A stretch of DNA of 64,000 nt from Leucoraja ocellata (GCA_036785375.1 JAWMAR010000067.1:2666001-2730000); one strand, 5' to 3'; counted from the stretch's first letter, positions 1 through 64,000 are shown. Made by a program: numbers and translations. Notes: generated by a model from the sequence alone, not told the origin.

Positions 1-304
1 CCGATGTAATGTTCTTGCAGTCAATAGCAGCAAATTCTTTGAAATATCAAGAGAAATAATTGTGCAGTTGATAAATCACTGCAGTGTTAACTGCAAAAAT
101 GAAATGGCAGTTCGTTAGTAATTTATCTACTCTGTAACCCCTGCATTTATTTAGTGCACTGTGTCATTCTGTTTTTAAAAAGTCTAAAAATTATGATATT
201 GTATTGTGCCATGTATAGAAAATCTTTGCTAAGCTACCTGTCGAAATGTCGCTTTGGTTCAGTAATTGTGGGAAAATTCTAGCCGCATTTCTTGCAGCCG
301 CGGA

Positions 305-372
305 CCTTGATTGCTGGTCAGCGCAGACTGGTGGGCTAAAGGGCCTGTTTCTGCGCTGTATCTCTAAACTTA
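305..372 (+). mobile_element. V-SINE (HE1-type) 3' tail fragment
   Basis: gctggtcagcgcagactggtgggctaaagggcctgtttctgcgctgtatctctaaac matches the tail of the full SINE copies in this window. Confidence 0.75.
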
Positions 373-768
373 ACTGATGGAATTAGGAGGAGGGGATTTG
401 AGATGCAGAGTGGATCGAGAGAGGTGAATGAATCGTATTACTGGCAGACGGGGAATGTCTATGAAGCAATTGCAGATGCTGGTTTAAACAGGTATCCTCT
501 CTCCCACGGTACAAAGCTTTTGTATTTATCAGCTTGAAATTGTGCAATCTGGCACATTCTCTAGCGAGTCTTTTAACTTACACTTGTATGCAATATTTAT
601 GCTTTAAATTGGATTAGCTATGAATAAGGTTGGGCTAAATTACATTCCTAATTACATTCCACAGTAGAGCCAGGCTCTGATCAACAGGTGCAGCACATGA
701 ATGATCTTAGTGTATTCATGTATGGAAATCAGATTGTAATCAAGCAGTTGGCCCATGTTGACCAACTT

Positions 769-986
769 GGGTCTCACTGCACACCTGGTACTACTCCTGA
801 CCCTGACTCCAGGTGCATACCTTCTCTCATTCCTGACCCTGAGTCCAGCCTTACACTTGCCCCCCTATTCTGCCCTGATCATAGCTGCTTACCTGCTTAG
901 GTGCCCAGTGCTGAAGTCTCCCATTATCCCAGCTTTGACTGCACACCTGGTACTATTCCAGACCTTGACTCTGGATGCACACTTGG
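769..986. repeat. Degenerate local direct repeat
   Basis: actgcacacctggtactactcctgaccctgactcc near 777 recurs near 938, and tcctgaccctgagtccag recurs at 831. Confidence 0.6.
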
Positions 987-2514
987 CCTAGGTCCTAGCC
1001 CCTCTGCATTGACAATATATATGGCCCACACATAAAGCCCCATATTTGACCCCCTGGACTTAACCTATTACGTTCAAGTCCACAGGTGCTTGTCTAATGC
1101 GGTAATCTTTTATGGGGCACTTCACGGACCAAATTTTGTATTTGTATAACAAAATTTGCTACGTCCATTGGCTTCCTTGTTATCTAACATGCTAGTTACT
1201 TTGGCAAAGAAGTCATCAATTGGTTGAACAACATTTCTCATCCATAAAATTATACCCACTCAGCTGTATAAGTATTATGTTACTATTTCCTTCATTTTCC
1301 TAACAAACTGTCCTGAAGTCATTTTGCTGCCTTCCTCTCAGCTGGGACTTTTCCAAAATGCAGCCCAATAATAATATATATTTAAGCAATAATATTCTAT
1401 TTAATGTGATCTTGAGAGAACATAATATTTTATGTGGTATTCATAACAGTACAATGATAAAAAGATCTTTGTTTTGATTGCACCTACCAACATGCATACA
1501 TTATTATATTACAGTAAATATGTACCGACGGGAAATTTTTGTTCCAATGCTCCCCATTCCCAATTACATTTACATTGAAGTGATTGAAATCCAAGTGAAG
1601 TTTAAATAGCATCTGAAAAATAAAACCTCCGGAATGGATGATATTCATTACGTGGTTGGTTGGAGTCAGTATCAGCACAATTACTATATTAAACTTTGAA
1701 TCTTCAGATGTCCTGGTTCAAGCTAAAAACTAAAGACAAACAATAACCTCCTCACACATTCCCCTGTAAGTATCTTTATCACTCCTTGAAAATATGCCCC
1801 TTCTTGAATAAGCTCTTAAACATCACTCTGAATCAATTTCCAAGTTTCCATCTGATTACACTCCTTGAGGATGTTCATCTACGTGTTCAATTAATAAAAC
1901 AATGAGATTGGGGACATTTCTATTCAACCTGTCAAATGAATTTGTGGGGGGGGGGGGGGGGGGGTTAGAAATAATCAGTGTGGTAAACAAACATAATAGT
2001 TGAGTGGCAAATGACAATAGTGCTACTTTTCCAATATTTAACTGAAGGAAATAATAGGTTATCAGGGCTGTATGTTGTGACAGACTGCCTGACACCTTGC
2101 ATGTCATTTTAATATTACAATTATCCCATCCCCCTAGATATTCAGGATTAATAAATTAAGGTTTTGTCAACTAATGACAAAGCAGGCTAATTACTAATCA
2201 ATAACATTAGCCAACTCCGAAACACAAAGCGCTGAACATTGGGATCCGGACATCACGGACAACTGGCCTCAGTTCCCCGCTCACATCTGGCAGTGCTCTC
2301 CGTCTGATCCAGGGGCCGTGGAGCATTTTTGAAAGTGGTGGGGGCTGAGCGATCACTGATCACTGGCCTTGGGGGTATCCGGCGAGGGTGGAGTGACTGA
2401 GTGGTGGGAGGGGCACAGTAGGGACTTTTTGAAATTTGATGGATTAAAATCATGTTTTAGTACTTTGTGGAAGTATGATTTCAATGTCTTTTGTTTGAAG
2501 TATTTTTAAGAGGT

Positions 2515-2720
2515 AATTTTTTAAGGGGTAACTTTTTCCACACAAAGGGTGGTGGGTGTATGGAACAAGCTGCCAGAGGAGGTAGTTGAGGCAGGGACTA
2601 TCCCAACATTTAAGAAACATTTAGACTGATACATGGATAGGACAGGTTTGGAGGGATATGGACCAAACGTTGGTAGTGTAGTTGGGACATGATGACGGGT
2701 GTGGGCAAGTTGGGCCGAAT
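2515..2720 (+). mobile_element. CR1-type LINE 3' end fragment
   Basis: ttttccacacaaagggtggtgggtgtatggaacaagctgccagaggaggtagttgaggc encodes the FFTQRVVGVWNKLPEEVVEAG-type CR1 ORF2 C-terminus, followed by 3' UTR. Confidence 0.8.
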
Positions 2721-2727
2721 TGACTCG

Positions 2728-2976
2728 GGTTCATCACCGATTTTCCAGCAACTGGCAGTCTCGCACCTCCATAAATCTGGACAAAATTATGAAGGAGCAC
2801 TTAAAAACCCCGCCCCTTGCAGCCAAGGCTCTGGAACTCCAGCCCGGCTAAAGGTCAAGATGGACCGTTCCGGTACTGTGGATTCTTCTCGGAGGCCGTG
2901 ACCTCTGTTGGTCTGGCAACATGGATAATCCCAAAAAACTCTGGAACTAAGGGTGCCGGAAAATCGGTGGTGGACT
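2728..2976 (-). mobile_element. pogo/Tigger-like non-autonomous DNA transposon (MITE)
   Basis: Terminal inverted repeats caccgattttccagca ... tgccggaaaatcggtggtgga. The interior is the reverse complement of the copies at 16123 and 40177. Confidence 0.65.
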
Positions 2977-3159
2977 AACATGAGGCACATCTACATCTTT
3001 ACGGGTAGATACTGATTTAAAGCAATTCAATCTTTACAGAGGTAGGTCTATACCTCTACAGATTAATTCTGATGCAACGTAGTTTTACACCTCCACAGAC
3101 TGATATGTTAAATGTGCTGTAAGTGTTGATAATTTATCTGCAATTTTAAATTAAACCAC

Positions 3160-3392
3160 TGTAGCGGCACCTAGTGGTAGCTTGGGGCAATACAAAACCC
3201 TCGCTATTGGCTGGTGCCATCACGTGATCGTGGGTATGCTTTCGCGGGTTTTTGGATCGTTAGTTAGTCAAGCTCCACCCGTGTAGAAGGAGCTTCATGT
3301 TATTTGGCTGACCCAGAGTGCGGTTGAGTTATACACTTTGTTTGCCGTTTCAAATAAAGAATTCTATTTTACTCAACTGACTCATCTCCCCA
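3160..3392 (+). mobile_element. Solo LTR (Gypsy-like)
   Basis: Starts TGTAG, CpG-rich, AATAAA near 3353, ends CA. AACCAC lies on both flanks (3154-3159 and 3393-3398). An alternative end at ...ACA 3399 is possible. Confidence 0.6.
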
Positions 3393-3644
3393 AACCACAA
3401 GTCTAACAAGAGTATTTTTGGCTGAAGTGAAGTGGTGGCGATTTGCATCTAGTGTTTAAATTGTCTGTACTATTAAGAGGAGATAATTGTGTGTTTCTGA
3501 CTTCATTACAGAGCTCGTTTAACTTTCATTGTCCTGATACTAAATTTTTCTCTCTGTACTTGACTGCGAGTGTTCTTGAATGTGGCTTCTGATGAGGTTT
3601 GTAAATGGAGCAAACTGCTTGTCAAGAAAGCATTTAGCCTTTTT

Positions 3645-3940
3645 ACTTCAGAGATACAGCGTGGAACCAGGCCCTCAAGCCCACCGAATCTGCGTCGACC
3701 AGTGATCACCATGTACACCAACACTATCCAACATACTCGGGACAATTTTTCCAATTTTACTGAAGCCAATTACCATATTATACGTCTTTGGAGTGTGGGA
3801 GGAATCCGGAGCACCCGTCGAATATCCTGCAGGTCACAGGGAGAACGTACAAACTCTGTTCAGACAGCACTTGTAGTCGGGTTTGAACCTGGGTCTCTGG
3901 CACTGCGAGGCAGCAACTCTACCGCTGCGTCACCGTGCCC
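3645..3940 (-). mobile_element. V-SINE (HE1-type), full length
   Basis: tRNA-like head with box A/B, V-domain and CR1-derived tail on the minus strand. Confidence 0.85.
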
Positions 3941-4015
3941 CCCATTGGATATTGGGAATGAGTGTGTAGGAAGACATGGATGTTATACAGTTCAGTGAAG
4001 ACTTTCCAGGGTCTG

Positions 4016-4507
4016 ATAGAAACATAGAAACATAGAAAATAGATGTAGGAGTAGGCCATTCGGCCCTTCGAGCCTGCACCGCCATTCAATATGATCAAGG
4101 CTGATCATCCAACTTAATATCCTGTACCTGCCTTCTCTCCATATCCCCTGATCCCTTTAGCCACAAGGGCCACATCTAACTCCCTCTTAAATATAGCCAA
4201 TTAACTGGCCTCAACTACCTTCTGTGGCAGAGAGTTCCAGAGATTCACCACTCTCTGTGTGAATTTTTTTTTTCTCATCTCGGTCCTAAAGGATTTCCCT
4301 TTTATCCTTAAACTGTGACCCCTTGTTCTGGACTTCCCCAACATCGGGAACAATCTTCCTGCATCTAGCCTGTCCAACCCCTTAAGAATTTGGTAAGTTT
4401 CTATAAGATCCCCCCTCAATCTTCTAAATTCTAGCGAGTACAAGCCGAGTCTATCCAGTCTTTCTTCATATGAAAGTCCTGACATCCCAGGAATCAGTCT
4501 GGTGAAC
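4016..4507 (-). mobile_element. CR1 (HER1-type) LINE 3' fragment
   Basis: ORF 4201-4485 MSGLSYEERLDRLGLYSLEFRRLRGDLIETY...RTRGHSL...VVNLWNSLP, plus a (TTTCTATG)n tail. Confidence 0.92.
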
Positions 4508-5175
4508 AGTCTGATATGATGTTATCTCTCGGGAAACATGGACAGATGTTGGCTTCAGAGAAGTCCGGGGTGGGAGGCCTGCTGCTGCAGATGAAAATTT
4601 GAGTGACTATGCCCCATTCTTCTTCCTTTTTTTGCAGCTCCTTATGTTCATCGTAGGTGTGTATCTTCACACGTCCTGCTGTCTGACCTGCTGGGCTTTC
4701 CTTCTCAGTAGGCCTGTCTGATGATCAAGATATGCAGTGCACAGTAAAGGTGTATAATGTTGACAGCCAAGCAGCTTAGTGTAGAACCATTCAAGAATGG
4801 TGCAGACTGCCCAGAATGTTATCTTCAAAGCTTAGCTACAGGCAAAGGCACGGCTGTGATTGTAGCATTGCTCATTTGTTATGTGTTTGTGTGGTAAGAA
4901 GCCATTTGAGGAGGGAATAGCTTTAATCCCCAAAATCATGGTTCGTTTACAGTGTGCTCCTGAATCATACCAGGTAGCTGTGAGTGAAGAAAGACTGTCG
5001 TGGAATGGACCATACAAGTAGTTAACTGCAGCAAGTTTAACAAACTTTTGTCTCTGATATTCAATTCACTGCAAACCTCACGGCAAAAGCTGATAATTTG
5101 CAAACTGCATCCACTGTTGTCAACGCGCACCATCATTTTCTAGCTGCAATAATTAAATAGCAGCATTTTTACAGA

Positions 5176-5620
5176 GGGGGCACAGTGGCGCAGCTGGTAT
5201 AGCCGCTGCCTCACAGTGGCAGAAACCCAGGTTCTGCGTGGAGTTTGCACGCTCTCCCTGTGACTACGTAGGTTTTCTCTGGGTGCTCCAGTTTTTTCTC
5301 GCATCCCAATGATGTATGGGTTTTACATTGTTTAAGAAAGAACTGCAGATGCTGGAAAAATCAGTCTGAAGAAGGGTCTCGCCATGAAACATCACATATC
5401 CCTTTGCTCAATAGATGCTGCTTCACCCACTGAGTTTCTACAGCATTTTTGTCTACCTATGGATTTTACATTGATCGGCCTCTGTCAATTGCCCCTGGTC
5501 TGCAGTGAGTGGATGAGAAAGTGTGATAACATAGAACTAGTGTGTGAATGGGTGGGTGATCAGTGGAACTCAATGTGCCGAAGGGTCTGTTTCCCTGCTG
5601 TATCTTTCATTTCAAACATT
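5176..5620 (+). mobile_element. V-SINE interrupted by a Penelope-derived short element (5331-5457)
   Basis: SINE head and V-domain, then an insert flanked by the 16-bp duplication tatgg(g/a)ttttacattg (5315-5330, 5458-5473), then the SINE tail. Confidence 0.8.
5331..5457 (+). mobile_element. Penelope-derived short element with hammerhead motif and inverted 3' piece
   Basis: cagtctgaagaagggtctcgccatgaaacatc core preceded by the inverted tail aactgcagatgctgg, with a 16-bp TSD. Confidence 0.75.
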
Positions 5621-5864
5621 CAATTCTCCCTTTAGTATCGACAGATGAAGTTAAACGGCAGTACTGATTGCAATAATTAAAAGCAACAGTTTCCCTATGG
5701 TATTGAAGGCAAGAAATATATAGTCGCATCGTTCCTGTTGCATCGTCTATTAATTAAATTAACAGCTGCAGATTTGCCACTGCCTTGTCACCAATAATTA
5801 AAATGCAGATTTTCTGCAGAAGAGGCGGCAACAAGTAAATCATAACAGGCTGTCCATACAGAGT

Positions 5865-6150
5865 TGGAACATAGAAAGATACAGCACAGGAACAAGCCCT
5901 TCAGCCCACAGTGTCTGTGCCGAACAATCCAAACTAATCCCATCTGCCTGTACATGGTCTACATCCCTCTATTCCTTGGCTGTTCCTGTGCCTGTCTACA
6001 TGCTTCTTAAATGTTGCTGTTATATATGCTTCCATTACTTCCTATAGCAGCTCGTTCTAGGCACCTACCACTCTAAAACATAAATTGTTTTGCAATCTCC
6101 CTTAAGCCTTGCTCTTAGTACTTTAAGGCTATGCCCTCTTCTATTTGACA
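5865..6150 (-). mobile_element. CR1-type LINE 3' fragment (older subfamily)
   Basis: acagcacaggaacaagcccttcagcccaca tail and degenerate ORF2 end, similar to 50080 and 62945. Confidence 0.65.
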
Positions 6151-6152
6151 AG

Positions 6153-7140
6153 AGTCAAGAGTGTTTTATTATCTTATATCCCAGATAGAACAATGACATT
6201 TTTACTTGCAGCAGTAAACAATATAATGTGAAAAAAAAGTTCAGTGGATATATAAAACAGACACACACAGACACAGACACATACAGACACATACAGGCAC
6301 ACACAGACACAGACAGACACACAAGTAGTGCAAAAGACGAAACCAATGCCATATTGTTCATAGCTTATTTGGAGGTTGTGTTGTTTAGTTGCCTGATGGC
6401 TGTAGGTAGAAGCTGTTCAGCACCTTCTTCCCGTTCGTGGCTAGGATGCATGTGGGTCTCTGATGACGTTGGCTGCCTTTTTGAGGCAGTGACTCCTGTA
6501 AATCCCTTTGATGGTGGGGGGGTCAGAAACCATGATGGACTGGGCAGTGTTCACCATTGTTTGCAGTCTTCTTCGCTCCTGGGCATTCAAGTTGCTGAAA
6601 CAGGCCGTTATGCAACCAATATGCTCTCTACACTCTAGAAGTCCAAGAGAGTCCTCTCTGACATACCAAATCTCCACAATCTTCTCTGGATGTCGACGCT
6701 TTGAGGGGCTTTCTTTACAATTGCATCAGTGTCTTGGGTCCAGGAAAGATCTTCAGAAATATGCACACCCAGAAATTTGAAGCTAGTGACCCTCTCCACC
6801 ATCATCCCATTGATATAGACAGTTTGTGGGTCCCATCCTTCCTCTTCCAAAGTCCACAATCAGTTCCTTGATTTTACTGACATTGAGAGCCAGGTTGTGT
6901 AGGATGGGACTACAGATGCTGGCTTAAACCGAAGATAGACACAAAATGCTAGAGTAACTCAGCGGGTCAGGCAGTATATCTGGAGAAAAGGAATAGGTGA
7001 CGTTTCGCATCGAGACCCCTCTTTAGACAGCCAGGTTGTTGCGCTGGCACCATTTGGTCTGTCGATCGATCTCACTTAAATACCATCACCTTCTGTAATT
7101 CGTCCATCAACGGTGGAGTCATCAGTGAACTTGAAGCTGT
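6153..7140 (-). mobile_element. Rex1/Babar LINE 3' fragment, interrupted at 6899-7028
   Basis: Minus-strand ORFs INGMMVERVTSFKFLGVHISEDLSWT and CITACFSNLNAQERRRLQTMVNTAQSI...CLKKAANVIRDPH. Contains an (ACACAG)n microsatellite at 6258-6322. Confidence 0.85.
6899..7028 (-). mobile_element. Penelope-derived short element with hammerhead motif
   Basis: Reverse complement of the pLTR consensus, with 11-bp TSD agccaggttgt (6888-6898, 7029-7039). Confidence 0.8.
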
Positions 7141-8384
7141 GTCCCTTCCGGAGCCAATCAAACACCTGCTTCTTAAGTGTCCTGCCTTCTCTTGAATAAA
7201 AACCCTCTTTTCAATCCAAACCAACTCTTTCACTGAACTCTCCTGCTGATTTTTCAAAAATGCTTTCTCTCCTCTCAAAATGACTGCTCACTAACTCTCT
7301 CCGTGACTTTTAAGGGTTTAAGTTTGATGTTTTGAAGATTAAAAAATAATCTCCCACCTCCCAGGGTTCTGCAACCTTCCCTCCTTTTATTGGCTGCTGC
7401 GCCTTTTCATGAATCAATCAAATTAACCAAAACACTGATTATAATAATTTTTAAAAGCTATTATACTTCAGCATTGGAGCGGTTATATGCAACATTGACC
7501 ATTATTCTAACCCAGCTCCAGATTGGATTGGGCATTGACTACAATTATTAAGCAGAACCATTTTCTCCATCATATAATTTAGTCAGAATTGATTTTTAGC
7601 AGCATTTAGTGCAATGATTAAACAGCTGTGGAGAGAAATAATGTTTAGGTGGTAGGTTAGATGCCTGTCAAATAGGCTGCTTTATCTTGAATGTTGTAAA
7701 CGGGCATCAACAGTTCCTTATTTCTATATGTTGACTGTGCCACTGAAATCTCCTCAAGGTGTGCCTACCTTGAAGAAGTTCTCCTCCTCTCCCCGACGGA
7801 AGTCCTTTAGACTTTAGAGATACAGCGCGGAACCAGGCCCTTCGGCCCACTGTATCCGCATCGACCAGCGATCACCCCCTCAGTTAGACTCTCTCACTGC
7901 TTTCCTCCCCTTCCAACCCTGCACAGATATTGTGGGCCAAAAGACCTGTTCCTGTACTATAGTGTTCTATGGTTTTTGTTCTCTGTGCCCAAAGACAGCT
8001 TGATGAAAGTACTACATCCCAGCTGACGTCTAAGTATTTCTGGACCATGACTGTTCAAAATGGAGGAGAATTGGGGATAATGTTGAAAGCCATCATTTCA
8101 CGCATCGGGAACACACAGAAGGCCTGTATAAGTCGTGGGAAGATCACGCCATCCTATACACCACCCACTAGCCCATCTGTCAAACCACCTTCTGCCCCAT
8201 TGCAGAAGCTTCTGCAATTCCCACATTGGCCACATCCATCACCTCAAAAACCCACAAAGCCAAAGTGGAATTATGTCCCCCTCAATCCTCAGGGACCGTC
8301 TAAGCTACGGAAAGAAGAAGAAGAAATGAACCGTCCCTCGGCGGTATTGCCCATAGTAATTCAAACGCTGCAACAATTGCATGC

Positions 8385-9015
8385 AGTATTGACTACAATA
8401 ATCAAGTAACAATAACTAAACAGCAGCAGAGTTGCAGCCAAGTTAGTTGCATTATTGATTGCAATAATTAAAAAGATACTGTTAGCTGCAAAATTGATCT
8501 AATGACTTACTACAGTATTCACTGCAATAATTATATAGCAGTATATTCCTTTCAGTTTTGACTGCATTAATTAAAGCAACAGATTCTTCCCTGCAATTTT
8601 GACTGCAATAATTAAACAGCAGCAGATTCTTGCGGCATTGACTGCATTAATTCAATAGCAGCAGATTCCTGCAGCATTGACTGCATGAATTAAGCAGCTA
8701 CAGATCCCTGCAGTATTGACTGCATTAATTCAACAGCAACAAATTCCTGCAGTTTTGATTGACTGCACTAATTAAAAAGCAGCAGATTCCTACAGTATTG
8801 ACTGCAATGATTTAGCAGCAGCATAAATTGTAATAATTTCCCTGCATTTTTGCAATGCAATAATTTAAAAAGCAATATTGATTACAATTATTAAGCAGCA
8901 CCAGGTCCAATGCTGCACTGATTTCTGTCGCCGAACAATTGCAACATTGCACCCATTGCATCGACTGCAATATTTGAGCTGCTGCAGTTTTTGGTATTTA
9001 CTGCTTTAATTAAAC
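8385..9015. repeat. 39-bp tandem repeat array (consensus TGACTGCAwTAATTAAACAGCAGCAGATTCCTGCAGTAT)
   Basis: Units start at 8600, 8639, 8678 and 8717 (exact 39-bp spacing) and at 8760 and 8799, with degenerate units on both sides. Scattered units also occur at about 5144, 5667, 5793, 7535 and 7610. Confidence 0.85.
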
Positions 9016-9524
9016 AGGGCAATTTTTCCACACAGCATTTCTGACGTCAAAGAATGCTGAGCTCATTCACACTAAACTGAATTGCAACCCTCATTAGCTG
9101 TCCTAACCATCTAATGCAATTCCCTACAACCATTAGACTATTAAATTACCCCACAAATAAGCTCTGAACTACATAGACTTGTTTCTTTGCACTATTAATG
9201 TCTGTTTGTTTTTATGTGTATGCATGTATGCGTGCATATACACTGCACTTTATCGCTTATTATATTGTTTACAGAGTACTATGTTTACATATTCTTTTGT
9301 GCTGTTGCAAGTAAGAATTTCACTGTTCTGTCTGAGTCATATGACAATAAAACACTCATGACTAATATTGACCCAAACCTGGATTATATGAGATTTTCCA
9401 CTACATGACAGCAACTTGTGAATGCTTCCTTATCAAAATAGGAATTTTCACCTTGAACCCACTAGAAAGGCAGAAACAGCTGTTGCTTGCGTATCGATTC
9501 TACACTTTCCTTGATACATACATT

Positions 9525-9682
9525 CTATGTATCTCCCTCTCCCCTGACATCAGTCCAAAGAAGGATCTCGACCCAAAATGTCACCCATTCCTTCTCTCCA
9601 GAGATGCTGCCTGTCCCGCTGAGTTACTCCAGCATCTTGTGTCTATCTTTGGTTTAAACCAGCACCTGCAGTTCCTTCCGAC
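9525..9682 (+). mobile_element. Penelope-derived short element
   Basis: cagtccaaagaaggatctcgacccaaaatgtcacccattccttctctccagagatgctgcc...cagttccttcc. Confidence 0.8.
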
Positions 9683-10289
9683 ATATATTTACACCTCAAC
9701 GCTTTGCAGAATGTCACACTATATGCCATCTTGTGAAATACCTCTCTTTTGTGTTGACTGTTGACTGATGGACAATGTTATTGATGTTCCTCAACTCGAA
9801 GAGAGTAGTGGGTCAGGGAGGCAGCTCCACACCACCCTCAATACCAATGAAGAAGTGCTAATCCCTCGGTGCTGTCCACCACACCTGCATAAAAACAAAC
9901 AAACAAAAAACCACTGTACCTCCCTCATAGGAGGAGCAGGCTGGCTTTAAACTACACGGACTAGCTTTAACTGGAGTTTGCAGCTCCACACATTGACTCC
10001 TGCTAAAGTCACTTGGTGCTGGCTTAATGCCACCATCATTATAATGAGAATCAGCATAAGCCTGGCACATTGCCTGCATCACATTGAACAAGCACAGGCT
10101 AATCGTGCATCTCAATCCCTGGGCTCCTTTACGCCGTCTGTCAAATTTAGCCTCTGTTATCTCCATTCCTTCTGTTGTGGTTCGGTGTGGGTTAGTCGTA
10201 GGCTAAGACAGCACCAACCATGTATTTGAATGCGTCTTTGAAGAATGGAGAATGTAACCAAGAATATTTTGTCATAAACACAGGCGCAA

Positions 10290-10560
10290 GGATATGTCTC
10301 GACCCAAAACGTCTCCTGTCCATGTTCTCCAGAGATGCTACCTGACCCGTTGAGTTAGCCCAGCATTTTGTGCCCTTTTGTGTATTAACCAGCATGTGCA
10401 GTTGTTTGTTTCTATGAGCTGCAGATGCTGGTTTTTAACCAAAGAAAAGACACTAAGTGCTGGAGTAACTACGTGGATCAGGCAGCAACTCAGGCATATA
10501 TCTCCAGAGATGTTGCCTGACCCGCTTAGTTACTCCAGCACTTAGTGTCTTTCTTTTAGT
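10290..10560. mobile_element. Cluster of Penelope-derived short elements including a fold-back pair
   Basis: A forward copy at 10295-10413, then inverted arms 10441-10471 and 10527-10557 that are near-perfect reverse complements. Confidence 0.75.
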
Positions 10561-11586
10561 CGTAAACACATTAGCCGCCTTTGACCTGATTCGAGTTTGA
10601 GAAATCAAATTTAGTGAACTATTCCAGCAAACAGATTGGGAATCATTTAAGCTTTCAGCTAATGGTTTTGTGGAATCATTAAATAAATTTATCAAGGTGG
10701 ATGACTGGAGGCAAGAAATGCAAAAGGTGTTCCAGGGATTTTCAAATCATGAAACCTCCAGAGACAAAACCATGGAAACATTGGAGTGCTGGAAACCTTG
10801 TAGTGAGCCTGTGGGTCTCTGATGGTTATCAACCATGCTTCCCTTGTCGATATAGAGGTGTCGGTACACATATAACATTTGATGCAACGCAATTGGCATT
10901 GTACCAGTGCGTATCGTCACATAAAAAGCACTGGTTATCAGTAGATGACAGGATCAAAGAGCTGGCGTAACTCAGCAGGTCAGGCAGCATCTTTGGAAAA
11001 CATGGAGAGGTGACATTTTGGGTTGGGACCCTTCTTCAGTATCTGCAGTTCCTTGCGTCTAGGGTCTTTGCAACCGTAGGATTTGACACACTACCAATTT
11101 GATGAAGGAAACCCGAAATGCCTGGTTTAATATTAGATTTCACAGACAATATATTGATAAACTTCAGTTTAGTTTATTGTCACTTGTACCAAGGTGCAGT
11201 GAAAAGCTTTTGTTGTGTGTGGGAAGATTATAAATGATGACAGTCATGCCATCCACAGAATAAAGGGAATAACATTTGGTGAAAGTAAGAAATGCTGTTG
11301 TTGGAGCAGAGGTTTAAAAGAGTGGAGTGATTGTAATGCGTGATTGCAGATCCATTTCTGGGGCCAGGCCTGGCTGAGACGCCATCTTGGATGTGGTATC
11401 GGAAAGTGCAAACTGAATTTAGATTCGAACAAGCCATTGTTAGTCAATAACATTGTTTCCTTGCTGACTAGTTTGCAAGCACTAGATATTGAGCATAGGA
11501 TTTGTTGTGCACAATTTGAAATGCTTTCACTTTTTCCCAGTGTTACTTCATAAAACAATGCCAATTTAAGCTCTTTCTGTTTGCAG

Positions 11587-11706
11587 CATCTGGAGTAGCA
11601 CAATTTGAAGAAAACAAGGAGATTGCAAATAATAACCTAACTACCTGGAATTTTACTTGGCTGCTAAAGGATGAGACACCTTTGTCTACCTATCAAAGAC
11701 CACAGG
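11587..11706 (+). CDS. ltk: Internal coding exon (ALK exon 2 equivalent) of an ALK/LTK receptor tyrosine kinase, probably LTK
   Basis: Acceptor ctctttctgtttgcag and donor CAGG|gtgagt. 120 bp, phase 1-1. Encodes xSGVAQFEENKEIANNNLTTWNFTWLLKDETPLSTYQRPQ, similar to the recalled human ALK exon 2 motif TWNLTWIMKDSFP with the same exon length. ALK versus LTK assignment is uncertain. Confidence 0.85.
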
Positions 11707-11934
11707 GTGAGTAGTCTTTCATTAAAATGATGCTTGCTACCCATGTTCAACAATTAGTATGCTTACCATGCAAAATCAATGTGTTTACATGTGCTTCGAG
11801 GTATTGCAAAGCCTTTAATATTTAATTTAAAAAACTTTAAGATAACATTAAAGATTTCTGAGTTTCAACTTAAAAAAACAAAAATGAGAGTTAGGGGTTG
11901 AAGAGTTTGTGTTAAGACTCAGAGCAATGGGTAA

Positions 11935-12420
11935 GATGGCTGTATAAAATCAGGAAAGGAATAGATTGGGTGGAAACACAGAGTCTCGTGCAAGGAGTTG
12001 GGGAATGGAGAACCAGAGGTCAGAGGTTTAAGGTGAAGGGGGAAAGATATTATAGGAATCTGAGGGGTAACTTTTTCCGCAAAGTTTGGTGCGTGTATGG
12101 ATCGAGCTGCTGGAGGAGGTAGTTGAGGCAGGGACTATCGCAAGTACATGGATAGGACAAGTTTAGAGGGATATATGGTCAAAACACAGGTTTGTGTAGG
12201 CTTAGTGCAAATGGGTGCTTGATGGTTGACACAGGCATGCTGGACTCTTGTATAATTTATACTCTGTTTGCCAGACTTTCATAATTTCACAGGTTATAGG
12301 AGAAGAATTGGGCCACTCGGCCCATCAAGTCTACTCTGCCATTCAATCATGGCTGATCTATCTTTCCCTCAACCCCATTCTCTTGCCTTCTCCCCACAAC
12401 CCCTGACACCCTTACTAATC
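11935..12420. mobile_element. Two CR1 3' fragments (11935-12250 +, 12280-12420 -)
   Basis: agaaccagaggtcagaggtttaaggtg...ggaggaggtagttgaggcaggg, and the minus-strand tail cggcccatcaagtctactctgccattcaatcatggctgatc. Confidence 0.75.
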
Positions 12421-12894
12421 AAACTTTCTTGTTGAAGATTGTGTGCAGTAGCATTGAACGCACTTCAAGAGCCTTGTAGTGTGTGATGTATGTAGTGCAT
12501 GAAGTACATGGAACACATTAACACCAGCATGCTTTGTGAGAATTGCTGCTACACCAATAACTGCTTTTCCTGTGGAATGTTAACAGCAATATTCTGCACC
12601 AACCATTTGCTGACATCATTTCTATTTTGGAATCAACATAATGCAGCACATGGTTTGGAAACTTGCAAAAGACCTAACCCAGAAACTCCAATAAAACGTA
12701 CTGCTGGGGAAAGAATACATTTACTTCAAGCGCCAATGAGAATTTAATTTTGCATGAAAGCAAAGCTTTCTGACAGGCTAGTTAGTAGATGGTGCAAATA
12801 TGTAAAATCTTTCATGCCAAACATCGGGGAAACTTTTCCGTTGCTGATGATAACCTGTTGAATTAAATCACCTGACTTTAAAGATAAGAAGGGA

Positions 12895-13027
12895 TGTAGA
12901 ATAAGGAACTGCAGATGCTGGTTTATAAACAAAAAAGACACAATGCTGGAGTAACTCAGCGGGTCAGGCTGTATTCCTGGAGAACAAGGATAGGTGATGT
13001 TTTGGGTCAGGACCCTTCTTCAGACTT
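12895..13027 (-). mobile_element. Penelope-derived short element
   Basis: aaggaactgcagatgctgg...gagtaactcagcgggtcaggc...tgatgttttgggtcaggacccttcttcagact. Confidence 0.8.
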
Positions 13028-13281
13028 CTTCTTTCGTGCTCATCTTCCATGTTTCAAATGTGGACATCGCTGTCATCGTCCATCCTGAAAAGGACACAAG
13101 CTTCCGGCGACAATCAATGGGAGCCATCACTTGTTGCAATAGATGATAGTGGTAGCAGAATTAGCTCGGGATACTTCCAGTTTCCAGCCCCACAACAGGG
13201 ACGCTTCTGCTATGGGGCCTCTGCAGACTAAAAATGAAGAAGGTTGTAGACACAAGGAACAGCAGATGCTGGAGATCAATC

Positions 13282-14195
13282 AATGAGGATAAGGGACAAA
13301 TCATCCTCCACCATAATCCTCAACACTGGTGCTCTGCAAGGATATGTTTTCATCCCCCTTCTTTACTGCTTGTACACCCACAACTGTGCACCAATGCACC
13401 AATCTAATTCAATTTTCAAATTTGTGGACCACTCCACCATTGTGGACCAGATATCAAATAATGGTGAGACGGAGTACAGGAAGGAGATCGAGAACCTCGT
13501 GACCTGGTGTCAATCAATCAATCAATCAACCTTTATTGTCATCTTGCAAGCAACAGTTGACAGTGCAAAATAAAAAGACATTTCCCAGGGAATACCGGAG
13601 CATCGCACATGAAATTTAAAACATTTCACACATAATAACACTAAAAACAATCCAGTCCCTGATGGAACAGTATAAATAGGGACTGGATTGTTTTAGTCAA
13701 GACAACAACCTTTCTCTCAATGTCAGCAAGACAAAGGAGATAGTGATTGACATCAGGAAGTGAAGTGGTGCACACACTCCAGCTTTGACGCCGCTGAAGT
13801 AGAGAAGGTTGAAAATTTCAAATTCCTGGGAGTCAATATCACCAACGACTTCTCCTGGACCATATTGCGTCAGGCAAAGGGTATATAAGTGTGATAACGC
13901 ACACCTCCAGATTTGGGAACAGTTTCTTCCCAGCTGTTATCGGGCACCTGAATCATCCTTCTACAACCAGAGAGCAGTGCTGAACTACTATCTACCTCAT
14001 TGATGACCATCGGAATATTCTTGATCGGACTTTGCTGGCTCAACTTTGCACTAAACATTATTCCCTCATCATGTATCTATACACTGTGATGGCTTGATTG
14101 TAACCATGTACTTTATTGTCTTTCTGCTGACTGGATAAAACGCAACAAAAGCTTTTCACTATAATGGATACATGTGACAATAAACTGAACAGGAC
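13282..14195 (+). mobile_element. Rex1/Babar LINE 3' fragment, interrupted at about 13510-13696 by another LINE tail
   Basis: ORF SSTIILNTGALQGYVFIPLLYCLYTHNC...FKFVDHSTIV...ETEYRKEIENLVTWC (RT domains), resuming at caagacaacaacctttctctcaatgtcagc. Confidence 0.85.
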
Positions 14196-15038
14196 TGAAC
14201 TGGTTTACCAAGGAAAGACATAGAATACTAGAGTAACTCAACAGACCAGTGAACTTCCCTGAAGTATAAGTAGGTGATGTTATGTGTCGGAGCCTTCTTC
14301 AGACACCAAAGAAAAGAACAGGAGATTGATTTGCATTAACTGACACTTTTCATGGCCTCAGGCTGAGAGTGCATTGGATAATAGATCAATATCCAGTGGG
14401 TGGAGATGTTTGCTCACATCCCACCACGGCAGCTGAGAAGTTTAAATTCAACTTGCTATGTATATTTGGAATGAAAGACTAAGATCAGTAATGAACAGTT
14501 CTTAAAAATGACCTGTTTCATGATTTCCTCTTGCCACCTTCACTTAGTCTGTGACTCCAGACTCATCATTGTGGCTTGTTTTTATACAGATGTCTGAAGT
14601 GGCCCAGTAAAATAATCATGTCCACGTCTCATGGCCGAATAAAGATAAGGTCAAACAGTAGCTCTCGCTGTCAATGTAACACCTTTGAAGTTTAGTTGCT
14701 GTGGTTAAGTGGGAAATGCTGGCTGATTTGTGCACACAACACGTTTTCGCAAGCAGACAGGTGATGAGAGCACGTTCCCTTTCCAGCGCTGAAGGAAGGA
14801 TATAATATTGATTTGGACAATTTGGGATAAATCTCCAGTGAGAGCAGATGGAGCTCAGTTTAAAATCGGATCTAGAAGACGGTGCGATTACTTGCGGACG
14901 CAGCCCAGACCATCACTAAAACCAACCTAGGGAAAGAAAGACTGAGAGGCTTCTGACCCGATACGTCACCCATCCTTTTTCTCCAGAGATACTGCCTGAC
15001 ACACTTAGTTAATCCAGCTACTTTGGTGTAAACACAAA

Positions 15039-15480
15039 CAAACCAACCTCTCTTCCATTGACTCCATTTACACTTCACGCTGCCTTGACAAGGCCCCCAG
15101 CATAATCAAGGACATGTCTCAACCTGGACACTCCCTCTTCTTCCGTTCCTATCAGGCAAAAGGTACAGAAGCGTGAAAACGCACACCTCCAGATTTAGGA
15201 ACAGTTTCTTCCCAGCTGTTATCAGGCAATTGAACCATCCTACCAACAACTGGAGGGCAGGCCTGAGCTACCATCATCCTCATCGTAGACTTTCCGACTA
15301 TTTTTACTTGGACTTTCAGACTTTATCTTGCACTAAATGTTATACCTTTTATCTTATGTGTAAAATGTGGCCGGCTCGATTGTAATCATGTATAGTCTTT
15401 CAGCTGACTGGATTGCATGCACCAAAAAAGATTTTCACTGTACCTTGGTACACAGGATGACAAACTAAGCTAAACTCTAA
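15039..15480 (+). mobile_element. Rex1/Babar LINE 3' end fragment
   Basis: MKTHTSRFRNSFFPAVIRQLN followed by the typical 3' UTR and (CTAAA)n tail. Confidence 0.8.
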
Positions 15481-16122
15481 CAGTGTATTCGATCTTCAAA
15501 TTGTTACTGGAGTGTCAAAATCTAGATTTTTGTGTTATAAATCTCCAGCATGCAACCTGATCCTTAACCTCCTGATTCGGAAGTGAGAGTGTTGCTCACT
15601 AAACTGAGACACCATTGACATGATGGGCAAACCAGTCTCATTGTTGTTCCATTGAAATCTGTCCCTGACCCGCCCTGATGTAATGCAAGTAATAGCAGTG
15701 CCCATTCTATTCAGAACCGAATGATCCCAGTGCACCTGTGTGCAAGCATGAACATTAAGTGAGATTGACAATTGGAAGAAGATGTCACATCTAAAACCTC
15801 AGCTCTAACAACAACATGCAAAGTAGCTCCCTGAGATCCGCACAGCCCAGTGAATGCTTCGCTGAGGCATTTTTAAAATATATATCTCTCCTTGACTTCC
15901 TTGTTGGAGACTGTTCCACTTGCTCAGGTTCCTCAAAGAATAGGCATTGCCCACAAAGAAAATTGACAGTGATTGTTGACACCCTGGCAGGATAATCATG
16001 ACTGAATCTGACGTTGACAAAAGCAGTTTCATGCTTAACTCTTCCACCAGTGCAAACCCATAAGTCGTCATATAATGATCCCTTTATGGTACAGGTCTGC
16101 AATTGACATTATAAAAGAACTA

Positions 16123-16285
16123 CAGGTCGACCACTGATTTTCTGGCACCCTTGGGTCCAGAGCCTTTCTGGATTATCCGTTCTGCCGGACCAACAGAGGT
16201 CACGGCATTGGGGGCTGAGATACCAGCCTGCAAAGTCAGCTATGGGAAAGGATCTGCCGGCTCCAGCAGGGCTGGAGCTTTAATG
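16123..16285 (+). mobile_element. pogo/Tigger-like MITE, left part
   Basis: TA|CAGGTCGACCACTGATTTTCTGGCACCCTTGG, the same family as 40177-40500. Confidence 0.6.
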
Positions 16286-16299
16286 TCTCTTTCAAAATG

Positions 16300-16940
16300 T
16301 CCCCGAACAATTGGAGAGGATTCTGAGGGAAATGATATACTGTACATACATTTGGAAGGGGATGATTTGATTTGGGATAGTCGGCACAGTTTTGTGCGTG
16401 GGAGATCATGTCTTATGAATTTGATTGAGTCATTTGAAGAATTAATCAAGAAGGTTGATGAGGGCTGAGCTGTAGACGCAGTGGATATGGACCAGCTAGG
16501 TCTTTGATAAGGTTCTACCTGGAAGGCTGCTTTGGAAGGTTAGATCGCATGGGATCCAGGGAGAGCTAACTAACTGGATACAGAATTATGTCAATGGTAG
16601 GAACCAGAAGATGATGGTGGAACCTATTTTGAGAACTTGATTCCTGTGGCTAGAGGTATGCCTCTAGGGTCATCGCTGGTACTATTAGTCATCTACATGA
16701 ATGGTTTGGATGGGAACGGACAAGGCGTGATTGCTAAATGTTGCAGATGACACTAAAATAGCTGGTATCGTAGACAATGATTCCGAATTGCAGTGAGATC
16801 GTGATCAGCTGTGCAGGTGGGCTGAGGAATGGAAATGAGTGCAGAAGTTGGGACATTATGTTACAGTTGTACATGACAGTGGTGAGGTGGCACTTGGTAT
16901 GTTGGGCCAATGAGCCTGTTTCCAACCTGTATGAATCTGT
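16300..16940 (+). mobile_element. Old CR1 LINE RT fragment
   Basis: SRHSFVRGRSCLMNLIESFEELIKKVDEG resembles CR1 RT (SQHGF..GRSCLTNLIEFFE). Confidence 0.8.
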
Positions 16941-16977
16941 GCTACTATATCTTTATGTTTGAAATGTTGTCACCGAT

Positions 16978-18264
16978 GTAAGTAAGTAAGTAAGTAAGTA
17001 CGTTTATTGGCCAAGTACTCACATACAAGGAATTTGCCTTGATGCTCCGCCCACAAGTAACAACATGACATACAGTAACAGTTACGAATGACTCAGAAAA
17101 CACTAAACATTGATAATAATAAAACATTAATGATAAAACACCATTGATCAAGCATGTGAACCAACAAAATACCAAATCAAAGGGAGGCTACAGATTTTTG
17201 ACTGTTGAGTAGAGCAACTACTCGTGGATAAAAACGATTTTTATGTCTGACTGTGGCAGCTTTGACAGTCCGGAGTCGCCTTCCAGAGGGAAGTGATTCA
17301 AAGAGTTTGTGGCCAGAGTGAGAGGGGTCAGAGATGATCTTGCCTGCTCGCTTCTTGACCCTTGCAGTGTATAGTTTATAAATGGAGGGAAGGTTGCAGC
17401 CAATAACTTTCTCTGCTGAACGGACGATTCGCTGCAGCCTCCAGGTGTCGTGCTTGGTGGCTGAGCTAAACCAGACTATAATGGAGAAGGTGAGAACAGA
17501 CTCTACGATGGCCATGTAGAATTGGACCATCATTGCTCACCATTGGACCTCAGCTGCCGTAGGAAATACATCCTCTGTTGTGCCTTTTTGACTGTGGAGT
17601 TGATGGTAGCCCCCCACTTAAGGTCCTTGGAGATGATAATTCCCAGGAACTTAAAAGACTCCACAGATGTGACAGTGGTGTTGTTGACGGTGAGTGGGGT
17701 GAGGGAAGGGGGAGCTCTCCTAAAGTCTACAATCAATTCCACTGTCTTAAGACCATTGAGCTCCAGGCTGTTGCGATGGCACCAGGACGCCAGCTGTGAC
17801 ACTTCCTGTATGTAGGCAGATTCCTCCCCGTCCTGGATCAGTCCAATCAGGGTTGTGTCGTCTGCAAACTTGAGAAGCTTGACAGAGGTGTCTGTGGGGG
17901 TGCAGTCATTGGTGTAGATGAGTAGAGGAGAGGAGACAGTACGCAGCCTTACGGTGCTCCTATGCTGAGCATTTGCGGGTCTGATATGTGCTTTCCCAGA
18001 CTCACACGCTGCTTCCTGTCTGTCAGGAAGCTGGTGATCCACCGACAGAGGGGTTCAGGCACAGTCAACTCGGAAAGTTTGGAGTGTAGTAGCTCTGGCA
18101 CAATGTTGTTAAATGCAGAGCTAAAATCAACAAACAGGATCCTCGCATAGGTCCCCTGGCGGTCGAGGTGCTGTAGGATGAAGTGCAGGTCCAGGTTGAC
18201 TGCATCATTCATAGATCTATTGGCCCGATATGCAAACTGCATTGGGTCCAGCAGGAGGATTGTG
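16978..18264 (-). mobile_element. Rex1/Babar LINE, 5'-truncated, about 1.3 kb
   Basis: Frameshifted RT pieces MQFAYRANRS...ARILFVDFSSAFN, LLKFADDTTLIGLI, FYMAIVESVLTFSIIVWF, and a (TTAC)n 3' tail at 16978-17000. Confidence 0.93.
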
Positions 18265-18490
18265 CCCTAGAGAATAGCGGAACCGTAACTAAACTATTTG
18301 CTGCATCAGGGTCAAGGAACCATTGAATCATGCAGCAGAAAAATAGGCTCTTCGGCCCAGCACATCCTTGCCGGCCTTTTTTTCCCAGTGTTTTTGGAGG
18401 TCTATGCAGGAGATGCTTAGATCTGATGAATGAAGTTGCTTTTACCCTCTCTAGAGGTTTGGGGATTCTATTAGTGTTATGTCAATAGTT

Positions 18491-18866
18491 GGGGCAGCAC
18501 AGTAACACAGCGGTAGAGTTGCTGCCTTACAGCACCAGAGACGTGGGTTTGATCCTGACTACAGGTGCTGTCTGTGTGGAGTTTGTACATTCCCCCAATG
18601 ACTGCATGTGTTTTCTCCGGGTGTTCCGGTTTTCTCCCACATTTCAAAGAGGTGCAGGTTCGTAGTTTAATTGGCCTCGGTAAAATTGTAAATTGTCCCT
18701 AGTGTGCAGGACAATGCTAGTGTATGGGCTGATCACTGGTTGGCGTGGACTTGTTCAGATTCAGATTCAAGTTTAATTGTCATTGTCAGTGTACATTACA
18801 GAGACAACGAAATGCATTGTTGAGCTGAAGGACCTGTTTCAGTGCTTTATCTCTAAAGTCTAAACT
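18491..18866 (+). mobile_element. V-SINE with a small nested LINE-tail insert (about 18755-18820)
   Basis: Head gcagcacagtaacacagcggtagagttgctgcc, V-domain and tail. Confidence 0.85.
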
Positions 18867-18997
18867 GGGAAGAAGATTTGGGATGTTAACAGCTCAATTT
18901 CACTGTCTCCTTTGTCATAGGCAGACACTTTGAGGTGACAAAAAGCCCCACAGGACCTGTAGTAACTGCTTCTAATGCAATACATTAACGCTGTGGA

Positions 18998-19229
18998 TAA
19001 ACACAAAATGCTGTCGTAACTCAGTGGGTCAGGCAGCATCTCTGGAGAAAAAGGATGGGTGATGTTTCGTGTCGAGACCTTTCTTCAGATTGAAAGTCAA
19101 TCTGAATTCATGTCTCAACCCTAAATGTCACCTATTCCTTTTCTCCAGAGATGCTGCCTGATCTGCTGAGTTACAACAGCATTTTGTGTCTATCGTCGGA
19201 GGAAACCAGCATCTGCAGTTCCTACCTCC
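18998..19229. mobile_element. Head-to-head (fold-back) Penelope-derived short element
   Basis: Inverted pLTR arms flanked by the duplication tta(a/t)cgctgtgg. Confidence 0.75.
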
Positions 19230-19299
19230 ATGTTATCGCTGTGGTTCCCAGCTATACATCACAGCTCTATGAAATGTATTTTGGACTTAGCCCATATAG

Positions 19300-20145
19300 G
19301 ATAGAGTGAATGTGGAGAGGATGTTTCCACTAGTGGGAGAGTCTAGGACCAGAGGCCATAGCCTTAGAATAAAAGGACCTACCTTTAGCAAGGGGGCAAG
19401 AAGGAATTTCTCTCGTCAGAAGTTGATGAATCAGTGAAATTCATTGCCACAGACAACTGTGGAGGCCAAGTCAATCGATATTTTTAAGGTGGGAATTGAC
19501 AAATTCGTGATTAGTAAAGGGGCTGTCCCACTGCGGCGACCTAATTGGCGAGTTTCGAAGAGTTTAGGAGAGTTTGATAAAGTGTCATGTTAAAGACCTC
19601 CTTCGATTATGTTGAAGACTAGCTTCGACTATGTAGAAGACCACCTTCGACTTTGTTGAAGACTAGCTTCGACCAGCTTCGGGAAAATTGGACACCGAAT
19701 AGTGGAGAGTGAAGACGACTTCCTTTGATCTCCTTCGACCTCCCTTCGACTATGTTGAAGACTATCTACGACTACCTTCGATTACCCTCGATTACCTATG
19801 AATAACATGCCGACCTACTACGACCTACTTCAACTAAACCAATGAGTAAACAAATATCATTTTTTTTCCATGGCAACCTAGCTGTACATGGGGACCACTC
19901 TCGAGCATGAAGGAGAGTTACAAAGACCTCCTAGAACCTCGTGTCAACCATGCTGCAAGTATGAGTTGAGGGCAAACTCTTCTAAACTCGCCAATTAGGT
20001 CGCCGTAGTGGGACAGCCCCTTGAGGGTGTCGGGGGTTATGGGGCAAAGGCATGTGAATGGGGTTGAGCAGGAAAGATAGATCAGCGATGAATGAACGGT
20101 GAAATAGACTGGATGGGCTGAAATTCGTCTCCTAGAATTTGTGAA
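19300..20145 (+). mobile_element. CR1 3' fragment split by a Harbinger-like MITE
   Basis: gtggagaggatgtttccactagtgggagagtctaggacc..., continuing after 20024 with gggtgtcgggggttatggggc. Confidence 0.8.
19518..20021. mobile_element. PIF/Harbinger-like MITE
   Basis: About 38-bp TIRs AGGGGCTGTCCCACT(G/A)CGGCGACCTAATTGGCGAGTTT, 3-bp target TAA / TGA, and internal cttcgacta repeats. Confidence 0.85.
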
Positions 20146-20389
20146 CATTTTTCTCTGTCCCTTAAAGTTAATCCACTGAAAGCTCCTGGCTGGTCACAAG
20201 GACAAGAACTGTAAAAACAAAGAATAGTAGATGGCAATGTAGACAAAAGGACACAAAGTTCTTCCCGAAGGATCCCGACCCAAAATGTCACCTGTACACG
20301 TTGAAGAAGGGGCTCCTTTGGACTAAACCCAAAATGTCACCTATCATGTTCTCCAGAGATGCTGCCTGACCTGCTGAGTTACTCTAGTA

Positions 20390-20625
20390 CTTAGTTTAGT
20401 TTTGTTTAATCTCACATGTAACGAAGTACAAAGACAGGCTTTTTGTTGCGTGCTAACCAGTCAGCGGAAAGACAATACATGATTACAATCGAGCCATCCA
20501 CATGATAAAGGGAATAATGTTGAGTGCAAGATAAAGTCCAGCAATGTCTGATTAAAGATAGACCTAGTGTCTCCAGTGAGGTAGATAGTAGCTCAGGACC
20601 GCTCTTTAGTTGTTGATAAAATGTC
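20390..20625 (-). mobile_element. Rex1/Babar LINE 3' UTR fragment
   Basis: ttttgttgcgtgctaaccagtcagcggaaagacaatacatgattacaatcgagccatcc, a tail shared by many copies. Confidence 0.75.
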
Positions 20626-21004
20626 CTGATAAGTACTGTAAGATTACTGAATGTCACAGATTGTATCGAGGATGAATTCATTCATTGAACTGAATGCAAG
20701 GTGCAAAATGTGAGCAGCAGGATGGGTAATGTAATGTAGAGGAACACTCGGTGATTAGATGCCATTATATATTACATTCCAATGTTAATCAACAGGGCAT
20801 AATAGTTATGGAAATAAGCCTTCAAATCAGTGAACAAATGCATAGACATGGTAACTTTTCATGTAGGAGAAAAGCATTTCACAATCATTGGATTCCTCTT
20901 TGAGTTCAGTCACTGTTGATTGCTAGATGTCTGAAATAAAAATTGGAAATGCATTGTGCCACCGTAAGTATCTGAAACTGAAAGCGAGGTTTTAGCCTTT
21001 AAAC

Positions 21005-21297
21005 TGTAGACATTATTGATACTGCGCAGAAACAGGGTCTTTGGCCCACCAAATACGCTCTGACCAATGATCACCCCACACACAAGCACTATCCTACACA
21101 CTAGAGACAATTTACAATTTTAATGAAGCCAATTAACCTACAAACCTGCGCATATTTGAAGCATGGGGGGAAACCGGAGAAAACCCACATGGTCAAGGGA
21201 GAACGTACAAACTCCGTACAGACAACACCCGTGGCCAGGGTCAAACCCAGGTCTCTGGCACTGTAAGGCAGCAACTCTACCGCTGTGCCACAGTGCC
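21005..21297 (-). mobile_element. V-SINE
   Basis: Full head, V-domain and tail on the minus strand. Confidence 0.85.
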
Positions 21298-21919
21298 AGT
21301 CCTAAATGATAAATAAGGTTAATGATTCAAGTTTAAAATTTCATGCACATTCAATGAAGAAATCATCTAAAACTTGGATTTCCCCTCTTATCTTACATCG
21401 GAGGTTGGAGTATCAAAACTCAGGAAGCAAACAACATCTTTTAAAGAATGTCACTCATCACAATTCCACTGTCTATTCATTCTGTCACCTCTATTTAAGA
21501 CTGAATTACGGGAGCATTGACGCTTCATTGATTGAGACATTGTGCTGGGATGAAGCCCAGTCATAATCACAAACAATGCAAAAGCCCTCTGCGATTCGTT
21601 ATAGTAATGCATATTTTATGGTGAAGTGAATTGCACGCTTTTTGCAAATGGAATTAAATTGCCATCATTCAGAAAATTCTAATCACAATAAATAGCAAGC
21701 TATTATTGCAAAATTGTTATCGTGTGAAGCAGGCAACTTCAGACTACGCAGGGATATTTGCAGCGAGCTCGGTGCAGGGAGCAGAGATATAAATCAGTCG
21801 GAAAAGGGATTAAAAGGAGTTGAAGAGCAATTTCTTCACCCACGGAATGGTGGTTGTTAGCTCACTGCCTGAATTTGCAGGTGTGAGTCAAAAATCTGAA
21901 TCGCATTCACAAAGTATTC

Positions 21920-22515
21920 TGTTTCGGTTTAGGTTTCGTTATTGTAAAATGTACCCATGTACAGTGAAAAGCTTTGTTTTGCTTCCCATCCAAACCGATC
22001 CAACATAGATATAATCAGGTATAATCAGTTCGAACTCAATTAGAATAGTTAGAGCAAAGGGGAAGATACAGAGTGCAGAATATAGTTCTCAGCATTATGC
22101 ACTCTGTATCTTCCTCTTTGATCGACCGAGTTTAGTTTAGTTTAATTAGTTTATTGTCACATGTACTGAGTTTTTGTTGGATGCTATCCAGTCAGCAAAA
22201 AGACAGATACAGGATAATTCAGCTTATTGTCACATTTGTCTGAGGTACAGTGAAAAGCTTTATGTTGCATTACAATTGAGCCATCTGCAGTACACAGATA
22301 TTGGATAAAGGGAATAAAGTTTAGTGCAGGATAACGTCCAGTGAAGTGCAATAAAAGATAGTCCAAGGGCCTCCAATGAGGTAGATAGTAGGTCAGGACC
22401 GCTCTCTAGTTGGTGAGAGTATGGTTCAGTTGTCTGATAACGGCTGGGAAGAAACTGTCCCTGAATCTGCAGGTGTGCATTTTCACACTTCTATACCCTT
22501 TGCCTGATGGGAGCA
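21920..22515 (-). mobile_element. Stacked Rex1/Babar 3' fragments
   Basis: Repeated tttattgtcacatgtac...gaggtacagtgaaaagc tails, and ctgggaagaaactgtccctgaatctg (ORF C-terminus). Confidence 0.7.
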
Positions 22516-23074
22516 CATGCAGACCAATGTTGAAAATTTTACTTTATTGAAGCCTCCAGCAGTCTTGCTAGGGGTGTACTTAAAAACAAACGGTGCTGTG
22601 AGGAACAGGCTAAGAGGGTTGCTCTGCTCCTGTTAAATACATTTCTTACTGGATCCTGCAAAGTTTTCCAGATTTGTAAATCGAGTGAGCCTAACAACTG
22701 CCCCAGGCAATTAGATAGCACAGGAGAACCCCTGTTTTAGTCATATTATCAACTTATGACTGTTGAACACAGTATTTTCCCCATAAGCAAAGTGGCCAAG
22801 AAACTCTTTGGTTTAGATTCATGTTTATTATTGTCACATACCGAGGTACAGTGAAAAGCTTTGTTTTTGCATGTTATTGCAATCAAATTATTTTCTTGTA
22901 TTGTACTGTTTTGTAAATATGACCAAATCTCAGTTTAAACAGAAGGTTGCGTATTTGATGGCTTTATTTTTCCACAGTGCCTGATTATGTCTTGAACATA
23001 TACCAATACTTGTTCAATAAACTTGAGATGAATCACTTAAAAAATTTAAAAATACTAAACATAAAATTAAAACA

Positions 23075-23372
23075 GGCGGCCATGGCACAGTGGTAGAGAT
23101 GGAGCCTTACAGTATCAGATATCCCAGGTTCGATCCTGACCACGGGTGCTGTCTGTACGGAGTTAGTACGTTCGCCCTGTGGCAATGTGGATTTTCTCCG
23201 GATGTTCCGCCTTCCCCCCCATACCCCAAGGATGTACATGTTTGTAGGTTAATTGGCTTTGTTGTTGTAAAATTGCCCCTAGTGTGTAGAATAGTGCCAA
23301 TGTATGAGATGATCGCTGGTCGGTGCGGACTCAGTGGACCGAAGGTCCTGTTTCCATGCTGTATCTCCAAAG
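23075..23372 (+). mobile_element. V-SINE
   Basis: Head with box B ggttcgatcctg, V-domain and tail. Confidence 0.85.
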
Positions 23373-23524
23373 TTTATTATTGACACATGTACCGAGGTAC
23401 GGTGAAAAGCTTTGTTATGCATGCTATCCAATCAAATCAAATAATACTACATGTAAATGCAATCTAGCCAAACTCGTACAATGGGTAGAGTGAAGGGAAA
23501 GGTGCAGAGCACAGTATATAGCTC

Positions 23525-23699
23525 AGTTTTGAGATACAGAGCGGAAACAGGCCCTTCGGCCCATTGAGTCCATGCCGACCAGCCATCCCCGTACACTATC
23601 ACTATCCTACATACCAGGGACAGTTTACAATTTTTACAAAAGCCAAAATAACCAACAAACCTGCACGTCTTTGATTTATGGGAGGAATCCGGAGCACCC
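23525..23699 (-). mobile_element. V-SINE 3' half
   Basis: Tail gagatacagagcggaaacaggcccttcggccca and part of the V-domain. Confidence 0.8.
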
Positions 23700-24110
23700 T
23701 TGCATTCCTTCTCTCTCCATCCCTCCCCCACCTTAGTCATCCTACTTGTTGCACTGTCATCATGCTTAGTTTCACGGTTTAAAACTAGTTATCACCTTTT
23801 CCACAGCCAACAATTGACCATTGTGGGCTCCACCTTGATCATCGTTGCTGGCATTGATCTGTTCTTTTCATACATTTCCATTTATTTGTTTTTTGTACCT
23901 TTTCATACTTCTAGTTTCCCTCTCGCTTGACTCTCAGGCTGAAGAAGGATCTCGACCCAAAATGTCACCTGTTCCTTTTCTTCAGAGATGCTACCTGACT
24001 CGTTGAGTCACTTCAGCATTTTGTGTCTATCTTCGGTGTAAACCGGCATCTGCAGTTCTTTCCTGCACATTCCTGACTAGCTGAGTTACTCCAGCACTTT
24101 GTATTTTAGT
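23700..24110 (+). mobile_element. Penelope pLTR / 3' UTR fragment with decayed hammerhead
   Basis: Pyrimidine-rich 3' UTR followed by caggctgaagaaggatctcgacccaaaatgtcacctg and the conserved tail. Similar to 39200-39440 (minus) and 62230. Confidence 0.75.
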
Positions 24111-24651
24111 TATGGAGCATACGGTAGCTCTAAACTAAACTGATCTGCTGGAAGAATGGGAAGACGTACAACCTGTATCACCTCCACGTCAGTGAGAAGT
24201 CATTCCATCCTCAGTTACCACAGTGCGGCTGGCTGTCAATCGTTCTGTATGTACGCACGTGCAGGGCTTTGAGCTGATCCTCCGGATCTCCTGACCTCCC
24301 TAATGGTCAAGCTGCCAGTAAAGAGCCGAATTAGCACTGATAGCTCATCTCGTAAATACTAATGGTGTCCGAGCACAGAAATTTGCATTGGATAAGGGAG
24401 TGAAGCCACAGCCCTTGGCCCACTCACTGACGACTTGCTGAAAACTGAAACCACACTGCATCCAGGGGTCTCAGATATCTGTAGCCAAATGGTCATTCTT
24501 TGTGAGTCAACCCAGGCAGGGCACGTCACCGGAAGAAATGCACTGCCTCGGTACAGCAATTTACCTTCCAGTCTGCAAACCTTTTTGTATCATATATATT
24601 ACATCTCTTGCAGCTTAAGAAGGAATTAATGTTTTGTTTACTTTATTATTA

Positions 24652-25714
24652 TTCAGATTCAACTTTAATTGTCATTGTCAGTGTACAATACAGAGACAAC
24701 GAAATGCAGTTAGCATCTCCCTGGAAGAGCGACATAGAATATGATTTCATTAAATAAATCTATTTACATGCATATAGTCATAGTGTTTTTCCTGTGGGAG
24801 GAGTGTCCGGGGGGGGGTGATTGGCAGTCACCGAGGTACATTGTTGAGTAGTGTGACAGCCGCAGGGAAGAAGCTGTTCCTTGACCTGCTGGTCCGGCAA
24901 CGGAGAGACCTGTAGCGCCTCCTGCATGGTAGGAAGGTAAACAGTCCATGGTTGGGGTGAGAGCAGTCCTTGGCGATGCAGAGCGCCCTCCGCAGACAAT
25001 GCTTGCTTTGGACAGACTCAATGGAGGGGAGCGAGGAACCGGTGATGCGTTGGGCAATTTTCACCACCCTCTGCAGTGCTTTCCGGTCTGAGACAAAGCA
25101 GTTGCCATACCATACTGTGATGCAGTTGGTAAGGATGCTCTCGATGGTGCAGCGGTAGAAGTTCACCAGAATCTGAGGAGACAGATGGACCTTCTTCAGT
25201 CTCCTCAGGAAGAAGAGACACTGGTGAGCCTTCTTGACCAGTTGAGATATTGTGGGTCCAAGAGAGGTCATCGGAGATGTTGACCCCCAGGAACCTGAAG
25301 CTGGAAACATGTTCCACCTCCGTCCCGTTGATGTGGATGGGGGTGTGCGTGCCGCCCCTAGACTTCCTGAAGTCTACAATGAGCTTAGTCTTCTTGGAGT
25401 TAAGGGCCAGGTTGTTGTCAGCGCACCATGCTGTTGCTGATGAGGCCAATCACCGTTGTATCATCTGCATACTTGATAATGGTGTTAGTACCATGTACAG
25501 GTGTGCAGTCGTAGGTGAAGAGGGAGTAGAGGAGGGGGCTCAGCACACAGCCCTGTGGAACGCCGGTGTTCAGGGTGAGGGTTGAAGAGGTGTGCTTCAA
25601 CTGGGGTCTGTTGGTTAGAAAGTCCAGTATCCAGTTGCAGAGGAAGGGGTCGATGCCCAGGTTACCGAGTTCGATGATCAGTTTAGAGGGTATAATGGTG
25701 TTGAATGCTGAGCT
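24652..25714 (-). mobile_element. Rex1/Babar LINE, 5'-truncated
   Basis: ORFs [10 protein letters not shown]...[20 protein letters not shown]...[13 protein letters not shown] and KKAHQCLFFLRRLKK...FYRCTIESILTNCITVWYG. Confidence 0.93.
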
Positions 25715-26199
25715 GTAATTATTGTCGTGTGTACCAAGGTACAGTGAAAATCTCTTGTTGTGTGCTATCCAGTCAGCGGAAAGACTGTATATGATTGCAG
25801 TTTCTAAATAATTAAGAAACATTTAGGTAGGTATACGGTGGATAGGATAAGTTTAGAGGGATATGGGCCGAAAGCAGGCAAGTGGAACCAGCGTAGATGG
25901 GATATGTTGATCAACATGGCCATGTTGGGCACACACTGTGTGACTCTCTGACTCTGAGGGAGGAACTCAGTCCAAATGTACAGATACAGGATAAAGAGAA
26001 TAATGTTTAGTGCAAAATAAAGTCCAGTAAAGTCCGATTAAAGATAGTTTGACTCTCCAATGAGGTAGATGGTAGGTCAAGACCGCTCTCTAACTGGTGA
26101 TGGAATGGTTCAATTGCTTGATTCTTGATTCATGTGGTTGAAAGCAATGCCCTGCCTCAATCCAGTAATTCCAGTTATTCCTTTGGGGGGGGGGGGAAA

Positions 26200-26565
26200 G
26201 AGGATGAGAGGTGATCTGCTAGAGGTGTATAAAACTATGAGGAATAGATTGGGTAAATGCACAGAGTCTCTTGCCCAGAGTAAGGGAACTGAGAACCAGT
26301 AGATTTAAGGTGAGGATAGAATTGAAAGGAATCGGAGGGGTATCTTTTTTACACAAAGGGCGGTGGGTGTATGGAATGAGCTGCCGGAGGAGGTAGTTGA
26401 GGGAGGTTCTATCGCAACGTTTAAGAAATATTTACACAGGTACATGGATAGGATAGGTTTAAAGGGATTTGGACCAAACACAAGTAAGTGGGATTAGTTT
26501 AGATGGGATATGTTAGTCGGTGTGGGCAAGTTGGGCCAAAGGGCCTGTTTGCTCTCTCTATGACT
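26200..26565 (+). mobile_element. CR1 3' fragment
   Basis: aggatgagaggtgatctgctagaggtgtataaa...tttacacaaagggcggtgggtgtatggaatgagctgccgg. Confidence 0.8.
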
Positions 26566-26756
26566 ATCTCCACAGCAAAGGATTTTCTGAGATTTTAGAT
26601 TTGATATTGTCATGTACACAGTAGGTGCAGGTACAGTGAATAGCGTTGTTTTGCATTCTATTAAATCTGATCATCTAATACTATGCATGAATACAATCAG
26701 GTCTAACTCAATTACAATAGATAGTGTAGAGGAGAAGATACAGAGTACAGGATATG

Positions 26757-27033
26757 TTTTTAGTTTTCGAGATACAGCGTGTAAACAGTCCCTTTACCCA
26801 CTGAGTCTGTGCCAAGCAGTGATCACCCGTACACTAGTTCTATCCTACACACCAGGGACAATTTACAGCAGACAATTAACCTACACACCGGCACATCTTT
26901 GGAATGTGAGAGCACCCAAAGAAAACCCACACGGACACAGGGAGAACATGCAAACTCCAAACCGGCAGCACCCATAGTCAGGATCGATACTGGATCTCTG
27001 TCGCTGAAGGCAGCAACTCTACCATTGTGCCGC
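26757..27033 (-). mobile_element. V-SINE
   Basis: Minus-strand head, V-domain and tail. Confidence 0.8.
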
Positions 27034-27139
27034 CTGTCCATTTCCTCCAGAGATGCTGCTTGACGCCATGAGTTCCTCCAGCATTTCCTCCAGCAGTTTT
27101 TCCCAAGATTCCAACATCTGCAGTTCCTTGTTTCTACCC

Positions 27140-27810
27140 TTTACCAGAATGTTGATTGGATTAGAGGATATCAGGTATAAGGAGCGGTTGGACACACTTG
27201 GATTGTTTTCTCTGGAGCGTCAGAGGCAGAGGGGAGATCTAATAGAAGTAAATAAAATGATGAGTGGAGGGTAGACAGTGAGAATCTTTCCCCCTGGATG
27301 TAAATGTCAAAGACGAGAGCATGTAGCTTTAAGATGAGAAAGTAGAGTTTAAAGGAGATTTGCTGGGCAGGGTGATGGGTGCCTGGAACTCTCAGCCAAT
27401 GTAGAGGAGGAAACAAGAGTGGAATTTAAGAGGCTTTTGGATAAGGATGGTTAGTATAGTTTAGTTTACAGATACAGCACGTAAACAGGCCATTCGGCCC
27501 ACCGAGTCCACCCTGACCAGCAATCCCCGTTAGGGACAATTTACAATTTTACCAAAACCAATTAACCTGCAAACCTTTACATCTTGTGGGAGGAAACCGG
27601 TGCACCCGGAGAATACCCACAGAGTCATGGGGAGAAAGCACAAACTCTGCACCGACAGCACCCGTGACCAGGATTGAACCCAGGTCCCTGGCGCTGTAAG
27701 CGAATGGATCACGTGCAGGCAGAGGAGGTTAGTTTTAACTTGGCAGCATGCTCAGTACAGATATAGTGGGCTGAAGGGTCTGTTTCTGTTCTGTACTGTA
27801 CCATGTTCTA
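27140..27810 (+). mobile_element. CR1 3' fragment with a nested minus-strand V-SINE (27450-27700)
   Basis: FTRMLIGLEDIRYKERLDTLGLFSLERQRQRGDLIEV. The CR1 tail resumes near 27700. Confidence 0.8.
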
Positions 27811-28329
27811 TGTGTGTAAAATTCCACCTGTGTAGAATTTCTGAAAATGCTGAACCTGGTTTGAGCTCAGCAGACTCGTGTCGATGGTTCCCATATCACT
27901 GAGATCATTTGTGAGCTTCTTGGACTTGTCCCCCCACCAGTGCAATCACTCATTGCCATCGACAAGTGTGTCACTTTTGCTCACTGGCATCCTTCACCAT
28001 CCAATCCTTGTGCCCGGTGTAAAAATGGGTGCGTTTAGTCAATTGCAGGCCTCAGAAAGTGACTGCTGCAGAATATACAGATGAAGCATGTGAGACATGG
28101 AGAGTCTAATAAGCTGTGTGCAATTTATCCAAAGATTAGACTCTGCCTCTTTCGATTCACATTATTCACAGTCCAGAGGACAATTAGTCATAGGGCACGT
28201 CAGGATAACTGATGTTACCCTGGCGATTCTTTGTGTGCTCTTCCCAGAGAGGGATCTACTGTCATCCGAAATAATCATTCTACTCCTGAATCTCTTTCCT
28301 ACCTGTAAATCTAGCTGTCTGTTCCTCTT

Positions 28330-28639
28330 TACTTTAGTTTAGTTTAGTTTAGAGATACAGCATGGAAACAGGCCCTTCGGCAACCGAGTCCGCGCCGACC
28401 AGCGATTCCCGCGCACCGTATCTTATACACTGGGGACAATTTGTACAATGTTGACTGAGTCAATTAACCAACAGACCTGTTTGCGTTTGGAATGTGGGAG
28501 AAAACAAGAAGCTCCCGGGAGAAACCCACAAAGTCACGGGGAGAATGTACAAACTCCCTAGAGGCAGTACCCGTAGTCACGATTGAACCCAGGTCTCTGG
28601 CGCGGTAAGGCAGCAATTCTACTGCTGCAACACCGTGCC
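28330..28639 (-). mobile_element. V-SINE
   Basis: Full copy with (TTTAG)n tail. Confidence 0.85.
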
Positions 28640-28902
28640 ATCCCGTTGCTTTATCTATTATACTTGACTTGATTATATTTATGTTTAATGTTATCTGATC
28701 TGATATACATACAAAACAAAACTTTTCACTGTACCTAATCATAAGCCTAAACCTAAATCTTGTTCCTTTATTAAAGGCCAGCACAGAAGAGCCATGCGAC
28801 TATGGACCAGTGAGCCTTACATCATTAGTTGGGAATTTATTGGAGAAAATTCAAAGGGACGGATTTATGTACACTTGGATGGGGCATGTACTGATCAGAG
28901 TC

Positions 28903-29216
28903 AGGGTAGCACGGTGGCACAGTGGCACAGCGGTAGTGCTGCTGCCTTACAGGACCAGAGAACGTGTTTCATCCTGACTATGGCTGCTGTCTGTACAGAG
29001 ATTGTACGTTGTCCTTGTGACCGTGTAGATTTTCCCCAGATGCTCCGGTTTCCTCCCACACTTCAATGACGTATGGGTTTGTAGATTAATTGGCTGCGGT
29101 AAAAATTGAAAATTGCCCCGAGTGTGTAGGATAGTTCTAGTGTACGGGATGATCGATGGTTTGCATGGAATCAGTGGGCTGAAGAGCCTGATCCATGCTG
29201 TATCTCTAAAGTCTAA
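28903..29216 (+). mobile_element. V-SINE
   Basis: Full copy inserted in an old CR1. Confidence 0.85.
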
Positions 29217-29219
29217 AAA

Positions 29220-29990
29220 TCAAAAGTCAGCATGGCTTTATGCAAGGGAAATCCTGCCTTCTTAATTTGATTGTTTTTGAGGAGGTAGCAAATGAGTTTG
29301 ATAAAAGCAAAGCAGATTATGTAGTCCATGTGGACTTCAGTACAGTATTTGATAAGGAGCCATGTGGTTGGCTGATCCAGAAAGTGGAAGCGAGTGAGGG
29401 GGGGACCCTCATTGAAACGTACAAAATAATGAAAGGCTTGGAAAGAGTGGATGTTTCCTCTAGTGGGAGAGTCTAGGACTAGAGGTCATAGCCTCAGAAT
29501 TAAAGGTCATTCTTTTAGGAAGATGAGGAGGAATTTCTTTAGTCAAGTGAGGGTGGTGAATCTGTGGAATTCTTTGCCACAGAAGGCTGTGGAGGCCAAG
29601 TCAATGGATATATTTAAGGCAGAGATAGATTCTTGATTAGTACAGGTGACAGAGGTTATGGGGAGAAGGCAGGAGAATGGGGTTAGGAGGGAGATAGATC
29701 AGCCATGATTGAATGACGAAGTAGACTTGATGGGCCGAATGTGTTTGTTGTTAGGCGGTAGAGGGTACATGTGGAAGCATGCATAGCCATTTAGAATATT
29801 GTGACTTAGTGTACTGAATAAATCAGCATTGGGACCCTTGTTGTTTGTGATGCATGTTAACAACTTGGATGGGATTATAATCAGTAAGCAGATAAGATGG
29901 AAATTGGTGATGCTCTGTATAGTCAAGAAGATTGTCCAACGCTCGAGCTGGATATAGATTAGATGGAAAGTTGTGCAGAGAATGAGAATT
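29220..29990 (+). mobile_element. Nested CR1 fragments
   Basis: QGKSCLLNLIVFEEV...YVVHVDFSTVFDK (RT), with a younger 3' piece MFPLVGESRTRGHSLRIKG...VVNLWNSLPQKAVEA at about 29395-29740. Confidence 0.8.
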
Positions 29991-30137
29991 TGTATCTGTG
30001 CACTGCGGACGTGTATCTGTACACTGTGGACGGCTCGATTATTATCATGGATAGTCTTTACACTGATTGGAAACAAAAAAACTATTCACTGTATATCTTG
30101 GTACACAAGACAATAATCTAAACTGATCTCAATTAAA

Positions 30138-30270
30138 TGTGTAGGAAAGAACTGCAGGGGCTGGTTTACACCGAAGATGGGCACACAATGCTGGAGTAAC
30201 TCAGCGGGTCAGGCAGTATGTCTGGCAAGAAGGAATGTGTGACGTTTTGGGTCGAGACCCTTCAGACTAA
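30138..30270 (-). mobile_element. Penelope-derived short element
   Basis: tgtgtaggaaagaactgcag...gtgacgttttgggtcgagacccttcagact. Confidence 0.75.
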
Positions 30271-30674
30271 ACTAAAATTTGATCCCAACAATTGCAAGCT
30301 TATTCTTGTATTGTCACGCTCATTCATGTTCATGCAAGCTTATTGTCCTTCTGCTAACTGGATAGCATGCAACAAAAGCTTTTCACTGTACCTCGGTACA
30401 CGCAACAATAAACTAAACTGAGTCTAACTGAGTCATCTTGGGAAGTGAAATATGGATTGGACATAATGCAGAAAGTGGAAGGGCACTAAGGAATGATGGT
30501 GAGGAGAGGAACATTGGGATTGAAGGGTGTAATTCACTGGCAGTAATAACACAGGTTGGAAGGGTGATGAAGAAGGCATGTGGCATCCTTGCCATCATAG
30601 GTTGGGGTATGGGGGTATGGAATATAAGAGTTGGGACATTTAGTTTAATTTAACATGAAGAGCCTCGCTATCCT

Positions 30675-30878
30675 AGTTTTGCACCCTACACATTAGGGGC
30701 AATTTACAGAAGCCAATTAACCTACAAACTCTCACATCTTTGGAATGTGAGAGCACCTGGAGAAAAGCAGCGCGGTCACAGGGAGAACGTACAAACTCCC
30801 TACAGACAGCACCCATAGTCAGGATCGAACCTGGGTCCCTGGCGCTGTAAGGCAGCAACTCCAGTACTGTGCCACCCA
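30675..30878 (-). mobile_element. V-SINE (tail truncated)
   Basis: Head and V-domain on the minus strand. Confidence 0.8.
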
Positions 30879-31157
30879 CTGTAAAAGCTATAATTCTACA
30901 TCTCTGTGAGATTACTCATATCTCTATGACAATGCTAAAAAAAGAACAATGATTGTTCACATCCTATACTGCCTAAACTTCAATCAGGCCATAACACAAG
31001 AGCAAAACATCTCTTGGTTGTATTAGCTTTTTGTGTCATCTGAATGTCTGTAAAAGCCACTGCAAACGGCTTTGCTGATTAGCTTCAGGCTCTGAAAATC
31101 CCTCCTTGCCGTGTTATTTCTCAGTTCGAAATGTATGTTCTCTTTGTGTCATTTCAG

Positions 31158-31313
31158 AATTCTACTGTGATTTTGAGACAGATTGTGAGCTGGAGTACTC
31201 CTCTGATGGTGACAACGGATTGACAGGCTGGGTAACTGCAACACCACAGGATCTTGCCCTGATCACTGAGACTCCTGTACCAGATCAAGATTACTCTGAG
31301 AAGTCAAGTGAAG
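31158..31313 (+). CDS. ltk: Internal coding exon (ALK exon 3 equivalent), start of the first MAM domain of an ALK/LTK receptor tyrosine kinase
   Basis: Acceptor tctttgtgtcatttcag and donor GAAG|gtaagg. 156 bp, phase 1-1, in frame with exon 11587-11706. Encodes EFYCDFETDCELEYSSDGDNGLTGWVTATPQDLALITETPVPDQDYSEKSSE(G), with the MAM signature CDFE-x-x-C...W...P-x-x-D-(H/Y)-S...G. CELEYS is shared with ALK and DYS..SEG with recalled fish Ltk. Confidence 0.88.
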
Positions 31314-31444
31314 GTAAGGGCATCACTGCCAGCATGATATAATCCAACAGGGAGAAATACAGATGCTTCACTCTATTAATTGTACAGGTTATCAAATCAA
31401 GAAAATGTCCAAAAGGCATGCAGAAATATAGTTCCAGTTATTTC

Positions 31445-32826
31445 TGTAGATTGGTTATTTCCTATTAACCAATGGGAGTGATTTTTTGTAGTGGCTCCCC
31501 CTAATATGTGATTTATATTACCAAGATCTTGCTTGCGTAATGAAGTCTGAGTATCTGCAAGTTACTGTAATGTCCTGCAGACCAGTGCTGTAAGTGGACT
31601 TTAATAAATATGTGTTCTGTCTTGACGTGTGTGCGACTTGACATTACATGGTGTCAAAAGTGGGATGCGAACCTCCAATTTGAACCTGAACAACATTACG
31701 CCCAGATTGAAAATGAATTGCTTGCAGTGGTTTTTGCCTGCACGGAATTCAAAGACTTTATTTTAGGGAAGTCTGTAATTATAGAAACAGACCACCAGCC
31801 GCTGGTCACCATCTTGAATAAACCCATTCACACTGCTCCGGCTTGCCTGCAACAGATGATGATGCAGCTGTAGCCTTTTGATTTTAACATTTTCTATAAA
31901 GAATGTCTCGTCATTGTCTATAAAGTTTGGCTCGTCAAACCCTTGCTGCCCTGCCTGTACCCCAGCAGCTTCTGCAGCCAAAGGTTCATTCTCCACCCGC
32001 AGTCCAGAAACTTGTTGAACTACAATTCAAGCGCGATGCACAAAAACGTTTTTTCGACAAGTAAGCCACTTAAACCTCTCTCCAGTGGACAGGTTGTTTG
32101 CCTCCAGACCAACAAGGGCTACGGCCGTCTGGGTCACATCCACAGCCCTGCCAAAGAACCGCGCTCCTGCCTGGTTAGCGAGGACGGGGCCATTTACAGA
32201 CGCAACCATCAACATCTCCTTCCTGTGAAGGAACCGCATCCTGCGACTTCGTATCCAGTGGTCTCGCGTTTTTCATACCCTCCCACTACCGGGCCGGCTG
32301 CTCCACCACCAGAGACTGTGTCCCCCGCAGCCTCTCAACGGCATTCAGTGCCCATCTCGCCTATTTCACCACCTCTATCCGGCGGGTCTCCGGCGCCGCC
32401 CCCGGTCACATCCCCTATCACCTCCACAGTCACTTCACCGGTGAAAGGAGGAGATGCAGATTCGTACCGCACACGTGCCAGACTATCAGCAGGCCACCCA
32501 TTAGATACGGTGATTTTGTGTAACCATTTATACTTCCCCATATGCTTTATTAACGTTTCAGCTGCTGTATTGTTTAGCCACCATGTTTCCACGTATAGAT
32601 GCTTTATTTTGTTTCTACAAGATGTAGATTGGTTATTTCCTACTAACCAATTGTAGTGTTTGTTAGTAGTTGCTCCGCCTCATATGCGATTTATAATACC
32701 AAGATCTTGTTTGCGTAATTCAGCCTGAGTAGCTGCTAGTTACTGTAATGTCCTGCAGACCTGTGCTGTAACTGGACTTAAATAAATAAGTGTTGTATCT
32801 TGACGTGTGTACGACGACTCATTACA
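31445..32826 (+). mobile_element. Internally deleted Gypsy (Mag-like) LTR retrotransposon
   Basis: LTRs 31445-31648 and 32623-32826 (204 bp each, TGTA...TACA) and 5-bp TSD ATTTC (31440-31444, 32827-32831). PBS TGGTGTCAAAAGTGGGAT. RNase H remnant YAQIENELLAVVFAC...IETDHQPL and integrase C-terminal remnant PRSCLV...IYRRNHQHL. Confidence 0.95.
31649..31666 (+). other. Primer binding site (tRNA-Leu type)
   Basis: TGGTGTCAAAAGTGGGAT directly after the 5' LTR, one mismatch to the tRNA-Leu(CAA) 3'-end complement TGGTGTCAGAAGTGGGAT. Confidence 0.85.
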
Positions 32827-33744
32827 ATTTCAATGCTTCCTAATAGATTTGGCTTTGTTTAAATAACTCTTGATCTTCATTGCAATGTTTGATTTTGGTG
32901 GAAACTATTGTACAGTAATTCAAGGCTGTTGATCATTTGGATATTGCTCCATTTAGCTGCTGCGATGTTACCGGGATGATAGGTTTTGTGGCGGAAGTTC
33001 TTGGTAATTATTCATTAGTGTTACAGCAGACAATCGGGGAAAACCTCCCAGAGCAAATCGTGCTTGTGTGCTTTTCATTATTGCAGCATTCCTTCACTGT
33101 GCCAGGGAGTTTTACCTGTGTCTTTTAGTTTTAGATATACAGCGTGGAAACGTGCCCTTCGGTCCACTGAGTTTATATATACCGTTTGTGCATATACACA
33201 TATGCAGGTTGAGATAACATAATTTTAGTACATATGCAGGTTGAGATAACATAGTTTTAGTTCCTGCCTCAACTACTTCCTCTGGCAGCTCGTTCCATAA
33301 AAACATTTGTATAAACAAATGTTACACAAACCGAGGATTGACTGAAGAAGGGTGCTGACCAGAAACGTTGTGTATATATGTGGTTGTTAATTCAGATAAA
33401 CCCTTGGTGAACGTAACTTTCTTTGATAACTTTGGTTCATATTATGGCCCAGAGCTGCATGTTCTCTCAGCCTGCATGATCAGTGATTACAGCTGTTACA
33501 GAAGGATTTACAGATGTTAATCAGCATTCGGCCTCCCCCCTCCCCCCCTCCTTTTTCATTTATGCGTGCAGCACGGTTGTGGGAAATCCAACCTGAACCA
33601 TATTAGTTCTTTGCTAATTATCTGTGTCAACCTTTCCGACTTCAGATAACCCCTCTGCTCAGTTATCTCTCTCAGGGGTGGAAAATACTCTTGTGTTCTT
33701 TGGCTCGGAATTCTTTCTAACACAGTTCTGCGTGTTGGGGTATT

Positions 33745-34110
33745 TCATAAGTTCATAAGTTCTAGGAGCAGAATTAGACCATTTGGCCCATTAAGTCTAC
33801 TCTGCTATTCAATTATGGCTGATCTATCTTTCCCTCTCAACCCCATGCTCCTGCCTTATCCCAATAACCCCTGACACCCGTACTAAGCAAGAATCTGTCA
33901 ATCTCTGCACTAAAAATATCCATTGACTTGGCCACCGCAGCTGCCTGTGGCAAAGAATTCCACAGATTCAACACCCTGTGATGAAATAAATTCCTCCTCA
34001 TCTCCTTTTGAAAGGTACGTCCCTTTATTCTGAGGCTGTACCCTCTGGCCCTAGACTCTACTGCTAGTGGAAACATCCTCTCCACATTCACCCTCTCCAG
34101 ACTTTTCACT
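33745..34110 (-). mobile_element. CR1 3' fragment
   Basis: ORF MKSLERVNVERMFPLAVESRARGYSLRIKG...VLNLWNSLP. Confidence 0.88.
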
Positions 34111-35050
34111 AATCATTATTTCTTACAGTGTGAGCTTGCAGTAGCACCATTTCTCATACCCTTGTATAAGGTTTGAGTGATAACTTGTTTATGGCATGTC
34201 CCAGGCCCACCGGTTAGATAAACCACTGCTGTCGGACCCCATTTGTCCACCGGACAGCTCCATTAAATATATTCTGCTGGCACATCACCAATTCCATCTC
34301 CTGACTGCATCCACGCTTGCCTCCATTCTCTCCTGGAGCTGTTCACACAATAATATTTTTTTTTTAAATTAAGCCATCTGTGCTTGTACTCACACATGCT
34401 CATTGCAGCAATCTCACAATTTAATTTAATTTAAATGAGAAATACTGTGCTGGATGACAGCAATAGGAACATGAGAAATTGAGAGTAAGATCAGTGGGGC
34501 TTTTTGTGTTCCGTGGCTTATGTTGGCAAGAATCCCAATATTACTGAACAAGATATGTTTTTCTCTTCTTTGTCCATATTTGCTTGCAACATAGCCCCTC
34601 TACCACTGTGCCTCTGTACCGCCCCGTTAGCTTCTCCTGGCTATCTGCTCTGTAATTAATTTCTCCCCAGTCTTGGAGAACAGTCAACTGAGAGGCGGTA
34701 ACAGTTATTTAAGATTGACCGTAATAAGTGTTTATGTGTAAAGCAAATTTTCAGTGTTAAATAATTATTCAACAAAAAATTACAGCTTCTCAACATTCTT
34801 CACTTCCTGGCATGCATTGCAGGATTAATTTTCCCATACAGCAGATCTTGGCCGGGAATCCTGCAGAACTCACAAGGCCACAAATGCAATTAAATTGCAC
34901 ATGGTGCCAAGTTACAGCTAATGTGGGGTATTTGCCATTGTTTAGTCCCATTTGGAATCCTGAGCAGTGTTTGTGACCTAATTATGCAGGTTAAAAAAAA
35001 AAGAATGTGCACTCATTATTGGTGCCTTCCATTTCCTTGGCAAAACCGTT

Positions 35051-35139
35051 GGGCGGCACAGTGACGCAGTGGTAGAGTTGCTGCCTTACTGCGCCAGAGA
35101 CCCAGGTTTGATCCTGACTACAGGTACTGCCTGTACGGA
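35051..35139 (+). mobile_element. V-SINE 5' head truncated by a CR1 insertion
   Basis: gggcggcacagtgacgcagtggtagagttgctgcc...ggtttgatcctgactacagg. Confidence 0.8.
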
Positions 35140-36500
35140 CAATAGACAATAGGTGCAGGAGTAGGCCATTCGGCCCTTCAAGCCAGCACCGCCATTCAAT
35201 GTGATCATGGCTGATCATCCCCAATCAGTACCCCATTCCTGCCTTCTCCCCATATCCCCTGACTCCGCTATCTTCAAGAGCCCTATCTAGCTCTCTCTTG
35301 AAAGTATCCAGAGAACCGGCCTCCACCGCCCTCTGAGGCAGAGAATTCCACAGACTCGCAACTCTCTGTGTGAAAAAGTGTTTCCTCATCTCCGTTCTAA
35401 ATGGCTTGCCCCTTATTCTTAAACTGTGGCCCCTGGTTCTGGACTCCCCCAATATTGGGAACATGCTCCCTGCCTCTAGCGTATCCAAACTTTTAATAAT
35501 CTTATATGTTTCAATAAGATCCCCTCTCATCCTAAATTCCAGAGTATACCAGCTCTGCCGCTCCATTCTCTTAGCATATGACAATCCCGCCTGGGAATTA
35601 ACCTTTGAACCTACTCTGCACTCCCTCAATAGCAAGAATGTCCTTCCTCAAATGACACAATATTACAGGTGTGGTCTCACTAGGGCCCTGTACAACTGCA
35701 GAAGGACCTCTTTGCTCCTATACTCAACTCTTCTTGTTATGAAGGCCAACATGCCATTAGCTTTCTTCACTGCCTGCTGTACCTGCATGCTTATTTTCAG
35801 TGACTGATGAACACGGATCTCATTGTACTTCCCCTTTTCCTAACTTGACACTATTCAGATAATAATCTGCCTTCCTGTTCTTGCCACTAAAGTGGATAAC
35901 CTCACATTTATCCACATTAAACTGCATCTGCCATGCATCTGCCCACTCACCCAACCTGTCCAAGTCGCCCTACATCCTCATAGCATCCTCCTCACAGTTC
36001 ACACTGCCACCCAGCTTTGTGTCATTTGCAAATTTGCTAATGTTACTTTTAACCCCTTCATCTAAATCATTAATGTATAGCTGCGGTCCCAGCACCGAGC
36101 CTTGAAGTACCCCACTAGTCACTGCCTGCCATTCTGAAAGGGACAAGGGACCCGTTAATCCTTACTCTTTGTTTCCTGTCTGCCAACCAATTTTCTATCC
36201 ATGTTGGCACTCTACCCCCAATACCGTGTGCCCTAATTTTGCCCACTAATCTCCTGTTGGACCTTATCAAAGGCTTTCTGAAAGTCCAGGTACACTACAT
36301 CCACTGGCTGTCCCTTGTCCATTTTCCTAGTTACATCCTCAAAAATTTCCAGAAGATTAGTCAAGCATGATTTCCCCTTCGTAAATCCATGCTGACTCGG
36401 ACCGATCCTGTTACTGCTATCCAAATGTACCGCTTTATCATCTTATATAATTGACTCCAGCATCTTCCCCACCACCAATGCCAAGCTAACTGGTCTATAA
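35140..36500 (-). mobile_element. CR1 (HER1-type) LINE, about 1.36 kb 3' portion with internal deletions
   Basis: SQHGFTKGKSCLTNLLEIFEDVT...VDVVYLDFQKAFDKV and RMRGDLIETYKII...RTRGHSL...SLWNSLP, with a (CTATTGT)n tail. Confidence 0.93.
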
Positions 36501-37099
36501 TGGTGCATGTACTCACACATGCCCATTGCAGCAATGTGCTGGATGACGGCAATAGGAACAAGAGACTGAGAGGCCACGCAATGCGGTAACAGTTATTTAA
36601 GATTGACCATAATAAGTGTTTATGTGTAAAGTAATATTTAATGGAGCTGTCCTGTGGACAAATCCCATCTCAGTAACCTCATTTACTGATATCTGTGCAC
36701 ACCTCTTCAACTGGACATCCATTTTCAGTGTTAAATAATGAGGATAGACAACGCGGTGGAGATTTTCTTCTGAATACCAAATAGTATATCATATCTGACA
36801 ACCTTTATAATGCTGCCGAGTTTCTCTGTCCTTACTTAAAATAATCTTGCCACTTTATATTAATCTGTATTTGTTACGGTTTTGTGGTTTTAATCCATTA
36901 TCTAACAAGGAAAGTATCAACTTGGATGAGTGCTAGCTCTGGGTCAGAAAGTATTGGATTTGGGACACATAATCAAGCCAGCCCCATCAATGCAGTACTG
37001 ATGATGTATTGGAACGTCAAAGTAGTGTTCAGAAAACCATAAGAATTCTCTGTGTTCTGGCCAAACTAATTACTCAAACGATAGCTAAAATAGAACAAC

Positions 37100-37545
37100 A
37101 GTCCTACATCCACCATTTACTCCAACTGCACTTCATGCTGCTTCGGAAAAGCAGCCAACATAATCAAAGATTTCTCCCACCCCAGTCATTTCCTTTTCTC
37201 CCTTCTCTCGTCCGGCAGAAGGTACAGAAGCTTGAACGGATGCACCACCAGACTCAGGATCAGGTTCTTCCCCTCTGTTATCAAGCTTCTGAACAGTCCT
37301 TCCATAAGCCAGGGTACTGTCTGATTCACCTTTACCCCATTGCAGTCAAAGGACTCTGTCTGCGGACCTGATGAGCTACAAAGCTGAGAATGATATTCTG
37401 CACTCTGTATCTTCCCCTTCGCTCTACCTATTGTACATGAGTCTGCCTTGATTGTATTTATGCATAATATTATCTGATCACATTGGATTGCATATAAAAT
37501 AAATCTTTTCACGTGACAATAATAAATCTAGACCTTAACCTGGTT
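37100..37545 (+). mobile_element. Rex1/Babar 3' fragment
   Basis: aaaagcagccaacataatcaaaga...caccaccagactcaggatcaggttcttcccctctgttatc followed by 3' UTR. Confidence 0.75.
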
Positions 37546-37998
37546 TAGTTTAGTTTTGATTACAGCATGGAAACTGAGTCCGCACGTGGTTATGTGGTCA
37601 CGGGGAGAATGTACAAAGTCCGCACAGACAGCACCTGTAATCAGGATTGAACCCGAGCCTCTGGCGCAGTAAAGGGCCTGTCCCACTTTCACAACCTAAT
37701 TCACGACCGTTTTTACTCGTGGACATTTTTCATCATGCTAGAAAAAATGCCCCGACCTACTTGATGCCACGAGTACCTACGACTAGCATCAAAACCTACC
37801 TATGACCTTCCTACGACCTTCTATGACCTCGTGATGACCACGTTGTGAGTATGAGTCGAGGGCAAACTTGGCAGATGTCATGAATTAGGTCAGGAAACCT
37901 GAACGGAAACCTCTGGGTCGCAAAGTCTCCAGAGATTTCCGTTCAGGTTTCCTAAGTGGGACAGGCCCTTAAGGCAGCAACTCTGCCGCTGCACAACC
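37545..37998 (-). mobile_element. V-SINE split by a Harbinger-like MITE
   Basis: The SINE head sequence ctggcgcagTAA|...|TAAggcagcaactct is continuous across the MITE. Confidence 0.8.
37673..37969. mobile_element. PIF/Harbinger-like MITE
   Basis: TIR AGGGCCTGTCCCACTT / AAGTGGGACAGGCCCT with a perfect TAA TSD (37670-37672, 37970-37972). Confidence 0.9.
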
Positions 37999-38289
37999 CA
38001 GTGTTTGATTTCTATCTCTGGAATGACACCAACCTCAGTATAAATGTAGACAACATCCACCACCAAGAAGGATAAGGCCACTTGACAGTCCACCACTTGC
38101 AGTGTCTCCTGGTTTGGAAACATATCCTGTTAGGTTTAGGTTCATTATTGTCACATGTACCGAGGTAAAGTGAAAAGGTTTGTCTTGCATGCTATCCAAT
38201 CAGATAAGATAATTCTGTACATAAAAACAATCAAGGCAAACTCAAGTACAATAGATAGAGCAAGGTGAAGGATAGAGTGCAGAATATAG

Positions 38290-38645
38290 TTCATAAATTC
38301 ATAAGTTATATGAACAGAATTAGGCAATTCAGCCCATCAAGTCTACTCCGCCATTCAATCATGGCTGATCTTTCCCTCTCAACCCCATTCTCCTGCCTTC
38401 TCCCCATTACCCCTCGCATCCTTACTAATCATGAATCTGTCAATCTGTGCCTTAAAAATACCCAATGACGGTCACCACATCCTTCCGTGGCAATGATTTC
38501 CACAAATTCATCACCCTCTGACTAAAGAAATTCCAACTTGTCTTGTTTCTAAAGGTACCTACGTCCTTTTATTGTGAGGCTATGGCCCCTGGCCCTGGAA
38601 TCTCCCACATGTGGAAACATCCCCTCCACATCCACTCTATCCAGA
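38290..38645 (-). mobile_element. CR1 3' fragment nested in a Rex1 tail (38130-38845)
   Basis: CR1 tail cagcccatcaagtctactccgccattcaatcatggctg. The Rex1 sequence resumes at tagttctcagcattgcag. Confidence 0.75.
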
Positions 38646-38892
38646 CCTAGTTCTCAGCATTGCAGTGCATCTGTTCCATGGACAAAGACCAGTGTCCCTA
38701 ATGAGGTCGGGGTGAATCGGACAGTACTCTCGCTTACGGAAGGACCGTTCTGAAGCCTGATAACTGCGGGGAAGAAGCTGTTCCTGGGTCTGGTGGTGCG
38801 CGGTTTCAAGCTCTGTGCCATCTGCCTGATGGAAGCAGGGAGTTGAAAGAATAGTGGCGTTTTGGGTCGGAACCTTTTCTTCAGACTCAGAG

Positions 38893-39187
38893 TTTAGGTG
38901 AGAGATACAATGCGGAAACAGGCCCTTTCAGCCCACCGGGTCCGCGCCGACCAGCGATCCCCCCACATTAACACTATCCTATACCCACTAGGGACAAGTT
39001 TTTTTACCAAGCCTATTAACCTACAAACCTGTATGTCTTTGGAGTGTGGGAGGAAATCAAAGATCTCAGAGAAAACGGGGAGAATGTACAAACTCCATAC
39101 AGACAGCACCCCTAGTCAGGATCGAACCCGGGTCTCCGGCGCTGCATTCGCTGTAAGGCAGCAACTCTACTGCTGCGCAACCGTGCC
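38893..39187 (-). mobile_element. V-SINE
   Basis: Full copy on the minus strand. Confidence 0.85.
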
Positions 39188-39199
39188 AAGAGTAGGTTT

Positions 39200-39580
39200 G
39201 GGGGGGGGGGGGGGGGGGGGGGGGGAGGGGGGGTGAACTGCCAGAACAAATCAGGGCCGGCAACCGATGACCTCAGGAAGAATGCAGCCCATAATGGCCC
39301 TTATTGACTGAGGAAGGTGTGAGAACAAGAGCGATGCAAGGGTGCGAACAGTAGAAACTGGTAGGAAGACTGGGCCGGAGGAGGTGAGGGGCAGAGAATG
39401 CAGGAAATACTTGAAATGAGAGAAATCAACGTTCATATTGCTGGTGTTTAAGAAGGAACTGCAGATGCCGGAAAATCGAAGGTACACAAAAAAGCTGGAG
39501 AAACTCAGCAGGTGCAGCAGCATCTATGGAGCGAAGGAGTTCATATTTCTGGGTTGTATGCAGCCCAAGCGTAATATGAA
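39200..39580 (-). mobile_element. Penelope-like element 3' end with a nested pLTR-derived insert (about 39445-39538)
   Basis: The minus strand reads ...FRLGCIQP(..)MNVDFSHFK* (PLE ORF end). The insert is flanked by the duplication gttcatatt(g/t)ctgg. Confidence 0.7.
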
Positions 39581-40176
39581 ATATCTTCTATAGTTCTTCG
39601 TTGCCAAATACGACAGTCCCCAGCCTAACAGGACGGTTGCAGTGCCTTCCCCAGAAGGACTGCAGCGGTTCAAAGATTATGGCTCCCACCACTTCTTGCA
39701 GGGCAATAAGCCATAGAAATGATCACTGGCCTTGCCATCGTTGTCTACGTCCCATGATTAAACAAAACATAATGTATTTTGGGGAGAAGGAGCAGAGCCA
39801 TTACTAAACAGAAAAATCATTAGAAATTGGCACCGTGCCAGAAGGCTGGCTGGCATCAAATATGATTACCATATTTGAAAGTAGATTGAAAAAGTCTGGG
39901 AACTCTAGACCAATAGCTTAATGTTGGTATTAGAGAAGATAACACAATTCTACTCAAAGGCACAATAGAAGAATGTCTAGAGCTGAAAATATAATAAAGA
40001 CTAGTCAGCATATATTTCCAAAGAGGTCAGACCTGACTAACCTTATTGAATTCTCCGGGAAAGGGTAATGCGGTAATTTATTTGATTTTTCAAAAGGGTT
40101 TTGGAAATGATAAACTTGTGGCTAAGGTCAGGCTACACGGAGTCAAGTCGACAGCAAGCTGACTGCAGAACAGGTA

Positions 40177-40500
40177 CAGGCCCACTTCCAATTTTCCGGC
40201 ACCCTTGGTTCCAGAGCCTTGCTGGATTATCCGCTTTGCCGGACCAGCAGAGGTCACGGCCCCGGAGAGGAGTCCAACGATATAGGAACGGTCCGCATTG
40301 GCCGCCGAGGAACTGAGATACCGGCCCACAAAGTCAGCCTTGGTAGTCAGCTATGGGATCTGCCGGTGTTCCAAACCCCGTCCGCTGGGGGCAAATTCGA
40401 CCCGCCGTTGGCCACGAAGTCCCGATGAGGACGAGAATTTCATGTGAGCTCTCGTAATTTGTCCGGATTAAAGGAGGTGCCGGAAAATCGGTGGTGGAAC
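40177..40500 (+). mobile_element. pogo/Tigger-like MITE in an old CR1
   Basis: TA|CAGGCCCACTTCCAATTTTCCGGCACC ... GGTGCCGGAAAATCGGTGGTGGAAC terminal inverted repeats. Confidence 0.7.
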
Positions 40501-40852
40501 ATTACCAGGAATTAAGAAGAGCTATTTAGTTTGTTAAAAGGTAGGAAGTGGGTTCTCACAATGCACTACAATTGTTTGCTATTTAGATAAATTATTTTGA
40601 TTCAGAAATCAGACACAGTTTCCTTATTTGAAGATGATGCCAAAGTGGAGGTTTTGGTAATATATAAGGCATTGAGATTTAGGAAAACAGAATTAATCCT
40701 GTACTTGGGGATCTGTACTTGGCAAAAAATAAGTATGAGTTGGTATATTTTGATAGAAAATGTAATGAGGACACATTCATCTTGGCAAATGTATCTAATT
40801 GGCTCAGCAGAGCAAAGGGATCTGAGGGCACAAGCATTGTAAATAATAATGA

Positions 40853-41145
40853 AACAAAGAACTGCAGTTGCTGGTTTATACCAAAAATAGACACAAAGTG
40901 CTGGAGTAACAGTGGATCAGGCAGCATCTCTGGAGAAAAAGGATGGGTGATATTTCGGGTCGGGACCCATCTTCAGACTAAAGAAGGGTCTAGCTATCTC
41001 TAACAATCTGGTAAACCTCTTCTGCACCCGCTCCATAGCCTCCATATCCTGCCTGCCATGGGGATCCAACCTGAAAAGTCACCCATCCTTTTGCTCCAGA
41101 GATGCTGCCTGACCCACTCAGTTACTCTAGCACTTTGTGTCTTTC
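40853..41145. mobile_element. Inverted pair of Penelope-derived short elements with filler
   Basis: Minus copy 40855-40979 and plus copy about 41065-41145, flanked by the duplication tg(t/c)aaataataatga. Confidence 0.7.
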
Positions 41146-41619
41146 TGCAAATAATAATGATGCAGATACAAAATACATAAATAAATCGCTCAAATTTGTT
41201 ATAACACCAGAAAATTAAGCTTTTGTTTAGACCACAGTCTCATCTCTTTATTACAAGATAGACATGGGAGTGCAAGGGAAGGCGCAATATAAAATTTACA
41301 AAGGTAAAGTTATAAGTATCGCAAGTGAATGACTCACCATGTTTCTTTTGTGAGGGTAAGAGGTGGCTGACAAGTCCTGAAGATTACACACATGTTTGTT
41401 TGTAAATGTTTACATTTTCTTTGGAGATTTGAACCAAAAGTCATAAATGTAAGATAATCCTTCCTAAATACAACAGGGGGGAGAGCCCAGGGAGTGGTTG
41501 GGACATGGAAGTGCTCCCATATGTAGTGAACTGGCAATGAGCAGATATACATTAGGCCAAATCTAGATAAACCAGCAGGGAGCTTGTATAGGAATGTTAT
41601 GATCATGTAATAAACTGAA

Positions 41620-41865
41620 GAAGGAACCTGAAGGGTAAAATTTTTACACAAAGGGCAGTAGGTGAATGCAGCAAGCTGCCAGAGGAGGTAGTTGAGGCAG
41701 GTACTATTGCAAAGTTTAAGAAGCATTTAGATAGATACATGAATAGGACAGGTTTAGAGGGATATAGGCCAAACGCAGGCAGGTGGGACTAGTATATGGG
41801 ACATATTGGTCGGCATGGGGAAGTTGGTCCAAATAGCCTGTTTCCAAGCTGACTGATTCTATGAC
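41620..41865 (+). mobile_element. CR1 3' fragment
   Basis: tttacacaaagggcagtaggtg...gctgccagaggaggtagttgaggcagg. Confidence 0.75.
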
Positions 41866-42106
41866 AATAAGGGTTTAAGATGGTTTGTGTGACCACCACA
41901 TCTGCCAGTTCAACCACCCTCACTTGTATCCACCTATCACTTGGCAGGCATTGTCCCGCCCCTACCTCTCCTGCCTAGCTTTCTGCCCCTTTATTACAAT
42001 CAGGCTGAAGGGTCTCATGCACAAAGGTCATCTGTCGATTCCCTCCACAGGCATTTAGTTTATTTTAGTGTCATGTGTACCGAGGTACAGTGAAAAGCCC
42101 TTTTAG

Positions 42107-42282
42107 TGGTGACACGGTGGCGTAGCGGTAGAGTTGTTGCCTTATAACGCCAGAGAGCCGGGATCGATCCTGACTACAGGCTGTCTGTACGGAGTTTATA
42201 CATTCTCCCCATTACTGCGTGGGTTCTCTCCAGGTGCTCTGGTTTCCTCCCACACTCCAAAGAAATAGAGGTTTGTAGGTTA
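42107..42282 (+). mobile_element. V-SINE 5' part (tail remnant at about 43150-43175)
   Basis: Head and V-domain cut at gtaggtTA by a DNA transposon. Confidence 0.8.
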
Positions 42283-43148
42283 CCGTATTTTCCGGCAATG
42301 AAGACGAGCCTGCATCGAAGACGCACCCCCCATTTTGAGTTACTCAATTTTGAAAGAAGGCTGGCGGGACATAGAATTTCTCACGCTCAATAAGTAAATA
42401 AATAAATAAATGCAAATAAAGAAAGTCACAATTCAATTTGCCAAAGACTTCCAGATCTCCTCCATTCTGAATGACTGAATGGGTGGGGGATGGAGGGTGA
42501 CGGCAGGTGGAGAGATGGTGGGGGAAAACGGGAGCACACTGGGACAAGTTGAATCAGTTGTAATCTTATTGAATGACAATACAAGTTCAAGGGACCGATT
42601 GGGGGAGAGTTCCTTTCACAGCGTGTGGGGAGTCTGGCCCGGATCAGCATGGGCAGGAGTGTTGAGAAGGAGGGGGTCGGGGATCATGCCAGCAACTCGC
42701 ACACTCACCCCTGTCGTGGCGCTCTGGGTGCGGAGCCACCGCTTTGTGGCCTGGGAGGGAAGTTTCTCAGGTGGCATCGAGCGGCCACCTTTCCTTAAAT
42801 TCCGACTGCCGCCGGGAGCAGGACATGGCCCCACTTGCTGCGCTGGGTGACACTGCATGGCATTCACTGCCCGGTCTGTGTCTCTCAATGTAGACTGGAC
42901 ATTGCGGGGACCAGCTCAAGAGCAAAGATCATAGAGCGGAGCTGGTCAGCGGGCAATGGATGACAGGACAGCGGGCGGTGTAGCGTACTCCTGTGTCAGC
43001 GCGATCAAGAGACCAATTGAGGTTACTCGCGCTGACACAGGAATTTAAGGAACGGCGGCCGCTCGTAGCCACCCGAGCTACTTCCCTCCCCAGCCACAAT
43101 GCGGTGGTTCGGCGCCCGTTCTTGATGTTGCTGTACTGAGGGATTATC
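42283..43148 (+). mobile_element. Tc1/mariner-pogo-type non-autonomous DNA transposon, left part, CpG-rich
   Basis: Begins TA|CCGTATTTTCCGGCAATGAAGACG...GAAGACGCACCCC, a typical pogo/mariner-N terminus. No right TIR seen. Confidence 0.55.
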
Positions 43149-44359
43149 AAGTCTATCTTTCTAAACTAAACAAAAACATTATTACAATCAAGCTGTCCAT
43201 GAGTTCCAACAGCACTTTGTGTTTTGAACTACATAGATTTGTTGGCCTGTGTTGTGTTGTTACTACCATGTAAATTTTGTGCATAAGCCTTCCTACAATT
43301 TTCTATTTTTCTTCTCCAGGTTGATGCAGTTTTTGGTCATCTCTGTGATATATCCTCTCGAATGATTCAATGTCAGATTCAGTTTGATATTCAAACATGC
43401 AAAACAGCTCAAGATGTTTCATCACATCCAAGGTTCTTCATGCAATTAAGTTGCTGGTGCAGCTAAATTGCTGTTGCAAAACTAGTCATGCTGGGTGAGG
43501 TCTTCCTAATAGCACAGTATGGACAGCAACATCGAGTAATATTAATGTTTGTGCTTCATCAAAGGGCATATTCAAGGCAAAAAATGAGAGGCTCTTAACA
43601 AATTGGGAGGAAAGGTCATTGCTCAAGTTGGAATAGGTCATGGTACTCTATCACCCTTAGAATATTAGGAATAAATATAGATCTGTTCTAATGTTTCTTA
43701 AAAAATAACTATTCATGACAATTCAAACCCTTTATATGCTGTATGGAGGGAGGTGTATATTTTTAAAGCTGACAAATTGGAAGAAAAATGCAATTATATT
43801 TTGAAAAATTCAATATTTGTAACAAATGGAACTTTAAGAAAGAAAACAAGAGATAAATAAATCACATTTATGTGAAATAGCAATCAAAAAAAAATTACTG
43901 CCTAAATTATAGGACCCAAGGGCATTACTAAGAATTAATGTAATTCTGAGCACAATATACTACCATGTCACCTTAGCATTAAAATACAATACATTATTTA
44001 TCAAAGACTGCTGTAAAATGTATTCTGCTAAAGCCATTCTTTGATTTATGAAAGGGATGTATTCCTGCAAAATATTTCATTCAGTGAAATTTCATAAATC
44101 ACAAAGACTGGACAAAAAGTATTTTAGGTTTTTCAGTGCAATGTATTCCAATGTGCAGAGACAGATGCACTATTCATTGTAGAAAAAAATAGCTTTGTAA
44201 ATCAAAAAACAAATAGATTTAAAATGTCAACAGCATGGTTGTGAAAATTTGTAAATCGAACATTTATAATCAAGGATTTACTGTACATTATGAAACACAA
44301 ATATTTTTTAAATTAAACTATATCAATGAAATAGTTATATAGAAATTAAATGTTGAACT

Positions 44360-44670
44360 CCACAATGGTGCAGCTGGTGGAGCTGCTGCCTCACAGCGGC
44401 AGAGCCAAAGGTTCAGTCCCGGCCTCGGGTGTGATCTGTGTGGAGTTTCTACATTCTCACATAAATTGTGTGGGTTTTCCTCTGGCTGCTCCGGTTTTCT
44501 CCCACATCCCAAAGACGTGCAGTTTTTGTAGGTTAATTGGCCTGTGTAAATTTGCCCCCGATGTGTCGGGCATGAATGAGAAAGTGGGATTACATAGAAA
44601 TAGTGAGAACGGATGATCGAAGGTCAGTGTGGATTTGGGGGGGCCGAATAGCCTGCTTCCATACTATCAT
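44360..44670 (+). mobile_element. V-SINE (older subfamily)
   Basis: gtgcagctggtggagctgctgcctcacagc head, V-domain and tail. Confidence 0.8.
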
Positions 44671-45249
44671 TCAATCAGTTGGAGCAGTGGGAGGAAATCC
44701 TTGCCGTCACAGAGACGACATGAAGGCAAGCATGGCACATTCCTTCACCAACCTTTCTAGCTGTTTTGCCACTTTCAGGGAACGATGGCTTAATGCAGCA
44801 GGGGTCCTCTGCTCATCTCTATTCCTGTGTATCCTGTCATTTACTGTTTATGCTCTACTTCTACATGACTTGCTAAAATGCCTCAGTTTGTACTAATCAG
44901 GATTAAATTCCATCTGCCAAAACTGTCTAAATTCCCATTAAAATTCTATCCTGCCGTAGACTTAGAAATCTTCCAAGACAACATCAAATTTCATGTCTAG
45001 AACAAGAAGGCCACGAAAACTTACTAACTTTCTTTCAAACGGCTCACCCTTATTAGCTGCTAATTTACCTGTATGCATCTGCTTCCAATCTAGGCTCACA
45101 AGATCCAGTTTTATGCTATTTAAACCAGCCTTCCGTCCTAACTTGAAGACCTTAACTTGATAACCAACCTTATCCCTTTCCATTCCTTGAAACATACGGA
45201 ATTATGGTCACTGTTCTCAAAGTGTTATTTCCACTACTGCCGAATTACA

Positions 45250-45543
45250 CTTTACTTTATACTTTAGAGATACAACGTGGAAACAGGCTCTTTGGCCCAC
45301 CAAGTCTGCGCTGACCAATGATCACCCTGTACACTAGCACTATCCTATACAACGGGGAGAATTTACAATTTTTACCGAAGCCAATTAATCTACAAACCTG
45401 TATGTCTTTGGACTATTGGAGGAAACTGGAGCACCGGGAAAAATCCACGGGGGAATGTACAAACTACATACGGACAGCAGAATCGAACCTGGATTTCTTG
45501 CATTGCACGACAGCAACTCTATCGCTGCACCACTGTGCCAGCC
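45250..45543 (-). mobile_element. V-SINE
   Basis: Minus-strand copy. Confidence 0.8.
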
Positions 45544-45854
45544 ACTTCCTAATACAAGATCGAGATGAGACCCATCTCCATTTGGATTTTAGGGCGTTAA
45601 CCTCCAGGACTTTCTTGGATGCATTGGACAAATTCTACCCAATCTACTATCCTTGCACTCAGCCAACCCCAGTTAATTTTGGGAAAAGTTAAAATCCCAC
45701 TATTGTAACCCTATTTCTCTCAAACCTTCATGCGACTCGCTTACATACTGTATCTGATCCTCTAATTGCCTCTGGCTGTTGGATGGCCTGTATAATCACC
45801 TTAACCTCTCCAATGTTCTTCAGGTCTGGACCTTTCTTCAGATTGATTGTAGGG

Positions 45855-46102
45855 GGAGTGTACAGAGTTTGTACTGTCTCCCTGTGACCATGTGGGTTTT
45901 CTCCGGGTGCTCCAGTTTCGTCCCGCATTCCAAAGACGTGCAGGTTTGTACAGTGGGTTAATTGGCTTCTGTAAATCGCTCAGAGTGTGTAGGATGTTAA
46001 AGTGGGATAATATAGAACTCATGTACGTACGGGTGATCGATGGTTGGCGTGGAATCAATGGACCCGAGGTCCTGATTCCACGCCATATCTCCGAAAACTA
46101 GA
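45855..46102 (+). mobile_element. V-SINE, 5'-truncated
   Basis: V-domain and tail. Confidence 0.75.
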
Positions 46103-46962
46103 AATAATACAACAGCTACTGAATTATGGCCTGGTTCCAACAAATTTTAGTTTGACACAAGTGGCAATTCAGCAGGATTTTACATATGCAGAGCACATGA
46201 GAAATCATTGAACCAACATGGAGAAAGTGAATTGGTACTTGATGCCAATGAAGAGGCTGCACTAAGATGGTTCAGCATGTCACGTTCTGTCTCCGCTCAG
46301 TATAAACAGCTGCTTATAATATCCTATAATATGTTGGATCGTTATATTTACATTATGTGTCGTTATCATCAAATGATTTATTATGTCCAGTGTAGAAATG
46401 GTCACACATAACGTCTCATTTTTTAAAAAAAAGTAAAACTTTCAAATTTATTTTTGGGGTGGTGGATGTCTGCATATAGGGTAGAACTGGTGTACAGGTT
46501 GGTCGGCGCGGACTCGGTGGGCTGAAGAGCCTGTATCCTAAACTAAACTAAAATATTCTGGTTCAGTACAACAATAAAACTCAATGATGTCACATTCAAC
46601 AATGGTAACATTTTCAGCATACATGGGCCCAGAACAGTACATACTATAAATCCTCATTATCCACGAGAAATGTGATAGACTTCTCACAGATAATAAAAAA
46701 TGTAATTATCACTGCCCTTTCAATTATAGATAAATATGCCACATAATGTTCATAAACCATTAACATCTATTAAAAAAAATATTAAAATATGTATATATCT
46801 AATTGGAAGTGATATTGGGTAACAAACTACTTCCATTGAGTGTTTTGAAAGTTACAGGTAGATTTTGAAATCATGAGTTGCAACTATATAAATAAAAGCT
46901 GCTCTCTGTTGGAAAACTGTTGAATAGCGGGGAACCACTTGACACAAGAGGCCAGGAAACCT

Positions 46963-47245
46963 AGGGTGGTACACTGGTGCAGCAGTAAAGTTGCTGCCTT
47001 ACAGCGCCAGAGACCCAGGTTCGATCCTGACGATGGGTGCTGTGTGAACAGAGTTTGTACATTCTCCCATTGACGGGTGCTCTGGTTTCCTCCCACACTC
47101 CAAAGACGTTCAGGTTTGTCGGTTAATTGGCTTCGATAAAAAAATTGTTACTTGTCCATAGTGTGTAGGATAGTCTAGCATACAGACTCTGTGGGCTGAA
47201 GGGCCTTTCTGTGTTATATCTCTAAACTAAACTAAAACTAAATTA
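46963..47245 (+). mobile_element. V-SINE
   Basis: Head with ggttcgatcctg, V-domain and (CTAAA)n tail. Confidence 0.85.
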
Positions 47246-48075
47246 AACCAATCACCATATTTATATGGAAGGTAGAGGAGTAACTCTGGAGAAACGGAAC
47301 AGGTGACGTTTCGGGTCGAGACCAGTTCCTTCCTACCATATTTATATTTATGGTGATGAGTTCCTCAATAAAAATATTGGTTTGGCCGACTGAATACACA
47401 GATAGGAAATTCACAGATAATGAGGACTGAGTGTGTAAACCATGCAAGCTCCTTTGGATCCGTGGCGATTGCCTGAGGGGAGGCTGCAAGAGTGCATTCT
47501 GTGGATTAGCAGGGTATTACTAATAGCAACTGCTGTCAGTTCTTGCTGTCAGGTTTCCTCGATTGCAACGGTGAGAGCTGACAGCCTTTGTGTTATTTGC
47601 ATAATTAATTCTGGTCAAATATTGTTTGCACCATCCGTTTTCGTGAACTGAAAGCGAAAATCAAAGAAAAAAGCAAAGCAGGTCAGTTAGCATTAAATCC
47701 GAAAGGAAGCTCCCAAGTAAAATCTTTCCCTGACAGAAATTTTAACTGAATGAAGGATTGTGATTTATTGGATAATTATTTTCATGATTCTAGTTACTTT
47801 GATTATTTTCCAACTTGGTTGCAGCACAGAATACAGTTTAGTTCCCCCGACAGCTTGCTAATTTACCAAAAAATAGACACAAAGTGCTGGAGTAACTCAT
47901 CGGGTCAGGCAGTATCACTGGAGAACATGGATCGGCCCTCTGTGATTCCTGGTGCTCACCAGCTCCCTTCATCTTTGGCCTTCGTCCACTAATCAAATAA
48001 CCATTCATCATCACCGGCAATGCTCTGTCCTGCCCCTCTCTCACAGTTTTCTTTCCCAAACCCCCCACAATCAAA

Positions 48076-48590
48076 GGCGACACAGTGGCGCAGCAGCAGC
48101 TTTGCTGCCTTACAGCACCAGAGACCCGGGTTTGATCCTGACTATAGGAGCTATCTGTAAGAGTTTGTACGCTCTCCCTGTGACTGCGTGGGTTTTCTCC
48201 TGGTACTCCTATTTCCTCCCACATTCAAAAGACGTGCAGGTGTAGGTTAATTGGCCTCTGTAAGTTGTAAATTGTTCCTAGTGTGTAGGAGAGAACTAGT
48301 GTATGGGTAGACAAAATGCTGGAGTAACTCAGTGGGACAGGCAGCATGTCTGGAGACAAGGAATGGGTGACGTTGTGGGTCGAGAACCTTCTTCAGATTC
48401 GTCACACATTCCTTCTCTCCAGAGAAGGCAGCCTGTCCCACTGGGTTACTCCAGTATTTTGTGTCTATCTTTGGAGTAAACCAGCATCTGCAGTTCCTTC
48501 CTACACACTTGTGTTTGGGTGATCGCTGGTCGGCGTGGGCTTGGTGGGCCGAAGGGCCTGTTTCCATGCTGTATCTTTCAACTAAACTAA
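48076..48590 (+). mobile_element. V-SINE interrupted by an inverted pair of Penelope-derived elements (48308-48508)
   Basis: The SINE continues at gtgtttgggtgatcgctggtcgg after the insert. Another pLTR copy follows at 48592-48722. Confidence 0.8.
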
Positions 48591-49084
48591 CCAGTCCGAA
48601 GAAATGTTCCGACCTGAAACGTCACCTATCCTTCTTTTCCGTAGATGTTGCCTGATCCGCTGAGTTACTCCAGCACTTTGTATCTTTCTTTGGTATTAAC
48701 CAGCATCTGGAGTTCCTTGTTTATTGTTAATTTTCTTTTCTGCTTTCGACACTCTTCATTGTACATATCACAATGCCAACTCCCTCTCTTGAAATATTTA
48801 TGTACTTACAGTAATCCAGAGCATAGATGATGATCCAATCATCTGTTTTTCTTGTTGTAAACTGATAATTGAAACACAGCAGATTAGTGATAAATCTTTC
48901 TTCACCTGATAACATTTAACTTCTTCAACTAATTCTTGGCATCCCATTACATCACTGGCCTACTTCCCAAAGATAAATGGTATCTGGTAAAAGACCAGAA
49001 AATTTCAGGCTTTGTTTCAAACAAAAGTGAAAGCAATTATTTTGAAATAAAAACAAAATGCCCTGATACATTTGATGGCTCTGG

Positions 49085-49500
49085 GCCTGTATTCGCTGGA
49101 GCTTGGAAGGATATGGGAGAATCTTATTGAAACTTACCGAATAATGAAAGGCCTGGATGGAGTGAATGTGGAAAGGTTGTTTCCACTAGTAGGAGTATCT
49201 AAGACCAGAGGGCACAATCTCTGAATAAAAGTTTGTACCTTTAGAAAGGAAATAATGAGGAATTTCTTTAGCCAGAGGGTGGTTGGTGAATCTGTGAAAT
49301 TCACAGCCACAGACGACTGTGGAGGCCCAGTCTTTTTAAGGTGGAGATTGATAGGTCGTTGATTATTAAGGGTGTCAAAGGTTATGGGGAGAAGGCAGGA
49401 GAATGGGTTTGGGTGGGAAAGACAGATCAGCCATGATTGAATGGTGTAGTAGAATCGATGGGCCTTATGACCTAACTCTGCTTCCATGTTTCATGAGCTT
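49085..49500 (+). mobile_element. CR1 3' fragment
   Basis: ttattgaaacttaccgaataatgaaaggcctggatggagtgaatgtggaaagg...gatcagccatgattgaatgg. Confidence 0.85.
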
Positions 49501-49644
49501 TTGAACTATACCCAATACTGGAGACACATGGAACGGCAGGCGCTGGATTACAAAGAAAATACACAAAGTGTGGTAGTAACTCAGTGGGTCAGGCATCATC
49601 TCTGGAGAACATGGATGGGCGACATTTCAAATTGAACAAAGTAC

Positions 49645-50078
49645 ATAATCATAATCATACTTTAGGCAAGTATGTTTTGCAACGTAAGAGGAATTTGATT
49701 TGCCATACAGTCATACCAATAAAAATAAAATACACAAAATACATTTTAACAAAAACATCCACCACATCCTCGATCTTGGAATCCGCAGGCCACAGTTGGA
49801 GCATCGAACCCAGGCTCCAATGGTAAGTTTACAGCCCCCTGGTGGAGCTCAAATTCAGTCTCGAGCAAGGCCACCGGCTCCATGATGTTAGGCTGCTGAG
49901 CGACAGGAGATACGATCCGGAAAAAAATAGCGGCAAGGTAAGAGATTGAGAAAAAAGTTTCCCCCGGCCCCCCTCCCCACCCCCCACATAAAACAAACAA
50001 GAACATTAATACATACTTTTTCAAACTCACTAAAAATAACAAAAAAGACAGACAGTTCTTTGGCGAGGCTGCCATCGC
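49645..50078 (-). mobile_element. Bipartite non-autonomous LINE-derived element (Rex1-like 5' region plus 3' tail)
   Basis: The reverse complement shares ggcagc..., tttatgtggggg and gcctaacatc(a/g)tggagcc with 61478-62232 and ends in (TATGAT)n. Confidence 0.55.
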
Positions 50079-50079
50079 T

Positions 50080-50400
50080 GACAGTAGAACAGTACAGCAC
50101 AGGAATGTGCCCTTCGCCTACAATGTTTATGTTGAACATGATGTTAAGTTAAACGGATTTAATCTGATCTATCTGCCTCTATTCCCTGCACTTCCATATG
50201 CCTATCTAAAAACCTCTTAAAGGCCACTTTCTTTTCTGCCTCCACCACCACCCCGGCAATTGTAAACAAAACTTGCCCCGTACATCTCCCTTAAACTTTC
50301 TCCCTTTCACCTTAAACCTATGCCTTCTAATGTAGGACTGTTCCACCCTGGGGAAAAAGGTTCTGACTGTCTACCCTATCTATGCTCTCATAATTTGATG
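50080..50400 (-). mobile_element. CR1 3' fragment
   Basis: tagaacagtacagcacaggaatgtgcccttcg tail and degenerate ORF2 end. Confidence 0.7.
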
Positions 50401-50585
50401 TTCTTACTTTTAGGATTGGATCTCTTCTTCCACCTCCTTTCCAGCTTTTAACCCCCCATGTACTGCAATCAGTTTGAAGAAGAGTCCCAATCGGAAAAGT
50501 GATCTTTTCCATATTCTCCAGAGATGCTGCCTGACCTGAGTTACTCCAGCATTTTGTGTTTTTATCTAATAATGGAGTATTAGGG

Positions 50586-50858
50586 GTACAGCACGGAAAC
50601 AGGTCCTTTGGCACACCAAATCTGGGCCAACCAGCAATCGTCCATACACTAGGGACAATTTACAATTTAACCAAACTTTATTAACTTACAAACCTGCACG
50701 TCTTTGCAGTGTGGGAGGAAACTGGAGTACGTGGAGAAAACCCACACGGTCAAAGGGATAATGTACAAACTCTGCACAGACCACACCCATAGTTAGGATC
50801 GAACCCGGGTCTCTGGAGCTGTAAGGCAGCAACTCTACCGCTTCACCACCATGCCGCC
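50586..50858 (-). mobile_element. V-SINE
   Basis: Minus-strand copy. Confidence 0.85.
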
Positions 50859-51651
50859 CAAAGGCTTGAGTTTGCAAAGCATGACAATCACCATTATGCT
50901 AAAAGAGAATATAAAGGAGATTCAAGGCAGTTACTTACACTGAAAGCAATTAATACAAATCTATCGGAGCACTTCTTCATGAACAAAACAAGGTATTGAA
51001 GGGACTCTTACATTCAGAGAGCACAAGGAAAAGTTCATGTGACGTTTCATTATCAATATTCAATTACTAGCCCCATTAGCTCAAGCAGACCCTCTTATTT
51101 CCCCATAATTACATAGTTTGAAACTGAATTAACTCTTGATTTAAGTCTCTGTGAGGCCAGTTGGCTTGCTTCCGAACAATTTGCAACTGTTCCCGCATTT
51201 CAATAGTAATTGGTCATAAGAGCATTCACTGCAATGCATGAGGAGAATTAGTAAAAAAACGCAGATTTACACATTTGCAGCGAGGAGCGTTGTCTTTTGT
51301 ATGGCTGACAAGTGCCGGCATCTCTTTTTGAGGACAAAGACTGCTGTCTCAGAGGAGCTGTGCCTAAGGGATGACTTGCAATGTTATGGCTTTTCCTTTC
51401 AAAGATCCTGACACTCATTTTGCCAGAAATTATGGTTCTTGGCATGTAGATGATGTGTTTATAAATCGCAAAAAAACAAGTTCAGCTTTTTCACAGCCAA
51501 TTAGGTTTCTAACAAACAAGCAACAGCTTGGCTTTTCCACTGTAATTAGTCGATGAGTTCGGTGCGGAAGACTTCTTGGCCATCAAGAGGAGAGAGAAGG
51601 GGGAGGAAAAGGAGATATTAGCTCTCTGCCCACGATAGTGAAGGGATTTGT

Positions 51652-51945
51652 GTTTTAGAGATACAGCGCAGTAACAAGTCCTTCAGCCCACTGAGCTCCC
51701 GCCAACCAGTGATCACCCCCTACATTAGCACCATCCTATACAGTGGGGACAATTTACAATCTTTACCGAAGCAAATTGACCTACAAACTTGTAAATATCT
51801 GAAGTGTAGGAAGAAATTGGTGCACCCAGGAAAAACCCATGCAGGTCACGGAGAGAACATACAAACTGCGCACAGACAGACCCGTGGTCAGAATCTAACC
51901 CGGGTCTCTGGCGCTGTAAGGCAGCAACTCTACCGCTGTGGTGCC
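51652..51945 (-). mobile_element. V-SINE
   Basis: Minus-strand copy. Confidence 0.85.
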
Positions 51946-52294
51946 AATTGCCCAACCGTACTCCCCCTCTGTTTATACCGGCTGTCAACAGTTTTACTAC
52001 TTATGGACAAATACACAAGCATTGTGCAGATTGAGACGCAGAGGAACCAGCGGCCTGGAATGTGACACCATGCATGACTAGAAAATCATTTTACTTCTGT
52101 TATGGAATTCTGATCAACATCTAAGTGACAGCAAAATTTCATGACATGTTTTATGACAACACTCACAAAAAATAAACCCAGAATGGCTTGACAGTTTATG
52201 CCTGCCACTGGAAGTGCTTACTCTCTCATTCCACGGACTAAATATTCCCTCTGTTCTTTATCCCAGCTCTTATCTTGCTCAGGGTTAAGTTATC

Positions 52295-52970
52295 CGAGTC
52301 ATACAGCACGGATATAGGCCTTTAGGAAAAACACGTCCACGCTGACCACGATGCCCCATCCAAGCTAGTCCCATTTGCCTGCATTTGGTCCATATCCCTC
52401 TAAACCTTTCCTATCCTTGTACCTGCCCAAGTATCTTTTAAAAGCTGTTGTTGTACATATCTCAACTACCTCCTCTGGTAGTTTGTTCCATTTACCCTCT
52501 GAGTGTAAACGTTGCCCCTCAGGTTCCTATTATTAATTTCCCCCTCTCACCGTAAACCTATGTCCTCTTGTTTTTGATTCCCCTAAAATACTCTGTGCAT
52601 TCACTCTATCAATTCCCCTTAGTCCTCTGCATGCTTGGTTCAATTAAACAATTCTATGGTGTTTACACAAGCCATGGTTAACTTCTGGTTAGCAGCCACT
52701 ATGGATGGGAGAGAATTTAATAAGAACCTGAGGGGCAACTATTTTTACACAAAGGGTGATAGGTATATGAAACAGGCTGCCAGAGGAGGTAGTTAATGCT
52801 GGTACTATCACAATGTTTAAGAGACATTTGGATAGGTACATGGATAGGAAAGGTTTAGAAGGATATGAGCCAAAAGCAGAGAGGTGGGACTAGTGGAGAT
52901 TGGACATGTTGGATGGTGTGATCATGTTGGGTCAAAGGGCCTGTTTCACGCTGTATGACAATGACTATGC
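52295..52970. mobile_element. Two oppositely oriented CR1 3' fragments (52295-52620 -, 52705-52970 +)
   Basis: Both carry the CR1 tail (ggtacatggataggaaaggtttagaggga...). Confidence 0.75.
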
Positions 52971-53202
52971 GAAGGATGGTGCATCATCTGATTATTACTC
53001 AATTTTATTCTGAATCAAACTAATGGCCCAGGATGTGCTGTACATTCTTTATTGCTCTCCACAAGTAGGTTCCTTGACGATTCCTATTTGTATTTGCATC
53101 TCAATAGAGACAAGCATTAAAGAGAGACATTTTTATTAACACATTGTATTTCACAACTTACGTATGCCCCAAAGCACTTTACAGTTTGTGAAGTACTTTT
53201 AA

Positions 53203-53497
53203 AGTTTAGTTTTTAGTTTAGGGATACAGCGTGGAAACAGGCCCTGTGGCCTGCCGAACCCGCACCAACCAGCGATCCCCGCACACTAGCACTATCCTAC
53301 ACACACTAGGGACAATTTACAGTGTTACCAAGCCAATTCTCCTACAACCCTATACATCTTTGTTGGAGCACCCGGAGAGAACCCACGCAGGTCACAGGGA
53401 GAACGCACAAACTTTGTACAGAGAGTGCCCATAGTCAGGATCGAACACGGGTCTCTGGCGTTGTAAGACAGCAACTTTACCATCGCGCCACCATGCC
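53203..53497 (-). mobile_element. V-SINE
   Basis: Minus-strand copy between two copies of a roughly 110-bp flank. Confidence 0.85.
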
Positions 53498-53839
53498 ATG
53501 GGAAATTTGCATTTCAATTGATACAAGCATTGAAGAGAGACAGATTTTTTTACTCAGTATATTTCCTAATTTAAGTATGTCCCAAAGCAGTTTGTGAAGT
53601 ACTTTTAAAGTTTTGTCACTCTTCCAACTTCAGAGAAGCTGTAACAATTACCATACAGCAAACTCCTTCAAATATAAGTGTGACAATGGACAAATAAAGT
53701 TGACAAGAATGATGTTGAATAATGTTGACTTGGAGGCCACATAATATTGAGAACAAGGACACATACGTCAGACCGTTATTTATTGATTTATAAATAAAGA
53801 TAATGTTTTTATTATAAATTTATAATTTATAATGTTTAC

Positions 53840-54830
53840 TTAACAATTGGGAATCGATAGGATTGGGAATAGGAATTAGGAGTAGCTCGGGTACATGCAG
53901 AGTATTTTACTCAGAGTAGTGAATCGAGAACCATTGAAACTTACTGAATAGTGAAAGGCCTGGATAAAGAGATGTTTCCACTAGTGGGAGAGTCCAGGAC
54001 CAGAGGGCATAGCCTTAGAATAGAAGGACGTACCTTTAGAAGGGAGATGAGGAAGAATTTTTTTTGGTCAGATGGTGGTGAATCTGTGGAATTCATTGTC
54101 ATAGAAGGCTGTGGAGGCCAAATCAATGGATATTTTTCAATTCAATTCAATTCAACTTTAATGTCATTGCACAAATACAAGTATGGGTGCAACGAAATGC
54201 AGTTTAGCGTCAGTCCGTAGTAATAGTGCAATATAGAAATAAAAATACAGAATAAGCAAACAATGTGGACGGAGAGACTGGAGAAATCTATCGGCGGGAC
54301 TCCGAGTTCAGCAATGTGATAATGTTGTTGTAGAAGCTGTTCCTCATCCTACTAGTACGAGACCTGAGGCTCCTGTACCGCCTCCCTGATGGGAGGAGGG
54401 CAAACAGTCCATGGTTGGGGTGGGAGGGGTCTTTGATGATCTTCCCGGCCGAGATTGACAGATTCCTGATTAGTAAAGGTGTCAGGGGTTATGGGGAGAA
54501 GGCAGGAGAATGGAGTTGTGAGGAAACGATAGATCAGCCATGATTGAATGATTGAGTAAACTTGATGGGCCAAATGGTCTAATTCTGCTGCTATAACTTA
54601 TGAATTTAAGACCTAGAGGACAAAGCATTAAGGTGAGGGGGTAAGAAAGATTTAATAGGAACCTGAAAAGGGAACGAGCTCCCAGAGGGGGTAGTTGAGG
54701 CAGGTTTTATTGCAACGTTTAAGATACATTTAGACAGGTACATGGATAGGACAGGTTTAGAGCCAAATGCAGCCAGATGGGGCTAGTATGTCACCGTAGG
54801 CAGGATGGGCCAAAGGGCTTGTATGACTCC
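53840..54830 (+). mobile_element. Nested CR1 fragments with a minus-strand Rex1 3' fragment (54137-54446)
   Basis: MKGLDKEMFPLVGESRTRGHSLRIEG, a (TTGAA)n-tailed Rex1 piece, and CR1 resuming at ggccgagattgacag. Confidence 0.75.
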
Positions 54831-55549
54831 ATGATAACACTGCCTTCAGCACCTTGATCTCAATGAAACTCATCTCCAAACTCCTGGACTCTATGCTGCG
54901 CCATTGTGCCGCCCTAGCAAGTAAATCAAGTTGTGGCATGGGAATTATGCAGAAACATAACCCATTCCAAGGTGTAAAAATACGAGAAAACATTTCCGAT
55001 GATCTTAGTCATATTCTGCATTATCCCAATACCACTAATGCGTTTTCACACTAAACAAATCCTCTTCTTAGGCAGTCTCCTGGGATCAAAAATGACTTAA
55101 CAGAGTAAAATAAATGTCAAAGCAATCAGCAATTAATTCCACCTAAAAAAATGTAAATGCTAAACATTAACATTTTCAACGATGTTTCAAACATTGTGCT
55201 TTAAAGGGGAATGCCACAGTCAGCAATAGAGTGGAGATAGATGCTTCAGATAATGCAACAATCCTAGTGTTTAATTAAGATCTCCATTTTACTGAGGTTT
55301 TCATTTCGTTTACATCTTTCACAATGAATACACAGTTTAGTATATGTACAGTATCAAAAGAAATTGGTTAACTCTGATTGGAGAAATAAATCATCAGATG
55401 GATCAGAAGTGAAAATATTTAGTATAAAATATTTAAATCTCACTCTACTCTTGGTCTATTTTCCAAATGTGCTTGATTTGGTTATTAATGATGTAACCAT
55501 AGTTATGAATACGAGCACAAAAGCATTAGGTTACCAACATTTTCTGTTC

Positions 55550-56438
55550 TATACCCTGTAAATCTGCTCTCACTCCCCATCCCCCCACTTGTAACAAGGG
55601 CAGAGTTCCCCTTGTCCTCACCTTCCACCCTACCAGCCGTCACATACAACAAATAATCCTCCGACATTTTCGCCACCTCCAACAGGATCCCACCACTGGC
55701 CACATCTTCCCATCTACTCGCCTTTCAGCTTTCCGCAAAGTTTGCTCCCTCCGTAACTCCCTGGTCAATTCGTCCCTTCCCACCCCCACCACCCCTTCTC
55801 CTGGCACTTTCCCTTGCAACTGCAGGAAATGCTACACTTGTCGCTTTACCTCCCTCCTTGACTCCATCCAAGGACCCAAGCAGTCTTTCCAGGTGTGGCA
55901 GAGGTTCACCTACACCTCCTCCAACCTCATCTATTGCATCCGCTGCTCTAGGTGTCAGCTGTTCTACATCGGTGAAACCAAGCGTAGGCTTGACGATCGC
56001 TTCACCCAACACCTCCACTCGGTTCGCAATAACCAACCTGATCTCCCGGTGGCTCAGCACTTCAATTCCCCCTCCCATTCTGAATCTGACCTTTCTGTCC
56101 TGGGATTCTTCCATGGCCAGAGTAAGGCCCACCGTAAATTGGAGGAGCAGCACCTCATATTTTGCTTGGGTAGTTTACACTCCAGCGGTATGAACATTGA
56201 CCTCCAATTCTAGGTAGTTCCTGCTTTCTCATTCTTTCCCCTTCCCAGCTCTCCCACAACCCACTGTCTCTGCCTGTTCCTTCCTGCCCCCCTCCTCCCA
56301 CCCCCGCATCAGTCTGAAGAAGGGTCTCGACCCGAAACGTCGCCTAGTTCCTTCGCTCCTTAGATGCTGTCTCACCCGCTGAGTTTCTCCAGCATTTTTG
56401 TCTACCTTCGATTTTCCAGCATCTGCAGTTCCTTCTTA
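55550..56438 (+). mobile_element. Penelope-like element (Neptune-type), 5'-truncated, with GIY-YIG endonuclease remnant and pLTR
   Basis: FTYTSSNLIYCIRCSRCQLFYIGETKRRLDDRFTQHLHSV...VAQHFN...RKLEEQHLIFCLGSLHSSGMN, an upstream CNCRKCYTC zinc motif, and a 14-bp TSD aacattttctgttc (55536-55549, 56439-56452). Confidence 0.93.
56310..56346 (+). ncRNA. Minimal type I hammerhead ribozyme motif in the Penelope pLTR
   Basis: CTGAAGA (56314-56320), helix II GGGTC/GACCC, GAAA (56334-56337), palindromic ACGT helix III, and GUC cleavage triplet ending at 56341. Confidence 0.75.
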
Positions 56439-56823
56439 AACATTTTCTGTTCGGTGTTTTAATGGGACTATTAATCCATTCAAAATACAGGGCTCTCATT
56501 TCAGTTAGAATAGGAAATACAAGACTTCTAAGAGAACATTAATGTGTAAGCAATCAACATGAACTGTAGGGTAGATTTTATTCTGCTACAGTCCATATGT
56601 TGTGCACAATGTGTGTCAGCGGGTCACACAACATTGTCTTTCAATTTATTTTAGCAGGCAGATATTTACACAACAAAACACACAAAGTGCCCCGAGTAGT
56701 GAAATTTACACTGGCCTAAACAGTGCACAATAGAACATAGACCATAGAATATATAATATATGACCGAACCTTGTAGAGGGACTGGAGATGCTGGTTTACA
56801 AAAAAAGATATTTGCAACAGAGA

Positions 56824-57066
56824 GCAGCCGGGTTCAATCCCGAGCACGGGTGCTATCTGCAGGGAATTTGTACATTCTTCCTGTGGCCGAGTGGGTTTCT
56901 CCGAGTTCTCCGGTGTCCTCCCACATTCCAAAGATGTACAGCTTTGTAGGTTAATTGGCTTCAGTAAAATTGGTCCTAGTGTGTAGTATAGTGCTAGTGT
57001 ACGGGAGTGCTTGCTGGTCAGCGCAGACTCAATGGGCTGAAGGGCCTGGTTCTCTAAAGTCTAAAG
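56824..57066 (+). mobile_element. V-SINE, 5'-truncated
   Basis: Box B, V-domain and tail. Confidence 0.8.
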
Positions 57067-57682
57067 TGCTTTAAACTCACCCTCTCACTTTATAGCTTTC
57101 CCCTCTACCCTATCTCTTCCTCTTATAATGTTATATACTTTTATTAGGTGTCCTCTCAACATCCATCATTCCAGAGAAAACAATGCAAGTTTAAACAACT
57201 TCTCCTTATAGTTAATACCCAGGCAACTTTGTGGCAAAGCTCTTCTGCACCCTCTTGTCAACTTTGCCACCCAATTTGCCACCCGTCCCCAATTCCATCG
57301 GTGTCCAAAGGGTTACCCATCTCAGCCTTGTGTGTATTCAGTGACAGAGTATCCTGTTCCTTCCCACATATCTCTCCACTTCAACAAAAAATGTAAGCAT
57401 AGTTCACTTTGCTAGCTCCAAGCAGTGTTGTTGGATGAAATCGTTTCTCAGCAGAAGAGAGCAGAACAAGAAGAAAATAAATATATGCTTCGCCAGATAA
57501 TGATAGTGTGATGTACAGCATGGTGCTTCAACGATACATTACATGGAGTGAAAAATGGAAGTTCTGCCACAAAAGCTTGCCTTTTTGGATCAATTAAGTT
57601 ACATTTTGCCCAGCATGGAAATGTCAAAGACTAAAGGGTATAGCTTTAAGGTGAGAGGGGAAAAGTTGAAATTAGCTGTACA

Positions 57683-57976
57683 GGGCGGCCCAATGAGGCA
57701 ATGGTAGAGATGATGCCTTACAGCGCCAGCGACCCAGGTTCGATCCTGACCTTGGGTGGAGTCTGTATGGAGTTTGTACATTATCCCTGTGACTGCATGG
57801 GTTTTCTCCGAGTGCTCCGGTTTCCTCCCACGTTCCAAAGACGTGCAGGTTTGTAGGTTAGTTGGCTGCTGTAAATTGTCCTTGGAGTGTAGGATAGAAC
57901 TAGTGTATGACATATGGTGCAGATTCAGTGGGCCAAAGGGCCTGTTTCCATGCTGCATCTCTAAACTAAACTAAAC
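57683..57976 (+). mobile_element. V-SINE nested in a CR1 3' fragment (57610-58150)
   Basis: Full copy, with CR1 resuming at cagttttttacacggagactggtg. Confidence 0.85.
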
Positions 57977-59038
57977 CAGTTTTTTACACGGAGACTGGTG
58001 AGTGCCTGGACTGTGCTGCCAGGCGTAGTGCTGGACCCAACTACAATAGTGGCATTTAAGATATGCAGGTAATGAAGAGATATGAATCACCTGCAGGCAG
58101 AGGGAATTAGTTCAACTTGGCATCATGTGTCGAACATTATGCCAAGGTCGATGGGTCGCATCTGCCTGTACGTGATCCAGATCCCTTCCCTCCATTCCCT
58201 GCATATCCATTCTTCAGAAATAATAGAACACAAATCAAGGGCACCGGATTTAATTATGGTAAAAAAAATGAACCTGCATTTGTAAGGCACCTTTTAAGAT
58301 ATCTAAAACAACTCAGTTCTCAATAACTCAGCATCTTGGAGATCAATGTTTCAATAGTTCTTTATCATCATAGTACAGTGAAATTCTTTGTTTCCATACG
58401 GATCACTAAGATTATTGCCATACATAAATATAATCCCAGATTAAGTTCAGAATACATAGAAACATTGATGTCCAATACAAAAATCGCCAGATTTTGGCAC
58501 CATTTTCAAAGTCCCAGCTTTCAAGGCCTGTTGCAGCCGTCGCCCCCGACCGGATCGTCCCGTGAACCATCGTCCCTCTTCTCACCCGCCACCTTCAGCT
58601 GAACATTGCTTGGAAATTCAGCTGCCAATTTGGAATTGGCAAGGTTTCGCAATTTTCAATAGGATGTGATGAGGTTATTTATTTTAATTATGGGATTAGC
58701 CAAGAGGATTCAAACAATGGATTTTTTCTCATTTCACAAATTAGCAATCATGGTGTAATATTTCACATGGAGGAAATATAAAAATAGGGAGTACAGACCA
58801 TATGCAGGCAGATAGGGTTTGTTTAGATTGTAGTTATGGCCTGCGTAGACACAGTGGGCTAAAGTCTCTATTGCTCTATGTTCTCACTGCACATCATAGT
58901 CTGAGGCTTCTGCTGTTTTTTTTGTTCAGTTCAGTTTAGTTTATTGTCACGTGTACCATGGTACAATGAAAAGCTTTTGGTGCGTGCTAACCAGTCAGAG
59001 AAAAAACCATACATGATTACAATCGAGCCATCCAGTAA

Positions 59039-59668
59039 AGCCCCTGTCCCATTTAAGCAATTTTTTTCAGCGACTACAGGTGACTTGGCTGCCGTCACAT
59101 GGTCGCGGGGTGATGCCTGTATGGTTGTGAGTAGTCTCCTCAAGTCGCCTAAAGAGTCGTAACGTTTTTCTGGTCGCCGCTGGATTTTGTAATGTTCAAA
59201 ATATTTTGCCGACTGTGCGCTTGACGTAGCTTGACGTAGCTTGACGTAGCTTGTCTTCTCTCCTGTCGTAGGTTGTTGCCAGGATGACGTAGGTTGTCGC
59301 CAGGATGACGTAGGTTGTCGCCAGGTGACGTTGGTTGTTGCCAGGTGACGTTGGTTGTCGCTGGGTGCTGACTTCGGTGAATTCCATTGGCGACTACCTA
59401 CGTCAACCTATCAGCGACGGAATTGCCTTCAGTTGTCGCTGACAGGGTCGTAGCTTGTTGCGGGTGGACGTAGGTTGACTTTGGTTGTCGCAGGTTGTCA
59501 CCTGTGTGGTCGTAGGTGGGTCACCGGTTGTCAGTAGCTTGTCGCAGTTTGACGTCGACTAGGTGGTAGGTTGTCGTAGCTTGTTGTAGACATTGTCATA
59601 GGGGGGGTCCAGTTGCCGCTTTTTTGACAACCTGCTACGACTGTGACAGTCGCCAAAAAAAATTGCCT
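59039..59668. mobile_element. Harbinger-like MITE with internal tandem repeats, right TIR truncated
   Basis: TAA|AGCCCCTGTCCCATTTAAGCAATTTTTT ... AAAAAAATTGCCT, with internal (cttgacgtag)3 and about 20-bp gttgtcgccaggtgacgtag repeats. Confidence 0.7.
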
Positions 59669-59754
59669 GTGAGTTTCCATATTGTATAACTCTGAGTTAC
59701 AGAAAATAGGCTGTTTCTGTATTGTTTACACTCTTGTTGTGCAAATAAGCAGAT

Positions 59755-60050
59755 ATTAGTTTAGTTTAGCTTAGTTTGGTCTATTGTCACGTGTACTGAG
59801 GTACAGTGAAAGGCTTTTTTGTTTGCATGCCATCCAATCAATGGAAAGATTATACATGTTTACAATCTAACCATCTATAGTGTTTGGATACAGGATAAAA
59901 GGAATAACATATTGTGCAAGGTAAAGTCCAATTAAAGATAGTCTGATGGTCTCCAATGAGGTAGATGATAGCTCAGGACCGCTTTTAAGTTGTTGGTGGG
60001 ATGGTTCAGTTGCCTGATAACAGCTGAGAAGAAACTGTTTCTGATTCTGC
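59755..60050 (-). mobile_element. Rex1/Babar 3' fragment
   Basis: (TTTAG)n tail, gtactgaggtacagtgaaa, and ataacagctgagaagaaactg. Confidence 0.75.
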
Positions 60051-60393
60051 TGGCAAGACTAGTGTGAATTCCTATCTGTTAAAATGAGTGCTAAGATAAT
60101 GATGTACAACCCACTGACACAAATTGTGACATTTGCTTTGTAGCTGGATAAAATCCATCCATCAATTCATTAATGGACTGAGTTGTGAGTTCTCTTAATG
60201 TTCTCTCGGACGTCTTGCTGTTTACTATTTTCACTGTAACAGGATCTCACTATTTTGAATAGCTTAATGGTTCCATTAAAACACTGCACGGAAAAATGTA
60301 TTACTCTAATGCTTTTATAATGGATCTAATAACTATTACCATATCCTAATCAGATAACAGTTACGCTGTAGAAAGAACTGCTAACTTACACCT

Positions 60394-60696
60394 CGTTGAG
60401 CTGCTGCCTCACAGCGTCAGAGATCCGGGTTCAATCCTGACCTCGGGTGCTGTCTGTGTGGATTTTTACATTCTCCCTGTGACCGTGTGGGTTTTCTTCA
60501 GATGCTCCAGTTTGATCCAACATCCCAAAGACATGCAGGTTTGTAGGTTGATTGGTCTCTGTAAATTGCCCCGAATATGTAGGGAGTGGATGAGTAAGTG
60601 GGATAACATAGAACTAGCGTGGACAGGTGATCGATGGTCAGCATTGACTCGGTGTGCCGAGGGGCCTGTTTCCATGCTGTATCTCTAAATTCTAAA
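60394..60696 (+). mobile_element. V-SINE
   Basis: Head, V-domain and tail. Confidence 0.85.
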
Positions 60697-61009
60697 TAGT
60701 AAAATCATGGATATTTAGAAAGTAGAGCATTTTGGCAAGCAATATGAAGATGGTTAAATCACTTTATCGAATGGTGTTGGTCTGAACTTCCGATCTACAA
60801 TATCTGATACCACTTATTTCTCCAATATAAACAAAACTAAATTGCTATCCAATTTGCCATCATGGTATTATTGAGTAAAATTGACAACTGCTTTAAAATG
60901 TGTTTATCCTGCCCTATAGTCCAACATACTTAACACGTGTGAAGTGACTTTTGGCTTCTCCACCTGATAAAACATCAGGACTGGTTCGACAAATCTTGAT
61001 ATTCAGGAT

Positions 61010-61137
61010 ACAAGGAACTGCAGATGCTGGCCAGCAAAAAAAAAAAAAAAAGTGCTGGGGTAATTCAGTGGGCCAGGCAGCATCTCTGGAGATCATGGAT
61101 AGGCGAATATTCAGGTCTGGACCCTTCATCAGACTGA
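61010..61137 (-). mobile_element. Penelope-derived short element
   Basis: aaggaactgcagatgctgg...caggtctggacccttcatcagactga. Confidence 0.75.
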
Positions 61138-61477
61138 TTTCTTTTTGTGTTTTTTTTTGTTGAAACGATAAATGGCAGATAGGATTTGATTTAACATTTC
61201 AACTGAAATGCTTTCTGCAATTCAGTATTCCCTCTGTGCTGCTTAGATTATGTGCTCATAGCTAACGACCAGGGACCTGAGTTCACAAGGGTCTGACTCA
61301 AGAGATGAGAATGTTGACATTGAGCCACAGATACGTACCATTAATGCATGAAACTTCGTGCTCAGATTCTAATAAACCAAAGCGTGATTTGAATGTTCCT
61401 TGCTATCAGATGATAGGTTGGTAACATTTAAAACATTTTCTAATTATTCGCTTTGTATTCCTTCGTCACCACCACCT

Positions 61478-62232
61478 GCGAAGTGGCGGCGCCTAACGGC
61501 AGCGCTCGACTGTAGTCCGTCTGTCTTTTTTAATTTTTGTCCCGTTAGATATATGTTTTAGGTTCTAATTTTTATTATTTTTTAGCTGTGTTTATGTGGG
61601 GGGGGAAACCCGTTTTAATCTCTTCCATGTACGGGGACCCGACTTTTTCCCTGTCGGATCTCCGGTGTCATTGGGCCTAACATCGTGGAGCCAGCGGTGG
61701 CCTCCAACCGGAACCAACCTGAGGGCTCTGGTCGCGGAGCCTGCGGACTCGCCATCGAGGAGCTGGCTGTCTTCGGAGCGGGGAGAGCTATGGTGGCGTG
61801 TGACTGCAACCCGACTTCGGAGCCTGGACAGTAACATTGGGAGCTCGCAGGTCCCTGGTGGGAGACCGCTTTTCGGTGCTCCCGCAACAGCAACTTCTCC
61901 CACCGGAATCGCGGGGTTTAAATGACTCGGAGCGGGACCTAATATCGCCCGGCACAACTTAAACAGCCGCGGGACTTACCATCGCTCGCCGGGGGCTTTA
62001 ACATCGTGATCCCCAGTTGCCTCGACGGTGCAGATAGACTGCTGGACCGCGGGAGACGAACAAAGGGAAGAGATAAGACTTTTGCCTTCCATCACAGTGA
62101 GGAGCTGTTGGAGATTCACTTTTGTGTTTTGTGTAAATTGTGTTAAGTGTGTGTCTTGTTTTTTTGTAATTTTGTTCAAACCTTGTCTGTTTGAATGACA
62201 ATAAAAGGCATTCTATTCTACTCTATTCTATT
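61478..62232 (+). mobile_element. CpG-rich bipartite non-autonomous LINE-derived element
   Basis: Starts cgaagtggcggcgcc (similar to Rex1-type 5' ends), has no RT coding sequence, and ends tgacaataaaagg(cattctatt)n like Rex1 tails. Confidence 0.6.
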
Positions 62233-62905
62233 CCTCTCCTCAGCCAACAATGGGCCATCATGGGCTCTACCCTCCCTATTGCCATCAGGGCTTTTGTTAC
62301 CGCGTCCCCCCCCCCATCACTGCACCCCTACTTTCAGTCTGAAGAAGGGTTCTAACACAAAAAGTCAACCATTGTTTTTTTGAAGAGATACTGCCTGATC
62401 TGTTGAGTTACTCCTGCATTTTGTGTCTATCTTTGGTATAAACCAGTTCCTTGTTGCTACATTTTGTCTGCTCTACTGCTCCACTATGAAATCTCCTCAA
62501 GGTATGCCTACTTTGAAGAAGGTCTCCTTTCTCTGACAGGAGTTCTGCAACACCCTTTGTCACTACTCCCCTTCTGTGATACCAGTTCCCCAGTTCTCCA
62601 TATTGTTTCCCTCTTGTGATCACACATTCCCACGCCAACAATGAGTTTGCCAGACACCACCCTGCCTGAGGTCATTTGTGGCCAACCTTGATTGGTCCTG
62701 GTCTTTTTCTTGCCTCCAGCTCTTCATCTCCAACCACCCCCACCCCCCATTCTCCACACACCCCTACTTTAAGTCCGAAGAAGGGTCCCGACCCCAAATG
62801 TCACCCAGCCTTTTTCATAGAGATGCTGTCTAACCTGCTGAGTTACTCCTACACTTTGTGTCTATCTTTGGCATAAACCAGCATCTGCAGTTCCTTGTTT
62901 CTACT
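62233..62905 (+). mobile_element. Tandem Penelope pLTRs with spacer
   Basis: Two pLTR copies (hammerhead relics at about 62339 and 62775). The spacer 62480-62545 matches 7740-7800. Confidence 0.7.
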
Positions 62906-62944
62906 TGAATTTCCTATTGGATTCAATGGAGGACAACCTTGTAG

Positions 62945-63240
62945 AATATAGAACCGCACAGCACAAGAACAGGCACTTCGGCCCACAAAGTCTGTGCCGA
63001 ACATGATGCCAAGACCAACTCTCAACTGCCTGCACAAATCCCTATCTCTCCATTCCTTGCATATCCATGTGTCTATCCAAAAATCCTAACATCTAAGAAG
63101 CATGTTGATAGGTACATGGGTAGGATAGATTTAGAGGGATATGGGCCAAATGCAGGCAGGTGGGACTGGTGTAGATGGGGTATGTTAGTGTGCGCAAGAT
63201 GGGCCAAAGGGCCTGTTTCAATGACTATGTCTCTATGAAT
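62945..63240. mobile_element. CR1 tail fragments in both orientations
   Basis: acagcacaagaacaggcacttcggcccaca (-) and ggtacatgggtaggatagatttagaggga (+). Confidence 0.7.
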
Positions 63241-63870
63241 AAAGTCCTAGCCTGTTCAGCCAGTTTTATGTGGTCTATAGCATGGTCTCTTGTCACGTAT
63301 ATTTCTTACATGCCAAAGTATTGAGAAGTATTATCAAACGCTACCGACATTCTGAAATTGTAAATGAGAGTGAAAGATGCTAACGTAATTTTCTTGAGCT
63401 GTTGACAAGCTCACTGGCAACGTGTGACAAACGGCAAAGTAACACTTTAACGCGTGCCACAAGCTGTCACTGGGTGTGTGAACACATCCTGTAATTCAGG
63501 TGAACTAGAGGAGGGCCACAGAATAGTTTGTGGCTGGTTTCCTGCACTAATTTCAAACCTACCACAGTGACACAGTCTAGCAGTTGTAGAGTTGCTGCCT
63601 TGCAACGGCAGAGAACTGACTTCCATCCTGACTTTGGGTTCTGTCTGCACAGAGATTGTAGGTTTTCCCTGTGGCCTATTATTATATTAGTGTGCACTAT
63701 TACTGTTTGTTTGTTTTTATGTCTGTATGTAATGTGTGTGTGTATATATATATATATGTGTATATGTTCGAGTTCAAGTGAGTTTATTGTCATGTGTCCC
63801 TGAGAGGACAATGAAATTCTTGCTTTGCTTCGGCACACAGAAGCATCTTATATATATTACTAAACATGTA

Positions 63871-64000
63871 TCTTATATATTACTAAAAGTCTGATCTTGA
63901 CCACTTCCTGTTGTTCTGTAGATTGATTTTAGGAAAAAGCTGCCACTAAGATTTTTGGCCATCTTACTCAGAGTCCCCCTCCACTGTGCAGGATAAGAGG
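63871..64000 (+). mobile_element. Possible non-autonomous Helitron 5' end
   Basis: A|TCTTATATATTACTAAAAGTCTG start (TC after A), with a partial duplicate just upstream. It runs off the window edge. Confidence 0.4.

Follow-up and report, generated by a model that had tools for sequence, protein, structure and literature searches.

Penelope-like pLTR copies in the window

The window, the whole 64,000-nt stretch analysed here and probably from a shark or ray, carries a 5′-truncated copy of a Penelope-like element (PLE) and many short copies and fragments of PLE ends. The open frame of the long copy matches the GIY-YIG endonuclease (EN) domain (PF01541, E = 1.7e-5), and its linker, CNCRKCYTC, fits the Zn-finger-like CX2-5CxxC motif between reverse transcriptase (RT) and EN. 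As regards an RT ahead of EN in one ORF, the window copy is truncated; P0001, a relative with 61% identity, shows RVT_1 (below the cut-off) together with GIY-YIG. The other hallmarks of EN+ PLEs are present in the window, namely a pLTR hammerhead, a tail, inverted pLTRs and target-site duplications (TSDs). The name Neptune is a putative assignment made from the linker, which is common to Nematis and Naiad, and from reports of Neptune in vertebrates. No full-length element of the window's family was seen. A related two-pLTR element, L001, carries a hammerhead in both pLTRs, the 5′ one running into the ORF, and has no TCAGT at the corresponding place. In both tail-bearing copies of subfamily A, the frame that begins with an ATG at about +50, a candidate ORF start, stays open as far as the 3′ end, but it meets a stop in 5 of 13 copies. 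The features are as follows (signed positions are relative to the hammerhead core, A56311 being −3; ± marks insertions with arms on both strands).

55550–56443 (+): 5′-truncated copy of a putative Neptune-type PLE, with linker and GIY-YIG ORF end, C/T-rich 3′UTR, hammerhead and tail; subfamily A; TSD 55536–55549/56439–56452
55554–56213 (+): open frame for a GIY-YIG endonuclease behind a CxxCxxC Zn-finger-like linker; 58–63% identity to RT-GIY-YIG proteins of sharks and rays
56309–56313 (+): TCAGT directly 5′ of the core; 5′ strand of helix I and AG ending the pyrimidine tract; 5′-end hot spot A56311/G56312
56312–56343 (+): predicted minimal type I hammerhead motif, by comparison with the min-HHR description; CUGAAGA 56314–56320, helix II 56322–25/56330–33, GAAA 56334–37, palindromic ACGU, predicted cut 56341|56342, helix I of 2 bp
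56408–56443 (+): optional tail of about 35 nt between the two 3′-end classes (+126 to +131, +86 to +101); matches the tail of PMC11167929
5331–5457 (±): inverted two-arm insertion inside a SINE-like repeat; tail arm 5331–5359 (−), tail-less arm 5360–5457 (+) from −6 to −3; TSD 5315/5458
6899–7028 (−): single full unit inside a LINE RT remnant; 5′ end exactly G(−2); TSD 6888/7029
9500–9685 (+): unit reaching about 50 nt upstream into the C/T-rich pLTR; subfamily B; 5′ edge approximate
10288–10556 (±): three-arm insertion (+,−,+); TSD 10267/10555
10944–11059 (±): inverted pair, tail-less arm (−) from the core and tail fragment (+); TSD looked for, none found
12895–13026 (−): full unit from −3; TSD looked for, none found
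14200–14304 (−): old unit from −2, without 3′ end
14941–15030 (+): tail-less unit from the core; 10-bp repeat 14919/15040 lies 9–12 nt off the edges
18997–19232 (±): head-to-head pair, both arms from about −5 within a short palindrome; TSD 18985/19233, 12 bp, 1 mismatch
20267–20403 (+): partial tandem, core fragment then tail-less unit
23700–24108 (+): unit reaching about 240 nt upstream into the pLTR (subfamily B), then tandem tail-less fragment; 5′ edge approximate
27030–27134 (+): old unit from about +27, near the predicted cut site
30137–30268 (−): full unit from −3 to 0; adjoins a (TAAAC)n-type tract
33340–33368 (+): 29-bp core fragment, one of two copies keeping every catalytic nucleotide; helix II damaged
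38846–38889 (−): core fragment
39446–39538 (−): unit from about +35, subfamily A; TSD 39431/39539
40853–41145 (±): head-to-head pair around an unrelated spacer of about 65 nt; tail arm from −3; TSD 40841/41149
41925–42049 (+): core fragment reaching about 75 nt upstream; 5′ edge approximate
45819–45860 (−): core fragment reaching about 17 nt upstream into the pLTR, then SINE-like repeat
47267–47334 (±): minimal inverted insertion; TSD 47254/47335, 13 bp exact
47857–47935 (−): internal fragment, +29 to +108
48310–48507 (±): head-to-head pair, tail-less arm from −1 to −3, tail arm from +20
48590–48723 (+): full unit from −4/−3
49523–49629 (−): unit from +19
50420–50564 (+): tail-less unit reaching about 50 nt upstream; 5′ edge approximate
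61007–61139 (−): full unit from −7/−6; core variant CTGATGA
62235–62462 (+): unit reaching about 100 nt upstream; pLTR sequence in common with 23800–23834
62560–62904 (+): unit reaching 160–210 nt upstream; 5′ edge approximate

A profile HMM search of the whole window gave 50 matches at E < 5, versus 3 in the reversed window used as a control (best E = 0.76). At E < 0.01 there were 38 matches in 29 loci, totalling 3,584 bp or 5.6% of the window, and the strands were split 22:21 over 43 matches. This agrees with the initial annotation of more than 25 pLTR-type copies or fragments in both orientations, and a copy was present at 12 of its 12 example positions. The close match that it had reported to the 3′ pLTR of the long copy holds within that copy's own subfamily only (5329–5359, 97%; 39445–39538, 91%), whereas most near-full-length units are 70–84% identical. 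Of the 24 arms that reach the core, 8 continue upstream into the C/T-rich pLTR, and therefore not every copy is a unit of about 130 bp; four of the examples with flanking TSDs (5331, 18998, 40855 and 47270) are inverted two-arm insertions and not single units. The 3′ ends fall into two classes about 35 nt apart, at +126 to +131 (21 of 43 matches) and +86 to +101 (9 of 43), and 17 of the 43 matches start inside the unit. The arms diverge by 10–12.5% in three of the four inverted pairs, versus 23.6% over 371 other pairs. Rare variants common to both arms of an inverted pair were found at just one site over the four pairs. The unit pattern had no match in metagenome and viral contigs. The units represent hammerhead-plus-tail ends (pLTRs) from several putative Neptune-type PLE subfamilies, and the insertions are old and mostly decayed.

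We scored 22 insertions for TSDs, with a score of at least 10 taken as strong and 150 random pairs as a control. Strong TSDs flank 8 of the 22 insertions, versus 2.7% of the random pairs. The four TSDs proposed earlier are all present, at 5315/5458 (16 bp, 1 mismatch), 6888/7029 (11 bp exact), 47254/47335 (13 bp exact) and 40841/41149 (12 bp exact, 15 bp with one mismatch). The TSD of the long copy, 14 bp exact, overlaps the last 4–5 nt of the element. Only at 6899 does a strong TSD abut the 5′ end of an isolated fixed-start unit, the remaining fixed starts being inversion junctions or without a TSD. The Penelope origin that had been suggested is supported, and the TSDs, tail and inverted arms support insertion by PLE RT/GIY-YIG.

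These features recall EN+ Neptune-type PLEs as described in excerpts of PMC8557442 and PMC3846280: a C-terminal GIY-YIG with a CxxC linker, a pLTR hammerhead, TSDs of 11–16 bp, head-to-head arms, a 30–40 bp tail at one end, partial tandems and unrelated sequence captured between arms.

A sharp 5′ boundary ahead of the hammerhead core

It had been noted that many copies begin just 5′ of the CTGAAGA core, and 16 of the 24 core-reaching arms indeed stop within an 11-nt zone (−8 to +2), where 6% each would be expected (binomial P about 2e-14); the expectation comes from 17 stops in 2,953 nt elsewhere, with anchors set by eye, and the arms of one pair are not independent. The 5′ ends cluster just ahead of the core, with a peak at −3/−2, and therefore are not random truncation points. 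Unlike these arms, two-thirds of which stop in the zone, EN+ PLEs show variable 5′ truncation in the same excerpts of PMC8557442 and PMC3846280.

Public reads, related organisms being among the sources, were mapped to the unit (X22, an RNA run; X1, a DNA-type run; also X4 and X23). In X22, loose ends piled up at 56311 (633 reads) and 56312 (576 reads), jointly exceeding the main 3′ end at 56442 (971 reads), and their flanks were heterogeneous (agreement 0.33); X1 had 404 at 56311 (agreement 0.31). These two letters are the A and G of TCAGT, and the predicted ribozyme cut follows 30 nt downstream. Tandem joints lead to the same positions: 56443→56311 in 10 contigs each of X1 and X4, 56398→56311 in 7 and 5, and 56408→56312 in 7 and 9, respectively. 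In X23 and X4, 56311/56312 were absent among the best six loose ends, where the sequences before the unit were those of other subfamilies continuing upstream. An apparent stop at 56307–56310 was rejected as an artefact, the loose-end consensus there showing other subfamilies continuing upstream.

The commonest letter preceding A56311 was G, among A/T-rich flanks, in both runs listing 56311. This is a hint of cap copying, a source of an extra G at cDNA ends, but in the window G precedes only one of the four arms that start at A(−3). The reads, drawn from fragmented poly(A) and single-cell libraries with 6% and 1% of the runs sampled, showed no RNA start. We take TCAGT at 56309–56313 to be Inr-like by its consensus; against a special role, words of this kind are frequent, at about 16 per kb. 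Penelope hammerhead copies are a known class, and the sharp boundary at −3/−2 is the one feature that we did not find described in the literature; Fig. S2 of PMC11167929 may show the same boundary.

Proposed run-off copying of the RNA 5′ end

The explanation we prefer, at roughly even confidence, is that the fixed-start units arose in cis, when RT primed internally in the 5′ pLTR and ran off the 5′ end of the RNA. By analogy with the anole PLE in vitro, the RT/GIY-YIG protein would nick both target strands and prime at two internal RNA sites around the tail, which would yield the two 3′-end classes, the TSDs and the head-to-head insertions in which one arm has the tail and the other lacks it. 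Stops at −3/−2 are far commoner than elsewhere, and tandem junctions lie there too. The A of TCAGT would be the transcription start, and priming at the tail copy near the RNA 5′ end would give a run-off cDNA of about 133 nt; longer copies may arise by priming at the downstream pLTR or by a template jump. Ending as they do at the priming site, the inserts would be dead on arrival, and the hammerhead would be a passenger, not setting the ends and decaying neutrally.

In anole Poseidon PAc (PMC11167929), as proposed here, there are two internal RT starts around the tail and both target strands are extended; the hammerhead is dispensable for insertion and, as here, no RNA reads end at the cut. PAc belongs to another clade, and the text of PMC11167929 maps 3′ ends with no mention of a fixed 5′ end. 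In Drosophila, transcription of Penelope begins within the upstream pLTR, at an internal promoter, according to part of PMC2377424. Also in favour are the hammerheads in both pLTRs of L001 and the ORF-bearing copies, which are common in the reads, the last full ORF bin having 1/3 to 1/6 the depth of the hammerhead bin. D. virilis is a counter-example, with a start more than 100 nt upstream of the hammerhead (excerpts of PMC2377424 and PMC4209133).

A further reading, tentative and on balance doubtful, is that the run-off product is a strong-stop-like cDNA: priming in the tail near the capped mRNA 5′ end would run off, and the product of about 133 nt would either integrate or jump to the repeated 3′ pLTR, copying the whole element.

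Some weight, well short of even, goes to ordinary 5′-truncated copies primed at the 3′ pLTR, the RT stalling or the RNA breaking where the hammerhead meets the C/U-rich tract. The stall site would be a polypyrimidine-AG, similar to a 3′ splice site and perhaps occupied by protein. The tract and AG directly precede the core in 8 of 8 extended arms, an intron of D. virilis stops where helix I begins, and dispersed single min-HHRs were earlier interpreted as truncated PLEs (both in the part of PMC4209133 available); the starts inside the unit also fit. However, if splicing made the cut, copies should start at T(−1) and have one exon in common ahead of it, whereas the reads start at −3/−2 with heterogeneous flanks, and stalling along a long tract predicts a broad zone, not two positions.

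The initial annotation had instead proposed an independently mobilised SINE-like family, in which short genomic copies are transcribed from an internal promoter and re-copied in trans by the PLE protein. The fixed 5′ and 3′ ends with their own TSDs, the head-to-tail junctions of exactly one unit and the read depth, 3–6 times that over the ORF, would suit this view. Excerpts of the literature also describe internal PLE promoters (PMC2377424), rotifer pLTRs that are enough for mobilisation in trans (PMC3846280) and PLE-derived non-autonomous retrozymes in vertebrates (bioRxiv 10.64898/2026.07.22.740005). The units resemble SINEs in being short, abundant, TSD-flanked and reliant on a partner RT. 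Unlike in SINEs, none of 27 copies carries a Pol III B box even with one mismatch allowed (4 have an isolated A-like word), no tRNA- or 5S-like head was seen, and no separate clade was shown: in a poorly resolved tree (0 of 21 branches strongly supported), short and upstream-extended labels were unclustered (5 changes versus 5.3 shuffled, 274 of 500 shuffles as low). Moreover, the anole template required ORF sequence to +172, past the RT starts at +111–118 (PMC11167929), whereas the short copies in the window end at the RT start and lack sequence 3′ of it. These results speak against the proposal, which we regard as improbable.

The hammerhead motif and its decay

As had been proposed, a minimal type I hammerhead motif is predicted, with a CUGANGA, GAAA and UH core and palindromic 15.2/16.2, in the majority line and in two natural arms; these two of the 24 keep all catalytic nucleotides and lie 23 kb apart. 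Rfam gave no match at the gathering score and chance matches only at 56200–56500. Helix pairing held in 75.6% of cells, versus 16–40% for slid partners, with no excess over shuffles (205/500). Six natural pieces folded with z-scores of −1.3 to +1.3, none adopting the hammerhead fold, nor did a cofolded dimer; helix II pairing was predicted at 0.01 in the full unit. CpG retention was 13/46 in the core versus 9/27 outside (P = 0.79), and core CpG decay looks neutral.

The dispersed metazoan min-HHRs of PMC4209133 share the core, the additional base ahead of helix II and the palindromic helix III, and number in the thousands, as single copies and as close pairs on opposite strands. Unlike them, as described in an excerpt that holds no shark data, the window motif has a helix II of 4 bp and a helix I of 2 bp. 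Non-LTR retrozymes, reported in one chondrichthyan, are likewise PLE-pLTR-derived, non-coding and of type I hammerhead (excerpts of PMC7229834 and bioRxiv 10.64898/2026.07.22.740005). They form tandem arrays processed at the ribozyme, whereas the window copies are dispersed, single or inverted, with junctions off the cut.

A retrozyme-like cycle, in which hammerhead cleavage frees monomer or circular RNA templates, is nearly refuted. The min-HHR motif, the copy at 27030 starting near the predicted cut and the tandem junctions would be in its favour, but ends and tandem joints lie at 56311|56443 and not at 56341|56342, and RNA ends did not pile up at the predicted cut in the reads examined, although poly(A) libraries would miss circles. 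The HMM matches include no array of full units, intact cores are nowhere adjacent in the window, dimers are rare in contigs, and hammerhead mutants of the anole PLE had no effect on insertion (PMC11167929).

The idea that paired sense intronic copies form dimeric hammerheads and cut host pre-mRNA is scarcely credible: a dimer through palindromic ACGU is possible in principle (PMC4209133, in part) and the density of copies is high, at 29 loci in 64 kb, but the two intact cores are far apart, CpG loss is equal in and out of the core, copy strands are balanced, the strand ratio of the X22 reads is 1.1:1 over the unit versus 2:1 over the ORF, helix II is hardly predicted to pair, published min-HHRs cleave poorly or require PLE protein (excerpt of PMC4209133; PMC11167929), and no host gene was shown, the scan of 77 long frames, strict and relaxed exon scans and Pfam on 92 of 1,010 stop-to-stop segments giving transposon matches only and no host exon.

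Implications for the PLE replication cycle

For annotation, the abundant short repeat, 5.6% of the window, is best explained as PLE debris and not as a new SINE, and the host-RNA cutting idea does not hold up. The regeneration of pseudo-LTRs in PLEs and the purpose of their hammerhead are open questions (PMC2377424 and PMC8557442, in part; PMC11167929). The sharp 5′ boundary, ahead of the ribozyme and not at its cut, points to the start of the template RNA and thus bears on the PLE replication cycle. If the strong-stop reading were true, pLTRs would be rebuilt through an LTR-like strand transfer, and the failed transfers would have left a very large fossil record in the genomes of sharks and rays.

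Copies of the unit and their insertion marks

The ~130-base unit, the hammerhead-plus-tail end (pLTR) of a Penelope-like element (PLE), was searched for with a profile made from 10 copies of the window. This yielded 50 matches at E<5, versus 3 in the reversed window; at E<0.01, 38 matches fell into 29 loci spanning 3,584 bp. Copies were found at every position cited in the initial annotation, and each of its four target-site duplications (TSDs) scored at least 10 in our TSD test. This score was reached at 8 of 22 insertions examined, including the long copy (null 2.7%), and a ninth TSD at 18985/19233, which adjoins both insertion edges, scored 9. The units are real and numerous, and belong to a known class of PLE by-products; abundant single and opposite-strand minimal hammerheads (min-HHRs) were already noted and linked to truncated PLEs by Cervera and de la Pena (PMC4209133).

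The parent Penelope-like element

The longest relative of the units in the window is:

55550-56443, long copy of subfamily A, a PLE with truncated 5′ end

Its open frame from 55554 comprises a CxxCxxC linker and a GIY-YIG domain, and the closest full proteins are RT-GIY-YIG products of whale shark, devil ray, zebra shark and bamboo shark (58-63% identity), which makes a cartilaginous fish the likely host. The linker points to the Neptune type, as defined in PMC8557442. Further ORF remnants of this family were not found elsewhere in the window. Most units are 70-84% identical to the long copy, and at least three tail types were distinguished in an alignment sorted by eye, the long copy's type being confined to 5331, 39446 and 55550.

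A metagenome contig carries a related PLE, complete with two pLTRs (L001:910-4176); both pLTRs contain a min-HHR, and the open frame is 989 codons long. Its 201 bp repeats, at 910 and 3976, are 91.5% identical, and the ORF continues out of the first. This element thus shows that hammerhead and tail are present in both pLTRs of a complete PLE. The hammerhead is common to its relatives in contigs L003, L005 and L006; the frame in L007 is rich in asparagine/threonine. The last ~60 residues of a ray neuromedin-U receptor 1 gene model (P0005) are the GIY-YIG C-terminus of the long copy's PLE, reflecting either exonisation or a gene-model error. A zebra-shark PLE protein model (P0003) reads through the 3′UTR, and as its final peptide matches the coding of CUGAUGA...GAAACGUC, we infer such a hammerhead from the protein alone.

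Two 3′ ends and inverted arms

Units were numbered from the C of CTGAAGA (56314). The 3′ end lies at +126..+131 in 21 of 43 matches and at +86..+101 in 9, and the gap between these classes is an optional tail of 30-40 bp. In the anole PLE, the tail is flanked by two internal RT start sites and both target strands are extended (PMC11167929).

Inverted composites occur at seven loci. A tail-bearing and a tail-less arm stand head-to-head at six (5331, 10944, 18997, 40853, 47267 and 48310), and 10288 has three arms. Outside CpGs, arm divergence is 10-12.5% in three of four comparable inverted pairs versus 23.6% in 371 other pairs, which fits the expectation for single old events. These composites are a small-scale version of the 'inverted pLTR plus tail' pattern published for PLEs (PMC8557442, PMC3846280).

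At 40994-41060, ~65 nt of unrelated sequence separates inverted arms within one TSD pair. This spacer, which we take to resemble a LINE 3′ piece, weakly matches the repeat at 57232-57255 and suggests a template switch while the PLE integrated. Folding of four full units (at 56361-56428 and elsewhere) predicts, for three of them, a pairing between AGAUGCUG near +48 and CAGCAUCU in the tail, which would place the priming region on a stem; the folding z-scores of these units are not significant.

A decayed minimal hammerhead

The motif shares with the min-HHR described in PMC4209133 the core, an extra A, helices I and II of 2 and 4 bp and a palindromic ACGU. A search of Rfam returned no match to it. 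Helix positions are paired in 75.6% of cases versus 16-40% with slid partners, and covariation is no higher than in shuffles. All catalytic bases are intact in only 2 of 24 arms (56308 and 33340). CpG retention is 13/46 in the core and 9/27 outside (P=0.79), and the catalytic-base losses are largely CpG decay. In the predicted fold, the core pairs with downstream pyrimidines rather than forming a hammerhead. Published min-HHRs cleave weakly or only with the PLE protein (PMC4209133, PMC11167929), and cleavage is dispensable for insertion of the anole PLE in vitro (PMC11167929).

A fixed 5′ end adjacent to the core

Since subfamily divergence upstream partly explains local-alignment stops near -6, extended and stopping arms were counted apart. 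Among 24 core-reaching arms, 8 run on 17 to 764 nt into the C/T-rich pLTR and 16 end in -8..+2, so that the clustering of 5′ ends at a fixed point raised by the initial annotation was borne out; checking by eye, 38846 and 45819 exchange classes and the split stays. With an expected stop rate of 6% per arm, derived from 17 stops in 2,953 nt elsewhere in the unit, the binomial P is 2e-14, paired arms being non-independent. Three fixed-start units (30137, 38846 and 48590) lie directly against SINE-type repeats at their (TAAAC)n-like tails, which may be a favored target.

Four public runs were aligned to 55500-56500 at 82% likeness. In the poly(A) RNA run X22, loose ends lie at 56311 (633 reads) and 56312 (576 reads) with heterogeneous flanks (agreement 0.33), as at the true 3′ end at 56442 (971 reads, 0.35). 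The loose ends at 56309 were rejected as a true end because their flanks are the upstream consensus of another subfamily. The DNA-type run X1 has 404 loose ends at 56311 (agreement 0.31); neither 56311 nor 56312 is among the six top loose-end positions of X23 and X4. Backward junctions reach 56311-56312 from 56443, 56408 and 56398, in 5-10 contigs each (X1, X4). G is the plurality letter preceding A56311 in X22 and X1, the two runs listing this end. Copying of a cap would put G before a copied RNA start, but only one of four window arms shows it. Depth over the hammerhead relative to the last full ORF bin is 6.2x in X22, 4.8x in X23 and about 3x in X1 and X4, indicating that ORF-bearing copies are common. 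Nowhere across 55500-56500 do RNA starts or ends accumulate, and the predicted cut at 56341|56342 is no exception.

Origin of the units

The units bear integration marks of PLE type and end at two alternative 3′ positions, and their 5′ hot spot precedes the predicted cut by 30 nt. This hot spot may correspond to the 5′ end of the element RNA; the Drosophila transcript begins inside the upstream pLTR (PMC2377424). The anole PLE protein primes at +111-118 yet requires template to +172 of the ORF (PMC11167929), so only a pLTR followed by the ORF, that is, the one at the RNA 5′ end, qualifies. Priming there would yield a short product whose length is fixed by run-off, and we hold the chances about even that the units are such copies. 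Against this reading, the reads over 55500-56500 contain no RNA start, TCAGT next to the core (56309-56313) is not conserved in L001, Inr-like words are frequent, and just one of the isolated units (6899) has a strong TSD adjoining the fixed start. Less likely, the fixed ends come from an RT stall or RNA break where the pyrimidine tract borders the core.

The initial annotation favored an independently mobilized SINE-like family. Fixed ends and tandem junctions of one unit are in its favor, but short and extended labels change 5 times versus 5.3 when shuffled, on a tree of 24 of 28 aligned arms without a strongly supported branch, and a B box is present in 0 of 27 copies, leaving this origin unlikely. 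That paired hammerheads cut host pre-mRNA, as also suggested there, is extremely improbable given the decayed cores, a 22:21 strand split of the units, X22 strand ratios of 1.1:1 over the unit and 2:1 over the ORF (strandedness being deduced, and any bias over the unit diluted by inverted pairs), and no host exon found in the window by long frames, exon scans and a Pfam scan of 92 of 1,010 stop-to-stop segments. Two other features emerged:

11589-11705 (+), the best exon-like candidate left unexplained, with high-scoring splice acceptor and donor, 39 open codons and no Pfam match to its frame
31571-32653 (+), LTR-retrotransposon remnant, RT-associated RNase H (PF17917, E 1.3e-11), pol-like frame downstream

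Relation to published elements

Published ground covers the min-HHR (PMC4209133), pLTR, tail and inversion (PMC8557442, PMC3846280), internal priming (PMC11167929) and retrozymes (PMC7229834 and a 2026 bioRxiv preprint). Neither a 5′ end fixed just ahead of the hammerhead nor the chondrichthyan unit family is described in the portions of the PLE, min-HHR and retrozyme literature examined, including PMC2377424, PMC8969392 and PMC13526784; the family is probably already in automatic repeat libraries under Penelope. The one sharp, testable feature of the units is the -3/-2 boundary; the rest is of the kind known for PLE by-products.
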